Shown: positions 1-64,000 of the stretch, in pieces | Position numbering within the stretch: position 1 is the first letter of the stretch | How the letters are laid out: each line of letters opens with the position of its first letter | DNA from: Nitrospirota bacterium | GTDB lineage: Bacteria > Nitrospirota > Thermodesulfovibrionia > Thermodesulfovibrionales > UBA9159 | Assembly (NCBI GenBank): GCA_963699545.1 | Contig: CAVOUE010000006.1 | Span: 320,001 to 384,000 of the forward strand | Direction of reading: 5' to 3' | DNA: 64,000 nucleotides | The notes under the pieces: generated by a model | The model's input: only the letters and a program-made list of their open reading frames with translations | Told to the model about the DNA's origin: nothing | The model's database searches: none | Translations under genes and position numbers: made by a program

Positions 1-1861
1 CTGCAAGTACCGCATAACAGGGAAGCAGGCCCAGCGTGTAGCTGGCCTTGGCGGTACTGTAAATCGGAAGTCTTATGTAAAGATCCATCATTGCAGCCAA
101 AAACAATGCGATCGCCCCGATGGAAAAGATAACGGCGTTTCTGTAAACTGCCGTCTTATTCAGCCCGGCCACGACCACACTTGTCACGATAAAAAAACTC
201 GGCAGCAAGGCCAGCAAGGCCCCTGCCGCCATAAAGTTTTCATTCCAGGGCGGACGCTCTATAAAAACTGTTAATCCGGAACTGAAACCGTCCAACCATA
301 ATGTTGAATATACCGCATCCCAAAAACCTTTAACACCCGCATAGACAGGATAGCTGAGTGACTGCCCGAAAGACAAAATCTGCGACCACGTTCTATAGCT
401 CGGGGCCTGCCACCACTGACTCCCGCGCAACGGGTCCCAGCCGCCCACAAAAAATTTGCCGAACTCGATATAGTTTCGGAAGTAATACCAGCCCGCGGTC
501 AATATCGAGATGCCGAAGATAATAACAGCCGGCATCACCGCCGACTTTAAAGGCCTTTGGACAGCCTTTTTGTGGAAAAGCAGAACAATTATCAAAATGG
601 GCGCAAGCAGAATCGCGCTAAATTTTGAAAGAAGCGCCAATCCCCACACAAAACCCATAAGAGCAAAAAATCCGGGTCTCCTCTCTTTCTGGACGGGCAT
701 AACGAGTGACATACAAAAAAAAACTACAAGCGACATAAAACATCCTGCGAGAGGTTCATTGCCCACAACCTGGCACATATATGTGTGCATCGGCAGCAGC
801 GAACCGGTGACTATGGCGACGATCTGAAGATCCTTCCTTTCCACAAACACAAGCCGCGCCGCACGATACACGATCTCGATCTGCAGCAGCCCGCAGATAA
901 CCGGGACAATCCGCAGAATCTGGACGACCCTTGGCAGTTCCACCCATTTTGTCAGAAGTGCATAGAGCGGTGCACTTAATACATAGTTGAGCGGTGCCTG
1001 AAACATCTGCCAACCGGCTGAGGCCAGAGGCAGTGAACCTCTTGTCACTATGTACTCGATGTATTCGATATGCCACTTAATGTCAAAGCCGACCTGATAA
1101 TCTATCTTGAACATGTTATTGACCGCAAGTATCGCCCATAAAACAAGCAGCGCCAGTCGTACATAAGAGGGGTCAGGCCGGCATTTTGAAAATTTCTGCA
1201 CCTTGTCTCCATGCAGGCTGCTAAGCAACGCAATGATAAACACCATTACAAGAACGACCGCAAGATAAGGCATTGTTTTGATAAGGGCATCGGCTGCTGA
1301 AGGAAATTCACGCGACACTGCCGCCTCTCTTATCTCCGAAGCAGGCACGGCCGGCTGCCAGCTTTTGCCGTCGAGCGAGGCCAGCCATCCGGAGCCCGTC
1401 CGTATGGGCAATGTGTCACTAAATGCGATAACAGCAGGGAAAGAATTTTCGCTCATGCCAATTATAACGATTTTATGCTGGCCGGCCTTAACCGTAAACG
1501 GCACCGCTATATCATTAACCTGCTTCCAATTATCAAATGCATAAGATGAAGCAAAGATAGTGACACCATCAAAAACAACCCGGACTTGCTTAAGTGCCTG
1601 CACAGTGATCCGGGCATTGTCAACGTCCTCGCTTGCATTAAAACTATATTGAAATCCGCATTTGCGTGGGCCTACCGGAATCGATTCTAGCCGAAATTCA
1701 GAATTGTATTTTATCCACTGAGCCCCGGCACGGTCGGCAAGAAACTGCACATGAGGCGATTCTCTATATTGCAGTATTCTGACTCCGCCCAACACAACCA
1801 CTGCAATAATCACTAAGGCTGCTATGAGAATATGTTGCTTTGATTGTTTAGAAACTGTCAT
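1..1861 (-). CDS. Polytopic membrane glycosyltransferase, GT-C fold (ArnT/PMT-like), with N-terminal extracytoplasmic beta-rich domain; runs off the left end
   Basis: Manual translation from ATG at 1861 (MTVSKQSKQHILIAALVII...) is open to position 1. It contains GFDIKWHIEY, WQMFQAPLNY, GNEPLA, GLALLSKFSA and GWYYFRNY segments and many TM helices. Absent from the ORF track because there is no stop in the window. Confidence 0.72.
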   Translation of the reverse strand, partial: MTVSKQSKQHILIAALVIIAVVVLGGVRILQYRESPHVQFLADRAGAQWIKYNSEFRLESIPVGPRKCGFQYSFNASEDVDNARITVQALKQVRVVFDGVTIFASSYAFDNWKQVNDIAVPFTVKAGQHKIVIIGMSENSFPAVIAFSDTLPIRTGSGWLASLDGKSWQPAVPASEIREAAVSREFPSAADALIKTMPYLAVVLVMVFIIALLSSLHGDKVQKFSKCRPDPSYVRLALLVLWAILAVNNMFKIDYQVGFDIKWHIEYIEYIVTRGSLPLASAGWQMFQAPLNYVLSAPLYALLTKWVELPRVVQILRIVPVICGLLQIEIVYRAARLVFVERKDLQIVAIVTGSLLPMHTYMCQVVGNEPLAGCFMSLVVFFCMSLVMPVQKERRPGFFALMGFVWGLALLSKFSAILLAPILIIVLLFHKKAVQRPLKSAVMPAVIIFGISILTAGWYYFRNYIEFGKFFVGGWDPLRGSQWWQAPSYRTWSQILSFGQSLSYPVYAGVKGFWDAVYSTLWLDGFSSGLTVFIERPPWNENFMAAGALLALLPSFFIVTSVVVAGLNKTAVYRNAVIFSIGAIALFLAAMMDLYIRLPIYSTAKASYTLGLLPCYAVLA

Positions 1862-2623
1862 CCTGATCCTCTGTCACCTCGCCTTTCTGCAACCCATTTC
1901 TATCATACCGCCTTTTCTTAGCAAGCCTATATCACGCTCAACAGGGCAAATAGCGGAAAGGTCGTCATATAAAATATCTTCTGAAGCAATATCGAGATAC
2001 ATGAAGATTCAACGACATATGATTTGTTGCCTTTTAGAGCTTCAAAGAGGCCCTCTTTTTTTGTGAACAGGCAGTTCAAAAGGCTCCTCTCTATCTTCTC
2101 GATGACCTTCCCGACAATCATGCATTTATTCTTCCATTTGAAAGGGTATATTTTTATACCAGCTATTCTCAATAATTTCAATATATTTTTTATGCGGGCT
2201 AGCAGGTGAAGCAGACATCCTGTCCTGCAGTCCGTGCCTCTCCGCATATCTGTGCTTAATCGACGAATGTTTGTATCAGAACTTCACACCGAGGAAAGTT
2301 CAACTTTCAACTTCATCTAGATGACTGGTCTCGTTGCTCGGCCGGGGATTAGGCGTGATACGGGGCGTACTCAACAGATATTGAGAAGCTGAAACTCGCG
2401 TTGGTTACTGTGAGGACAAGTAACCCTCCCTGACTCCTATAATCTGTCACTTTGAAATCGTATAAAACAGTTCTCAAAAACTGAAACTGCTGCGGTGTAC
2501 AGGAAGAAGCCGATGGTTAGGTATCCGCTAATTGAATGGTTAATCCGCAGGTTGTTCCGAACTGAGCGCAATTTTCAGACAGGGACTGACTTTGTTGCAT
2601 CCTGATGCACGGAGGGGCGTCTC

Positions 2624-3485
2624 TTACTCTTTGTACGTAGCTGAGAGCATGGCCACCAGGACGGCCAGACCGGCAAAGACAAGCATAAGGAAGGATGAAA
2701 AGTTTCTCCTGAATTTGACCTCGCTAAAGATATGCTTAACGCTTCTCTCTATGGCGTTCAATCTCTTGGTGAACTCATCGGTTCTGTCTTTCACCAAGCT
2801 AACATCAACGCTATGAAAGAGCGTTCGAAATTCAGCCTCGGTACTGAAGAGGGCCTTCTCGTCGTCAGCAGCATAGATCCCTTCTCGTCTTAATTCCTCG
2901 AGAGATGTGCCAATTTCACCTATCTTCTTCTCTGTAAGAAAGAGCGCCTGTTTCATCATCTTGGCTCTTTCGTAAGAGTGGCATCTTGAGCAAAGTCCTT
3001 CGTTGATAATGTCGATACTCGCCTTCTGTATATACTGCTCCTCCTTGTGGGAACCGTGACAGGTAACGCAGTTAGGTCCCTTGCCCGTGGACTTTAATGC
3101 CTTCCCATGACCGCTTTCAAGATAGCTTTTCAATATCCCCACATGACACTTACCGCAGAACTCGGGGACATCCCGATATTTTGGCGCTCCCACAAATCCC
3201 CGCTGGGGTGACATTGACATGGACGCATCTTTCGGGTCGCCACCATGACAGTCGTGACAGGAGAACATTATGAAGATAATGGATACTCATTTGCCATTTC
3301 TGCGGTATGTCCTTGAACTTGGGATCTATTTTTTCGGAGGCATGACATCCAATGCAGACATCCTCTTCGGCCGTTTCGCCCCCCCAGGGTTTTGAGAGGA
3401 ATTCCTTCTCAAAGGTCTCACGGTATCCCGCCATGGTCACGTTTGCAAGGGCAAGAACCATACACAGGGAAAGGATATATCTCAT
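2624..3485 (-). CDS. Pentaheme cytochrome c with C-terminal membrane anchor (CbcX-like); one apparent +1 frameshift near 3265
   Basis: ATG 3485 overlaps the cyt b stop (TGATG). Signal peptide MRYILSLCMVLALANVTMA. Joining the two frames (HNV|SCHDCH) gives five CxxCH motifs: CIGCH, CHDCH, CGKCH, CVTCH, CSRCH. Coiled-coil and hydrophobic C-terminus. Confidence 0.85.
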
Positions 3486-4573
3486 CAGTATTTCCCCCAA
3501 ACAGTCAAGACAATCCATATCGCCATGCAACACAGGATCGCACTCAGAAGGAAAGGCCTTTTCAGTATGTTCTTTTTCTCTTTTATATCGATAAAGGGCC
3601 AGAACAGAACCACCAGTACAAAGATTATCTGCAAGCTGATGCCGAGAAATTTGTTGGGAATGAGTTTCAGCAGCTGATACGGCGCAAGGAAGTACCATTC
3701 GGGCCTTGTGTGTATCGGCGTCTTGAGGGTATCCGCCGGAGTGTTTGCATCAGGGGAGAGGAAAAGGGTCGGCAGAAGAGTGATGAAGAAAAACATCACC
3801 ACGAGATAGGTGAAAACCATAAAAAGCTCTTTGAGAAAAAAATGGGGATAAAAGGGCTGGCCCTGATACTCCTCATGCCTGTATCGGATCCACGGTTCAT
3901 GCTCTTCATCCGTCTCGCCAAAGGAAGGTGAAGAAATCCCGATACGCCTGATGAAAAACAGGTGAACGCCCAAAAGCCCCACAAGGATTGGCGGAAGCAG
4001 AGCAACGTGGAGGGCGAAGAACCTGTTCAGGGTCAACCCTGAAACATGATCGCCGCCCCGAAGGACATTGGCAACAGCATCGCCGAGGTAGGGGAAAGCG
4101 GAGGGCATGGTCGTGACAATAGTCGTCGCCCAATAGCCCTGCTGACTCCAGGGAAGAAGGAAACCGCTGAGACAGAAGAGAAAGATGATGAGTAGCATGA
4201 AGACACCGCCCGTCCATGTCATCTCCCGTGGTTTCTTATAGCTCCCTACGAACAGCGTAGCCAGAATATGGAGGATGAGCACCGACACGATCAGGTGACT
4301 GCCCACCACATGAATTTCCCTGAACAGCCATCCGTACGGGACCTTGGTCATTATGTCCTGGATACTTCTGAATGCGTGTTCCGATTGGGGAACATAGTAC
4401 ACCAGGAGGAAGAAACCGGTGAGGGCCTGTATCACGTAAGCAACCACGGCCACAAAGCCAAGGGTATAGAAGATATTGATGTCCTTCGGTACCCGGTATT
4501 CCCTTAGCTGGGTCCTGACGAGCTCGTCAAGCCCAATCCGTACTTCGATCCAGTCCTTTATTTTTTTCCCCAT
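3485..4573 (-). CDS. Cytochrome b subunit of a Rieske/cytochrome b complex (b6 plus subunit IV-like, single chain)
   Basis: Heme-ligand His pairs in REIH...LILH and FALH...LGVH, the GFLLPWSQQGYWA segment and a PEWY motif. Confidence 0.95.
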   Translation of the reverse strand: MGKKIKDWIEVRIGLDELVRTQLREYRVPKDINIFYTLGFVAVVAYVIQALTGFFLLVYYVPQSEHAFRSIQDIMTKVPYGWLFREIHVVGSHLIVSVLILHILATLFVGSYKKPREMTWTGGVFMLLIIFLFCLSGFLLPWSQQGYWATTIVTTMPSAFPYLGDAVANVLRGGDHVSGLTLNRFFALHVALLPPILVGLLGVHLFFIRRIGISSPSFGETDEEHEPWIRYRHEEYQGQPFYPHFFLKELFMVFTYLVVMFFFITLLPTLFLSPDANTPADTLKTPIHTRPEWYFLAPYQLLKLIPNKFLGISLQIIFVLVVLFWPFIDIKEKKNILKRPFLLSAILCCMAIWIVLTVWGKY

Positions 4574-4577
4574 GGCC

Positions 4578-4988
4578 TCATCCTATGATGATCAAATCTC
4601 CCTCTACCTTAAGGGGAACCGCTGTCAGAGGACGTGGCGGCGGGCCTGATAGAACATTTCCCTCCAGGTCAAAGGTTCCAGCATGACACGGGCAGATCAG
4701 TTTCCTCAGGCCCTTGTCGTATACCACAAGACATCCGAGATGGGTACAGACTTTTGAAAAAGCAGCTAGCCCTTTTTCGGAGCGGTTGATGACAATCACA
4801 GGCTTTTCACCGAGGACGATCTCCCTGGCGTCTCCCGGACGGATATCGCTTTTTTTGATACTGATGGTCCCGGCTTTGCCGTCTCTGGCGGGTGGAGCAA
4901 AAAATCTCATCAAAGGGTAGGCAAGGGAACCGAACGCAGTTGATCCAAGAACAGCCAGCAATACACCGAGAAATCTGCGCCTCTTCAT
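4578..4988 (-). CDS. Rieske [2Fe-2S] protein, Tat-anchored
   Basis: CTHLGC and CPCHAG boxes; N-terminal MKRRRFL twin-arginine motif plus TM helix; ATG 4988 preceded by AGGGGG. Confidence 0.95.
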   Translation of the reverse strand: MKRRRFLGVLLAVLGSTAFGSLAYPLMRFFAPPARDGKAGTISIKKSDIRPGDAREIVLGEKPVIVINRSEKGLAAFSKVCTHLGCLVVYDKGLRKLICPCHAGTFDLEGNVLSGPPPRPLTAVPLKVEGDLIIIG

Positions 4989-5198
4989 CGTCCCCCTGTT
5001 ACCGACCATTACCACGAGATAGATATTCTATTTTTTTTCAATGTATTTTCGCACAAAGGGTCCTCCTTGTCAAGCAGGAATCACGTCTCTGCCACAGCTA
5101 TGGCCACGTTCCGCAGTAGACTTTTTCTTCAGATAGCGTAAAATAAGAACACATTCTCGGGGACAGGATACCGGGACAACAAGGAGGAATGGGAAGAA

Positions 5199-6026
5199 AT
5201 GGGCACGGGAAAAGTTTATGGATGGCTGATTATTGTTATCTTTCTCTTAATGCCTTTACATGCATCTGCCGAGGACCCTCCCGACACCGGAAAGGCCGAG
5301 GGGGCTGCTCCTGCAGAAAGTGTTGACACACCAAAGGACGGACAGGATGAATTTGCCGAGATAAAACCCGTTGCCGATCCCCTCGAGCCCTGGAACCGCC
5401 TTGTCTTCTTCCTCAACGACAGGCTCTATTTCGCCCTCGCTAAGCCGGTTGCACAGGGATACGGCCTTATTGTTCCTGAATGGGGACGTGTCAGGGTACG
5501 CAATATTTTTGATAACCTCAGGACTCCGGTGAGGTTCGTCAGTTGCCTGCTCCAGGGAAAAATGAAATGTGCAGGCAATGAGCTTGCGAGATTTCTCCTG
5601 AACAGCAGCCTGGGCATGGGGGGCATGTTCGACGTGGCGAACTACAATCTCCAGCTGACAAGCAGCGATCAAGACCTGGGATTGGCCCTCGGGCACTATG
5701 GCATCGGAGAGGGCATCTTCATCGTGTGGCCTTTTCTCGGGCCATCCTCCGCGAGGGATTCCGTGGGAATAGCGGGCGATTTCTTCCTCTATCCCGTGAG
5801 CTACATCACCCCCTTTGAGGACTGGCTTGTCGTCCGCTCATACCAGTTTGAGAACGACGTTTCCCTCAGGATAGGTGAATATGAAGACCTTACGGAATCC
5901 TCCCTCGACCCCTACGTGGCTATGAAGGACGCTTATTCCGAGTACAGAAGGAGCAAGGTGAAAGAAGGTACAGGGGAAGAAAGCGCAGCGGGCCCATCGC
6001 CCACTTCGGGATGGCCAGGCCGTTAA
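5199..6026 (+). CDS. mlaA: MlaA/VacJ family outer-membrane lipid asymmetry protein
   Basis: DPLEPWNR, RFLLNSSLGMGGMFDVA, QDLGLALGHYGIGEG, PFLGPSSARD and DPYVAMKDAY motifs. The signal peptide has no lipobox Cys. Confidence 0.93.
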   Translation: MGTGKVYGWLIIVIFLLMPLHASAEDPPDTGKAEGAAPAESVDTPKDGQDEFAEIKPVADPLEPWNRLVFFLNDRLYFALAKPVAQGYGLIVPEWGRVRVRNIFDNLRTPVRFVSCLLQGKMKCAGNELARFLLNSSLGMGGMFDVANYNLQLTSSDQDLGLALGHYGIGEGIFIVWPFLGPSSARDSVGIAGDFFLYPVSYITPFEDWLVVRSYQFENDVSLRIGEYEDLTESSLDPYVAMKDAYSEYRRSKVKEGTGEESAAGPSPTSGWPGR

Positions 6027-7040
6027 TTGCGGGAAAAATTGTTTACGTCATCGCGGCCCTTCACCGGTGACACACCGAACCCGGAGGGACCCCTACCGTC
6101 CATCGGGAACAGCGGTCGTGTGTTTCCCTTCAGACCGCTTTCGCTATATGCGTTCATCAACTGGTCTTTGAATTTCTTGATATCCTCCACACCATTGAGC
6201 TCATATCTCCCGCCATTAGGAAATTCGATATACTTTGATTTCTTTGGATGCACGCTGAGACGGCATATCCAATTGCGTGAGCCATCAAACGCCACCACAA
6301 TATACCCTTTTGTTCTCCTTAAGCGTAATTTCTCCGTCCGGCGGAAGAACAGTTCTCAAAACCGCTTCCACATCGTAACGTACCTCCGGTTCCCTGTCTG
6401 CAGTTTCGTGTGGGTTTCCTTCCCCCTCTTCAATGGGTCCGGGCGGCAATGTTCTCATCCTCTTGAATATTGTTTCGGGTATGGGTCTGCCAAGCCTTTT
6501 GTACAGGAAACTGATCACCTGCTCTTCCAGGGAAGGGGCTGTTCCATCAGCCCACTTCTCCATTCCCGGGGAGTAACTGTATCGCCTGGCGTCCCAATAG
6601 ACATCTATCCAGGGATCTTCTTCAGTCATTTCCTTCGGAATCATTATCGAAATCCTCTTGCCGCTGATAAGGTCGTCAAACCTCGTTCTGTTCGTGGGAA
6701 AACCCCTGTGACCTTCGGCGCTCCGTTCTATTCCCTCTTTATACAAGATGAGATCTTCAGGCAGTGAATGAGCCTCGGTTAAGCTCCTGACAAGGTGTTT
6801 GCAGAGGCGGCGAGGGTCGTCGTGCCGGAACTGCTCACGCTCGTTCCTGAAATCCGGGCACGAGCACGTTATCGCCCTGGTGTTGATCGCATGGCATTTC
6901 TTGACCTCAGGGTAGAAACTCGTTGCGGCACAAGGAGTTACACAGACCTGGACGTCTTTACTCTGATTCCGGCGTCCCTTGAAATAATAAGCACCGGCTG
7001 CGGCAAGGACAACGGCAGCGATCATGACGGCCCACATCAT
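6023..7040 (-). CDS. Membrane-anchored SWIM-type zinc-finger protein with an extra C-terminal domain; apparent +1 frameshift near 6305
   Basis: N-terminal TM helix; CSCPDF...RRLCKH SWIM-like motif. Removing one G from AAAAGGGTAT joins ORF 6285-7040 to ORF 6023-6298 (ITLKENKRYIVVAFDGSRNWICRL). Confidence 0.6.
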
Positions 7041-7352
7041 TCAAGTCTCTCCCTGCTGGTAGTAACCAAGGAATCTTTGCCCCCCGCAGCGCCGAAAACA
7101 CGTTCTTGGGACTTGTGGCAAGTCCCCGCACGCTCCACGTTATCAAATCCCGGATGGTTTGTCAATAAAAAACAGACCCTTTATTCCGTCCTGGGAGGAG
7201 CCCGCTCCGGACCATTGGTAAGCACATTCCGTTTAAGATCCCGGCCGGAAAAAGCATCCATTCCTATTTAAGAGGACTCCAGGATAGTACTTTCAGGTCC
7301 GAATCCATCATCGACTTTCCATAGAAAATAGCTTATTATAAAATTAAGTGAT

Positions 7353-8360
7353 ATGCCCAAGGTAATCGCAAAATTGCAGAACGGTGAAGAAATAAGGGGA
7401 AACCTCTTATCCTTTAACCCCAACCTGCAAGCATTTTACGTTCACGTTGAGAGCGCTGAGGGGAAGGCCCAGAAGATTGCCGTAACGATGGATTCCCTGA
7501 AGGCGCTCTTTTTTCTGAAGAAGGAAGCGGAAGACGATTCAATCGTCCATATGGAAACCATAGATCAGTCGGTCTTCGCGGGTACCTACGCATTCAGGCT
7601 TCACGTCGAGTTTAAGGACGGAGAGACGATTCACGGTTCAGCCCATAAATACAGCGCCAGCGACAAGGGATTTTATCTCGTGCCTCTTAATCCTGCCGAC
7701 AGGTTTGAGCGTATCTACGTCAGTGCCCTGGCCGCGAAAAGGGTGGACAGCAAAAGGCTCATGGGAAAGATCCTCATCGACCAGAAGAAGATCACAGAGC
7801 CGCAGCTCCACCACGCCTTGAAGTATCAGCAGGAAAAAAAGGAAGAAAAGATAGGTGCCATTCTTAAAGAACATAATTTCATAACCCATGAGCAGCTGGA
7901 GGAGTCACTCAGGAAGCAGACAGAGCGGGCAAAATACCTCGGAGAGATTCTTCTGGAGGCCGGATATATCACCGAAGAACAATTGCAGTGCGCCCTCAAT
8001 GCCCAGCAGGAGAACAGGAAGAAAAAACTCGGGCAGATACTCGTGGAACTCAAGTATATTGCCCCCAACGATATCTGCATTGCTCTTGCATCCCAATTCC
8101 ATCTGCCCTGGGCTGACCTGTCCTCGGGCAATATCCCGGCCGAGATAGCGAAAACGCTGCCTGAGAATGTGGTAAAGGAGCTTGAGGTCATACCTGTGGA
8201 ACGAAAAGACGATACGCTCACCGTCGCAAGTGCCGAGCCGCAGGTACCTGGTCTCATTGATCTGATCAGCAGGTGCACAGATCTCAAGATCGAACTGGCC
8301 GTGGGATACGAGGGATACATCGAAGCCGCCATCAGGCGGTTCTTCCCGAAGAAGGGCTGA
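7353..8360 (+). CDS. MshEN (T2SSE_N) repeat protein lacking an ATPase domain; duplicated small beta-domain at N-terminus
   Basis: Four RLGxxLxxxGxITxxQLxxALxxQ-like motifs (RLMGKIL, KIGAIL, YLGEIL, KLGQIL), followed by the MshEN_C subdomain (VIPVERKDDTLTVASAEP); no Walker A motif. Confidence 0.8.
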   Translation: MPKVIAKLQNGEEIRGNLLSFNPNLQAFYVHVESAEGKAQKIAVTMDSLKALFFLKKEAEDDSIVHMETIDQSVFAGTYAFRLHVEFKDGETIHGSAHKYSASDKGFYLVPLNPADRFERIYVSALAAKRVDSKRLMGKILIDQKKITEPQLHHALKYQQEKKEEKIGAILKEHNFITHEQLEESLRKQTERAKYLGEILLEAGYITEEQLQCALNAQQENRKKKLGQILVELKYIAPNDICIALASQFHLPWADLSSGNIPAEIAKTLPENVVKELEVIPVERKDDTLTVASAEPQVPGLIDLISRCTDLKIELAVGYEGYIEAAIRRFFPKKG

Positions 8361-8395
8361 CCCTGCCTGAACCACCGATCCTTATAGAGGCTCTT

Positions 8396-9016
8396 TTATG
8401 CCGGCTCCTTGAGTGTCTTGTTCTTCAGCCTCTTGACCAGATCTTCGTATGTGCCTGACCGGAGAATACTGTTGAACTGGTTCCGGTAGTTGTTCACAAG
8501 ACTCACCCCTTCGATCACCACGTCATAGACCTTCCACTGGCTGCCTTCTTTGAGGAGCCGATACTCTATCGGTATTGAGACTTCCTTCGTCGTAACGATA
8601 TTCGTTTTTACCGTGGCGTTGGTGCCTTCTGTCTTCTCTGCTCCATAGAGGACCTTTTCGTCCTCATATTTCTCAATCTTCTTTATGTATGCGTTCTCCA
8701 GAAGGTCGGAGTAGAGAGCGACGAACTCCTTCTGTTCTTCGGGCGTTCTTTTCTTCCAGTTCTGGGCAAGGGAGCGTTTCGCCATCTCCCCAAAGTCGAA
8801 CCTCTCTCCCACGACCGCGCGGATCTTTGCCCTCCGCTGTTCGGTCTTCTCGGGTCTTTTCAACTCCTTGTTCTTCAGAACGTCGATCACCGCATCCACG
8901 GTCTGCTTCACCTGGTCCGTCGGTTCTCCCGCAAGGGAATAAGACGGCAGCGCTGATGCGAGGGAAAAACAGAAAAAGAGAAGAATGCCCGCCTTGATCA
9001 TCCCTTTCATATTCAT
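8396..9016 (-). CDS. mlaC: MlaC/Ttg2D periplasmic phospholipid-binding protein
   Basis: FDFGEMAKRSLAQNWK and WKVYDVVIEGVSLVNNYRNQF motifs; operon context. Confidence 0.95.
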   Translation of the reverse strand: MNMKGMIKAGILLFFCFSLASALPSYSLAGEPTDQVKQTVDAVIDVLKNKELKRPEKTEQRRAKIRAVVGERFDFGEMAKRSLAQNWKKRTPEEQKEFVALYSDLLENAYIKKIEKYEDEKVLYGAEKTEGTNATVKTNIVTTKEVSIPIEYRLLKEGSQWKVYDVVIEGVSLVNNYRNQFNSILRSGTYEDLVKRLKNKTLKEPA

Positions 9017-9024
9017 ACAGCCTC

Positions 9025-9468
9025 CTATACCTTTCCGAATACGTATTTTGATATTAGTTCTTCTATATCCACCGCTGACTCCGTTTCCCGTATTTTCCCC
9101 CCATCTGCGAGCATCTTGTCCGATCCGCCCGGCGTTATCTGGACATAATTCTCGCCGATCAGGCCCTTGGTCTTTACGGAAGCGATGGCGTCCTCCTGGA
9201 GTTTTACCCGCCTGTTGATCTGGAGCCTCACATGCGCCTGATAATCCTTGTCAAGGAGTATGCTCCTCACCCTCCCCACCTCCACCCCCGCGATCTCGAC
9301 ACTGGAACCCGGCTTGATGCTCCCGGCCTTCGCAAAGTCAGCATAGACGGTATAGTAGTCGCCTCCTATCACCTCCAGCTTCCCGAGCTTCACAGAAATA
9401 TACCCGAGACAGAGGATACCGACCACGAGGAAGAACCCAACTGCCAATTCAAGATCAAGTTTCTTCAT
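9025..9468 (-). CDS. mlaD: MlaD MCE-domain protein
   Basis: N-terminal TM; SVEIAGVEVGRV and ASVKTKGLIGENYVQITPGG motifs. Confidence 0.95.
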   Translation of the reverse strand: MKKLDLELAVGFFLVVGILCLGYISVKLGKLEVIGGDYYTVYADFAKAGSIKPGSSVEIAGVEVGRVRSILLDKDYQAHVRLQINRRVKLQEDAIASVKTKGLIGENYVQITPGGSDKMLADGGKIRETESAVDIEELISKYVFGKV

Positions 9469-9480
9469 TGGTTGCCCTCC

Positions 9481-10236
9481 CTACATTGAGTGAGCTGTTT
9501 TAATAGGACCTTTTAGGCTCCCTGTAATAAACTGCCGTACGATCCGATCGTCGGAATGCACAATCTCTTGAGGTGTGCCCGCCACTTCTATCATCCCTTC
9601 GAAGAGAAAGGCGATCCGGTTGACAACCTCGTAGATCTCAGGGATATCGTGACTGATCATGACGCCGGTGAAGCCATATTTCTTGTGCATATCCACGATG
9701 AGTTTATGTATGGCGTGGAGCTTGATGGGGTCAAGACCTGTGGTCGGCTCGTCAAAGAGCACTATCTTCGGCTCGGTGATAAGGGCCCGGGCAAGGGCGA
9801 CCCTCTTCCTCATTCCGCCGCTGAGTTCAGCAGGATACTTCTGCTCTATTCCCAAGAGCCCTACGTCGTCCAATGCCTCTTCCACCTTTCTATGGATCTC
9901 ATCTTCAGGGAGCTTTGTTTTCTCCCTCAGAGGAAAGGCGATGTTTTCATATATCGTAAATGAATCAAAGAGGGCCCCTCCCTGGAAAACCACGCCGAAT
10001 TTTTCCCGTATACGGTCAAGCTCCCTCCTGCCGAGATCTGTAATGTCCTCGCCATCGACAATAACGTTCCCCCGATCAGGCCTCAGAAGGCCGATGAGAT
10101 GCCTGAGGAGCACACTCTTTCCCCCTCCGCTTTCGCCGATGATGGCGATGAGCTCTCCCTGGGAAATCCTTAAATTCACTCCCTTCAGGACTGCCTGCCC
10201 CTGAAAAGACTTATGGAGGTTAATAATCTCGATCAT
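9481..10236 (-). CDS. mlaF: MlaF ABC ATPase
   Basis: Walker A GESGGGKS, signature LSGGMRKRVALARA, Walker B FDEPTTGLDP. Confidence 0.95.
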   Translation of the reverse strand: MIEIINLHKSFQGQAVLKGVNLRISQGELIAIIGESGGGKSVLLRHLIGLLRPDRGNVIVDGEDITDLGRRELDRIREKFGVVFQGGALFDSFTIYENIAFPLREKTKLPEDEIHRKVEEALDDVGLLGIEQKYPAELSGGMRKRVALARALITEPKIVLFDEPTTGLDPIKLHAIHKLIVDMHKKYGFTGVMISHDIPEIYEVVNRIAFLFEGMIEVAGTPQEIVHSDDRIVRQFITGSLKGPIKTAHSM

Positions 10237-10256
10237 CCGGTCTCCTCCCTAAATCC

Positions 10257-11027
10257 CTATATGAACAATGTGCCGAGGAAATAGTCTGATATCAGGATCA
10301 ATATGGATGACATCACCACCGCCTCGGTGGTGGCCCTGCTCACTCCCTCTGCGCCATATCCCGTATAAAAACCTTTATAGCAGCATACCCACAGCACCAT
10401 GATCCCGAAGGCAAGAGATTTGTAGATCCCGATGGTGATATCCTTCATATCCACCCAATGCTCCATCTGGGAGAAATATGTTCCGGAACTCAGCCCGAGG
10501 AGCTTTACGCCCACAAAGTAGCCGCCGTAGATACCCACAAGGTCGTAAAGGGCGGTGAGGAGAGGGAAAACGATGAGGGCGGCGACCATCTTCGGGACGA
10601 TGAGATATCTTATGGGATTCAGGGCCATGGCCGTGAGAGCGTCGATCTGTTCAGTAATCCGCATGATCCCGATCTCGGCGGTAAGGGCGGAGCCGGCCCT
10701 CCCGGTGATGGTCAGCGCACAGAGGACAGGGCCCAGTTCCCGTATGAGGGGAAGGGCAACAGCAGGTCCAAGGAGCGCCTCGGAGCCGACCTTTCTCAGC
10801 ATATGATATCCCTGAAGAGCGAGTACCATTCCGGTGAAGGAGCCCATGAGGATAATGACGGTCATCGATTTTGTGCCGATGAACCGTATCTCCCTCAGGA
10901 GGATCCTGAACTTGAAAGGAGGGATAAAGGCATAGGAGAGGGACTGCAGGAGGAAGATGAACATATGGCCCATCTCCCTCACCAACGAAAGCACCCACGA
11001 ACCTATCGTCCTCAGAGATTTCTCCAT
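10257..11027 (-). CDS. mlaE: MlaE ABC permease
   Basis: IRELGPVL, GRAGSALTAEIGIMRITEQIDAL and GAEGVSRATTEAVV motifs. Confidence 0.96.
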   Translation of the reverse strand: MEKSLRTIGSWVLSLVREMGHMFIFLLQSLSYAFIPPFKFRILLREIRFIGTKSMTVIILMGSFTGMVLALQGYHMLRKVGSEALLGPAVALPLIRELGPVLCALTITGRAGSALTAEIGIMRITEQIDALTAMALNPIRYLIVPKMVAALIVFPLLTALYDLVGIYGGYFVGVKLLGLSSGTYFSQMEHWVDMKDITIGIYKSLAFGIMVLWVCCYKGFYTGYGAEGVSRATTEAVVMSSILILISDYFLGTLFI

Positions 11028-11183
11028 CGCACGCTCCCTGTCAGGCCATGACAGTTTCTATTATAAACCATTTTTCACCCCTTGCCGATAGGAAGTTTCG
11101 TTTTCCGCTTCTTTATCATCCAGGAAAGAGTGATTGCACTCCCGGGATATTCTTTCTATAATAGGCAGGTGCTTCGGTGACCT

Positions 11184-11732
11184 ATGGAATTCTACCGCGA
11201 TGAAGAAATGGGACGCGCAGAGCTGTACAAGCTCTTTTCGGCACTTTTTATGGAAGAACCTGAGGAAGGGGTCATCCTTCGGATCAGGGAGATGTTCCGG
11301 ATGAAATTCGATGATAGCCTTCAGGAGATAAGAACGGATTTTATCCGCCTTTTCCTTGGATCTGACCTTCACCTCTCCCCCCATGAATCCCTCCACAATT
11401 TTCCTTTAGGAGAGACCCCGGGGCTCTGGGGAAGGGCAACGGAAGAAGTGCAGGCGGTGTATCATTCAGCAGGCCTCATGATCGATGACGAGAGCAATCT
11501 CATCCCTGATCACCTGGGGGTGGAACTGCTCTTCATGAGCTACCTCATCGAGAAGGGGCTTGTGGGACAGCAGCAGAAGTTCATGGATGAGCACCTCCTC
11601 CGCTGGGTAGCTGAATACTGCGACGAGATGGAGAGACACGCAGCCACCACGTTCTATAAGGAGGTTGCAGTTCTCCTCAGGGAATTTGTGGCATCTGACA
11701 GCAGTGAGCTGATCGGAGGTCGTGATGCCTGA
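11184..11732 (+). CDS. TorD/DmsD family redox-enzyme maturation chaperone
   Basis: FIRLF...SPHES, IPDHLGVELLFMSYL and FMDEHLLRW motifs. Confidence 0.85.
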   Translation: MEFYRDEEMGRAELYKLFSALFMEEPEEGVILRIREMFRMKFDDSLQEIRTDFIRLFLGSDLHLSPHESLHNFPLGETPGLWGRATEEVQAVYHSAGLMIDDESNLIPDHLGVELLFMSYLIEKGLVGQQQKFMDEHLLRWVAEYCDEMERHAATTFYKEVAVLLREFVASDSSELIGGRDA

Positions 11733-11964
11733 AAAGGAGCCGGAGAAACCCCTGTTCAAACACCTCCTGGAGGCGAGCACAGTGGGCATCCAGCTTGTCC
11801 TCTGCACATTTGTGGGGTTTGCCATAGGATACTACCTCGACAAATTTTTCGGGACCTTCCCGTGGCTTACGGTGATATTCCTCCTTCTGGGCATCATCGC
11901 AGGATTTTATGACCTGCTGAAGGTCGCCAGGAGACAGAATGGACATGACAAAAAAGGTACTTAA
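11725..11964 (+). CDS. atpZ: AtpZ/AtpI family small membrane protein (ATP synthase gene 1)
   Basis: GFAIGYYLDKFFGTFPWLTVIFLLLGIIAGF signature. Confidence 0.88.
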   Translation: MPEKEPEKPLFKHLLEASTVGIQLVLCTFVGFAIGYYLDKFFGTFPWLTVIFLLLGIIAGFYDLLKVARRQNGHDKKGT

Positions 11965-12331
11965 ACAAACAACAATTGTGATCGTCCCCCTGGTCATCCT
12001 CTCCCTGATTGTAGACTGGAATAAAGAGAGTCTCAGGTTCCTGAGGCCTTTCGGGAACCCGGATTATGTAACCATAAGCATCGTCCTCGGAGCGGTCCTC
12101 GGCATCGCCAACCTGAGGGCGATGATCTGGAGCCTCGAAAGCATGCTCGGCACCCGGCAGGCAAGTGCCAAGCTGGTGTTCCTGAGCCTGCTCCGCCTTT
12201 TCATACTCTTCGCCATCATCATAGTCCTCGCGGCCCTGCAGCTCATCAACTTCCTCGGCCTTCTTGCAGGAATGACCGTGCCCTTTATTTTCCTTATAAA
12301 AGAGGCCCTGAAGATGGCGCAGAAAGAGTAA
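11939..12331 (+). CDS. atpI: ATP synthase subunit I-like membrane protein
   Basis: Four TM helices, GAVLGIANL motif, and an Arg in LLRL; follows atpZ. Confidence 0.7.
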   Translation: MDMTKKVLKQTTIVIVPLVILSLIVDWNKESLRFLRPFGNPDYVTISIVLGAVLGIANLRAMIWSLESMLGTRQASAKLVFLSLLRLFILFAIIIVLAALQLINFLGLLAGMTVPFIFLIKEALKMAQKE

Positions 12332-12360
12332 CGCTCCTCATCCTTCGTCATAGAATTTCC

Positions 12361-12390
12361 TTGACTTACCATTTCAGGACATGCTATGAT
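12361..12390 (+). promoter_or_regulatory. Sigma70-type promoter for csp
   Basis: TTGACT-N18-TATGAT with a TGn extended -10. Confidence 0.6.
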
Positions 12391-12423
12391 GAGATAGAAT
12401 TTTGGAAGTTTTTGCGATCACAG

Positions 12424-12460
12424 GAGGCCACAAAGACTTTTGACTTTGTGGCCTCTTTTT
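12424..12460 (+). terminator. Terminator-like hairpin within the putative csp 5' leader
   Basis: GAGGCCACAAAG / CTTTGTGGCCTC 12-bp perfect stem, 8-nt loop, followed by TTTTT. Confidence 0.65.
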
Positions 12461-12508
12461 GTTGAGGCCTTCTGAGATTTCAGTTTAAAAAAAAGGAGGT
12501 AAGAGGAA

Positions 12509-12709
12509 ATGGCACGTGGAACAGTGAAGTGGTTCAACGACAGCAAAGGTTTTGGCTTCATTACTTCTGAAGACAACACTGACGTTTTTGTTCACCATAC
12601 GTCCATTCAGGGCAACGGGTTTAAGTCCCTTGCCGAAGGTGATTCAGTCAGCTTCGATATTGAAAAAGGCCCGAAGGGTCCCAAAGCGATCAATGTCGTC
12701 AAACTCTAA
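12509..12709 (+). CDS. csp: Cold-shock protein (CspA family)
   Basis: [15 protein letters not shown] and DVFVHH RNP motifs; strong AGGAGG upstream. Confidence 0.98.
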
Positions 12710-12719
12710 TTAGCTGCGC

Positions 12720-12758
12720 AATGAAAAGGCCCCCTCCACCGGCGGGGGCCTTTTCATT
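12720..12758. terminator. Bidirectional intrinsic terminator
   Basis: AATGAAAAGGCCCCC / GGGGGCCTTTTCATT inverted repeat between convergent genes. Confidence 0.85.
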
Positions 12759-12780
12759 TGTAACGCTCCGCATCTTCATT

Positions 12781-14124
12781 CTACCCGTCAAGCACTTCCA
12801 CCCGGTTCCTTCCCAGCGCTTTGGCCCTGTATAATGCACCATCCACCCGTCGAGTGAACCGGAAAAAATCGTCCTCATCGACGAGCTGGGTCACTCCGAA
12901 ACTGCAGGTGACCCTTCCCACACCGGTAAAGCGGTGGTTCTCTATCTTCTCCCTGAATTTTTCCGCAAGCTGCCCTCCACTCTCCAGTCTGTTGTGGCTA
13001 AGAAGGATCATGAACTCTTCTCCACCCCACCGGGCGAAATGGTCGTACCTCCGCAACTCCTTTGCCATCAGGTCAGTCATCTGCTGAAGAACGACGTCTC
13101 CCGCATGGTGGCCGAACGTGTCGTTCACCTCCTTGAAATGGTCAATATCGAACATGACAAGGGAGAGGGGAATGCTATGGCGTCTTGACCTGCTGATCTC
13201 CGCGTGAAGGATATCATCGAATTTCAGTCTGTTATACACGCCGGTAAGAGGGTCAGTGGTCGCCTGGTGTTCGAGCAGTTCGTTTGCCCTGTTCAGTGCC
13301 TCATAGGCCTGTTTGATAGGGGTCATATCGTGAAATGCCGCAACAAAACCCGCTGGCTTCCCATCGTCGATAATGGGATTGCAGACGAAGGAAACGGGAA
13401 TGAGCGTGCCGTCCTTGCCTGTCAGGAATTCCTCTGCATTGCGGCAGGCCTTGCCCGATTGGATGGCCCTCAATATCTGGTGATCAGATAAAGGAATCCC
13501 TGTCCCGTCGGCCTTCTGGAAGTGAATGATATCATGAATCCTTTTCCCTAGGAGTTCAGCATCCGTCCAGCCCAGAAGGCGTTCGGCCTCGGGATTCATA
13601 AAGACGAGACGCCCTTCTTCATTCAGTACGAACACCCCTTCGCCCAGCACCGACACGATGGTGCGTAGCCTGTTCTCACTTTCTTTCAGTGCCTCCTCGG
13701 TCTTCTTCTGCCCTGTAATGTCTTCCATTGCCAGGAGTACGAACGTTTGATCTCCGTAAACGAGAGAGTTTGCCGTGACACTGAACCAGACATCCACGAT
13801 GCGGCCATCCCTGAGCATCCGCATGTTCACCTTCTCATTAAAGACCGGCTCTCCTTGGAACGCCTTTCCCACGGCGTTCCGGATGACACAATCGCTGCAC
13901 GATGATGACCTGCCACACCCTTCCGGCGTTTCATTGGCGTAGAGGCAGTGCAGGACATCCCCTCCCCTCTTCAGGAGAACAGCCTCTTTATCAGGGCCCA
14001 CCACCATGGATGCGGCAGAGTTCAGATGCAGTACCCTCACGTCGTCATCCACGATGAACAGAAAAGAGGGGATGGCATCGATCAGGTTCTGGAGGAAGCT
14101 GCCTTTGGCAATGATTTTTCCCAT
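12781..14124 (-). CDS. PAS-PAS-GGDEF diguanylate cyclase
   Basis: Two PAS domains; TDPLTGVYNR, FDIDHFKEVND, RxxD I-site (RYD) and ARWGGEEF active site. Confidence 0.93.
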   Translation of the reverse strand: MGKIIAKGSFLQNLIDAIPSFLFIVDDDVRVLHLNSAASMVVGPDKEAVLLKRGGDVLHCLYANETPEGCGRSSSCSDCVIRNAVGKAFQGEPVFNEKVNMRMLRDGRIVDVWFSVTANSLVYGDQTFVLLAMEDITGQKKTEEALKESENRLRTIVSVLGEGVFVLNEEGRLVFMNPEAERLLGWTDAELLGKRIHDIIHFQKADGTGIPLSDHQILRAIQSGKACRNAEEFLTGKDGTLIPVSFVCNPIIDDGKPAGFVAAFHDMTPIKQAYEALNRANELLEHQATTDPLTGVYNRLKFDDILHAEISRSRRHSIPLSLVMFDIDHFKEVNDTFGHHAGDVVLQQMTDLMAKELRRYDHFARWGGEEFMILLSHNRLESGGQLAEKFREKIENHRFTGVGRVTCSFGVTQLVDEDDFFRFTRRVDGALYRAKALGRNRVEVLDG

Positions 14125-14221
14125 AATCTCTAGCCCTTCTTGATGATCGTTCCTCCTTTTTCACTCTACACGCTTTGGCCGACACTGTCAATTCGAAGAG
14201 CCCGGAAAAGAGGAAGGGGGG

Positions 14222-14255
14222 AGGGGCCTCCTTTTGGGGGGGAACGGAGGCCCCT
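14222..14255 (-). terminator. GC-rich hairpin downstream of ftsZ
   Basis: AGGGGCCTCC / GGAGGCCCCT 10-bp inverted repeat; the following pyrimidine tract is imperfect. Confidence 0.4.
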
Positions 14256-14267
14256 TGGCGGAGGGAA

Positions 14268-15425
14268 CTACATTTCTCGCTGCGGTATCTTTCTCATGAA
14301 CGTGGGGACATCAAGGGAATCTTCATACGGCATAAGGTCAGAAGATACGCTGTTCACCATCATTCCGGAGGCAAGGTTCTTGGAAAGAACCCGTGACGAT
14401 GCCTTCAGCGCCACAGGATCGCTCAGAGGTGTCCATTTCTTCACCTGTGGCAGATCCACCTTTTCCTTCTTTTCCTCAAAACCGGTGGCGATGACCGTAA
14501 TCCTCACTTCATCCTCTATGTCCGGGTCTATCACATTACCGATGATGATCGTCGCATTTTCATGTGCCGAGTCATAAATGATGGAGGCAGCCTCCTGCAC
14601 TTCATTCAGGGAAAGGTTGATGCCTCCCGTGATGTTAAAGAGGATGCCCCTGGCCCCATCAATGGTCGAGTCCTCGAGAAGAGGGTTCAGGATCGCTTTC
14701 TTTGCCGCTTCTGCAGCGCCTCCTTCACCCTTGCCTATGCCCGTTCCCATCACCGCTTTCCCCGTGTTCTGCATGATGGTCCTTACATCTGCAAAGTCCA
14801 CGTTGATGAGTCCGGGTTTAAGAATGATATCGGATATCCCCTGCACCGCCTGTCTCAGCACATCATTGGCAATACTGAAGCCTTTGAGCAGGGGAGTATT
14901 CTTGTCAACGACGAGGGTTATGCGGTCGTTGGGGATCACGATGAGGGTGTCCACATTGCTCCTCAGCTCCCGTATGCCCTCTTCCGCATTGATGGCCCTT
15001 ATCTTTGCCTCGTAGAAGAAAGGCTTTGTCACAATGGCGACAGTGAGGGCGCCCATTTCCTTTGCCACACTGGCAACCACCGTGGAAGCCCCTGTCCCTG
15101 TGCCCCCGCCCATACCGGCAGTGATGAAGACCATATCAGCACCTTCAATGGCCTCTGCGATGGAGGCCCTGTCTTCAAGGGCCGACTGCCTGCCCACCTG
15201 GGGATTCGAGCCAGCACCAAGTCCTTTCGTAATTGACGCCCCTATCTGGACCTTTACCGGCGCAAGGGATGTCTCGAGGACCTGGGTATCGGTATTCACA
15301 GCGATGAACTCCACCCCCTGAAGACGGGAGGCGATCATGTTGTTGATAGCGTTCCCGCCTGCCCCTCCTACCCCCACAACCCTAATCTTTGCTGACTGCC
15401 CTTTCACATCATCGATTTCAAACAT
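14268..15425 (-). CDS. ftsZ: Cell division GTPase FtsZ
   Basis: GVGGAGGNA, GMGGGTGTG, INVDFADV and C-terminal LDVPTFMRK. Confidence 0.99.
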   Translation of the reverse strand: MFEIDDVKGQSAKIRVVGVGGAGGNAINNMIASRLQGVEFIAVNTDTQVLETSLAPVKVQIGASITKGLGAGSNPQVGRQSALEDRASIAEAIEGADMVFITAGMGGGTGTGASTVVASVAKEMGALTVAIVTKPFFYEAKIRAINAEEGIRELRSNVDTLIVIPNDRITLVVDKNTPLLKGFSIANDVLRQAVQGISDIILKPGLINVDFADVRTIMQNTGKAVMGTGIGKGEGGAAEAAKKAILNPLLEDSTIDGARGILFNITGGINLSLNEVQEAASIIYDSAHENATIIIGNVIDPDIEDEVRITVIATGFEEKKEKVDLPQVKKWTPLSDPVALKASSRVLSKNLASGMMVNSVSSDLMPYEDSLDVPTFMRKIPQREM

Positions 15426-15455
15426 GCCACTCCTCCTTTCCTTCCTTCATTTTGT

Positions 15456-16709
15456 CTATGTAAAGTATTCCCTGGCCCAGTATTTCATCCGCTCGAATAT
15501 GCTGACGGTCGTGAGCTGTTCCTGCGGCGTGTTGTCAGCCAGCTGTTCCCTTTGGTCCAGACCGTACTGGACAAGCCCGACACCGGTAGCGTATTCAGGA
15601 CTGTTCACGAGCCCTTCATTTATTATCTTTACGGGGACCCCTATCCTGATGGGAAGCCCGAGAATAGACCCTGCCATGGCATCAAGCCCCCCGAGCAGCG
15701 ATGTCCCGCCGGTGAGCACCACTGAGGTACGGGAAGGCGACTGTGCCGGAGCCGTTCCTTCTGAGACCGTCCCGATCTCCTTCTGCACCAACGTCATGAT
15801 CTCTTCGCACCGGGGCTGTATGATCTCGACAAGATGGCTAAGCGGCAGTTTCATCATCCTCTCATCCGCTCCCTTCACTTCCAGCTCGCCCCGTTCGTCG
15901 ATGACCCCTGTCACGGCATATCCGTACGTCTTCTTGAGACGTTCCGCCTCCTCGACAGAGATTCCGAGACCGACCGAAATGTCACTGGTGATGTGGTTTC
16001 CCCCCAGGGCAAGGACCGCGGTATGTTTCAACACGCCATCACGGTACACAGCAACATCAGTGGTGCCGCCGCCTATGTCCACGAGGGCAACCCCCCTGTC
16101 CCTCTCCTCATCCGTAAGCACCGCGTCCGCAGAGGCCAGCGGTTCAAGGACGATGTCAGCCACCCTCACCCTGGCCATCTCGCAGCACTTGACGAGATTC
16201 TGGACCGAGGTCACCGAACCCGTGACTATATGTACGATGGCCTCCAGTCTCTCGCAGGACATACCCACGGGATCCTTTACCCCGTTGTTACCGTCCAGAC
16301 GGAATCCCGCAGGTATCACATGGAGGATCTCCCTGTCTACAGGCACATACACCGCACTCGCGGAATCCATCAGCCTGTCCACGTCCTCTTCCCTGACCAT
16401 GCGGCTCTTGACGCCAATGGCACCAAAGCCGCTGAATCCCTTGATATGGCCTCCGGCAATGCCGACGACAACAGACCGTATCTTGATCCCCGCGGCCTCC
16501 TCCGCATTCCTTACCGCCCTCTTTATGGAGTCTGCCGCGAGGCCGGTGTCCACCACCATGCCTTTCCTTAAGCCATAGGAGGGGGATGATCCCACGGAGA
16601 CGATCCTTGTCCTGCCGCCTTCCCGTATACCGGACAGAGCGCATATCTTCGTGGTGCCCACGTCAAGACCGACGGAGAAATCCATCCGGCTGGAACTTCT
16701 CGCGGTCAT
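15456..16709 (-). CDS. ftsA: Cell division protein FtsA
   Basis: GLDVGTTKI, VDIGGGTTD, VVLTGG and YATGVGL motifs. Confidence 0.97.
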   Translation of the reverse strand: MTARSSSRMDFSVGLDVGTTKICALSGIREGGRTRIVSVGSSPSYGLRKGMVVDTGLAADSIKRAVRNAEEAAGIKIRSVVVGIAGGHIKGFSGFGAIGVKSRMVREEDVDRLMDSASAVYVPVDREILHVIPAGFRLDGNNGVKDPVGMSCERLEAIVHIVTGSVTSVQNLVKCCEMARVRVADIVLEPLASADAVLTDEERDRGVALVDIGGGTTDVAVYRDGVLKHTAVLALGGNHITSDISVGLGISVEEAERLKKTYGYAVTGVIDERGELEVKGADERMMKLPLSHLVEIIQPRCEEIMTLVQKEIGTVSEGTAPAQSPSRTSVVLTGGTSLLGGLDAMAGSILGLPIRIGVPVKIINEGLVNSPEYATGVGLVQYGLDQREQLADNTPQEQLTTVSIFERMKYWAREYFT

Positions 16710-17494
16710 CTCACCACCTCACTGATGGGCTTCACCACTACCCTGTTCGCAAATCTGAGGTCAACGTAATCAACGGTAATGGCCCGTTTCTTTATCTCTT
16801 CCTCAAGGGCGAAGAGCCTGTTCAGTTTTTGTTCATAATCCCCATGCCCCACCTTGATGACCACATTATCAAGGACCATGGAGATAGTCTCGGGACCATT
16901 GTCAGCGATAATCTCCACACGGTTCCTTTCGGTCGCTATTTTCCTGTCCTTTATCACTTTCGCCAGGTTCAGGGCCTCCATGAGATTTTCCCGGTTCTTA
17001 AAAGGGTCGGCGTTGATGACGGGGAGAAAGGGCACCGTTCCCTTCATCTCCTCAAGCATCCTGCCCCTCTCATCAATGAGAAAAGTGCGTCCTTTCGTCT
17101 CGAGGATCGCAAAGGGAGATGTCTCACCGAGTCTTATCAGAATCCTGTGGGGGAATTCCTTTCTGACGCTCACGTCCCTGATCCAGGGAGACTGTAGAAG
17201 CCTGGTGGAAAGCCCCCTTGCAGAAAGGGTAAGGAGGTTTTCGTTCCCGTTGATCCCCGCTATGGCCTTCAACTCCCCTTCCGAAAGGTGCACGTTCCCC
17301 TGAAAGACGATCTCCTTCACCGGAAAAAGAGTGGTGCCGAGCCGGTAAAGCCGGAGGCTCAACACGACACCTCCCGCGACGGAGAGGACCAGCACACCCA
17401 CAAGGAGGGTGCGAGACCTGAACAGGTTTTTCCATGATCTCTTCCGGCCTTGAGAATATTTGCTTTTCTTTCCGGGATCGAAGGCCTTCATCAC
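16706..17494 (-). CDS. ftsQ: Cell division protein FtsQ/DivIB
   Basis: TM helix, POTRA domain ([13 protein letters not shown]) and YVDLRF motif; position in dcw. Confidence 0.93.
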
Positions 17495-18513
17495 CTTCCT
17501 CCCCTCGCCAGCGTCTCTTTCAGTATTTCCTCAAGGAGAGAAGGAAAATCGAGACCGGACAGCCGTGCGATCTTCGGCAGGAGACTGGTCTCTGTCATCC
17601 CCGGGATGGTATTCACCTCCAGAACACAGGAGTTGCCCTCATCATCCACAATGAGGTCAACCCTCGTGGCACCCGTACAACCCAGGGCCAGATGCGCTGA
17701 AAGGGCGATCCTCTCTGCCTTGTGCAGGGTCTCCGAGCGCACCTCGGGAGGAAGGATATAGTCGGTCATGCCCGGCGTGTATTTTGCCTCATAGCTGTAA
17801 AACTCAAGCTTCGGCCTCACCTCAACCGAGCCGAGTATCTTCCCATTGAGGATCCCCACCTGTATCTCCCTTCCTCGGATAAACTTCTCTATGATCACCC
17901 TCTCCCCAAACCTAAGGGCAGTCCCCATCGCAGCATCTATGGAAGATTCTTCTTTCACGATACTCACTCCAATGCTGGAGCCTTCAGTGGCCGGCTTTAT
18001 CACCCACGGCATAGCGAAAGCAATTCTCAATGTTGAGTTTTGAATTTTGAGTGAAAAATGTTTTCTTGAACGTCGAACGTCGAACTTTGCTGCCTCAGGC
18101 GGCTCGTTCTCTCCAGCGAATCCACCCGAATGCGGACCGGGGCGGGGACCTTGAACGGTCACGAACGGTGCAACAGGAATTTTATGATACAGGAAGGCCT
18201 TCTTAGATGCCTCTTTGTCCATGGCGAGGGCTGATGCAAGAACGCCTGAGCCGGTATAGGGAATTCCGAGCACCTCCAGGAGCCCTTGAATGGAGCCGTC
18301 TTCCCCGTATCCTCCGTGAAGGATAATGAACGCGATCTCAATCCCCTCCCTCTTCAGCACTGCACAGATGTCGGCACCGGCGTCAATGGCAACGGCATTG
18401 TAGCGGAGGCCCTTCAATGTATTAAGCACCGCTGTCCCGCTTTTCAGAGAGACCTCTCTTTCGGCAGAAATGCCGCCCATAAGGACACCGATCCTCTTAC
18501 CCGTTATCGGCAC
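17491..18513 (-). CDS. ddl: D-alanine--D-alanine ligase with a repeat-derived internal insertion
   Basis: [34 protein letters not shown] and EVNTIPGMT motifs; extra segment at about 18025-18156. Confidence 0.97.
18032..18156. repeat. Composite heptamer/palindrome element in frame within ddl
   Basis: GTTGAGT-TTTGAAT-TTTGAGT (18032-18052); TTGAACG-TCGAACG-TCGAACT (18066-18086); 18082-18156 is homologous to 25724-25768. Confidence 0.75.
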
Positions 18514-19459
18514 TGCCGAACCTCCCCACAATCCTTATCTCCGGTTCCAGTACTGCCCCGAAGGCCTTCATCACCCTTTCCTTCACTTCCTCCATCAACC
18601 CCAGGAAGTCCGCCGCCTTCCCATTACCCTTATTGATAAGGAAATTCGCATGGAGGCTGCTCACTTCCACATCGCCCCTCCTCATTCCCTTGCATCCGGC
18701 CTCATCAATGAGCCTGCCTGCATGGGCGCCAGGGGGATTCTTGAATACACATCCCGCAGAAAACTGGGATACGGGCTGTTTCTGCACTTTTTCCCGGAGG
18801 AAATCACCCACCCTTTTCGCCACGTTCCGTGGGTCTTCCTTTTCAAATCTCACATTCGCGCTAAGGACGATCGTCCCTTCAGGGATGGCCGACCGCCTGT
18901 AACCGAACCCGAGGTCGTCCCTGCCGATGGAGAACACCTTGCCCCTGATATCGATAACGGTCACTGACTCCACACTATCTCCGATCTCCTGTCCGAAAGA
19001 ACCGGCATTTCCGCGGAGAGCGCCCCCCATGAGACCGGGGATGCCTGCCAGCCCTTCTATACCTCCATACCCGTGGGCCATGCCAAGATTCACCAGTTTC
19101 TGAAGCGGGGTGCCTGCCTCCACAAAGAGCCTCACCTCATCGGCACTTTCTTCAATGGTCTCTATGTGATTAAGCATAACCGTAGAGATGACCGCCCCCT
19201 GTATCCCGTGATCGGAGACCAGGAGGTTGCTGCCTCCTCCCACGGGCATCATAGTGATGCTTTCATCCTTCAGGGCTATCAACAGGTTCTTCAGGGAAGG
19301 TATGTTTTTCGTGATCACATAGAAGTCGGCGGGACCGCCGATCCTGAGGGTTGTGTGGTCCTTCATTGACTCATCGGCAAACACATCCCCCACGAAGACG
19401 TCCGCACCGAATATCTCCTTCATCCTCTTGTCGGACAACTGCTGGGTCATCACCTTCAT
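18497..19459 (-). CDS. murB: UDP-N-acetylenolpyruvoylglucosamine reductase
   Basis: [36 protein letters not shown] and HANFLIN motifs. Confidence 0.97.
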
Positions 19460-20851
19460 CCTTCGCCCTGCATCCTCTTCAGGAGTTCTTCACCGGCCTT
19501 CCAGACATCACCGGCGCCGATGGTCAGGAACAGGTCATGGGGTCTCAGCCTTTTCATGATGGTTTCCGCAAGCATGTTCCTGTCGGTGAGAGAGACCACA
19601 TCCTTGTGCCCGCTCTCCTTTATCGCCTTTACCACGGCGCCCGCGTTCACCCCCTCTATGGGCTTTTCACCGGCGCGGTAGATATCCATCACGAAGAGGA
19701 CATCGGCATCTGAAAAAGAATTCCCGAACTCATGGAGGAGGTCCCTTGTACGGGTGTATCGGTGGGGCTGAAAGAGCACAAAAACCCTTCCCGTTTTGCC
19801 GTCGGAACAAGTCAGGGACTCCTGCGCCGCCTTCAGGGTTGCCCGGATCTCTGCAGGATGATGCCCATAGTCGTCAAAGAACTTGATGCCATCCGCCTCA
19901 CCCTTGAACTCGAATCTCCTCTGTATACCGCTGAAACCCTGCAACGCTTCCCTTATTCTCGGGAATTCAACCTTCAGTTCCATGGCAACGATGATGCTCG
20001 CGAGGCAGTTGAGGATGCTGTGCATCCCGGGCATCGGGAGGAGAAAACGTCCCATGTCATTTCCTTTGTACTTCACATCAAAGCTCACGGACAGGAATCC
20101 CTTTTCCACGTTGGTAGCAAGAACATCCGCATCTCCTGAAAGGCCGTACGTGATATATCTTCTGTGCACCCTGGGGAGGATCTCGCGGATGAGTTCATTT
20201 TCGATGCAGAGAATGGAGAGACCGTAAAAGGGAACCTTATTGATGAAAGAGACAAAGGCATCCTTCAGGGCGTCCATTGTTCTGAAGAAGTCCATATGTT
20301 CCCTGTCGATATTTGTCACCACCGCAATGGTGGGGGTAAGCTTGAGGAATGATCCGTCACTCTCGTCCGCCTCCGCAATGATGAAGTTCTCCCTTGCCGA
20401 GACGGGCGTTGCTTCCCGTTGCCATGAGTTTACCGCCGATCACCACCGTCGGATCAAAGCCGGCATGACCGAGGATGGTGGCGATGAGGGAAGTAGTAGT
20501 GGTCTTACCGTGCGCTCCGGCTATGAGTATCCCGTACTTTAATCTCCCCAGCTCGGCGAGCATCTCAGCCCTGGGGATCACCGGGACAGACCTTTCCCGC
20601 GCGGCAACCACCTCAGGATTTTCGACCGAAACGGCGGATGAGATCACGACCACATGAGCGTCGTTGATGTTTTCCGGTCTGTGGCCTATGAAAACCTTTA
20701 TACCGAGATATCTCAGCCTCGTCACGGTGTCGGACTCCTTCAGGTCAGAGCCGGTCACTTCATATCCCAGATTATGCAAGACTTCCGCGATCCCGCTCAT
20801 GCCTATGCCTCCGATACCCACAAAATGAATGGTCCTGTATCGTTCAAACAT
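19456..20851 (-). CDS. murC: UDP-N-acetylmuramate--L-alanine ligase; apparent +1 frameshift near 20387
   Basis: [11 protein letters not shown] and GAHGKTTTT; removing one A restores [22 protein letters not shown] and FQPHRYTR motifs. Confidence 0.95.
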
Positions 20852-22021
20852 TTTTCCTCGGTCCGTCCGCCGCCCCTGCCGTGCCAGCGCCTTTCCTGTC
20901 CCCCGATCTATGCCCGGCGATCGCCGTATTCTTTATCAGACTCATCACGATCTCCACGATCTTCTGCGCGGCATCAGGCCTTCCGAGGGACCTGCTTGAC
21001 CCCTCCATCTCGGAGCGTATTCCGGCATTGTCAAAAAGATCTCTTATGTTCCTTGCAAGGGTTTCCGAATCGAGCTCGTGGTCAAGAATGACCCGGGCAG
21101 CACCCATCTCGGAAAGCCTTCGGGCGTTCAATTCCTGGTGATTGCCTGCTGCATGGGGATAGGGGACAAGTATTGCGGGCCTGCCCACGGCGGTCAATTC
21201 GGCCAGGGTGGTAGCTCCGGCCCTGGATACCACGATATCCGCCACTGCGTAAGCCTCAGGCATCTGATGGATGAATGCCGCCACCGTGCCCTTGATCCCC
21301 CACTTCCGGTATGTTCTCCCTCACGACGTCATAGTCGCCTTTCCCCGTCTGATGGAGAAACTGGATCTTTTCCCTGATATCGCTGATGCTGGAAAAGGCT
21401 CCGCAGACCGCGTTATTGATCTTTCTCGCTCCAAGGCTCCCTCCAAACACAAACACGGTGAACCTGCCTCTCTCGAGACCGAAGAGTTCATATGCTGACT
21501 GTCTGCTGGCGTTCAGTATCTTCCGCCTCACCGGATTCCCGGTTATATAGGTCTTGTTCCTCGGGAAAAAAGAGAGGCTCTCATGGTAGGTCACACAGAC
21601 GATATCAGCAAAACGGCCGAGGATCTTGTTGGCGAGCCCCGGCACTGAGTTCTGCTCCATGATGAGCGTGGGTATTCTGAGCAGGGGTCCCGCAAATGCC
21701 GGAGCAAAGGATGCATAACCGCCGAGGCCGATCAGTGCATCAGGTTTCAGCTCCTTCAGCATCACGTAGGAGTCATAGAGGGAAAAAACCGTTTTTATCC
21801 CGGCCCTGGCCTTCTTCATGAGCGATCTCCCCGCAATTCCTTCAGCCTTCAAGTACCGAATGGGGTACCCTTCCCCGCGGGACGATAGACGCCTCGATGC
21901 CGTGCTCCGTCCCAATAAAGATCACCTCTGTGGACCCGTCCACTCTCTTCAACTCCTCGGCTATGGCAATCCCAGGGAAGAGATGTCCTCCCGTCCCCCC
22001 GCCCGCCAGCACTATCTTCAC
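20844..22021 (-). CDS. murG: Lipid II GlcNAc transferase; two apparent +1 frameshifts (about 21875 and 21315)
   Basis: GTG 22021 gives [17 protein letters not shown]; later frames give [33 protein letters not shown] and HQELNA. Confidence 0.95.
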
Positions 22022-23235
22022 AAATTCCCCCGACCATTCGCTCTTCCGTAACGGCTCAGCGCGTACCCGCGACCGTATACCGACACCATCGCTTTTTTCT
22101 TCTCGATGAGCCCCTCTGTCTTGTCAATAACTCTCCGCACCTCATCCCCCCTGGAGAGCCTCAGGAGCAGTCCCACGGCCACCATGTTCATCAGGAGGGA
22201 GGAGCCGCCATAGCTGACAAAGGGAAGGGGAAGCCCCTTTGTGGGAACAAGCCCTGTGGTGACGCAGAAGTTAATCAGCGCCTGAAGCGCGATCATCATC
22301 GAAAGACCCGACGCAAGATAGTATCCGAAGGGTTCCTTTGTCCTGTTTGCGATAGAGACACCCCTCAGGAACATCAACAGAAAGAGGCAGACGACGAAGC
22401 CTGCGCCGATAAAGCCAAGCTCTTCCCCCACAAGGGAAAAGATGAAATCCGTGTGGGATTCGGGGAGGAAGGCGAGCTTCTGCTTGCTCTCTCCCAGGCC
22501 TATCCCCTTGACACCGCCGCTCCCGAGGGCAATGAACGACTGTACAAGCTGGAATCCCGAGCCCTGGGAGTCTTTCCATGGATCGAGAAACGCGAGTATC
22601 CTCTTCAACCGGTAAGGCTCCATGGCGAGTTTTATAGAGACGGGTACCAGCAAAAGACCGAGCATCATGACATACCGCAGGCGTATGCCGGAGAGAATCA
22701 GCATCGTAACAGTAAGGATACAGAGGCTCATGGCGGCGCCAAAATCAGGCTGCTTAAGGAAGACCGCCTGGAAGAGTCCCATTATGCCGACAGGGACGAG
22801 GAACGAGATGATACTGTCGGTCTTATAGGAAGGCATGGACATGTACTTCGCAAGGAATATGACCATGGCGAGCTTCACCAGCTCAGAGGGCTGGAACGTG
22901 GACGGCCAGAGCCTGATCCACCTTCTCGCCCCGCCGGCGCTGATCCCGACCTTGGGGATAAAGACAAGGATAAGGAGTATGAACGAAAATACCAGCAGGG
23001 GGATCGCCGCTCTTTTCAGAAGCCCGGGGTTGGTCCTGTAAGCAATGTACATGAAGGTCGAACCCATGATCATGGTAAAGATATGCCTCTTGAAGTAAAA
23101 GAAGGGGGTGACATTCTTTTTCGCAAGAACAGGGGTAACCACGGAAGTGGAGCTGTAGATCATGATAGAACCAAAAATGACAAGGACAACCGTTATGAGG
23201 AGAAGCCACCGGTCATGGCAACGGTTGTTCACCAT
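22018..23235 (-). CDS. ftsW: SEDS peptidoglycan polymerase FtsW
   Basis: [29 protein letters not shown] and PFVSYGGSS motifs. Confidence 0.97.
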
Positions 23236-24696
23236 CTAGGATAGCTCCGCGACAATCTTCTTGAACTGCTGCCCCCTGTCTTCGAAATCCCTGAACATAT
23301 CAAAGCTGGCGCATGCAGGGGAAAGGAGGACCACGTCCCCTCTCTTCGCCAGCTCCCTCGCCCTCTCCACCGCATCGCGCAGGTCAGAGGCAAGAACCGT
23401 ATCCGTCAGGTCACCCAGGGCAGCCCTGATCTTTTCGGCCGCTTCACCGATGAGGACCAGTGCCTTCACCTTTTCCCGTACAAGAGGTCTCAGTTGTCCG
23501 AAATCACCCGCCTTATCCCTGCCACCTGCGACAAGGATGACGGGTTCAAGGAATCCCTCGAGGGACTTCATTACGGCACCCACGTTGGTCCCCTTGGAGT
23601 CGTTCATATATCTCACTCCCTCCAGTTCCCTCACAAATTCAAGCCGATGTTCAAGGCCGGAGAATTCATGGAGTGCAGTCACGACAGCATCGGGGCTGCA
23701 CCCTGCAAGGAGAGCCATGGCCGAAGCGGCCATGGCATTCTCCAGGTTATGGACCCCTTTAATCCTGATCTCATCAGCATGGATTAGTGCTGAACGTTGA
23801 GCAACGAGTGTTGAGTCAGGAAAGTGACCGTAAAGTCTTCCCTCCCTTAGGTATATCCCATTCACCTCTTTATTGCGGCTAAAATAGAAGATGCGCGGTT
23901 TCTCACCCCTCACTCTCAACTTCCCTTTTTCAATTTTCTGCACTTCTGGATCATCAGCGTTCAGCACAAGAAAGTCATTTTCGCCCTGATTCCTGAAGAT
24001 GGCGGCCTTTGCGTTACTGTATTCGTCCATGGAATGATACCTGTCCAGATGATCGGGAGTTATGTTCAGGAGCGCAGCCCCCGTGGGCCTGAACTCATCG
24101 ATGGATTCCAGCTGAAAACTCGACACCTCCACAACTACAAAGTCAGGGGTCGAGTGTTGAGTGCCGCCCGATGAGTTCCCATTGCTCTTTACCCCTGACT
24201 CGCTACGCCTCACGGCCTTATGAATTTCCTCTGTCAGCGCGTTGCCGATATTGCCGCCCAGGAGGGTACTGAACCCTTCGCTCCTGAGCATTACGTCAAG
24301 AAGCGTCGTGGTAGTGGACTTACCGTTGCTGCCGGTGACCGCCAGAAACGGTATCTGACCTCCGGCTTCATGCTCCCAGCCTCTGGTCATCTCGTATGCA
24401 AGTTCAAGCTCTCCGATGATCTTAAGCCCCTTTTCCCTTGCCTTCGCTATAGGCCCGATCTCCAGCGAGACCCCCGGACTGACCACCACAAGGTCGGTCC
24501 CGTTCATCCTCTCGGGATACCCGCCGAGGCAGAGCTTCACCGAGGGAGAAAGCCGCTGAACGTATTCGCTGAGCTCCGCTTCGGGTTTCCTGTCCGTGAC
24601 CGTGACATCGGCTCCGGAGTCCGACAGCAGGTTCGCTGCGCCCACTCCGCTCCTGCCGAGGCCGAAGATGAGTATTTTTTTACCCCTTGTTTCCAC
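23236..24696 (-). CDS. murD: UDP-MurNAc-L-Ala--D-glutamate ligase with several small insertions
   Basis: GLGRSG, VTGSNGKSTTT, EVSSFQL, NDSKGTN and LLSPACASFDMF motifs. Confidence 0.97.
   Translation of the reverse strand: METRGKKILIFGLGRSGVGAANLLSDSGADVTVTDRKPEAELSEYVQRLSPSVKLCLGGYPERMNGTDLVVVSPGVSLEIGPIAKAREKGLKIIGELELAYEMTRGWEHEAGGQIPFLAVTGSNGKSTTTTLLDVMLRSEGFSTLLGGNIGNALTEEIHKAVRRSESGVKSNGNSSGGTQHSTPDFVVVEVSSFQLESIDEFRPTGAALLNITPDHLDRYHSMDEYSNAKAAIFRNQGENDFLVLNADDPEVQKIEKGKLRVRGEKPRIFYFSRNKEVNGIYLREGRLYGHFPDSTLVAQRSALIHADEIRIKGVHNLENAMAASAMALLAGCSPDAVVTALHEFSGLEHRLEFVRELEGVRYMNDSKGTNVGAVMKSLEGFLEPVILVAGGRDKAGDFGQLRPLVREKVKALVLIGEAAEKIRAALGDLTDTVLASDLRDAVERARELAKRGDVVLLSPACASFDMFRDFEDRGQQFKKIVAELS
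24141..24216. repeat. Inverted heptamer tracts in frame within murD
   Basis: AGTCAGGGGT (24141-24150) / ACCCCTGACT (24191-24200) perfect 10-bp inverted repeat within 7-periodic sequence; encodes RRSESGVKSNGNSSGGTQHSTPD. Confidence 0.65.
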
Positions 24697-25786
24697 CGGA
24701 TTCCTTTGCCTCCGCCTTTGCGTTCTCCTTTGCCTTATGTTTTTTCGCGTATTTGCCGGACTTGGTTTTCGCCTTCTTCTTCGTTATCTTTTTCTGAGCC
24801 TGTTTGCCCGGCGCTTCCTTCACTTCCGAGGTCTTCACACTGTAGGAAGCCGGACGAACAGAGGATTTATAATCAGACTTCGTGAAATACATCACCGGGT
24901 CTTCCTTTCCGTTCATGATGGCAAAGCCTTTCTCCATCAATACTTCCGATTCCTTCCATAATGTTCCCCTGCTCGGCGCACCCAGCAATGCAGCAATAAC
25001 CGTCTCATTTCCCTGCTCACTGGCACAAACAAAACAGTGTTTCGCCTCCCTCGTATAGCCCGTCTTGCCGCCGAGGATTGTCTCGTCAGCCCAGAGAAGT
25101 CTGTTGCTGTTCTTGATAAAGATGGACCTGCCATTCTCCGTGGAGATACGGCTCGCCTTGGTGTTGATAATCTCCCGGACAAGAGGATATCTGAGGGCAT
25201 GCCGCAGCATCCTGGCAAGGTCATACGCCGTGGTGTACTGACCATGTCCCGGCAATCCGGTTGAATTGACAAAATAGCTGTCGGACATTCCCAGTGCGAT
25301 CACCTTCTGATTCATAAGTTCCACAAACTTCTCCTCTGAATCTGCCACCGCCTCTGCCAGGGCAAAGGCCGCATCATTGGCGGATTTAATAAGCGCTGCG
25401 TTCAGGAGCGTCTCGACCGATACTTTCTCTCCTGTCTTGAAATTCGCCTTGACGGGTGAGACACCGGCAGCCCGCTCGCTTATGGTGACCGTATCAGCAG
25501 GGTTCAGCCGGTCAAGGGCTATCATGGCAGTCATGAGCTTCGTAGTACTTGCGGGGGGGAGTTTCAGGTTCGGGTTTTTTCCGTAAAGGATCCTCCCCGT
25601 GGACGCCTCCATCACCACCGCGGACTTGGAACTGATCTCGGCAGCGTATGATGTCAAACAGAATGCGTGAAACGTGAAGAGTAAAAAGAAAATGAACAAC
25701 GGGATGTTTCCTTTTTGATCATGGAACTTTGTCGCCTCGGGCGACTCGCCGGGGCGAGAACTTTGAACGTTGAACTGTTGCTTCAT
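24680..25786 (-). CDS. Peptidase S11 family D-alanyl-D-alanine carboxy/endopeptidase with Lys-rich tail
   Basis: PASTTK (SxxK), SAN (SxN) and GGKTGYT (KTG) motifs; ATG 25786 just after the mraY stop. Confidence 0.9.
   Translation of the reverse strand: MKQQFNVQSSRPGESPEATKFHDQKGNIPLFIFFLLFTFHAFCLTSYAAEISSKSAVVMEASTGRILYGKNPNLKLPPASTTKLMTAMIALDRLNPADTVTISERAAGVSPVKANFKTGEKVSVETLLNAALIKSANDAAFALAEAVADSEEKFVELMNQKVIALGMSDSYFVNSTGLPGHGQYTTAYDLARMLRHALRYPLVREIINTKASRISTENGRSIFIKNSNRLLWADETILGGKTGYTREAKHCFVCASEQGNETVIAALLGAPSRGTLWKESEVLMEKGFAIMNGKEDPVMYFTKSDYKSSVRPASYSVKTSEVKEAPGKQAQKKITKKKAKTKSGKYAKKHKAKENAKAEAKESGGNKG
25724..25775. repeat. Palindrome/heptamer element in the 5' coding region of the S11 peptidase
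   Basis: GTCGCC-TCG-GGCGAC and TCGCC-GG-GGCGA hairpins flanked by GAACTTT / TTTGAAC-GTTGAAC heptamers. Confidence 0.75.
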
Positions 25787-25788
25787 TT

Positions 25789-26871
25789 TCACCTCACCTT
25801 CAATGTTGTAAGGCTTAAGAGGGCAAGCACGATCCCCACGATCCAGAACCTGACGATCACCTTGGGTTCCGGCCATCCCTTCAATTCGAAGTGGTGATGG
25901 ATCGGCGCCATCTTAAATATCCTTTTCCCTGTCATTTTAAATGATGCCACCTGAAGAATGACCGATAAGGTCTCTATCACGAAGATCCCACCCACCAAAG
26001 CGAGCACGATCTCGTGTTTTGTTATTACCGCCAGCGTCCCCAGGGTGCCGCCAAGGCCCAGCGACCCCACATCACCCATGAAGACATCGGCAGGATATGA
26101 GTTATACCAGAGAAATCCCAGGGCTGCGCCGAGCAGTGCTCCGCAAAAGACAGTAAGCTCGCCTGTACCGGGAAGGTAGAGCACCTGGAGATACTGCGCA
26201 AGGTTCTTGTTCCCGGAAATATAGACCAGGGCTCCATTGGCCAGCACCGCGATGCTTACAAGGCCTGTGGCCAGGCCGTCGATACCGTCGGTGAGATTCA
26301 CCGCATTGGATGAGCCCACGATGACAACAATGGAGAACGGGATGTAGAACCAGCCTAGGTCGAACAACCACTTCTTAAAGAACGGAATGCTCAGTACATC
26401 ATTGTAAGGATCCTTGGGGTTCATATAGAGGAAGACGCCGATAAGAAGCGCCAGGAGGAGCTGCGAACCGAACTTGTACCAGCCCCTCAGTCCTCTATGG
26501 TTCTGCTTCATCACCTTAAGGTAATCATCCACAAGACCTATGGCTCCGAACCCTACGAGGGAAAGGAGCATTACCCAGATATACATGTTCCTCAGATCAC
26601 CCCACAGGAGCACAGAGAGGACCACGGATCCTATGATGAGAATCCCTCCCATGGTGGGCGTACCGGACTTGACAGCATGCGTCCCGGGCCCGTCATCCCT
26701 GATCTGCTGTGTCAGGCTCAGTCGCCTCAGCCGCGCCACGATCCAGGGGCCGAAGACAAAAGTGATCAGCATCGCGGTCATGATAGCAACAGCCGTCCTG
26801 AAGGTGATATATCTGAATACATTCAGGGGAGAAAAAACATCGCGAAGGCTGAAGAGGAGACTATAGAGCAT
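25789..26871 (-). CDS. mraY: Phospho-N-acetylmuramoyl-pentapeptide transferase
   Basis: KSGTPTMGG, NAVNLTDGIDGL, FMGDVGS and MAPIHHHFE motifs. Confidence 0.98.
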   Translation of the reverse strand: MLYSLLFSLRDVFSPLNVFRYITFRTAVAIMTAMLITFVFGPWIVARLRRLSLTQQIRDDGPGTHAVKSGTPTMGGILIIGSVVLSVLLWGDLRNMYIWVMLLSLVGFGAIGLVDDYLKVMKQNHRGLRGWYKFGSQLLLALLIGVFLYMNPKDPYNDVLSIPFFKKWLFDLGWFYIPFSIVVIVGSSNAVNLTDGIDGLATGLVSIAVLANGALVYISGNKNLAQYLQVLYLPGTGELTVFCGALLGAALGFLWYNSYPADVFMGDVGSLGLGGTLGTLAVITKHEIVLALVGGIFVIETLSVILQVASFKMTGKRIFKMAPIHHHFELKGWPEPKVIVRFWIVGIVLALLSLTTLKVR

Positions 26872-28306
26872 TTCCGATCTCCTTCATGCCGGCGATGGTA
26901 TCACGGGAACCCCCGCAAGAAATGCCCGCGTTGTTCCCCAGTACCCTTTCCATCTTCATCGCCCTTGAGCCTTTCACAAGAACGGTATCTCCCGTCCCGC
27001 AGATGCCAAGGAGCATCCTTCCTGCCTCCGCAGAGTTCGATACCGCGACAACACGGCAGGATCCAGAGTTCTTTCCGCGCGAGGCGGAAAATTCCTCTGC
27101 TGCCTTCTCCATCATTTCACCCACTGCAATGAACACATCCACCGGAAGCCCCGACATCCATTTTCCGAGCCTTCGGTGAGCCTCTTCTGCATAGGCGCCC
27201 AGCTCGAGCATGTCTCCGAGGACCGCGATGGCCCTGTTCTTTCTCACTCTCACCAGTTCCTTTACCGCCTCTTCCATGGATGCCGGGTTTGCATTGTAAA
27301 CATCGCTTATGACCGCGGCGCCGAAAAGTTCCTTGAACTCAAACCTCATGGGTACGCCGGCGAACGACTCTATTCCCCTTTTTATCTCCTCCAGCCCCAT
27401 GCCCAGCACGGTGCATACGGATGCGGCGGCAAGGGCATTGGAGACATTGAACCTCCCCGGGATATTTATGGTAACGTTCACGTATTTCTTGCCGACACAA
27501 AGGGTGAAAACCGAACGCCGCTCTTCCAGTTCTATATCCTGCGCGTATACATCAGCAGCGCCGCTCATACCGAAGGTGACCCGCTCAGGTCCCCTGCTTC
27601 CTCCCGTCCTTCCAGAGACTCCTTCCATAAGGAAACGGTCATCGGCGTTCAGCACAATGGTCTTTACCGCATCGTAGAGTTCCAGTTTCGTACTCCGCAC
27701 CATCTCCAGGCTTCCGAACCCTTCAAGGTGTGCCGGCCCGATGTTGGTAATGACCCCGTAATCGGGGAGAGCGATGTCGCATAGCTCCCGTATGTCACCC
27801 GGGATGCTGGCGCCCATCTCCATCACCGCAAATTCATCGCCCTCTCCCATCCCCGTGAGGCTCAACGGCAGCCCTATCTGGTTATTGAGGTTCCCCGCAT
27901 TCTTCATGACCTTATGCTGAACCCCCAGTATTGACGCAATGAGTTCCTTCGTAGTCGTCTTTCCGTTTGTTCCTGTGATGCCGATCACCGTGGCGCGACT
28001 TTTCAGCCTGACATGTCGGGCGATATCCTGAAGGGCCCTCAGGGTGTTCTTCACATGGAGGATCGTCCTTCCCCTGACCGGAGCAACCGCCGGATCGCTC
28101 ACCACAGCCCCCCTTCCCTTCCTCATGGCATCCATGACAAAGTCGTGGCCGTCGAATCTCTCGCCTTTGAGAGCAATGAAGAGTTCCCCTTCCCTGATAC
28201 TCCTGGAGTCAATCGAAACCCCGGTAAAGGAAGTCCCTTCGGGAGTCTCGCAGACCACCCTTCCGCCCGTGGCGTTGATTATTTCCTTAAGCGTCAAAGC
28301 TCCCAT
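26861..28306 (-). CDS. murF: UDP-MurNAc-tripeptide--D-Ala-D-Ala ligase
   Basis: ITGTNGKTTTKE, NLNNQIGLP, DVYNANP, LGDMLELG and VLVKGSR motifs. Confidence 0.97.
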   Translation of the reverse strand: MGALTLKEIINATGGRVVCETPEGTSFTGVSIDSRSIREGELFIALKGERFDGHDFVMDAMRKGRGAVVSDPAVAPVRGRTILHVKNTLRALQDIARHVRLKSRATVIGITGTNGKTTTKELIASILGVQHKVMKNAGNLNNQIGLPLSLTGMGEGDEFAVMEMGASIPGDIRELCDIALPDYGVITNIGPAHLEGFGSLEMVRSTKLELYDAVKTIVLNADDRFLMEGVSGRTGGSRGPERVTFGMSGAADVYAQDIELEERRSVFTLCVGKKYVNVTINIPGRFNVSNALAAASVCTVLGMGLEEIKRGIESFAGVPMRFEFKELFGAAVISDVYNANPASMEEAVKELVRVRKNRAIAVLGDMLELGAYAEEAHRRLGKWMSGLPVDVFIAVGEMMEKAAEEFSASRGKNSGSCRVVAVSNSAEAGRMLLGICGTGDTVLVKGSRAMKMERVLGNNAGISCGGSRDTIAGMKEIGNAL

Positions 28307-28311
28307 GGACT

Positions 28312-29850
28312 TTATGTATGCCTGCTCCCTTCCATCCTGTTCTTTATCACCTCTTCCACGATCTCCCGGTCACTGAACCTGTAGCGCATTCCCTTTATCT
28401 CCTGATACTCTTCGTGTCCCTTCCCTGCGATGAGCAGAATGTCTCCCGCCCGCGCCTTTTCCACCGCGAAATACAGAGCATCCCGCCTGTCAGGAACCGG
28501 GGCATGATTGTCCCTTGCTATACCGGAAACTATCTCCCCTATTATCTGGCCGGGGTCCTCACTCCTCGGATTGTCTGACGTTATGATCACAAAGTCGCTG
28601 AGCCGCGTGGCGATCTCCCCCATGACCGGCCTTTTCCCCCTGTCCCTGTCGCCCCCGCAACCGAACACGGTTATGATGCGGCCGGGTCCGTCCTTGTCAT
28701 GCAGGAGTTCTCTTGCGGTAAGGATCAACCGTTCCAGCGCATCGGGAGTATGGGCATAGTCAACGATGCAGAGGAAATCCTGACCCGCGTCCACCCGTTC
28801 GAGCCTCCCTCGCACGTTTTTTATGTTCCTGATCCCTTCCTGTATCACCTCCACCGGGATATGTAAGGCAATACCCACAGAAGTTGCCGCCAGAATATTA
28901 TAGACGTTGGGGATACCGATCAAGGGAGAATCCATGTGGTATGTCCTGCCTTCGGAGGTCAACGTGAACGAAACTCCTGTAAGAGACTCCTCCTTCTGCG
29001 AAGCGAAGATATCCGCCTTCCTGTCCATGCCGTAGGTGATTATTGCAGGGCATCCACTCCCTTGATCAGCGACACCCGGGCCTTCCTTAAGATCGGCGAG
29101 CAGCGCTCTTCCCCACTCATCGTCCACATTGATCACTGCCGTCCCTGCCTCCGTCAGCAGTTCGGTAAATAAACGCTCCTTCGCTCCAAAATAGCTCTCC
29201 ATCGTCTCATGAAAATCGAGATGATCCCTTGTAAGGTTCGTAAAGACTACGACCACGAACCGCGTATGATCCACCCTCCTCTGGGAAAGGGAATGGGATG
29301 ATACCTCGCTTACCACATGGCTGCAGCCTGCAGAGGCCATCTCGCGGAGAAGGCCCTGGAACTCCAGGGCCTCAGGGGTAGTGTGGAGTGCGGGATACGG
29401 TTTGTCGCCGATAAGGTAAGTGATGGTGCCGATGAGACCTGCTTTCTTTTGCCATGCCTCGAGTATTGATTTGATAAGATAGCTCGTTGTGGTCTTCCCG
29501 TTGGTGCCGGTGACACCGATGACCGAGATATCCTCGGACGGACGTTCATAAAAATTATTCGCCATGCATGCGAGGGTCCTTCTGCTGTCATGAACGCGGA
29601 TAAAGACGGAAGATGGACCGGGGTGGGCGGTCTTTTCCCCCACTACCACCGCTGCACCATTCCTGACGGCATCACCAATAAACCTATGTCCGTCAAGATG
29701 CTCTCCCTTCACCGCAACAAACACACCGTTCTTTGTAACCTTCCTCGAATCACAGGCGATCCCCGGATACTCTGCGGTCAGGGTACCGCCGTCCTTATCC
29801 CCCGGTATCAGCTCATATTCACAGCCGGAAAGGACATCCCCCAGCTTCAT
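28312..29850 (-). CDS. murE: UDP-MurNAc-dipeptide--meso-DAP ligase
   Basis: GVTGTNGKTT, EVSSHSL, VDYAHTPD, DNPR (DAP-specific) and AGKGHE motifs. Confidence 0.97.
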   Translation of the reverse strand: MKLGDVLSGCEYELIPGDKDGGTLTAEYPGIACDSRKVTKNGVFVAVKGEHLDGHRFIGDAVRNGAAVVVGEKTAHPGPSSVFIRVHDSRRTLACMANNFYERPSEDISVIGVTGTNGKTTTSYLIKSILEAWQKKAGLIGTITYLIGDKPYPALHTTPEALEFQGLLREMASAGCSHVVSEVSSHSLSQRRVDHTRFVVVVFTNLTRDHLDFHETMESYFGAKERLFTELLTEAGTAVINVDDEWGRALLADLKEGPGVADQGSGCPAIITYGMDRKADIFASQKEESLTGVSFTLTSEGRTYHMDSPLIGIPNVYNILAATSVGIALHIPVEVIQEGIRNIKNVRGRLERVDAGQDFLCIVDYAHTPDALERLILTARELLHDKDGPGRIITVFGCGGDRDRGKRPVMGEIATRLSDFVIITSDNPRSEDPGQIIGEIVSGIARDNHAPVPDRRDALYFAVEKARAGDILLIAGKGHEEYQEIKGMRYRFSDREIVEEVIKNRMEGSRHT

Positions 29851-31541
29851 CGTGAAACCACCAGCAGATTTCCCGGGATATCCTCCCTCGGCACATCAAG
29901 ATATGAAAGGGCGTTCTCCGCTATCTTCTGGAAGACAGGCGCAGCTACGACCCCTCCGTAGATCTGTCCCTTTGGCTCGTAAATGACCACGATCATCGCG
30001 ATCCTGGGACTGTCCGCAGGGACGAAACCCACAAAGGAGCTTATAAATTTTTCCGTTGAATACCTCTTTGTGCGCGGGTCCACCATCTGTGCTGTTCCGG
30101 TCTTGCCTGCCACATTGTTTCCGCTCACGGCAGCGCTCTTTGCTGTGCCGCCGTCCTCGGTAACCGTTTTCAGTATATCCCTGAAGGTCTCCGCCGTCTT
30201 CTGCGACAAAACCCTCTTTGTTTCACCGGAGAATGTCCAGACTGTCTTCCCGTCAGGGCTTACGATCGTCGAGACCACATGGGGTGTCACCAGAAGACCT
30301 CCGTTCGCAATGGCGGAATAGGCTCGTAATACCTGAAGGGGAGTTACCGCCACCTCCTGTCCAATGGGCACAGAGCCTATGGATACCCCGGACCATCTTT
30401 CCGGTGGCCTGATCAACCCTGACACCTCGCCGGGCAGGTCGATCCCAGTCTTCTCGCCGAAACCGAAGGCCTTCGCGTACTTGTAGATCCTCTCTTTCCC
30501 CAGCTTCATGCCCACCATCACCGAACCCACGTTGGACGACTTCTGGATCACTTCTTTGAATGTCAGGAGACCATGTTTATGGACGTCGTGTATCACCCGC
30601 CTGCCCACTTCGACCACCCCTCTGCTGCAATCAAAGGGCGTATTAAGAGATACCACCTTCTCTTCGAGCGCAGCGGTGCCGATGATGATCTTGAAGGTGG
30701 AACCGGGTTCATAACAGTCAGTGATGGCCCTGTTTCTCCTCTCAAAGGTCCTGCTCCCCGAGAGAGAGTTGGGATTGAATGAAGGTCTGTTCGCAAGGGC
30801 AAGGATATCCCCTGTGAGGGGGTCCATCATGATGGCGGCGGCGGCAGCGGCACGCCATTTCTCCATTGCTCTGTCCAGTTCCGTCTCGACCATGTACTGC
30901 AGCCCCTCGTCAATGGTCAGGACGAGATTATTCCCCTTTGATTCCATATCCACGCCCTGGGACAGTGTCCTGCCGCTGGCATCCCTGGAGAGCAGGACCT
31001 TTCTGCCGCTGGTGCTGAGGGTACTGTGGTACTGGAGTTCCACGCCCTCTATGCCCCTATTGTCGATATCCACAAAGCCGAGGATGTGAGATGCGAGATA
31101 CCCTTTGGGATAGAACCTCTTTGCGTCGGGAACAAAAGCCAGGCCCTTGATCTTCGTTTCCTTTATCTTCCGCGCCACGTCCGGTTCAAGCTTCCTGTCG
31201 AGCCAGACGAAACGACCCCCTGAGTTCAGCTTCGTGAAGATCGCCTGTGACGTTTTCCCGGTGAGGTCCGACAGGACATATGCGCTCTTCTCCGCTGAGG
31301 CGATCTCGGCCGGATCGCAGTAAAGGGACTCCAGCTCCAGATTCACCGCCATCTCCCTGCCGTGCCGGTCAAATATGGTTCCACGCCTGACCTGTACATC
31401 CTCCCCTTTCAGCTGCTGCATCCTCGCCCGCTCATTGAGCCGTTCATGATTCAGTATCATGATATCCGCAAGTCGCAGGAGTACGATGAAAAACCCGAAC
31501 CCGATGGCGGTATTCAGTATGATCGCCCTCTTTCTCATCAA
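29847..31541 (-). CDS. ftsI: Class B PBP, septal transpeptidase FtsI
   Basis: RGTIFDR, EPGSTFK, KSSNVG and AGKTGTAQ motifs. Confidence 0.96.
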   Translation of the reverse strand: MMRKRAIILNTAIGFGFFIVLLRLADIMILNHERLNERARMQQLKGEDVQVRRGTIFDRHGREMAVNLELESLYCDPAEIASAEKSAYVLSDLTGKTSQAIFTKLNSGGRFVWLDRKLEPDVARKIKETKIKGLAFVPDAKRFYPKGYLASHILGFVDIDNRGIEGVELQYHSTLSTSGRKVLLSRDASGRTLSQGVDMESKGNNLVLTIDEGLQYMVETELDRAMEKWRAAAAAAIMMDPLTGDILALANRPSFNPNSLSGSRTFERRNRAITDCYEPGSTFKIIIGTAALEEKVVSLNTPFDCSRGVVEVGRRVIHDVHKHGLLTFKEVIQKSSNVGSVMVGMKLGKERIYKYAKAFGFGEKTGIDLPGEVSGLIRPPERWSGVSIGSVPIGQEVAVTPLQVLRAYSAIANGGLLVTPHVVSTIVSPDGKTVWTFSGETKRVLSQKTAETFRDILKTVTEDGGTAKSAAVSGNNVAGKTGTAQMVDPRTKRYSTEKFISSFVGFVPADSPRIAMIVVIYEPKGQIYGGVVAAPVFQKIAENALSYLDVPREDIPGNLLVVSR

Positions 31542-31900
31542 TCAGCCAGGGCCTTCCTGCCATCCCGCCCCAACGGGATTTCGAGGGAAACCCTCTGAGG
31601 ACCCTGCGTTCTCTCCTTTACATACACCACCTTTTTCCTGTCCGGAAATACCAGGCCGATGTCACGGACTGCGGTCTTCTCCACCTTGTGCATCGACATC
31701 AGAGAAGCCTTTTCAGCCATGAGCATCTTCGCCTCCCTGAGCCTGTCCGCCTTCTTGTTCTCGAACTCACTGATGGTGTACTCCGCTGAGATGAAATTCG
31801 ATCTGAGCCAGACAATGCCAAAGAGACCGCACAGGAGAAAGGTGACGAACAGCGGCTTTATTATATATGATACCATACTTCTGCGATATACATTGGTCAT
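31538..31900 (-). CDS. ftsL: FtsL-like bitopic coiled-coil protein
   Basis: One TM plus heptad region, located between rsmH and ftsI. Confidence 0.75.
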   Translation of the reverse strand: MTNVYRRSMVSYIIKPLFVTFLLCGLFGIVWLRSNFISAEYTISEFENKKADRLREAKMLMAEKASLMSMHKVEKTAVRDIGLVFPDRKKVVYVKERTQGPQRVSLEIPLGRDGRKALAD

Positions 31901-32769
31901 AGTCTCTCCGCTCCTCTCAGCTTTGCGCTCCTCGCTGAAGGGTTCCGCCTGATCTCATCGTACGAGGGAGTGAGGGGTTTTTTTGTGAGTGTCAGCATCA
32001 CCCCTTGCCGGTCCGCATCCCTGATAAAGGTCTTCACTTCCCTGTCCTCTAAAGAGTGGTACGAGATCGCGCAGAGCCGCCCGCCCTTCCTCAGGAGACC
32101 TGCCGCAGCATTGAGCCCGCCGCGGATCTCGCCGATCTCATTATTCACCTCGATCCGCAGCGCCTGGAACGTCTTGGTGGCGGGATGATGTCTTCCCCGT
32201 CCCCGGTAGACAGTGAGTACGATCTCAGCAAGTTCCCTGCATGTGACAATCTTTTTCTTTGCCCTGTACGTTCTTATCGCCCGGGCGATCTTCGGAGCGA
32301 GCCTCTCTTCTCCATACTCCCTCAGTATCCTTCCCAGTTCCTTTTCAGGATACGTGTTCACCACATCTTCAGCCCTCAGTCCCTGTGACCTGTCCATCCT
32401 CATATCGAGCGCTTCATCTGAACTAAAGCTGAATCCCCTGCCGGGGTCCTTGAACTGCATCATCGAGACGCCGAAGTCGAAGAGGATCCCGTCCACCTCA
32501 CAAACGCCTTTTCCCCCAAGCACGTCTTTGAGATTGGAGAATCTCCCCTGGGCCAGAACAACCCTGCTGTCCCCCAGTCTTTCCTTTGCCATCTTCAATG
32601 CCTCATCGTCCCTGTCGATCCCGATAAGCCTTCCTCCCGGACCGATCAACTTGAGCAACTCTTCTGCATGACCCCCGAGACCCACCGTTGCATCCACATA
32701 TATTCCCCCTGGCTCCGGTTCCAGCACCCCCATCGCCTCCCTCACCATCACGGGGGGATGCACTGTCAT
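31897..32769 (-). CDS. rsmH: 16S rRNA m4C1402 methyltransferase
   Basis: DATVGLGGH, LDMRMD, FQALRIEVN, ISYHSLEDR and NPSARSAKLR motifs. Confidence 0.97.
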   Translation of the reverse strand: MTVHPPVMVREAMGVLEPEPGGIYVDATVGLGGHAEELLKLIGPGGRLIGIDRDDEALKMAKERLGDSRVVLAQGRFSNLKDVLGGKGVCEVDGILFDFGVSMMQFKDPGRGFSFSSDEALDMRMDRSQGLRAEDVVNTYPEKELGRILREYGEERLAPKIARAIRTYRAKKKIVTCRELAEIVLTVYRGRGRHHPATKTFQALRIEVNNEIGEIRGGLNAAAGLLRKGGRLCAISYHSLEDREVKTFIRDADRQGVMLTLTKKPLTPSYDEIRRNPSARSAKLRGAERL

Positions 32770-33222
32770 CTAAAGACCGTATGACGCCAGGCGTTCTTCT
32801 GCGGCCTTTCTGTCTATCTTCGAGATATCAATGACCGCTTCCCATGCTTTCCTGTCCCATATCTCGATCTTCTCGATCTGCCCCACAATGACCACTTCAC
32901 CGTCAATGCCGGCATCCTGCCTGTGCGCGGACGGGATGAGGATCCTTCCCTGCTTGTCAATAGGACATTCCTGAGCACACGCAATGACGCGCCTCATAAA
33001 GAGACGGACTTCTTCAAGCATCTTCGGAAGCTCTCTCACTTTTTCTTCAAGCCTTGACCATTCTTCGGAGGGATATATGTGGAGACAACTGTCCATGAAG
33101 GCATTGGTGATGTACAACTTTGGACTGTAACCGGAAGAAATGATCTCTCTGAAGGGAGCAGGTACCATGAGCCTGCCCTTTTCATCCACGGTGTAATAAT
33201 ATTTCCCAGAGAAAGCTGGCAT
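32770..33222 (-). CDS. mraZ: Transcriptional regulator MraZ
   Basis: Two DxKGR/DKQGR AbrB-like repeats; start at MPAFSG. Confidence 0.95.
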   Translation of the reverse strand: MPAFSGKYYYTVDEKGRLMVPAPFREIISSGYSPKLYITNAFMDSCLHIYPSEEWSRLEEKVRELPKMLEEVRLFMRRVIACAQECPIDKQGRILIPSAHRQDAGIDGEVVIVGQIEKIEIWDRKAWEAVIDISKIDRKAAEERLASYGL

Positions 33223-33227
33223 TTCCC

Positions 33228-33282
33228 CCCACTTTTTACCACAATTTACCACCAATATATAAGAAAGGGGCGTCCTTGTCAA
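33228..33282 (-). promoter_or_regulatory. dcw promoter and MraZ-binding direct repeats
   Basis: Minus strand TTGACA-N17-TATATT (33282-33254), then GTGGT-N5-GTGGT-N5-GTGGG (33252-33228), matching known MraZ operator spacing. Confidence 0.8.
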
Positions 33283-33457
33283 GGGAAAAATGAATATTTT
33301 TTGAGAGTTACAAGATATTGTGGGTCGGGTAACGCGTGTACACTATATATTCGTATCATGAGCCAAAAACCGCCAGATCACAAAATTCCTCCCGAAAATG
33401 CTTGAATGAGCCTGTCCGGAAACTCCAGTCCATCATTCCCCGGGCGCGCAAGACCCT

Positions 33458-33495
33458 TTGACTTTCAGGATAAAAAGTAATACAATGTATTACTT
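33458..33495 (+). promoter_or_regulatory. Sigma70 promoter with overlapping palindromic operator for the BrnT TA operon
   Basis: TTGACT-N17-TACAAT; AAGTAATACA-A-TGTATTACTT perfect inverted repeat (33475-33495). Confidence 0.8.
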
Positions 33496-33510
33496 AGAGG
33501 AGAGCTTCCA

Positions 33511-33783
33511 TTGAGGATAAGGGATTTTGAATGGGACGAGGGCAATGTCGTGCACCTTGAGCTGGGTCATGGCGTGAGGCCCGAGGAGGCGGAGGAAGTC
33601 TTTGCGTGTAAGCCGTTGTATCGAAAGACGAAGCAAGACCACTACGTTGCGATGGGACCGACGCATGAAGGCCGTTATCTCACCATTGTGTTCGCGTTGA
33701 AACGGGACGGCGCAGCAAGGGTTATTACGGGGTGGGACATGGATAGGGCTGAGATCAGGTACTGGCAGAAACGCCGGGGCTAA
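33511..33783 (+). CDS. brnT: BrnT family ribonuclease toxin
   Basis: FEWDEGN...HGV...EAEEVF...GPT..GRYL.IVF...RVITGWDM pattern; TTG start after GAGGAG. Confidence 0.85.
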   Translation: MRIRDFEWDEGNVVHLELGHGVRPEEAEEVFACKPLYRKTKQDHYVAMGPTHEGRYLTIVFALKRDGAARVITGWDMDRAEIRYWQKRRG

Positions 33784-33796
33784 GGCCCGGAAGGAG

Positions 33797-34096
33797 ATGA
33801 AGGGTATGAAGGTTAAGGCGGCAACGAAGAGGATGACAAACGAAGAATACTATGATAAGAGGGGTGTCCTCGACGAGATCGTTGAAGGGGACATAGCGAT
33901 CAGCCTCGACGAGGCCCTCGCCAGGGACATCGTGACGGGAAAGCGGAGGAGGAAGCTGCAAAACGTGACCATCAAGATCGACCCGCTGTATCTCATCTCG
34001 ATCAAGAAAGTCGCAACGAAAAAGGGTATTCCGTACCAAACGCTGGTGCGGCAGTGGGTCGCTGAAAAGATTCGGAAAGAGCTGAAAATTGCATAG
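33797..34096 (+). CDS. CopG/BrnA-type RHH antitoxin
   Basis: C-terminal VTIKID...IKKVATKKGIPYQTLVRQWV; directly downstream of brnT (alternative start 33806). Confidence 0.8.
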   Translation: MKGMKVKAATKRMTNEEYYDKRGVLDEIVEGDIAISLDEALARDIVTGKRRRKLQNVTIKIDPLYLISIKKVATKKGIPYQTLVRQWVAEKIRKELKIA

Positions 34097-35418
34097 AGCG
34101 GAGCAATCGCTTCCCTAGGGTTCAAGAGGGACGCGCCCCGTATGCCTATCATCAGATTCCTGCGGAGCGGGCAAAGCTAAAAAAGTCGATTGCTTTTGCA
34201 CAGATAGCGACTCACAATCACTTTGTATTTGACAAAGATGGCGCGGCCTTTAATGAAAAGGCGCCATTGATTAAGCTGGACAAAAGTGCTTCCGATGCTG
34301 ATCACCATTTACTGATGGGTTTCCTCAACTCGTCATCTGCACTCTTTTGGCTTCGCCAGGTTTGTTTCAGCAAGAGAGAGGCTGAAGTAGCTGAGAGCGG
34401 CACATATTATGAATTCGCCGGCGGCAAGGTTGAGCAATTGCCCGTGCCTGATGGGATCGCTCATTCCCTCGAAGGGAAGTCAGACAAGATATCCAACCGT
34501 CTTTCATTTCTCTCCGAGGAATGCTGGAAACGGGGCCAGAAGGTGCCTTCTCTTGGCATGAAAAAGCTTTTCGAAAAAAAAGGTGAGGCTTATGACAAAT
34601 GGAATCGCTCGTTGCCAGGGTACATTGCTCCTCATCCTTTGATCGCTGAGCCGTTTGCAGACGCTCCTTCACTCCAGGATGCGTATGCGAAAACGATCTC
34701 GGAACGTGAACTATTGCGTACTGAAATGATCGCGCTTCAGGAAGAAATGGACTGGCTTGTTTATGAGGCTTATGGTCTGATCGATAAGAAAGCAAAGTGC
34801 ACGATGGATTCGAATGAACTGCCCGAGCATTTGCCTCTAGGCCAGCGGCCCTTCGAGCTTTGGGCAGCGGCAGACGAAGATGTTGAAAAAGCGTGCGAGC
34901 TTATTCCGGCTGAATGGATCGCTTTGCGCCGGGAGCTCTGGAAGCAACGACTTGAAGTCATAAGAGACAACGAACATATCCGCAGGATAGAACAGCCTGT
35001 ATACAAGCGGCGGTGGTATCAGCCAGATTCTTATGAAAAACAGTTCACAAAAGCATTCGAATGGTGGCTCCTCGAAAAGGCCGAGTGGTGGCTTGAGAAC
35101 AAGAAAGCCGGCGGTCCTGTATCCCTTGAGGACTGGGCTGCGGCATTGTGGAAAGATGACAGGGTGCAAGCTGCTGCATCTGTTGTCGAAGGTAAGAGCC
35201 TCACCTTTGCCCTCTTCACCAAACTTTTCAAAAGTGTGATCAATTCCGAAACCGTCCCGGAAGGTATCCCCTTCGCAAAACCATGGGACGAACTCGAAGC
35301 CAAAGGGAAACTCCCGGCCAAGGTGAAAAACATCCGTGGCAAGCTCAACGTCCCCCGCGAACGCTTCCGCCTGCGCGGAAAAGACGAGTACCTCTGGGCT
35401 GGGTTAGATTGGAAATAG
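34097..35418 (+). pseudogene. pglX: 5'-truncated BREX-2/Pgl PglX adenine methyltransferase (C-terminal part only)
   Basis: Frame open from 34066: SIAFAQIATHNHFVF..APLIKL, GFLNSSSALFWLRQV, YEFAG, MIALQEEMDWLVY, IEQPVYKRRW and RGKLNVPRERF, which I recognise as PglX C-terminal motifs. No SAM-binding or NPPY motif; first possible start is TTG 34267. Confidence 0.75.
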
Positions 35419-35432
35419 TTTTTCCGTACTGC

Positions 35433-35461
35433 TTGACAAAAGTTAACTCATAGGTTAATTT
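35433..35461 (+). promoter_or_regulatory. Candidate promoter/operator of the TAC operon
   Basis: TTGACA at 35433; TTAAC-N6-GTTAA inverted repeat (35443-35458). Confidence 0.5.
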
Positions 35462-35830
35462 ATGATTGACAGCGAGATAATTTACCGGGGGAGATGCTTT
35501 ACCATATCTGGCATTACGGTCAAAGGCATTTGCCTCGTCCAAGAATTCATAGAGGGACTGAACGAACCGGACAAGCAGAAGGTGTTGGCGCTTCTGCAGC
35601 GGTCCGCTGATAATGGACCGCCGAAAAATAAGGAAAAGTTTAATCATCTTAAAGATAAGATATTCGAGTTTAAGTCATACCAGATGAGGCTTCTTTGTTT
35701 TTTTGCGACGGATAAAGTGATACTTCTCACTCATGGTTTTATAAAGAAGAAGGACAAGACCCCCAGGGAAGAGATTGAAAGGGCCAAGAGTTTGAAGGCC
35801 TCATATCAACGAAGGGAGAGAAAAAAATGA
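35462..35830 (+). CDS. higB: RelE/ParE superfamily toxin, Gp49/HigB type
   Basis: KIFEFKSYQMRLLCFF...ILLTHGFIKKKDKTPREEIERAK; toxin-first gene order. Confidence 0.88.
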   Translation: MIDSEIIYRGRCFTISGITVKGICLVQEFIEGLNEPDKQKVLALLQRSADNGPPKNKEKFNHLKDKIFEFKSYQMRLLCFFATDKVILLTHGFIKKKDKTPREEIERAKSLKASYQRRERKK

Positions 35831-36213
35831 AGACAGAACAGTGGTTCAACCGTTTGATTGACGAATACAGAGAGGACGCGGAGTTTCGGCTTGAGGGAAT
35901 AATCCTGGACTTTACCGAGAAGATTGTCGCTAAGATGGAAGAAAAAAAGGTCAGTCGGGCTGAACTCGCGAAAAGGCTTGGCGTTTCAAAGGCGTTCATA
36001 AGCAAGTTGCTCAATGGCAACCCGAACCTCACCATCAAGAGCATGATGTCCATCGCCGCTGCCCTCGGGTGCGACCTCAGCCTGGATATTTTCCCGAAAG
36101 GTTTTGAGGCGCGACATTTTTATGTCTGCACAAATAAAAATTTTGACGCAAGAAAATTTACGAAAGCGGTGAAGCCTATTATCGGGGAAGAAGTGAATGC
36201 AAGCGCTGCTTAA
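35827..36213 (+). CDS. higA: XRE-HTH antitoxin (HigA-like) with C-terminal extension
   Basis: VSRAELAKRLGVSKAFISKLLNGNPNLTIKSMMSIAAALG, plus a ~40-aa tail ending in AA; ATGA overlap with the toxin. Confidence 0.85.
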   Translation: MKTEQWFNRLIDEYREDAEFRLEGIILDFTEKIVAKMEEKKVSRAELAKRLGVSKAFISKLLNGNPNLTIKSMMSIAAALGCDLSLDIFPKGFEARHFYVCTNKNFDARKFTKAVKPIIGEEVNASAA

Positions 36214-36649
36214 CATAGACGACTACTTTGTCGAAGAGTTCTCAATAAGAACCAATCCGAATTACAAGAAGGCGGAGGCCGAACAAGGCGGTTTGGAAAT
36301 CTCTTTTGACATAAAGAGGAAAGGCACGGAACCCAGGTTTATGATCTTAATGCAGATAGACCTGAATAAATCAAAGAAGGCCTTTTCGTCCGCAGCATAT
36401 CAGATTTCGCTTAAGATCAGTGGTTTCTTCAGTTTTGTGGAGGGAACGCCTGAAGAAACAATGAACAAAATGATTGGACTCAATGGCTTGTCAATACTGT
36501 ATGGTGTCTCAAGAGGCATTGTAGCCCAGGCAACTGCGAATTGCCCTCACGGGAAGTTCATCCTGCCTTCCATGAATTTTGTGGTATTGTTGAAGAAGAA
36601 AGCTCAGGCGGTGGAACGACTGGCGCGTGCGCAGACGAAGAAGAAGTAA
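36197..36649 (+). CDS. SecB-like chaperone (third gene of a toxin-antitoxin-chaperone module)
   Basis: YQISLKISGFF strand and NGLSILYGVSRGIVAQATANCPHGKFILPSMNF, resembling the SecB C-terminal signature; overlaps the antitoxin. Confidence 0.8.
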   Translation: MQALLNIDDYFVEEFSIRTNPNYKKAEAEQGGLEISFDIKRKGTEPRFMILMQIDLNKSKKAFSSAAYQISLKISGFFSFVEGTPEETMNKMIGLNGLSILYGVSRGIVAQATANCPHGKFILPSMNFVVLLKKKAQAVERLARAQTKKK

Positions 36650-37002
36650 TCGCGGATAAAACAGGGACATCATCGTTTTAATCTGAGCATTCTCCTCTTC
36701 TTTCTGACAGCCTGAAAAACGGCGAGCAATTGACAATGAAGCAAAAAAATGATATGGCAAAGTGCTGGTCGGTGCTCGGTTTAGGCCATAAGGGGCCAGA
36801 CGGAACACCTGGTTATAAAAAGCGTTTACAACAACTGTAAACAAAAAGGCTGTCTATTACAATTTTATTTCTTTATTGCCTTTTCTGCGAACTCCGTGTT
36901 CTCTGCGGCTAAATTCACATCCTTCCCGGGGAATACCCTGCTTCAGGAATCTTCATGATGTCCCGGTGCTATAATGAAACTGTGGAGAGAGGAAATATCC
37001 CC

Positions 37003-37725
37003 GTGAAGAATCTGCGGCTGTTCATCCTCGCAGTCCTCCTGCCCCTCATGTTTCCTCCAGGCGCGTCATCGGAGGTGATCATCCATGACCTCATTGCTGC
37101 CCGCGGCAAGAAGATCACCATCAGTATAGAAACGAGAGGGAGGTTCTTCATCAAAGGGGGTGAGGTTGTTCAACTGTCCATCGACGGCAAATCGGTGGGA
37201 AACGTCCTTTCAGGGGGAGATGGCTTTGCCTTCAGACAGTTTACTCCGCAAAAGACCGGCATCCATCGGATCATCGCCAGGACAGGAACTGAGGAGGGAT
37301 CGGGACTGCTCATTTCGATGAAGCAGGGAACAGGGATAGTCTACGTGGACGTGGAAGGCAGTCTCCTGGAAGCGCCGTTCTCAATGAAACCAAGAAGTGG
37401 AAGCAAAGAAGGAATAGAGGAAATCGGCAGAAGGTATCCCGTGGTTCTACTCAGTTCGGAAAAAGCAAGTACAAAGACTCTTAAGGCATGGCTGAAAAAG
37501 AACGGATTCCCTGAGTTGCCTGTCGTCCCCTGGGACGGAGGGAAGATCTTCGAAGATAGCCATGAGAAGGGGCTTGCGATAAGGGCCATAATCGGGAGCC
37601 CTGACATCATCACATCCGCGAGGGAATACCGCCCCAGGGCATTCAGCTTCACGGAGGCAGAGGGAGCACGGGAGGTGAAGGACTGGGAAGAGATAAGAAG
37701 GGTTCTGCGGTCCGGCGGTTTTTGA
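37003..37725 (+). CDS. Exported protein: beta-sandwich domain plus degenerate HAD-like domain
   Basis: Signal peptide; VYVDVEGSL resembling HAD motif I; WLKKNGFPELP segment. GTG start after GAGAGG; TGCTATAAT at 36967. Confidence 0.6.
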   Translation: MKNLRLFILAVLLPLMFPPGASSEVIIHDLIAARGKKITISIETRGRFFIKGGEVVQLSIDGKSVGNVLSGGDGFAFRQFTPQKTGIHRIIARTGTEEGSGLLISMKQGTGIVYVDVEGSLLEAPFSMKPRSGSKEGIEEIGRRYPVVLLSSEKASTKTLKAWLKKNGFPELPVVPWDGGKIFEDSHEKGLAIRAIIGSPDIITSAREYRPRAFSFTEAEGAREVKDWEEIRRVLRSGGF

Positions 37726-37782
37726 CATTCATGGTTGCGACCTATATAATGCAAAAAATCCGATTGATCAGGAGAGGACCGC

Positions 37783-38583
37783 TTGAGAATAGGACGTGTG
37801 AGGATAGGCAGGATACGTTACGCAAATCTTTTCCCCATTTTTTACATGCTGGAGAGGAGCGCTGACCGTTCAGCATATGAGTTCGTTGACGGAGTGCCCT
37901 CCGTCGTGAACAGGCTTCTGCGGGAAGGGGATATCGCGATAAGCCCGTCTTCTTCCATAGAGTATCTCAGACACAGGGAGAAGTATACGTTTTTGGACGG
38001 CCACTCTATAAGTTCAGCGGGGCCGATTGGGAGCATCCTCCTCTTCAGCAGAAGGCCTATCGAGACCCTGGGTGGGTTGGTCGTCCTCGCTTCGTCCCAG
38101 TCCGAGACTTCAGTGGCACTTCTCGGGATCGTCCTGAAGAAATTCTACGACCTTGATTGCCCGGTGAGATCCACCTCGGAGCCCTTTGACAGGGCCATCG
38201 AACGTCATAGCGCATACCTCCTCATCGGTGACGATGCATTGAGGGAAGCTCTCAGGTGGCCGAAGCTTTATATGTATGACCTGGGAGACATCTGGTATAA
38301 GAACACCGGCCTGCCCTTTGTTTTTGCGCTCTGGATCGCGCGCAACGACTGGAGGAGGAAGGAGCCTGCGCTCTTTGAACGGTTCAGGCAGGACCTGGAT
38401 GCCGCCAAGATCAATGCCCTGAAGGATCTGCAGACCATCGCCAGGGAATCATCTCTCGTCAACCTGCTTTCCGTTGACGAGATCGTTTCTTACTGGAAAG
38501 CTATCTCCTACGAGCTCGACGACGAACATAAAAAAGGCCTCGAATTATTCCGGAAGTATACTGAGGAACTGAAGCTCCTTTAA
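37783..38583 (+). CDS. mqnA: Chorismate dehydratase (futalosine menaquinone pathway)
   Basis: IGRIRYANLFP, SSSIEY, ISSAGPIGSILL, SETSVAL, LLIGDDAL and DLGDIW..TGLPFVFALW motifs. Confidence 0.9.
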   Translation: MRIGRVRIGRIRYANLFPIFYMLERSADRSAYEFVDGVPSVVNRLLREGDIAISPSSSIEYLRHREKYTFLDGHSISSAGPIGSILLFSRRPIETLGGLVVLASSQSETSVALLGIVLKKFYDLDCPVRSTSEPFDRAIERHSAYLLIGDDALREALRWPKLYMYDLGDIWYKNTGLPFVFALWIARNDWRRKEPALFERFRQDLDAAKINALKDLQTIARESSLVNLLSVDEIVSYWKAISYELDDEHKKGLELFRKYTEELKLL

Positions 38584-38607
38584 ACAGCGCCTTTCAGCCG
38601 CGACGGG

Positions 38608-40095
38608 TTATCCGTTGTTTTTCTTCTCTTCCAGTTTGGCCCTGAGTATGTCCCCGAGACTCCCGAAGCTCCCCGACGAAGTTGAGTTTCTTGCGGATTC
38701 CTTGTATTCGTCGAACTCGTCCTGCGCAACCTTTTCGATCATGGCCTTGCGGCTGAGGCGGACCTTATTGTTTGCAGTATCCACATCAATCACTGCAACC
38801 TGCATCTCAGTGCCGGGAGGGAACATGCGCCTGTGGTCTGTCCCTGATGGTGTTCCCATCTCCGCGTTCGGAATCAGTCCTTTAATGCCGTTATTCATCT
38901 TCAAAAAAATTCCATAGGGCATTACCGTTTCAACTGTACCGTCGAGGATTTCTCCTACAGCGGGAAGGACGATCTTTGCAGGCTCGACCTTCGGCTGCAT
39001 GGAGAGTGAGATCTTCCTCTGCTGCTGGTCTACGGAGTGAACATAGACCTCCACCCATTGCCCGGAATCGACAACTTCCCTCGGATGGTTGATCCGCCTG
39101 CCGGCGCCGAGATTGGAGATGTGGATCAGACCTTCGACCCCCGCTTCAAGCCTTACAAAGGCGCCGAAGGGCAAGAGACGGATGATGGAGCCGCCTACCC
39201 TGCTGCCCACCGGGTATTTTTCGGCGGCTGAGACCCATGGATCAGGCTGCATCGCCTTCATGCTCAGGGTGAGACGGTTGCTCTCCCAATCTAAAGAGAT
39301 GATCTTTGCGGTTATGCTTTGACCGAGGGAGAGCACGTCACCGGGGGTTACACTCCTGTCCCAGGACATCTCGCTCACAGGGATCAGAGCATCGATGCCT
39401 CCCAGGTCCACAAAGGCACCGAACTTCTGTATTGATTTCACTGTGGCGGTGACTTCCATTCCCACTGCGAGGCTCTCCTTGAGGTTCTCGACCCTTGTCT
39501 GCCTCTCCTGTTCGAGGAGCACCTTTCTGGAGAGAACTATTTTTCCCCCCTCTTCCCCGTATTCCAATATCTTGAAGGGAAATGTCCGGCCGGGATAGAT
39601 GCCGCCTTCGTGTCCTCGCTTCAGGTCGATCTGGGAAAAGGGGCAGAAGCACCGTACCCCGCCGACCGATACCTCAAAGCCTCCCTTGATCTCCTGTTTC
39701 ACCTCGCCGTTAACCGGCACCCCTGCCTCGTATGCGTCCCTGATGGCGTTCAATGTTACGGCTGAGTATCCGCCAACAAGGGTTGTCAGTTTCATTAAAC
39801 CGTCCTGGACGGTCACAAAAAATGCCTCTACCTCGTCACCTTCACGGACACCGGTTGTTCCCTCCTTATCGATGAATTCAGCGAGGTCCACAGCCCCTTC
39901 ACTTTTTCCTCCGAGATCGATGTACACAAGGTCCCCTGATACACTTACGACCTTTGCCCTGACCTTCTGCCCGGGGTAAAGTCTTTCGCCCATACTGCTC
40001 TTGTCGAGCATTGAGGCAAAGTTTTCTTCCTGCTCTCCCTTCACCTCTGTGTTCCCGGTATCAGGAGAATTATTTGCGATATTCTCATCAGGCAT
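38608..40095 (-). CDS. rpsA: Ribosomal protein S1-like protein (five S1 domains)
   Basis: Repeated S1 motifs (IKGGFEV..FCPFSQID, FGAFVDLGGIDALIPVSEMSW, FGAFV..VEGLIHIS); C-terminal FGSLGDIL. May be a paralog. Confidence 0.85.
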   Translation of the reverse strand: MPDENIANNSPDTGNTEVKGEQEENFASMLDKSSMGERLYPGQKVRAKVVSVSGDLVYIDLGGKSEGAVDLAEFIDKEGTTGVREGDEVEAFFVTVQDGLMKLTTLVGGYSAVTLNAIRDAYEAGVPVNGEVKQEIKGGFEVSVGGVRCFCPFSQIDLKRGHEGGIYPGRTFPFKILEYGEEGGKIVLSRKVLLEQERQTRVENLKESLAVGMEVTATVKSIQKFGAFVDLGGIDALIPVSEMSWDRSVTPGDVLSLGQSITAKIISLDWESNRLTLSMKAMQPDPWVSAAEKYPVGSRVGGSIIRLLPFGAFVRLEAGVEGLIHISNLGAGRRINHPREVVDSGQWVEVYVHSVDQQQRKISLSMQPKVEPAKIVLPAVGEILDGTVETVMPYGIFLKMNNGIKGLIPNAEMGTPSGTDHRRMFPPGTEMQVAVIDVDTANNKVRLSRKAMIEKVAQDEFDEYKESARNSTSSGSFGSLGDILRAKLEEKKNNG

Positions 40096-40590
40096 GATTT
40101 TCTACCTCTCTGCAAACAATTAAGATCTTCTCCACTCACTATACCCTTCGGGGTTATGACCATAACCTGGCAGGCAAAGAAAAACATGGAACTGAAGTTT
40201 AATAGATTTGTGATACATGAGTCAATGCCATGCGGGGGAAAGATTTTCTGAGTTCGAAATCTTCCATCACGGGAAAGACCGGCGTACAAGACAAGAACGA
40301 GAACATACCCTGAAGAACCATAATCAATTTCCTTGCAAACGCTTGCCGCCTTCTTGCATGCAATAGCTTACATTGATATGCAAGTTATTGCATGACTAGA
40401 GGTGTAAGTTCACTCGTAGTTTCTTTAAAATCAAACAACTTAACTCCCGGAACGGTATTTGCTTCTCTATTGTACGGATTACGATAATAGGACCATCCCT
40501 TGGCCAGTTTCGAGGACTTGCATGGTCACTGGCTATCCCCTGAAAGCGGGGCACCGAAGAATGACTTCGAAAAGACCCGAAGGAGGCATT

Positions 40591-41097
40591 ATGATGAACG
40601 CCGTCAAGATAGCGATCAAGACAGAGACTGATGCCATAGCCTTTTATGAGGAAGCGGCACAAAAGACCAGCCACCCCATTGGGAAAAAGATGTTCCTTTC
40701 GATCATGGAAGACGAGAAGAACCACGTTGAAGACTTCAAGTGTATCCTCAACGGGCTTCATCTGAAAGTCCGTGATGCGGTGAGCCGGATGAGAAAGATA
40801 AAGACCGTGTTTGAAGGAAACCGGGATGCCTTCCTTGGCAGGATCAGGGCAGCAACAGATGAGATGGAGGCCCTGAAAGTGGCGATGCAGATGGAAAAGG
40901 AGAGCATAGAGTTCTACAAGAGGCTTTCAAAGAAGGTGAAAACCCCAAAGGAAAGGGCGCTCTTCGAAAGGCTTGTCAGGGAAGAACAGCACCACTATGC
41001 CATATTCTCCGAAACCTATTTTTTCCTGGCGAACTCTGAAAGCTGGTTTCTGTGGGAAGAGCACAGCATTGTGGACGGCGGCACTCCGTGGGCATGA
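40591..41097 (+). CDS. Ferritin-like / rubrerythrin diiron domain protein
   Basis: Duplicated E..(FY)..ExxH pattern (EDEKNH, EEQHH); AGGAGG before ATG 40591; no rubredoxin domain. Confidence 0.85.
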   Translation: MMNAVKIAIKTETDAIAFYEEAAQKTSHPIGKKMFLSIMEDEKNHVEDFKCILNGLHLKVRDAVSRMRKIKTVFEGNRDAFLGRIRAATDEMEALKVAMQMEKESIEFYKRLSKKVKTPKERALFERLVREEQHHYAIFSETYFFLANSESWFLWEEHSIVDGGTPWA

Positions 41098-41445
41098 CGG
41101 ACGAAAATGGATAGAAGAGAACCCGGTTCCCGGGGAAACCTCCAAGGTCTCCCCTTTTCAGCATGGAGGTTTCTGTGCTGAGCCCGCGGGGACTTTGACG
41201 TTATCCTTCCTTCTTCCTCCCTCTCTTCCAGAACCTGATATAAATCTTAATAATGGTATAATAACAGAGTTGGTAAGAACGGGCATGGTGCGCTATTATT
41301 CTGTAAGGACGGCAGGAAAAGTGTATCGATAGGAGGGATATCCCTCAGCAGAAGAACGAACCCTTTCCTCACCTGCATGTTTCACTGTTATCGCAGCACG
41401 ATCAAGTAACGAGGTTACATAGACGGTGTTAACCCAAGGAGGACA

Positions 41446-44400
41446 ATGACGATGAGCAGAAGGATGGTGACTGTTGATGGCTGCACAGCATGCGCACACG
41501 TGGTGCATGCGACAAACGAGATTATCACGATTTATCCCATAACCCCTTCTTCCCCTATCGCAGAGATATGCGATGCGAAGTCTGCTGCGGGTAAGGTGAA
41601 TATCTGGGGATCCGTTCCTCTCGTGAGCCAGATGCAGTCAGAGGCGGGTGTGGCGGGGTCGGTTCACGGTTCTCTCACTACCGGGGCATTGACCACAACG
41701 ATCTCCGCTTCGCAGGGCCTCCTCCTGATCATGCCGAACATGTTCAAGATAGCGGGAGAGCTCACGCCGACGGTCTTTCATGTGACGGCCCGCTCCCTTG
41801 CCGCCCAGGCGCTCTGCATCTTTGGGGACCACTCCGACGTTATGGCGGCCCGCGCCACCGGTTTTGCGATGCTGTGCTCACGGGATGTCCAGGAAACGAT
41901 GGACTTTGCGCTTATCGCGCAGGCTGCGACCCTTGAATCACGGATCCCCTTCGTTCACTTCTTTGACGGTTTCAGAACTTCCCATGAGGTCCAGAAGATC
42001 GAGGAACTCACCTTGGATGACATGAGGGCTATGATAGACAGCGACCTCGTTATCGCCCATCGCATGAGGGCGCTTACCCCCGACCGTCCCATGTTACGCG
42101 GTACCGCCCAGAACCCGGATGTCTATTTCCAGGGGAGGGAAACGGTGAACAGTTTCTATAATGCGACCCCGGCGATCGTGCAGAAGGTCATGGACAGGTT
42201 TGCCGGAGTGGTCGGCAGACAGTACAGGCTCTTTGACTACTACGGCCACCCCGAAGCCGAGCGCGTGGTCGTCATTATGGGTTCGGGAGGAGAAACCGTG
42301 CTGAGCACGATCAATACCCTGAACGCCAAAGGGGAAAGACTGGGACTCGTTCAGGTGAGGCTCTTCAGGCCCTTTGATACCGATGCCCTTGTCGCGGCTC
42401 TTCCTGCCAGCGTGAAATCCATCGCGGTCCTGGACCGCACGAAGGAGCCCGGAGCCGTCGGCGAGCCCCTCTACCTTGATGTCAGGACATCGATCGGTGA
42501 GGCGATGGAGAGGGGGATCTCGCGGTTCACGACGTATCCCACGATCGTGGGAGGCCGTTACGGTCTCGGCTCGAAAGAGTTCACGCCCGCCATGGCAAAG
42601 GCCGTATTGGATAACCTGTCTGCGGCCAGGCCGAAGAACCACTTTACGGTCGGCATAAACGACGATGTCGCGGGGACAAGCCTCGGATATGACGAGTCCT
42701 TTACCGTTGAAGGGAAGGGCGCTTACCGGGCGATGTTCTACGGGCTGGGCGCCGATGGCACGGTCGGGGCGAACAAGAATACGATAAAGATCATCGGTTC
42801 CGAAACCGATAACTTACGCCCAGGGGTATTTCGTCTATGACTCGAAAAAATCCGGCTCCATCACCACGTCTCACCTCCGTTTCGGCAAGGAGAAAATACT
42901 CAACCCCTATCTCCTGTCGAACGCCGACTTCATCGCCTGCCACAACCCCACGTTCCTCGAAAAATATGATATGCTCTCCCGCGCGGAGAACGGGGCGACC
43001 TTCCTCCTTACCACCTCCCATCCGAAGGACGAGATATGGGACACCCTCCCCGCTGAAGTACAGGAGCAGCTCATTGCGAAGAATATGAAGTTTTACATCA
43101 TCGATGCCATATCCCTCGCCGAGGAGATCGGACTCGGGGCCAGGATCAATATGATCATGCAGACGGCGTTCTTCGTCATCTCGGGGATCATTCCGAAAGA
43201 GGAAGCGATCAGGGCGATCAAGACCGAGATCAAGAAGACCTACATGAAGAAGGGGCAGAAGGTCCTCGACATGAACTATGCCGCGGTCGATAAGGCCCTC
43301 CAGAACATCGTTGAAGTCCCCGTCCCCCGCAAGGCCACGAGCGCGATACGGATGAAACCGCCGGTGCCCGGTGACGCTCCGGAGTTCGTCAGGGCTGTGA
43401 CAGCAAAGATGATCGCGGGCAAGGGCGATGAGCTGCCCGTTTCCGCCATGCCCGCCGACGGAACCTGGCCGACGGGTACGACACAGTATGAGAAGCGGAA
43501 CATCGGCGTACATATCCCGGTATGGGAGCCCGATATCTGCATTCAGTGCGGCCAATGCTCCTTTGTCTGTCCGCACGCAACGATACGGATCAAGGCTTAT
43601 GACACGGGCCTCTTGAAAGACGCTCCGTCAGGGTTCAGGTCCGTGGATGCCAAGGGAAAGGAACTGGAGGGCCTGAAGTTCACGGTACAGGTGGCGCCCG
43701 AGGACTGCACCGGCTGCGGTTCCTGCGTGTTCGTCTGTCCGGGCTCAAAGAAAGACGCCGAAGGCAAGAAGATCCCCGGGTTCAAGGCGATCAACATGAA
43801 GCTCCAGGAACCGCTGAGAGCTCAGGAGGCAGGGTATTACTCGTTCTTCCTCGGTCTCCCTGAAACAGACCCCTCACGATATAGCAGAGCGACACTTAAG
43901 GGAAGCCAGTTCGTGAAGCCCCTCTTTGAATACAGCGGCGCTTGTGCGGGATGCGGAGAAACGCCGTATCTGAAACTGCTTACCCAGCTCTTTGGTGACC
44001 GCCTGCTCATCGCCAATGCGACCGGCTGCTCATCAATTTACGGCGGCAACCTGCCGACGACACCATATGCAAAACGGGCCGACGGCAGGGGACCTGCATG
44101 GTCGAATTCTCTCTTCGAAGACAACGCCGAATTCGGCCTCGGGATGAGGCTGACGGCGGACAAGTTCAATGCCCAGGCTCTCGAAATCATGGACAAGCTC
44201 GCTCAAAATCCTTCCTATGCCGATGCACGGGAACTCTTCGATTCCATAAGAAATGCCGATCAGGCAACACAGGAAAGGATCGAAGAACAGAGGGCCCGTG
44301 TCGGGGAACTGAAAAAGAGATGCTCGAAAGACAGCTCGCCGGAGGCAAAGAGCCTCTCCTCCCTCGCCGATTACCTCGTCAGGAAATCGGTCTGGGCGGT

Positions 44401-45043
44401 GGGCGGAGACGGGTGGGCATATGACATCGGCTACGGAGGGCTCGACCAGGTCCTTGCATCGGGGAAAAACATTAACATCCTGATCCTCGATACGGAGGTC
44501 TACTCGAATACGGGAGGACAGATGTCCAAGTCCACTCCGCTTGCTGCTACCGCCCAGTTTGCGGCCGGAGGAAAGAGGACGCCGAAAAAGAACATTGGCC
44601 TGATCATGGCTACGTACGGAAACGTGTACGTCGCTCAGATCGCGTTCGGCGCCAATCCTGCCCAGGCGGTGAAGGCGTTCGCCGAGGCCGAGGCATACAA
44701 CGGGCCGTCGCTGATCATCGCTTACTCGACCTGCATCGCGCAGGGCATCGATATGAGCAAGGGTGTCGAAGAGCAGAAAAAGGCTGTCGCCTGCGGCCAC
44801 TGGCCTCTCTACCGGTATAACCCGACACTGGAGGGACAGGGCAAGAGCCCTCTCATTATCGACAGCAAGGAGCCGACGATCTCCTTCGAGGAATATGCGT
44901 ATAATGAGAACCGATACAGCGCATTGAGGGCGAGCAATCCGGAACTGGCAGCTGCACTGATGAAAGAGGCTGAGGCGGATGTGAAGCGGAGATGGAAATA
45001 CTTGAAGCACAGGGCATCGTGGTCTCCCTCGGAACAGGGGTAG
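41446..45043 (+). CDS. nifJ: Pyruvate:ferredoxin (flavodoxin) oxidoreductase, single chain; apparent +1 frameshift at about 42814
   Basis: YPITPSS, MQSEAG, GLGADGTVGANKN; removing one T restores NYAQGYFVYDSKKSG. Two 4Fe-4S motifs (CIQCGQC, CTGCGSC), GACAGCGE and GGDGWAYDIG. Confidence 0.96.
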
Positions 45044-45140
45044 GCGCAGGCATTGGCACGCGTTTCCTTTGCAGGACGACGTTTCCGTGAGAAATGCCCC
45101 GAGGCCGCAGGCTGCCGGCATGAATACAGAGGAGGTTGAT

Positions 45141-45623
45141 ATGGATATATACGAATTTGCGATGAAGATGGAAAAGGACGGAGAGACCTATTATCGTGAA
45201 TTGGCAACGAAGACGGTGAATCACGGGCTCGGCAACATATTCACCATGCTCGCCAATACCGAAGTGATCCACTACAAGGTCTTTCAGAAGATGAAGGAGC
45301 ATCAGAAGATCGAAGTGCCCCCTACGACAATCCTGTCCGGGGTGAAAAACGTCTTCGAAAAGATGAAAGAGGAAGATGATACCAATGTGAATATGGCTGA
45401 GACAGAATGGTACAGGAAGGCACAGGAGATCGAAAAGGCCTCGCGGGACTTCTACCTCAAGGAGGCGGGTGAGGTGGAAAGGGCCGACCAAAAACAGACC
45501 TTTCTCAGGATCGCCGAGGAAGAAAAAAGACACTACCTCATCCTGGAGAAGATAATCGACTTTGTATCGAGGCCCCAGACCTGGCTCGAGGACGGGGAGT
45601 GGTATCACCTGGAAGAATATTAG
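45141..45623 (+). CDS. Ferritin-like / rubrerythrin diiron domain protein
   Basis: AMKMEKDGETYY, EVIH, EKASRDFY and EEEKRH motifs; GGAGG RBS. Confidence 0.88.
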   Translation: MDIYEFAMKMEKDGETYYRELATKTVNHGLGNIFTMLANTEVIHYKVFQKMKEHQKIEVPPTTILSGVKNVFEKMKEEDDTNVNMAETEWYRKAQEIEKASRDFYLKEAGEVERADQKQTFLRIAEEEKRHYLILEKIIDFVSRPQTWLEDGEWYHLEEY

Positions 45624-45647
45624 GAGGGGAAACTGCGGTATGAAAGC

Positions 45648-45680
45648 ACAAAAAGGGCACGGAATTCGTGCCCTTTTTGT
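45648..45680. terminator. Bidirectional intrinsic terminator
   Basis: ACAAAAAGGGCACG / CGTGCCCTTTTTGT inverted repeat between convergent genes. Confidence 0.85.
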
Positions 45681-45697
45681 TTGAACCGACCGACAGA

Positions 45698-46150
45698 TCA
45701 GTAGCCTCCTGTTTTCTTCTTCTCTGCAGGAGCTGCAGGCTTCTTCTCTTCAGCCTTGGGAGCAGCGGGAGCTGCTTCCTTCTTCTCCATCTTCTTCTCA
45801 GCGGTCTTCTTGCCGGCGACGCTGGTTGCTATGTTCTTGCCGTCCATCTCTTTGTACTTCACGGTGACCTTGTCCCCCGTCTTAACGTCGGCAAGCTTGG
45901 CAACTGCCTTCTCATCAACGGAAAAAGCCATATCACCCTTCTTTCCCTTTACGGTGAGGGTCTTTGCCTTTGCATCAACTGCAACAACCTCTCCGGTCAT
46001 ATGCTTTATCTTTGCAGGAGCCTTCTCCTCAGCCTTTGCAGGGGCTGCCTTATCGGCAGGGGCTGCTGCCTTCTGCTCTGCGGCGAAGGAGAGACCTGCC
46101 ACGGAAAGAATGAAGAGTACTGATACTACAATGGCGATTACCTTTTTCAT
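45698..46150 (-). CDS. Small exported Lys/Ala-rich protein with OB-fold-like core
   Basis: Signal peptide; TGEVVAVDAKAKTLTV...VKTGDKVTVKY core flanked by KAEEK/APA repeats; strong GGAGGTG RBS. Confidence 0.8.
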   Translation of the reverse strand: MKKVIAIVVSVLFILSVAGLSFAAEQKAAAPADKAAPAKAEEKAPAKIKHMTGEVVAVDAKAKTLTVKGKKGDMAFSVDEKAVAKLADVKTGDKVTVKYKEMDGKNIATSVAGKKTAEKKMEKKEAAPAAPKAEEKKPAAPAEKKKTGGY

Positions 46151-46369
46151 GGAATTCACCTCCTTTCAATTTTTTTTTCGTCCTGAAGTTGTCTATACAC
46201 AAGATTTATGCCAAGGGGAAAGAAGCACAACAAAAGAAGTTTGAGTCGCAGAATCAAGGGGTTCCGGGCATGTTCTTTTTGCGTGGTTCGGTCCGGAGAA
46301 CTCTGCTGTTCCCATTTAGGAAATATATTCCTTTTTTGGGGAAGGCTGCAGTTTACATTGTCAAATGCA

Positions 46370-46993
46370 TCACTTCCTGACCCAGTTTCCGTCAGAGCTC
46401 TGAATCCACCACCCCTTCTTGGCAGAATCCCGCCGTATAGACGCAAATTGTTCAGTGGCCTGGGGCATGACCTGTTTAAGGTTCTCCTCGGTTTCAGGTA
46501 CCCTATTGATCCGTATAATCGCCCTCGCCATGCCGTTGATCACTGTCCTCCTGTTTGCATTTTCCATCTCAACGATATTCCTGTCAGCAGGAGAAAGTGT
46601 CTTCTCCCTCTCCATGAGCATCCCCTTATTCCCTTCACCCACAGCCCCGCTGTCCCTCAGCCTGTCGGTATCGGCTATCCTTGCGCCCATTTCCCTGTAT
46701 GCATTCACCACATCCGGCATCTTCTTCACGATCTCTGAAATCTTCTCAGAAAGTCCTGCTTCCTGCGCATAGGCAGAGGGTACCAGTTCAAAAAGTATCG
46801 AACTCTGAGGCTTGCCCTCGGGTTTAGGTTCGCGGTTCTTCTCCTCAGGAGCCATCAACTCTTTCTCCAGTGCTTTGTAAGCCTCCTTTACGTCTTTTTC
46901 GGGAAAGTAGATGTTCACAGTGATCACGGCACATGATGCAACAACGAAAAACAGTCCAAAGGTGACAAACGTAATGCTCCTTTTCATAGCCAT
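46370..46993 (-). CDS. YdbL/DUF1318 family lipoprotein with YnbE-like N-terminus
   Basis: Lipobox VASC; ITVNIYF; GAVGEGNKGML, ENANRR and GWWIQ..DGNW motifs. Confidence 0.8.
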   Translation of the reverse strand: MAMKRSITFVTFGLFFVVASCAVITVNIYFPEKDVKEAYKALEKELMAPEEKNREPKPEGKPQSSILFELVPSAYAQEAGLSEKISEIVKKMPDVVNAYREMGARIADTDRLRDSGAVGEGNKGMLMEREKTLSPADRNIVEMENANRRTVINGMARAIIRINRVPETEENLKQVMPQATEQFASIRRDSAKKGWWIQSSDGNWVRK

Positions 46994-47030
46994 TCCTCCC
47001 TTGTGCGTTATTTGAATTCCCAATCCCTCT

Positions 47031-50000
47031 CTATTGCTTGTCACCGGCCCTCTGCGCCGCTTCAGTAACTGTCCAGAGCAGATGGTTAATCTCGATCCGG
47101 TTGTTAAAGGGCGCGACTTTCACGGAGAGGTCGGTAACGCCAACCATGTTCCTGTGAGATATCTCCAGTTCCCTGAAGATCACAAAGCCGTTCTGGAGAT
47201 AAAGGCCCATCACCCCTTTGTCAAAGCTCCTGTCCTCGATGTATGCCTTCAGAGACGGGCCTCCGATCTTCTGGAGGAACTCCCTGCTCACCTTTGTCTT
47301 CTCGCCGCCGGAACTGTATGACCGGAAATCGGCCTTGCCTATGAGACGGGAAACGCCCGCACCGGAACCCTTGACAGTAGCAGTGCCATCCACCTTTCCC
47401 GATATATAGCCCTTGAGCGGTTCGATCTCTTCACAGAGCTGTGCAAGGCTGAGTCCCTCAAGAAGAATGCCTGCCCGGTACGTGAGCCCGTCAGAAAAAT
47501 CGACGCGGGCTGAGCCATTCAGCTTTCCTCCAAACATGTTAGCACTAAGGCGGCCGATATTCAAACCGTTCTCCTCCTGCTTGACCCAGATATTCACTGC
47601 GTCCAGAATTCTGAAGCCGTATCGAAGGGAATTGATGGTTATCTTTTGATAGCCATCCTCCACGAACTCCCGTGAATAATGTCTGCTGAGCGCTGTAAAT
47701 TCCGAAGGCTCAAAAGAAGGCATGCCGGTGATATTCTGAGCGTGGTGCGCTGTGTCATACTGAAAGGGAACAATGCCATTGATCGCTCCCACCGAATATT
47801 CGCCGTTCTCTCCCTGCAGAAGCACATTGGCGAGCCGTATCGTTCCCGTTGCCTTCATCCCGTGGTCGGAATGCTCCATGGCAACGTCAGACGACAGATA
47901 TCCGTCAAGTCCTCCATAGAGAAGCCCCTCGGGAAAGATATCCCATAATGAAGTTCTTATGTCTGTCAATTTAGTTTCCGGCAGGAGCGCCTTCATGGTG
48001 ACAACTCTCTCCTTCTCCGCAAACCTCTTTACCTCTCCTGAAGCCGCTGCGCGTATGCTTCCAGCAGCCATGTCCGTTCTGAACCCGCAATCCCTTCCTT
48101 TACAGATAATCTCTGCGTCGAGTCCCGCACCCTTTACTATTGTTTTCTTGTTATCTTTCTTTACAAGGGAGAGATTTTTTGTCCCTATCAGGATTTTTCC
48201 CTGAAGTGATTCAGGAGAATCCATGGTCCCGTTAAAGGCAGCATGCTCCAGGGTCCCTGATGCGGCGTAACTGAGTTTATTGAATTGAGAAGCTCCAGCA
48301 AGGACTCCCAGATCAATACCTCCCGCATGAATGTCCGCATTCAACGGAAACGGTCCCCTTGATACTTTTCCCTTTGCGCTCAGCGATGCCCTGCCCCCTG
48401 CAATCTCGGCAAGAGGGAGAGAAAGGGAAAAATCGTTTTCATCAAAACGTACAGAGCCGGAGGTTACCCTTGCAGGGATGCCCTGAAACGTAATGTTCCC
48501 CGATGACAGAGCTATCTCACCCGAAACCGCCTTCTTGTCCGTGCGCAGATTAAGAACAATATCTGTATTGTCCACTCGGAATTCCCTTGCCGGGTAAAGG
48601 GCGCTCATGTCCTTGATCTCTACTGACCAGGCAGACTGCCTTTCATGCCTCTTTACATCGATCCTGCCCACAGATGCTCTTGCCTCTCCCGAATTGAGCT
48701 TGAGATCTCTGATGGCAATCAGCCCTTTCCGGTAATCCACATAAAGGCTTCCGTTGAAAGAGGGGATTTTATAATCACCAAATGTTATGCCCTTCATTCC
48801 GACGGTGCCCTTGCCCGCGAATAACGCGCCATGCACAAGGGTCCCCTCCACCGAAGAGTCCATTCTGTCCATGAGAAGACTCGTGCCATCCTGCGTCTTC
48901 AGGCTCACGGACGAGAGATGGATATCTGACGTTGTTGCCATCCTCTCAGGGCCTCCCCTGGCTTTGAGGGAAAGGGACGCATCAACGGGGATGTCTGCGC
49001 CGTAGCCCCGCAGAGAGAGAATTTTTGCGGACAGAACAGTATTGACAGACATCTCCGTGCCTGTGGAAAACGTGATCTCTGCATCGGCCTTTTCGATATG
49101 GATATCAGACGACCTGACCGCCCCGCCCCTGAGCCTTATTGCACCCGACACTTCGGACACCCTGTTGCCTGGAGAGCCTTTGATTCTAACCCCACCAGAT
49201 GTCACTTCTCCCCTGATCTCCGTTCCCTTTATAATATTAAAAAGTGAAAGGTCGATCTTCCCAATCGTGACGTCCGCAACATACGAGGGATGTTTCCCTA
49301 TGTCCATAAACGATCCTTTCAGATGCATCAGAGATACATTGTCCTGATACAAAGAAAGGTCATTCACTATGAAAGAACTTTCCCGGTTATCGTAAAATGC
49401 ATCGGACTCCAGACGGACACCTCTTTTGTCTTTGTAAAACGGGAGAAAGCCTCCCTCCTTAAACCGCATACGCGAGGTGACCCTGCACCCTTTCACCGCA
49501 TCCCCTTCAGCATTGACCTTGAGGGCCGCCCTCACTCTTTCAGCATCGACGCGGTACCTCTCCAGGATTTTCTTGAATGCAGAGAAAGAAAGATCGTCGG
49601 CGGAAAAAGATACATTGTAATGCTTATCGGCACTGTTCAGATGTGCCCATCCCTCTATCTGTACGGCGTTGCCGGCGTATGACAGGGCACCGCTCAGGAG
49701 CGTTCTGGCGTCTTCACGGGAAGAGAGATTTTTCATGGAGAGATCGATATCCCTGCCCATCGTCATGAGAGAGTTATCGAAGGAAACAGTTCCCGAACGT
49801 ATCCTGAGCTCATCAATCTGGTACTTCGTCGTACCCTTTTTTGAGAGGAAGCTCTTCAGTTCGTCCGATACATTCATCCCCCCTTTTTCCCCTGTTATCA
49901 GGGTAAGCTCGGGGGAGCGGACTTCGATATCCCTAAAGGAGAACCTGCCCCTGACAAGTTCCCGCCATCTCGGGCCGAGGGCAAGTCTCTTTACTCTGAG

Positions 50001-50255
50001 AAGCCGCCCTGACATAAATCCCGGGGGATTATTGACGACAATATCATGGAGGTTTATTTCTCCTCCAGGGCTGAAAGAGATATCCCCTATGGTAACGCTC
50101 TGGCCGAAGAGCACGGTCGCCTTTTGGGAAATTTTCTGCACGAATGTCTTCTTGAGGTCGCGATAGCGGAAATAACTGATGCCGATAAAAAAAATTATGA
50201 GAACTGCGAAGGTCGCAGAGGTTATTTTGAGAACCTTTTTCCCGGTTGGCGTCAT
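47031..50255 (-). CDS. AsmA-like / YdbH-like large periplasmic beta-taco protein
   Basis: N-terminal TM plus AsmA-type start (LHDIVVNNPPGF), ~1000 aa of amphipathic beta-strands, FGGKLNG motif; upstream of the ydbL-like gene. Confidence 0.7.
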   Translation of the reverse strand: MTPTGKKVLKITSATFAVLIIFFIGISYFRYRDLKKTFVQKISQKATVLFGQSVTIGDISFSPGGEINLHDIVVNNPPGFMSGRLLRVKRLALGPRWRELVRGRFSFRDIEVRSPELTLITGEKGGMNVSDELKSFLSKKGTTKYQIDELRIRSGTVSFDNSLMTMGRDIDLSMKNLSSREDARTLLSGALSYAGNAVQIEGWAHLNSADKHYNVSFSADDLSFSAFKKILERYRVDAERVRAALKVNAEGDAVKGCRVTSRMRFKEGGFLPFYKDKRGVRLESDAFYDNRESSFIVNDLSLYQDNVSLMHLKGSFMDIGKHPSYVADVTIGKIDLSLFNIIKGTEIRGEVTSGGVRIKGSPGNRVSEVSGAIRLRGGAVRSSDIHIEKADAEITFSTGTEMSVNTVLSAKILSLRGYGADIPVDASLSLKARGGPERMATTSDIHLSSVSLKTQDGTSLLMDRMDSSVEGTLVHGALFAGKGTVGMKGITFGDYKIPSFNGSLYVDYRKGLIAIRDLKLNSGEARASVGRIDVKRHERQSAWSVEIKDMSALYPAREFRVDNTDIVLNLRTDKKAVSGEIALSSGNITFQGIPARVTSGSVRFDENDFSLSLPLAEIAGGRASLSAKGKVSRGPFPLNADIHAGGIDLGVLAGASQFNKLSYAASGTLEHAAFNGTMDSPESLQGKILIGTKNLSLVKKDNKKTIVKGAGLDAEIICKGRDCGFRTDMAAGSIRAAASGEVKRFAEKERVVTMKALLPETKLTDIRTSLWDIFPEGLLYGGLDGYLSSDVAMEHSDHGMKATGTIRLANVLLQGENGEYSVGAINGIVPFQYDTAHHAQNITGMPSFEPSEFTALSRHYSREFVEDGYQKITINSLRYGFRILDAVNIWVKQEENGLNIGRLSANMFGGKLNGSARVDFSDGLTYRAGILLEGLSLAQLCEEIEPLKGYISGKVDGTATVKGSGAGVSRLIGKADFRSYSSGGEKTKVSREFLQKIGGPSLKAYIEDRSFDKGVMGLYLQNGFVIFRELEISHRNMVGVTDLSVKVAPFNNRIEINHLLWTVTEAAQRAGDKQ

Positions 50256-50386
50256 ACTTTATCTCTCTGTTAAACGAAGTGCACTGCGAAAAAATCCCAT
50301 TTATCCGATTATACAGCAGATTAAAGAGAAAGACACGGTCGAGATGATGAATGTCAGGAAGCGCTGTCGATCGAAGATAAGTGAAC

Positions 50387-50426
50387 TTGACAGTGCTTCT
50401 CTTATGTGTTACACTGTCTTACATAA
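50387..50426 (+). promoter_or_regulatory. Promoter and imperfect palindromic operator of the RHH/PIN TA pair
   Basis: TTGACA-N17-TACACT; TTATGT...ACATAA inverted arms spanning the -10. Confidence 0.65.
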
Positions 50427-50441
50427 AGAAAGGAGGGCACA

Positions 50442-50660
50442 ATGCGCGACACGATTACCATACGGCTGCCCGAGAAACTCCAGCGAGACCTGAATAGGGT
50501 TGTAAAAGCCGAAAAGACATCGAAAAGTGACGTGATCAGGGATGCCATAGAGCGTTACATCGCGCTCAAACGGTTTCAGCAACTGAGGAAGAAAGTCCTT
50601 CCTTTTGCCGAAGCAGAAGGCCTGGTCACCGACGAAGACGTTTTCAAGGCGATCTCTTGA
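50442..50660 (+). CDS. Ribbon-helix-helix (CopG) antitoxin
   Basis: TITIRLP...SKSDVIRDAI; AGGAGG RBS; overlaps the PIN gene. Confidence 0.85.
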   Translation: MRDTITIRLPEKLQRDLNRVVKAEKTSKSDVIRDAIERYIALKRFQQLRKKVLPFAEAEGLVTDEDVFKAIS

Positions 50661-51052
50661 GGATCGTGCTTGACACAAATGTAATTGTGGCTGCTTTTGC
50701 GACCCGCGGTCTGTGTGCAGAGGTATTTGAAGTTTGCGCTTCCAACCATGCCATCGTGATGAGCGAACATATCCTTGCTGAGGTCAGTAGTGCATTTCGA
50801 AAAAAGGTAAAACTTCCCGAGGAGATCGTCCATGACGTAACCGGCTATTTGAGAGATATAGCAGAAACGGTGAAACCGGACCATATTGACACCTCTGCTT
50901 GCAGAGACAAGCATGATCTCCCCGTCATTGGAACGGCAACGAAAGGGAATGCTGATTTCATTGTTACGGGAGATGCTGATCTATTGGCACTCAAAAGCTA
51001 CCGGGGGATTGATATTATAACCCCTCGGGAATTATGGAATCGTCTGAGATAA
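50657..51052 (+). CDS. PIN-domain toxin (VapC-like, PIN_3 type)
   Basis: RIVLDTNV, CRDKHD, FIVTGDADLL and IITP motifs. Confidence 0.9.
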   Translation: MRIVLDTNVIVAAFATRGLCAEVFEVCASNHAIVMSEHILAEVSSAFRKKVKLPEEIVHDVTGYLRDIAETVKPDHIDTSACRDKHDLPVIGTATKGNADFIVTGDADLLALKSYRGIDIITPRELWNRLR

Positions 51053-51322
51053 AGAATCATCGGCCCTGTTTGAATAACACCTCATAATTGTCAAGATGCT
51101 TCGATTTGTCAGTTGCTGTGAGAACACCGTTCCGATCCTCACGACCTTCGCACGTTTGCTTCTGGATGTAGCCGCTGACCCTATTCTTCCCCCGAAACTG
51201 CATAATAGCAGGAGTACTCCACAATCGTCGGAAGACAAACATAATGGACTTCTCGGGAAGAATGTCTCACAGGCAAATCACTGGCAACTCATGGACAAAA
51301 CTGACGGACAACTACCGACTCC

Positions 51323-54300
51323 CTACTCCTTCCCGTCCCTGTGATATTCATTCAGAGACTTTATATGGATCTTCCTCTTCAGGAGCATCTCGATCGCTTT
51401 TACCACGGCATTGGCGCCGGTCAGCGTCGTGGTGAAGGGCACGCGGTACTGGAGGGCGCTCTGCCGGATGGAGGAGGAGTCCTTCTGTGCCTGAGCGCCG
51501 CTCACCGTGTTGACCACAAAGCTTATCTCCTTATTCTTGATAAGGTCCACGATATGGGGTCTTCCCTCCATTACCTTATTCACCACTCCCACCTCGATCC
51601 CTTTATTCCTGAGGTGCTCGGCAGTCCCCCGCGTGGCGATGACATCAAAGCCCATCTCCAGGAATTTCTGCACGATACGGCACGTGCCGGGCTTGTCCTT
51701 GTCCTTCACGCTGATGAATATCTTCCCGGACAGGGGAACTTTGTTACCGCTGGACTCCTGGGCCTTTGCATAGGCAAGACCGAAATCCTCATCGATCCCC
51801 ATCACTTCACCCGTGGACTTCATCTCGGGTCCGAGGATCGTGTCCACGCCGTGGAAACGGTCAAAGGGGAAGACCGCCTCTTTCACCGCCATATGCTTCA
51901 TCTCCCGCTCCGCGAGGAGGCCGAGTTCCTTCAGAGTCATTCCGCCCAGGATCTTTGCCGCCACCTTTGCCAGGGGAACCCCTGTGGCCTTTGAGACAAA
52001 GGGCACCGTCCTTGACCCCCTCGGGTTCACCTCGAGGATATAGATCTCTCCGTCCTTGACCGCAAACTGGATATTCATCAGGCCGACGACATTCAGTTCC
52101 TTTGCCAGGGCCCTGGTCTGTCTCTTTATCTCATCCACGATGGGACTGCTGAGGGAGTAAGGAGGCAGGGAGCATGCCGAGTCCCCGGAGTGGATCCCTG
52201 CCTCTTCGATATGCTCCATAACGCCGCCGATGATGACGTCGGTGCCGTCAGCTATGGCATCCACATCGACCTCGATGGCGTCTTCAAGATACTTGTCGAC
52301 CAGCACCGGGTGTTCGGGAGAGGCCTTCACCGCCCGCCGCATATAGTCAGCAAGGGATTTTTCATCGTACACGATCTCCATGGCCCTTCCTCCGAGGACA
52401 TAGGAAGGCCTCACCATGACGGGGTATCCGATGTGCGCTGCAATCTCCAGCGCCTCATCAGGAGACATCGCCGTGTCGCTCTCGGCCTGTTTCAGGTTGA
52501 GCTTATGGAGAAGTTCCCTGAACCTCCTCCTGTCCTCTGCCCGGTCGATGGAGTCGGGGGATGTGCCGAGGATATTCACCCCTTCCCTTTCCAGGGGAAC
52601 CGCGAGCCTGAGGGGCGTCTGCCCACCGAACTGGACGATCACTCCCTCCGGCTTTTCGGTCTCTATGATACTGAGGACGTCCTCTATGGTGAGGGGTTCG
52701 AAATAGAGCCGGTCGGCGGTATCATAGTCGGTGCTCACTGTTTCCGGGTTACAGTTGATCATGATCGTCTCATACCCCAGTTCTCTGAGGGCAAAAACCG
52801 CATGGACGCAGCAGTAGTCGAACTCGATCCCCTGCCCTATCCTGTTGGGACCGGAGCCGAGGATGACCACCTTTTTTCTGTCGGTGGGGTTTGATTCGGA
52901 TTCAACCGCAGGGTCAGAGGATTCGGGAGTGAGAGGGTTCTCTCTTTGCCGTGACCCTATCTGATAGAAAGGTCTTTCATACGTCGAATAGAGATACGGG
53001 GTATATGCCTCAAACTCTGCAGCGCAGGTATCCACCATCTTATACACCGCATGCATACCGTACCGCTTCCGGAGATGGCGTATCTCCTCCTCCTTTACCT
53101 TCAGAAGCCCTGCAATGGTCCTGTCAGAGAAGCCGTTCTCCTTTGCTTCACGCAATAAGGGTTCAGAGATCTGAACGTTCGGGTCCCGCAGGCCATCGGG
53201 ATTGACCCCTTGAACCCCTGAACTCTTTATCCTCTCTTCCACGGCCAGTATCTTTCTTATGTGGTTCAGGAACCACGGGTCTATTCCGGTAAGTTCATGT
53301 ATCTCGCTCACAGGCATGCCGTTCCTGAACCCCTGGGCCACATGCCATATCCTCTCGGCATTGGGGATCTTCAGCTTTGCCTTGAGCTCATCGGAAGTGA
53401 CCTGCACTTCTTCGAATCCGTAACTCCCGATCTCGAGGCTCCTTAAGGCCTTCTGGAGAGATTCGTAAAGGTCCTTCCGATGGACATGGCCTCTCCCACT
53501 GACTTCATCTGTGTGGTGAGGGTCGCGTCCGCCTCGGGGAATTTCTCGAAGGCAAAACGGGGGAACTTCGTCACCACATAATCGATCGTCGGCTCAAAGG
53601 ACGCAGGGGTCTCCTTTGTAATGTCATTGGGAATCTCATCCAGGGTAAGTCCCACCGCCAGTTTCGCAGCTATCTTTGCGATGGGAAACCCCGTGGCCTT
53701 GCTCGCGAGGGCTGAACTCCTCGAGACCCTCGGGTTCATCTCTATGACGACCATCCTCCCGTTTTCAGGACTGACCGCGAACTGGATGTTCGATCCCCCC
53801 GTATCCACACCGATCTCCCGGATAATGGCGATGGAGGCATCCCGCATCCTCTGGTATTCCTTGTCGGTGAGGGTCTGGGCAGGGGCGACGGTAATGGAAT
53901 CCCCGGTATGGACCCCCATGGGATCGAAGTTCTCGATGGAGCAGATGATCACCACATTGTCCTTCATGTCCCGCATCACTTCCAGTTCATATTCCTTCCA
54001 GCCGATGACCGATTCCTCCACGAGGACCTGGTGAACAGGGCTGAGTTTCAGTCCGTTGTCCAGGAGCCCCATATACTCTTCCATGTTATAGGCGATGCCG
54101 CCCCCTGTCCCGCCCAACGTAAAGGAAGGCCTCAGGATCGCGGGAAACCCTATGCGATCAATGGCATCCAGTCCTTCCTTTAAGCTGCCCACATACGCCG
54201 ATTGCGGGACTTCAAGTCCTATCCTCTCCATGGCTTCCTTGAACAATTCGCGGTCCTCAGCCTTTTTTATCGCAGGGAGCTTTGCGCCGATGAGCTCTAC

Positions 54301-54636
54301 CTGGTATCTCCCGAGGACTCCTGACTCCGCAAGCTCCACCGCGAGGTTCAGGGCGGTCTGTCCGCCCATGGTGGGAAGCAGGGCATCAGGCTTCTCATTC
54401 GCTATAATGAGCTCAACCACCTCCACGGTAAGGGGCTCGATGTATACCGCGTCAGCCGTCTCAGGGTCGGTCATGATGGTGGCGGGGTTTGAGTTCACGA
54501 GCACTACCGTATAGCCCTCCTCCCGAAGGGCCTTGCACGCCTGTGTGCCGGAATAATCGAACTCGCATGCCTGGCCGATGACGATGGGTCCCGAACCTAT
54601 CAAAAGTATTTTCTTCAGGTCAGTTCTCTTCGGCAC
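51323..54636 (-). CDS. carB: Carbamoyl-phosphate synthase large subunit; apparent -1 frameshift near 53465
   Basis: [42 protein letters not shown] and MKSTGEVMG; adding one base restores [11 protein letters not shown]. Confidence 0.96.
53161..53225. repeat. Octamer tract plus hairpins in frame within carB
   Basis: TTGACCCC-TTGAACCC-CTGAACTC (53202-53225); GTTCAGA-GA-TCTGAAC and TCCCG...CGGGA hairpins. Confidence 0.6.
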
Positions 54637-54685
54637 GTTCACCTCTCATCGACAAAATATCCCTATCATCACGCTGAGTAGCCAT

Positions 54686-55312
54686 TTACACCATCCAGAC
54701 CGCATCAGGCAAAAGCCCGCTCAGTGAACTCTTCAGTTCGGCGATCATCGACTCGGCAGCCTGCCTCGCCCTGGCGCTGAAGATCACCGGCTTCTCCCCG
54801 CCGAAGTCCAGCTCCACCGCATAAAAATCTTCTGTCTTTCCGAATCCCGGTATGACCGTACCATGCTGGAGGGCAACCCTCTCCACAAGTTGCACGGCAT
54901 CCATATTTTCCGGTTGCATTGATATATGAACAAGCCGGATAGCAGTCAGCCCATCCAATAAATAGGACTTTGCACTGCCGCCGATCGTCCTTTTCAGAGA
55001 AAGGGTGACGGCCCTCTTCTCCCCGTCAAAAACCGCCTCGAGAGCCACTTCCCGGAAAAAATATAACCTGAAAATAATGAAAAGGACCGCAAATAGCAGT
55101 GCAACTGCCATCAGGTAAAGAGCAGATATCCTAAAGTAAAGCGCAAAAAAAAAGCTCAGCACCACGATCACAGCCCCTGCTGCGAGGCTCGATGCAAGCT
55201 CACGGTTGAAGATGCCGCTGTGGAGGACACTCCTGCGCTCTGTCTTAAAGGAGGATGTCTTCAGCACGACAGTATTGCCTCTCTTTTCGATGTGATACGG
55301 TTTCTCCTTCAT
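54686..55312 (-). CDS. Hypothetical membrane protein (two TM helices)
   Basis: 208-aa ORF co-oriented between the flavin reductase gene and carB. Confidence 0.7.
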   Translation of the reverse strand: MKEKPYHIEKRGNTVVLKTSSFKTERRSVLHSGIFNRELASSLAAGAVIVVLSFFFALYFRISALYLMAVALLFAVLFIIFRLYFFREVALEAVFDGEKRAVTLSLKRTIGGSAKSYLLDGLTAIRLVHISMQPENMDAVQLVERVALQHGTVIPGFGKTEDFYAVELDFGGEKPVIFSARARQAAESMIAELKSSLSGLLPDAVWMV

Positions 55313-55348
55313 TCAGGCAGTAAATGCAAAACTCAACACCCACAACTC

Positions 55349-55873
55349 TTATTTCTTGAAATAGACGATCCTGCTTCCACCGAGGTGGAGGGGGATATTT
55401 GCTTCCTCATCCCATAAGCCCTTTTCGACATATCGTTCATCCGCGTATGCGATACGGACCTTGCCGAAAAATGCATCACATTCCCCTGCATCAACGGTCT
55501 TCCATACCTTGCACTCAATATACCCTATGCATCCACCAATGACAGGAGGTTTCACCTTTATTGCACCGATTTTCTTCAATCCGGCCTTTTTGAACTTATC
55601 AGTATTTCTTCCGGAAGTTTTTCCACATATCCATAAAGCCTTCAGAAGCTTTTTTGTGGGGACGTTTATGACAAACTCTCTCGTCTGTCTTATCAGCCGG
55701 GCGGTATGACTTTCCTTTGACACGCAGACCATCACGATGGGCGGCTCCTCGCTCACGGGAGTGGCCCATGCACAGGTCATGACATTGGGCCTTCCTTCCT
55801 TATCGGCACTCGTCAGGAAGAAAGCCATCTTCGGATGGAGGAGGTGGTAGATGCCTGACGTGAATTCCTTCAT
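55349..55873 (-). CDS. Flavin reductase-like (flavoredoxin) protein
   Basis: PNVMTCAWATPVS.EPP, EFVINVP, CGKTSGRNTDKF and IECKV motifs; TGATG coupling to carA. Confidence 0.88.
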   Translation of the reverse strand: MKEFTSGIYHLLHPKMAFFLTSADKEGRPNVMTCAWATPVSEEPPIVMVCVSKESHTARLIRQTREFVINVPTKKLLKALWICGKTSGRNTDKFKKAGLKKIGAIKVKPPVIGGCIGYIECKVWKTVDAGECDAFFGKVRIAYADERYVEKGLWDEEANIPLHLGGSRIVYFKK

Positions 55874-57009
55874 CAGCATTCCCTTCCTTCGATCATCTCC
55901 CTGAACCTTGTGAACAGCATCACAGAATCATTCGGGCCCGGTCCAGCCTCGGGATGATGCTGCACAGAGAATATGGGCATTTCCACGTGGTGCATGCCCT
56001 CTTCCGTTCCGTCGTAGAGGTTCTTGTGCGTGAGCCTGGCCTGACCGTGAAGACTATTGATGTCAACACAGTAATTGTGGTTCTGGGAGGTGATCTCGAC
56101 CTTCCCTGAGGAGAGGTCTTTCACCGGGTGGTTTCCGCCGTGATGGCCGAACTTCAGTTTATAGGTCCTGCCCCCCATCGCGAGGCCCAATATCTGGTGA
56201 CCGAGACAGATCCCGAAAATCGGTTTCTTGCCCATGAGCTTCCGCGCATTCTCAATGGCATAGGTAACGGTCTCGGGGTCTCCGGGGCCGTTGCTCAGGA
56301 TTATCCCGTCCGGGTCCATTTCGAGGACCTTCTCCGCAGGTGTCTGAGCAGGCACAACCGTCACACCAAAGCCCGCTTCCACAAGGTTCCTCAAAATATT
56401 GAACTTGACCCCGAAATCATAGACGACCGCCTTAACCCCCCCCATCCCCCCCTTGGCAAGGGGGGGATGGGGGGGTTGGCACCACTTCCAGCATCCCTCG
56501 TTCCACTCGTATGTTTCTTTGGTGGTTACGTCCTTCACAAGATCGAAAGCTGATATCCCGGGATGTGCCCTCACCTTTGAAAGAAGACCGGTCGGATCCA
56601 CATCTGCGGTCGAGATGATCCCCATCTGGGCGCCGTGATTTCTCAAATGCCTCGTCAATCCCCTTGTGTCGATACCCTGAATGCCGACGACGTTATGCCT
56701 TTTCAGATAGTCAGTGAGTCCGAGGGACGAGCGCCAGCTGGAGGGAAAATCGCATGCCTCCTTCACAATAAACCCCTCCGCCTTGACCCCTCCGGCAGAC
56801 TCGATATCCTCTTCATTCACCCCGTAATTGCCTATCTGGGTGTAGGTCATGGTGACGATCTGGCCTCTATATGACGGGTCCGTGAGGATCTCCTGATATC
56901 CGGTCATGGAGGTGTTGAACACCACCTCCCCCATGGTCTCTCCCTCTGCGCCGAAGGACGTTCCTTCGAACACCGCGCCATCCGACAGCACAAGCAGCGC
57001 CTTATCCAT
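55873..57009 (-). CDS. carA: Carbamoyl-phosphate synthase small subunit
   Basis: [29 protein letters not shown] and [10 protein letters not shown] motifs. Confidence 0.98.
56434..56477. repeat. 44-bp near-perfect C/G palindrome in frame within carA
   Basis: AA-C8-AT-C7-TTG-G-CAA-G7-AT-G7-TT; encodes [13 protein letters not shown]. Confidence 0.85.
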
Positions 57010-58314
57010 TTATCTTCCCCTTGCATATGGTCGTTACAGGCATCCCTTGCAATGCCCAGCCTTCAAAGGGGGTATTCTTGCCCTTGGAAGCGAAAGCCTC
57101 CGCCGCCACCCGCCATCCTCTGTTAGGATCGATGATGGCAACATCTGCGTCAGAGCCAACCTTTAACGTCCCCTTGTTCAACTTCATTATCCGGGCAGGA
57201 TTCAGTGCCATCTTTTCTGTAAGCTGCGTCATGGTCAAAATTCCGTTATGAACGAGTCTGAGGCTTAATGACAGCGCGGTCTCAAGCCCTGATATGCCGG
57301 AGGGTGCCTTATCGAATTCCCTGAGTTTCTCGTCCCGGTGATGGGGGGCATGGTCCGTAGCGATGACATCAATGGTGCCGTCCCTCAGTCCTTCCTTAAT
57401 GGCGTCCACATCCCGCTGCGTCCTTAGGGGAGGATTCACTTTCGCATTGGTATCATAGCCTTTCACCGCTTCCTCTGTGATGCTGAAATAATGGGGGCAG
57501 GTCTCTGCAGTGACGCCCGTTCCTCTCTCCTTTGGCCTGTCGTATGAGTTGCACAGAGCCTGCCGTGGAAACATGGGCGATATGGAGCCTTCCACCGGTC
57601 AGTTCCGCAAGGATTATATCCCTTGCCACCATCACCTCTTCCGAGGCTGCAGGTATCCTGCTTAATCCGAGAGACTGTGGAAACCGTTCCCTCATTCATC
57701 ACCCCGCCGTCGGAGAGGTTGAGGTCTTCGCAGTGGGAGATAATCGGCACGATGAATACCTTCGAATATTCCAGAGCCCTTCTCATCAGAAGGCTGTTCA
57801 TCACCGGATGACCGTCATCGGAAAAAGCCACGCACCCCGCCTCGAACATCATTCCCATTTCGGCAAGTTCTTCGCCCTTCTGACCCTTTGTGATCGCGCC
57901 TATGGGAAAGACATGGCAAGCTCCTTCGGCATAGGCCTTTCGGAGGATGAACTCTGTAACGGTTTCATTATCATTCACCGGGTCTGTATTCGGCATACAG
58001 CAAACAGAGGTGAATCCGCCCTTCACCGCAGCCATGGTTCCCGAACTGATGGTCTCCTTGCCTTCAAATCCCGGTTCCCTCAGATGCGTATGCATATCGA
58101 CAAGCCCGGGAAGAACGTAAATCCTGTGGCGTCAACGACATGGGGTTTAGGGGTTGGGGGCTGGAGATCTTCTTTCTTCTTTTTTGCCAATCTCTGATAC
58201 CGTATTCCCAAACCCCTTTATCTTTCCGTTCTCGATCAACAGGTCGCCCACCCCGTCGATCCCCTGGGAGGGGTCTATGATATGGCCGTTCTCTATCAGT
58301 ATGCTATTATCCAT
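57002..58314 (-). CDS. pyrC: Dihydroorotase (type I); at least four apparent indels
   Basis: [15 protein letters not shown] start at 58314; [46 protein letters not shown] and SKGKNTPF are spread over several frames. Confidence 0.92.
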
Positions 58315-59229
58315 TTCCCCCTTCTCTGCTCAGGAGGTACATCACCGCCATCCTCACCGCTATCCCGTTCGTCACCTGGTCAAGGATGACCGACCTCGGA
58401 CAGAATCCGCCACATCAGAGGATATCTCGATTCCCCTGTTCATAGGGCCGGGATGCATCACAAGGGCATCCCTCTTCGCACGTGTAAGCCTCTTCAGTGG
58501 TCCAGTCCCCAGTATCTGAAAGTACTCCTGGGTGGACGGGAAGAATCCCCTCCCCTGCCTCTCCATCTGGATCCTGAGCATCATGACCACGTCCGCGTCC
58601 TTCAGTCCCTCATCCATGTCGGAAAAGAGTTCAACGTCGTACCCTTTCATCTCCGGAACAAGGGTAGGCGGCCCGATGAGTCTGATGCGGGCCCCGAACT
58701 TTGAGAGGAGATACACATCGGATTTCGCAACCCTGCTGTGAAAGACATCCCCCACGATAGCTATGGTGAGTCCCTGGAGGCTTCCCTTCCTTTCAATAAT
58801 GGTAAAGGCATCAAGCAATGCCTGGGTAGGATGCTCGTTGATACCGTCACCGGCATTTATGACCGACGCGTTCACATTCCTGGCAATGAAATGCGGCGCC
58901 CCGCTGGAGGAATGCCGTATCACGATGAAGTCCACGCCGTACGCTTCGATGGTCTTCACCGTATCATAAAGACTCTCGCCTTTCACCACACTGCTGGTCG
59001 GTACTGAAAAGTTCAGCACGTCAGTGCTCAACCTCTTCTCTGCCAGCTCAAAGGAGGTCTTTGTCCTCGTGGAAGGCTCAAAAAAGAGGTTGACCGTGGT
59101 CTTTCCCCTGAGGGTCGGAACCTTCTTTATATCCCTCTTCAGCACGTCCTTGAAAGAGGAAGCGGTGCTGAGTATGAGCTCAATATCCTCCCGGGAACTG
59201 TCCTTTATGCCGACCAGGTCCTTAAGCAT
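58307..59229 (-). CDS. pyrB: Aspartate carbamoyltransferase catalytic subunit; indels near the 3' end
   Basis: [16 protein letters not shown] and [10 protein letters not shown]-terminal [14 protein letters not shown] lies in another frame ending at TAA 58307. Confidence 0.95.
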
Positions 59230-59773
59230 CTTCGCCTGATGATACTAAATAGACGCCATCTTCACGGCCGTCCTCTTCAAGCTGCATCTCTATGTTTTCT
59301 CCCCTCGATGTGGGGATATTCTTTCCGACATAATCCGCCCTGACCGGCAGTTCCCTGTGTCCCCTGTCAAGGAGCACCGCCAGCTGTATCTGGGACGGTC
59401 TTCCAAAATCCATGAGAGCGTCCATGGCCGCCCGTATGGAACGCCCGGTGAAAAGCACATCGTCCACCAGGATTATCTTCTTGTCCGTGAGGTCCCATGG
59501 GATATTCGTCTTTCTCACCACAGGATGCTCCTTTCTCATGCCGAGGTCATCCCGGTACAGAGAGATGTCAAGGGAGCCCACGGGGATATCGACGTCTTCA
59601 ATCGCCTTGATGCGCGCGGAAATCCTCTTCGCAAGATGCACCCCGCCCCGCTGAATGCCGACGATGCAGAGGTTTTCTGTTCCCTTGTTCTTTTCGATGA
59701 TCTCATGGGCCATGCGCGAGAGAATCCTCTCGATATCCTTTTTGTTGAGAAGTTCTTTTGTCATTCCGGGCAT
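59222..59773 (-). CDS. pyrR: Bifunctional pyr regulator / uracil phosphoribosyltransferase
   Basis: [24 protein letters not shown] and [15 protein letters not shown] motifs. Confidence 0.97.
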
Positions 59774-59876
59774 AAAAAAACCCTCCCCATCAGTCATGGG
59801 AAAGGTCTGTTTGGCTTTGTTTCAGCAGCTTGGGCTCCTTTGCCTTCACAGCCTCACCGGGCTGTTCTTAAAGGCA
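59774..59876 (-). promoter_or_regulatory. PyrR-binding attenuator leader
   Basis: Minus strand TGCCTTTAAGAACAGCCCGGTGAGGCTGTGAAGGCA resembles the PyrR binding loop; followed by hairpin ACCTTTCCCAT...ATGGGGAGGGT plus a T-run. TTGACA at 59911 upstream. Confidence 0.85.
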
Positions 59877-59981
59877 GCACTATTAAACCATATCGGGGTG
59901 AAGGCTGTCAACGTGTGCCGGCCTTATCCCCATTCAGACCATTCCGGGCAACAATGACCGGCACGATTCGGTCAATCTTTC

Positions 59982-62201
59982 TTACTTCGACAGAGCCTTT
60001 TTTATGGCAAGAGCGATAGCCTGCCGTGAGAAAGGTTTTTGGACAAATCCGCAGGCCCCCTGCCTCACGAGATCGTCAATTCCGGCAAAGCCGTTCTGGC
60101 TGTAGCCGGAGCACAGCAAGACCTTAACTCCCTGATCAATGGTCTTCAGCGCCCGATATACCTCCTCTCCTCCCATTCCGGGCATGATCATATCAAGGAC
60201 GACCAGTGATATTGTATCCTTCATCTCCCTGAATGTTCTTATGCCGTTCCGCCCGTTCTCCTCAATCAGTACTGTATAGCCAAGGGGCTCAAGCATGTCC
60301 CTGCACAAATCTCTGATATCGGATTCGTCATCGATCACGAGGATGGTCCCTGTACCCCTGATGTCTTCCCTATCCTGTGTCTCACCGTTATCCGCACTCT
60401 TTGCAGCGGGAAGATATATGTTGAACTGTGTCCCTTTGTGCGGTTCGCTGTAGAGGTTGATATACCCTCCATGGTTGCTTATGATCGAATTGACGATGTA
60501 GAGCCCCAGTCCCGTGCCCTCGCCCATACCCTTTGTGGTAAAAAAGGGATCAAAGACCTTTCCCTGTATTTTTCTGTCAATGCCCATGCCGGTATCAGAA
60601 ATGGAGAGCTTCACAAACTCACGCCCCTCCCAGGGCGCGGCATCATCGGTCCCGCTCTCCCTGCCGACCGCTGCTGTCTCGATGGACAGCCTGCCCCCTT
60701 TGGGCATGGCGTCGCGGGCATTCACGACGAGGTTCATGATCACCTGCTCGAGTTGCGACGTATCCGCCATAATGGGCGGGATCTCATCTCTGAGGTGTGT
60801 CACGATCTCTATGTTCTTGGGGATGCTCCCCAGAAGCAGTTCCATCGAGTTCTTCACGATATCGTTGATGTTTACCGCCGTTGTTTGTATCTTCTCTTTC
60901 CTTGTGATCGAGAGGACCTTTTTCCCGAAATCTGCTCCCCTCGTTGCGGCCTCATATATTATTGTCGCAGGCTTGTAGAAAGGATCCCCTTCCTTCGCTT
61001 TCGTCAGAATGATCTCGGAATAGCCAAGTATCGCCGTCAGGAGGTTATTGAATTCATGCGCCATTCCTCCCGCAAGGGTCCCGACGGCTTCCATCTTCTG
61101 GGCCCTGATCAGCCTTTCTTCGAGCCTCTTTTTCTCCGTGATGTCGATGATGTATCCGTCGAAGCCCGATAGGGTGCCGTCGTTCTCCCTTTCGGGGTAT
61201 AAGGCCAGGGATATAACAAGCTCTTCCCTGTTCTTCCCGACAGCGTTCTCTTCGATATGCAGTCCCTTTGTTTGGGAAGCTGCTTTCCCCAGGCACTCAG
61301 CGGTATCCTCATGTCCCATCAATATCTCACAGAGCTGAGTCACATTGCCGAAGAGCGTTTTGAATCTGCTGTTGGTCTCTACGATAGAGCCCTTGCTGTC
61401 AAGCTTGAAAATAGCATGCTCGACCCTGTCAAACAGGGATCGTATCCGTCTGTCCGATTCTACAAGCTTTTCTTCCTTCTCCTTGATCGACCCGCACATC
61501 CGGTTAAACTCCAGGGAGAGCTCCCGGAACTCGTCCGCTGATTTGCCTGGCATTCCGGCAATATCGGGCATCGTGCCGTCCTTAAACAGCGAGACCGATC
61601 GGTGAAGGGCCATCAGGGGTCTCATCACGAGACGTCTCATAAGGATGTTGAGAGAAATAATCGCGAGAAGCGTGATAATCGCGGAGACGGCGATGCTCGT
61701 GAGGACGATCTGCCGCAGTTCCTCCTTTATGCCGGCAGAGGACAGGATAATCCTTGCAAACCCTACGATTACGGGAGGCGCGGTATCTGAGGCCTTGAAG
61801 GATATGGGAGTATAGAAATCATAGCCGCCGTTTGTCTTCAGATAGAGAGGAGCTGCGGATTTCCTGAAATGGGCAACGGCCCCGGGGAGGGGCTGCTCTT
61901 TCAATTGCCTTACGGGATACGCGTCGAGAGCATCCCAGATGTTGGAATAGACCTGCGCAAGGGTCACATCCGGCGCCTGAACGATAGAGGATGCCTTCTT
62001 CAAAAGGTCAAGGTTTTCGTTGATAAGCCCCTCCCCTGCGGCCTGGGAGAGCGCATAGCTCAACGTCACACCCCTCGTGATTCTCCCCGTTTCTGCACTC
62101 TGCCTGTACACCGTCGCAAAAAGATAGGTGCTTATGACACTGGTCCCGACAATGATCAGCGCGATAAAGATCGAGACCCTTGTCTGCAAAGATAGTTTCA
62201 T
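59982..62201 (-). CDS. Membrane hybrid histidine kinase (sensor-HAMP-PAS-HisKA-HATPase-REC)
   Basis: GTLAGGMAHEFNNLL, NLVVNARDAM, DTGMG, FDPFFTTK, GTGLGL; receiver LVIDDE...LDMIMP...VQKP. Confidence 0.94.
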   Translation of the reverse strand: MKLSLQTRVSIFIALIIVGTSVISTYLFATVYRQSAETGRITRGVTLSYALSQAAGEGLINENLDLLKKASSIVQAPDVTLAQVYSNIWDALDAYPVRQLKEQPLPGAVAHFRKSAAPLYLKTNGGYDFYTPISFKASDTAPPVIVGFARIILSSAGIKEELRQIVLTSIAVSAIITLLAIISLNILMRRLVMRPLMALHRSVSLFKDGTMPDIAGMPGKSADEFRELSLEFNRMCGSIKEKEEKLVESDRRIRSLFDRVEHAIFKLDSKGSIVETNSRFKTLFGNVTQLCEILMGHEDTAECLGKAASQTKGLHIEENAVGKNREELVISLALYPERENDGTLSGFDGYIIDITEKKRLEERLIRAQKMEAVGTLAGGMAHEFNNLLTAILGYSEIILTKAKEGDPFYKPATIIYEAATRGADFGKKVLSITRKEKIQTTAVNINDIVKNSMELLLGSIPKNIEIVTHLRDEIPPIMADTSQLEQVIMNLVVNARDAMPKGGRLSIETAAVGRESGTDDAAPWEGREFVKLSISDTGMGIDRKIQGKVFDPFFTTKGMGEGTGLGLYIVNSIISNHGGYINLYSEPHKGTQFNIYLPAAKSADNGETQDREDIRGTGTILVIDDESDIRDLCRDMLEPLGYTVLIEENGRNGIRTFREMKDTISLVVLDMIMPGMGGEEVYRALKTIDQGVKVLLCSGYSQNGFAGIDDLVRQGACGFVQKPFSRQAIALAIKKALSK

Positions 62202-63028
62202 TTCATATCGAGAAGCGAAACAACACCCTGCGACCTGATAAATGTCTGTCCTTCCTTACTCAGCGCGAAATCAACGAACCTCGTCACAGCGGGTTTGCTC
62301 TGCCTTGGAACCAGGATGAACAGCGGTCTTTTCAACGGGTACTTGCCCTGCACTATGTTCTTCACCGACGGAGATACCCCATCCACCTTCAGCATCCTGA
62401 CCTCACGTTTTCTGGCGCTTGTGAAACCCGTTGTCGCAAATCCTTCGGGCGTATTTTCGACCATCTGCTCAACGATGCCTGTCGAGGCGACGACAAAGGT
62501 ATTCGGGGTCTCGGCCGGGTTCTTCCCTTCCAAGATCATCTGCCGGGTAGATGCTTCGACGCCGGAGAGACCTTGTCTCGGTCGGGAGACGAATAGCTTG
62601 ATCGCCATATCGCCGCCTTTCAATTCCTTCCAGTTGGTCATCCGGCCCGCATATATCGCCCTGGCATTTTCAAGCGACATGTTTCTCACAGGGTTCGATT
62701 TATGGACAATAAAGACCAGCGCATCCCATGCGACCTGTATGAAGTCCACATCATTGGGGTCGCCTTTCTCTCTGGATCTGCAGCTCGCCGCGAAGTCCAC
62801 TTTGCCGCTCCGCAAATCCTCGATGCCCACCACACTGCCTCCACCCCGGACAAAGACCTTGACACCGCTTCGCCTCTCATATTCCTTTGCGAGTTCCGTA
62901 AGATACCCGATATTGCTCACAGAGCATCCGCTCGCGGTAAGATAATCCGCAGAAAACGACAGGGGTGTTTCGACAAGGGAGACCGAGAGGAAGAGGAAAA
63001 AAGCTACCTTACTTAACCCTCTTTTCAT
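62198..63028 (-). CDS. PstS-like periplasmic substrate-binding protein
   Basis: Signal peptide; GGGSVVGI, VAWDALVFIVH, GRMTNWKELKG and GKYPLKRPLF motifs; ATGA overlap with the kinase. Confidence 0.85.
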   Translation of the reverse strand: MKRGLSKVAFFLFLSVSLVETPLSFSADYLTASGCSVSNIGYLTELAKEYERRSGVKVFVRGGGSVVGIEDLRSGKVDFAASCRSREKGDPNDVDFIQVAWDALVFIVHKSNPVRNMSLENARAIYAGRMTNWKELKGGDMAIKLFVSRPRQGLSGVEASTRQMILEGKNPAETPNTFVVASTGIVEQMVENTPEGFATTGFTSARKREVRMLKVDGVSPSVKNIVQGKYPLKRPLFILVPRQSKPAVTRFVDFALSKEGQTFIRSQGVVSLLDMK

Positions 63029-63144
63029 ATTCCTGCATTCTCGCATCAAATACCGGTTTGAAAAACGAACCTCTTAAGGTCCATTTGATAGCTATTGTAA
63101 CAGATTAGGAAATTTTGCTCCATATTTCATGATGTTGCGGCCGT

Positions 63145-64000
63145 TTAGCTTTTCTCCTCTTCCCGGTCTTCTTCGTCTTCGTCCTTATATTCTCTCTTCT
63201 TCTTAAGAACCCTGAAAAAGCCGAAGATCGTTATCAGGGCGGCACACAGGAACAGTATCTCGTAAAGGTAGTCGCCGAGAGAGGAAAGCCACCAGGTTCT
63301 TCCTGCGAGAGACGATCTCCATCGCTTTTCAAGTTCATCGAGAGATATCAGAAGGCTTTCCAGGACCGCATTGTCGAGAGTATCGCCCCTGCCCATCTGC
63401 TCCAATATCCGTTGCAGCCCGGGAACACCGAACTCTTTTTTTATATATTCGACAATGCTTCTGCTTTCTTCATAGGCGAGGAGAAGGTCTCTTCCGTCAG
63501 CGGGAAATCTTTCCGTTAAGCTTTCGACGCTCATGAGACGGTTTGAGAGGACAGCCTCCCGGAGAATTGACCGGTTGCCCTCGATCATTATCTCAGATAG
63601 ACCGCCTGTCACCCACTGACATATCCCTTCATCAAGCCAGCGCGGGAGTTTCCCCCCGGCGATATGGTGATGAAGCTCAAGGTGACACAATTCATGTTTC
63701 AAGGTTGTCCCAAGGGTAAAGGGGTGCACATTCATTCGGGAGTAATCGATCACGATAACATCCTGTTGAGGGACCGCAAGGGCTGTGACAAGGTCGCTTT
63801 CGACGCTCTTCCTGAAGGAGGCACTCTCCTTCACCAACACGATCTCGGGACGGAGATCCGACTCCCATCCAAGGTCTCTCATCAGGTCTGCACGGATCCC
63901 GGGATATGCCTTCAGGACCTCCGTTGCTGCGTTTTCAAGCGGGCCGTCGAATCGGACGACAACCCTCTCATCTTCAAGCGTATATTTTTCAGCGTACGAG
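63145..64000 (-). CDS. Peptidase MA-like zinc metalloprotease with C-terminal TM; 5' end beyond the window
   Basis: LKHELCH (HExxH), PRWLDEG and LAYEES motifs. Confidence 0.82.
   Translation of the reverse strand, partial: SYAEKYTLEDERVVVRFDGPLENAATEVLKAYPGIRADLMRDLGWESDLRPEIVLVKESASFRKSVESDLVTALAVPQQDVIVIDYSRMNVHPFTLGTTLKHELCHLELHHHIAGGKLPRWLDEGICQWVTGGLSEIMIEGNRSILREAVLSNRLMSVESLTERFPADGRDLLLAYEESRSIVEYIKKEFGVPGLQRILEQMGRGDTLDNAVLESLLISLDELEKRWRSSLAGRTWWLSSLGDYLYEILFLCAALITIFGFFRVLKKKREYKDEDEEDREEEKS

Follow-up and report, generated by a model that had tools for sequence, protein, structure and literature searches.

Frame-preserving heptanucleotide arrays and their rapid turnover in enzyme loops of the Thermodesulfovibrionales

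The window, a stretch of 64,000 nucleotides from a Nitrospirota genome of the order Thermodesulfovibrionales (contig CAVOUE010000006.1, positions 320,001 to 384,000), carries ddl, murD, a gene for an S11-type peptidase, carB, carA and pyrC, with the segments listed in Table 1. The initial annotation had described odd extra peptides in the six proteins, encoded by degenerate tandem 7-mers or 8-mers or by short GC palindromes. Ortholog alignments confirmed lineage-specific extra loop peptides in Ddl, MurD, CarA and CarB, while the single coordinate ranges proposed for murD and carB had to be divided, each merging separate loops. Tandem units were recovered in ddl, murD, the S11 gene and at carB site A, and a palindrome in carA; the periodicity suggested for carB site B was not. 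The tracts in the window are themselves short and degenerate, and many copies have decayed.

Table 1. Loop, linker and repeat segments of the window, in window coordinates. TRF, tandem repeats with unit length and copy number; P, from codon shuffles.
Feature	Position	Strand	Sequence content	Support
ddl loop insert	18010..18150	(-)	residues 128-174, GPRPG...RIAFAM	alignment to 29 relatives; TRF 18033-18052 (7 nt x2.9) and 18068-18085 (7 nt x2.6); P=0.003
murD variable loop 3	23788..23817	(-)	DSTLVAQRSA; degenerate heptamers ACTCAAC ACTCGTT GCTCAAC GTTCAGC	P=0.027
murD variable loop 2	24145..24210	(-)	RRSESGVKSNGNSSGGTQHSTP	P=0.04
murD variable loop 1	24355..24384	(-)	RGWEHEAGGQ, short here	alignment of 28 relatives
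S11-type peptidase, N-terminal region before membrane helix	25709..25786	(-)	read at DNA level only	TRF 25758-25780 (7 nt x3.1); P=0.0015
carB site B insert	52904..52963	(-)	linker preceding second ATP-grasp half	
carB site A insert	53165..53224	(-)	degenerate octamer array, GGGGTCAA type	TRF 53205-53223 (8 nt x2.2); P=0.002
carA inter-domain linker insert	56431..56478	(-)	G/C-tract palindrome CCCCCCCATCCCCCCCTTG / CCAAGGGGGGGATGGGGGGG	
pyrC loop tract	58140..58167	(-)	CAGCCCC CAACCCC TAAACCCC	ahead of conserved VIDATG strand

Within the ddl insert lie two heptamer arrays, both degenerate (TTCGACG x2.6 and CTCAAAA-type x2.9), together with a diverged version of a GC hairpin core ('EPPEAAKF'). 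Between the anchors IPVAPF and PWVIKP the loop has 51 aa, compared with 15-43 aa in the 27 relatives having both anchors. An AlphaFold2 model of Ddl (mean pLDDT 85.7) gave values of 47-69 at residues 131-170 and 87-98 alongside. Known folds and this low-pLDDT stretch presumably place the inserts of Ddl, CarA and CarB at domain linkers. In a metagenome contig of a relative with about 91% identity, the 151 letters between 18011 and 18163 were replaced by 91 others, the ddl insert among them, and in another relative (L014) the native GTTCAAGGT of V-Q-G has become (GGTTCAA)x4. The murD loops are similarly variable. Loop 1 ranges from 9 to 35 aa across the 28 aligned relatives and carries (GGGGTTA)n...(CAATCCC)x4 in G002, a member of the same genus, and (AGTCAGG)x3 in L042. 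In loop 2, closed by an inverted repeat of 9 nt, AGTCAGGGG / CCCCTGACT (24192-24200 and 24141-24149), the opposed orientation initially proposed for murD and carB was borne out; the corresponding position in L032, L033, L034 and L044 is occupied by inverted arrays of period 6 (AAGGTT...AACCTT). Loop 3 contains (CCTTCAA)x4 in G002, (AACTCAA)x3 in G001 and (CACTTCN)x4 in L038. In the S11 gene, the heptamers CAACAGT TCAACGT TCAAAGT precede TCGCCCCGGCGAGTCGCCCGAGGCGAC ('SRPGESPEAT'), the GC hairpin core again.

At carB site A, the relatives carry (AAGGGGTC)x3 (G002) or (ACGGAGAC)x4...(CACCGCGT)x4 (L180). The insert at site B is a decayed homologue of the paired arrays of G002, (GGGGTCAA)n-spacer-(CCCTCGAA)x4. 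The carA insert is a near-perfect 40-nt palindrome, present at the same site in the close relatives L091-L093, L097 and L098, whereas G002 has (GAAGTCA)x4-25 nt-(CTCGTCA)x4 instead. The CarA linker measures 16 aa here, 10 aa in many relatives and between 6 and 61 aa overall, many orthologs being without insert. In L130, (ACTCCAG)x4-ACTTAAA stands where the native gene reads ACTCCTG-CCTTGAA. Orthologs outside the order were without the segments: among the CarA matches listed (family f22), theirs spanned 1107-1110 nt, compared with up to 1200 nt within the order. The pyrC loop is a repeat hot spot with many arrays and G/C palindromes in 69 relatives, whose arrays of GAACTCN units end in native GAACTATTGA. 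In the present assembly the pyrC frame is broken on both sides of the tract by two compensating changes, hence the translation of the tract is uncertain. Several essential genes are split in this assembly.

The distribution of the arrays was compared in about 100 Thermodesulfovibrionales genomes, relatives that are non-independent samples in the following counts. Arrays of at least three units occurred in the Ddl loop in 8 of 29 cases, in MurD loops 1-3 in 2/28, 0/28 and 5/29, in the CarA linker in 35/100, and at carB sites A and B in 4/27 and 10/27. Control tiles of 90 nt from the rest of the same four genes yielded 1/231, 0/296, 9/1028 and 0/746 (sum 10/2301). The same few loops are refilled across the order with different, often perfect arrays, which are present in contigs of many separate assemblies and have mostly four copies, that is one plus three. 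The inserts evolve far faster than the surrounding gene sequence: L102, L133 and L112 have unrelated inserts both in the pyrC loop and in the carA linker, within flanks of 93-100% identity (genomes about 95-99%). Over 4.2 kb (4173 columns), the alignment of L134 and L135 shows 165 mismatches (about 96% identity) and a sole indel of 21 nt, the three heptamers GGAGCAT GGAGCTC GGAGCAC adjoining native GAGCATG. This clean step is one case in one genome pair. Selection against stops is visible in the octamer array CTCTGAYA of L128 and L129, in which GGA replaces TGA only in the unit, one of four, where TGA would be in frame. A 9-nt direct repeat flanks one array in L112; no flanking direct repeats were noticed at other sites when these were read by eye.

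Genome-wide, 74 period-7 arrays were detected, compared with 5.8 expected from ten triplet-shuffled genomes; a stricter threshold left 33 arrays and 0.0 in the shuffles. The loci of 190 relatives (754 kb) contained 144 arrays of period 7, 58 of period 8, 11 of period 6 and 13 of period 9. A unit length of 7 nt thus dominates over chance and over neighbouring unit lengths. TRF identified the units as head-to-tail copies. By crude gene calls, predictions made for this analysis, 44 of 72 period-7 arrays were genic, 22 intergenic and 6 located at gene edges. From translations read without family search, we take the host genes to include those of ribonucleotide reductase, BioA, FabF, QueA, AroC, MnmA, BioF, YggS and HemH. 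The units are diverse (50 canonical units in 71 arrays of this genome, 93 in 143 arrays of the relatives), and TCA or TGA is present in 125 of 214 units, with 21% expected. Some unit types, among them TCAGCNN, AAGGGGTC and ACTCNGA, turned up repeatedly, both at unrelated loci and across genomes.

In 2000 in-frame codon shuffles per segment, periodicity exceeded the controls in ddl, the S11 gene and at carB site A (Table 1) as well as in the murD loops (P=0.027-0.042), but was not significant at carB site B (P=0.14) or in carA (P=0.11). The periodicity is, as had been proposed initially, a property of the DNA and not a codon or protein pattern; it stands above shuffles genome-wide and in the segments just named as significant. 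Neither outcome that the initial annotation had set as a refutation, the presence of the segments in orthologs of distant phyla or periodicity at the level of shuffled controls, was observed. The repeats lie in frame in loops of housekeeping enzymes and, judged by translation, would create new loop peptides. The inserts are simple-sequence DNA and not protein-level inventions. Ordinary variation of loop length combined with fortuitous matches, or faulty metagenome assembly, is extremely improbable as an explanation: the brevity and degeneracy of the window tracts, the two non-significant segments taken alone and the split essential genes would fit such a reading, however shuffle controls and control tiles rule out chance, perfect four-copy arrays appear in many separate assemblies, and the arrays keep the reading frame.

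With somewhat better than even confidence, we attribute the arrays to local amplification of the slippage type, with selection retaining only frame-preserving events in tolerant loops. In the Thermodesulfovibrionales, units of 7 nt, less often of 8 or 6 nt, would be amplified in place to tandem arrays of about four copies, most likely by strand slippage in replication or repair and often helped by a hairpin between two neighbouring arrays. In essential genes only gains and losses of whole codons would survive, that is three units of 21 or 24 nt, presumably added in one step. A surviving array would further have to be free of in-frame stops and to fall into a tolerant surface loop, a domain linker or an N-terminal region. 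Since selection restricts frame, stops and location, the permissive sites would be refilled repeatedly with different arrays, and these would later be eroded by point mutations or give way to others. A few small hairpin families that are dispersed coexist with the arrays and can likewise lie in frame. Several observations count against plain slippage. To our knowledge, a rise from one to four units in a single event is no established outcome of slippage, and single-unit steps in essential genes would be lethal frameshifts. The TCA/TGA bias, the recurring unit types, at least three dispersed families and the 9-nt direct repeat were also counted against it, and significant folding of the CarA-linker inserts (mean z -3.5 on the sense strand and -4.3 on the antisense strand) is not required by it. 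The complete replacement of inserts between near-identical genomes is quicker than one would expect of simple slippage and decay; insertion or allele exchange could equally be responsible.

The trans-acting insertion process put forward by the initial annotation did not find support in the form proposed: the heptamer inserts of ddl, murD and carB are single-copy, the relatives' arrays fall into 93 unit classes, the arrays are continuous with native codons, and the indel comprises three internal units. These features fit generation in cis. They equally weigh against non-autonomous mobile hairpins (MITE-, REP- or RPE-like), which a trans-acting enzyme such as an HUH/Y1 transposase would copy into single-stranded DNA, the arrays being element arms and selection filtering the in-frame survivors. 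We regard this alternative as possible, though unlikely. It is favoured by a G/C-tract palindrome of 40-47 nt with seven genome copies, compared with 0.3 in shuffles, three of them in predicted genes. This palindrome encodes a conserved PPxPP...GGxGG peptide and resides in different genes, namely carA, a predicted 390-aa gene (C10:31723-32895) whose product is presumably MnmA, and pyrC and carA of other genera. A GC hairpin core of 20-26 nt lies in frame in the S11 gene and, adjoining another heptamer array, in a predicted 370-aa gene (C4:79082-80194) that we assume to encode QueA, and occurs at about four further places; ddl has it in diverged form. An octamer-armed hairpin was found on contigs C2 and C7 with different spacers. 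The good folding of the inserts, their complete replacement between near-identical relatives, the direct repeat in L112 and two Y1 transposase genes in the genome also speak for mobility. Dispersed behaviour is, however, limited to the palindrome, the hairpin core and the one octamer-armed hairpin. No second copies of the ddl, murD and carB heptamer inserts were found in this genome, many arm pairs such as (GAAGTCA)x4 with (CTCGTCA)x4 in G002 are non-complementary, and no enzyme was linked to any of the three hairpin families in this genome. On contig C3 (C3:267809-268141), a Y1 gene is flanked by inverted copies of its own REP, GGGACACATCCC, a palindrome-bearing 12-mer with 32 copies. This REP/RAYT system does not account for the inserts, the REP being of a different family and absent from the in-frame segments examined. 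A diversity-generating retroelement is likewise not supported, as the genome, 87% complete, gave no RVT_1 match to a reverse transcriptase. Phase-variable contingency loci, in which stepwise gain or loss of units turns a dispensable, mostly surface-related gene on and off, fit poorly as well, because the hosts are essential enzymes with open frames and the sole length change seen (21 nt) keeps the frame.

Retention for function appears improbable. Arrays and hairpins would act as mRNA hairpins that pause or regulate translation, as flexible protein linkers or as DNA sites of a repeat-reading protein, and hot spots would mark function instead of tolerance. Consistent with this are the domain-linker positions in Ddl, CarA and CarB, the significant folding z-scores and the unexplained TCA/TGA bias; a translational role has been proposed for intergenic TAACTGA repeats in the excerpted text of PMC4679880. 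Against it, sequence, length and presence differ freely from one close relative to the next, many orthologs lack an insert altogether, many copies have decayed, including those of the window, and no peptide or structure is conserved across arrays. Quite unlikely, if less so, is an active process, specific to the Thermodesulfovibrionales, by which cassettes of some four units of 7 or 8 nt, able to form hairpins, are written into particular contexts in the DNA. A polymerase or a repair function with an inbuilt 7-nt register might be responsible, or an unrecognised enzyme of single-stranded DNA. Such a process would rewrite the cassettes within a few per cent of divergence and would naturally generate new loops where the domains of essential enzymes meet.

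One would expect essential genes to be free of simple-sequence DNA with a unit length other than a multiple of three. Throughout the order such DNA is tolerated, apparently translated and quickly replaced, with the same loops of these cell-wall and pyrimidine enzymes affected each time. Local amplification under selection for frame would make a mutational process, not protein-level selection, the creator of new loop sequence. The hot spots amount to a naturally drawn map of the places where well-studied enzymes such as Ddl, MurD, CarA/CarB and PyrC accept insertions, and the arrays are a tractable system for the question why 7 nt is a favoured slippage unit in bacteria. In metagenome-derived Nitrospirota genomes, the inserts can also mislead gene prediction, the alignment of orthologs and the polishing of assemblies.

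The initial annotation aptly likened the inserts to cyanobacterial STRR heptamers and to the palindromic elements of Rickettsia. By analogy, the in-frame arrays probably belong with the known heptamer simple-sequence repeats (STRR, TAACTGA) and resemble the Rickettsia elements. Heptamers are reported to be the most abundant long simple-sequence repeats (LSSR) in prokaryotes, and slippage was proposed as their source (Mrazek and co-workers 2007, as quoted in PMC4679880 and PMC4692102). Judged from these excerpts, the arrays share with LSSR the short tandem 7-nt units, the over-representation relative to other unit lengths and the proposed origin. Known LSSR are, according to the excerpt of PMC4679880, mostly intergenic, with multiples of three favoured within genes, whereas the period-7 arrays described here are largely genic, essential enzymes included, and, unlike the LSSR of the excerpts, reappear in the same loops of orthologs throughout an order. 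The cyanobacterial STRR and the GGGAATC / GGGGAYT repeats of Xanthomonas and Nostoc are also tandem heptamers, often of four units, that differ in length and sequence between close relatives at one locus; according to PMC4692102, they use one or few fixed units per genome, in contrast to the highly diverse and in many cases presumably translated units found here. TAACTGA repeats of marine Beggiatoaceae form heptamer arrays of 2-6 copies. One strand of their unit contains stop codons while the other can be translated, and TGA/TCA is similarly enriched in our arrays; in some genomes mixed arrays of other heptamers occur beside TAACTGA (excerpts of PMC4679880). The same excerpts describe one dominant unit, nearly always intergenic and upstream of start codons, unlike the arrays studied here, and 2 of 24 mapped sets in Microcystis that lie reversed inside ORFs.

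The one clear REP/RAYT pair of this genome, the C3 Y1 gene with its REP, is separate in sequence family from the in-frame inserts. Rickettsia palindromic elements also place palindromic DNA in frame in unrelated metabolic genes, adding a peptide at fold-compatible positions (summarised in the MITE review PMC10969869). Our inserts likewise lie in frame in unrelated housekeeping genes, with read-through predicted; membership in a dispersed conserved family applies to the G/C-tract palindrome and the GC hairpin core and not to the ddl, murD and carB inserts. With regard to terminal repeats and duplications, hairpin potential and the single 9-nt direct repeat in L112 were found. The Rickettsia elements are about 150 bp long and form, according to PMC10969869, ten families, every one of them conserved and encoding its own conserved peptide, whereas the inserts here are for the most part unique tandem arrays, and the G/C-tract palindrome of 40-47 nt is the sole one to resemble a small family of this kind.

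Alignments of Ddl, MurD, CarA and CarB with orthologous proteins from 30 related genomes showed each segment to be a loop of variable length. The Ddl loop counts 51 amino acids in G000, the genome of the window, versus 15-43 in the relatives read; the three variable loops of MurD range over 9-35, 10-32 and 17-35 amino acids across orthologs, the CarA linker over 6-61, and the two CarB sites over 3-29 and 12-62. In an AlphaFold2 model of Ddl based on 22 sequences (mean pLDDT 85.7), the insert residues 131-170 scored 47-69 between adjoining blocks of 87-98. A CarA model from 22 close relatives was set aside, as its mean pLDDT of 56 is uninformative on the linker. Among the CarA matches listed (150 of 305, phylum-wide), spans were 1107-1110 nt in the large family f22 outside the order Thermodesulfovibrionales versus up to 1200 nt inside the order. 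Alignment, Ddl model and distant CarA matches agree with the extra loop peptides proposed in the initial annotation.

For each window segment, periodicity was compared with that of 2000 codon shuffles kept in frame. Periodicity was clear in ddl (P=0.003), the N-terminus of the S11 peptidase (P=0.0015) and carB site A (P=0.002), marginal in the three murD loops (P=0.027-0.042), and not significant in carB site B (P=0.14) or carA (P=0.11). The top-scoring tiles of the whole genes coincided with the claimed segments in ddl, murD, the S11 gene and carB. The carA insert is instead a 40-nt G/C-tract palindrome coding for a 15-residue peptide. The pyrC tract sits at a double frame change, two compensating shifts at most ~70 nt apart and close to homopolymer runs, so that its translation in G000 is uncertain. 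The split murC, murG, carB and pyrC genes are probably consensus indel errors of the assembly (3.04 Mb in 13 contigs, 52% G+C, 87% complete), not pseudogenes. The window (G000:C6:320001-384000) holds a cell-wall and division gene cluster and, on the minus strand, the pyrimidine genes pyrB-pyrC-carA-carB. The nearest named CarA relatives are metagenome-assembled Nitrospirae or Thermodesulfovibrionales bacteria, including Candidatus Sulfobium (80% identity) and Dissulfurispiraceae. A genome-wide k-mer count also revealed about 22 copies of a CRISPR-like repeat, GTTTCAATCCACGCTCCCGCGCGGGGAGCGAC, in G000.

Positions of repeat arrays, inserts and associated genes in the window and elsewhere in G000
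Feature	Position	Remarks
7-/8-nt arrays (TRF)	window 18033-18052, 18068-18085, 25758-25780, 53205-53223	
ddl insert	window 18010-18150	
carB site A	window 53165-53224	
carB site B	window 52904-52963	
pyrC tract	window 58140-58167	
Essential genes murC, murG, carB, pyrC	window 19456-21915, 51323-54642, 57002-58371	broken into at least 2 open frames
Period-12/6 repeat CCTTTGCCTCCG	window 24703-24736	2.8 copies; encodes S11 peptidase C-terminal tail KAKENAKAEAKESGGNKG
Tandem paralogs: large membrane proteins, TPR repeats at the C-terminus	G000 contig C2, about 10500-50600	many heptamer/octamer arrays in loops between membrane helices
Y1 (IS200-like / RAYT-type) transposase gene	G000:C3:267809-268141	locus L201, outside the window; inverted copies of TAGGGACACATCCCATTTT on either side

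Other genera carry different arrays, often perfect, at the equivalent loop positions. The ddl loop contains (GGTTCAA)x4 in locus L014, (CGTTACG)x4 in L008, and TCAGCGN and CACGAAT arrays in L007; that of L006 has a G/C palindrome. For murD, the related genome G002 has (CCTTCAA)x4 and (GGGGTTA)n...(CAATCCC)x4, and G001 has (AACTCAA)x3. The carA linker has (GAAGTCA)x4 and (CTCGTCA)x4 spaced by 25 nt in G002, a member of the window's genus, and (ATTTCGG)x4...(ATCCGCA)x4 in G030, while carB of L180 contains (ACGGAGAC)x4...(CACCGCGT)x4. After removal of six loci identical to others, a uniform count of arrays with at least 3 units and at most 2 mismatches yielded array-bearing loops in 8/29 for Ddl, 2/28, 0/28 and 5/29 for MurD, 35/100 for the CarA linkers, and 4/27 and 10/27 for the CarB sites; control tiles of 90 nt from the remainder of the same genes had arrays in 1/231, 0/296, 9/1028 and 0/746 cases. 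The pyrC loop presented the same pattern across 69 relatives. TRF detected 144 period-7 and 58 period-8 arrays in 754 kb from loci of 190 relatives, besides 11 of period 6 and 13 of period 9.

The excess of heptamers extends over the genome. With a minimum of 2.8 copies per array, TRF counted 74 arrays of period 7 in G000 versus 5.8 in triplet-shuffled genomes, and 33 versus 0.0 at a stricter threshold. TRF on shuffled genomes replaced a count of perfect arrays (at least 3 copies; 4 of period 7 versus 0 in shuffles), which was too insensitive for degenerate arrays. By a rough gene prediction of our own, which yielded 3065 genes and a coding share of 82.5%, 44 of 72 period-7 arrays lie wholly within genes. 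Judged from the translations, we take the hosts to include ribonucleotide reductase, BioA, FabF, QueA, AroC (three arrays), MnmA, BioF, YggS and HemH. Among the TPR-repeat membrane proteins of contig C2, (ATTCACG)x5 is translated as HDSRFTIHDSRF, and a hairpin is formed by (CACAGAGA)3...(TCTCTGTG)3. The units are diverse, with 50 classes among 71 arrays, and biased: TCA/TGA occurred in 125 of 214 units versus 21% expected, the coding strands showing TCA. The micro-repeat inserts in housekeeping enzymes are real and hold for the whole order, beyond the window.

Close relatives revealed the turnover of the inserts. Between loci L134 and L135, 4173 aligned columns contain 165 substitutions and a single indel of 21 nt, the three heptamers GGAGCAT GGAGCTC GGAGCAC in the pyrC loop, adjoining a native GAGCATG. 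In loci L102, L133 and L112 the flanks are 93-100% identical, and the inserts are unrelated in the carA linker as well as in the pyrC loop. For ddl, one metagenome contig of a relative spanned the insert (flanks ~91% identical), where 91 different letters replace 151; it came from the sole public run found, with 0.07 of the sampled words and stored as assembled contigs. Selection is visible in the CTCTGAYA array of L128 and L129: the sole unit with its TGA slot in frame has GGA instead.

In the best explanation, the arrays are simple-sequence repeats: units would be amplified locally, in cis, and selection would then retain those in frame, free of stops and at a tolerant site. A minority of small dispersed hairpins lies alongside. 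Local generation is supported by arrays extending from native codons and by the lack of second copies of the ddl, murD and carB inserts in G000; perfect arrays mostly count 4 copies, the number that a single native unit would reach by gaining three. The trans-acting insertion process suggested in the initial annotation is a less likely alternative, which none of these data require. Dispersal is documented for the small families. The G/C-tract palindrome has 7 copies versus 0.3 in shuffles, and other genera carry it in their carA and pyrC genes. The S11 peptidase gene, a predicted QueA gene and, in a diverged version, ddl have a GC hairpin core in common, and an octamer-armed hairpin occupies two unrelated sites. 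In a single instance, the pyrC loop of L112, (CCATCAG)x4 lies between 9-nt direct repeats AAGATAAAA resembling a target-site duplication.

The inserts of the CarA linkers are more stably folded than their shuffles (mean z -3.5 sense, -4.3 antisense). The antisense strand was more stable in 25 of 31 inserts (loci L096-L162), a count overstated by the relatedness of the sequences, and its folds have G.U pairs where the sense strand shows A.C. Inverted-repeat arms were rejected as a general rule, several perfect array pairs being non-complementary. G000 encodes two Y1 transposases. The one on contig C3 and its repeats have the look of a classical REP/RAYT pair, with no relation to the inserts in frame; it was discarded as their cause, since its own REP, the 12-mer GGGACACATCCC with 32 occurrences in G000, belongs to a different family. 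A reverse transcriptase had no match in the 87% complete genome. MutS and MutL are both present, so the arrays are not explained by lost mismatch repair.

Our literature search, supplements aside, found no paper on such repeats in Thermodesulfovibrionia and no account of in-frame heptamer arrays recurring at orthologous essential-enzyme loops in Thermodesulfovibrionales. Rickettsia is known to have palindromic elements inserted in frame (PMC10969869). A bacterial heptamer excess and the STRR, GGGAATC and TAACTGA repeats are likewise known, and PMC4679880 and PMC4692102 describe them as mainly intergenic, whereas 44 of the 72 period-7 arrays of G000 are inside predicted genes.
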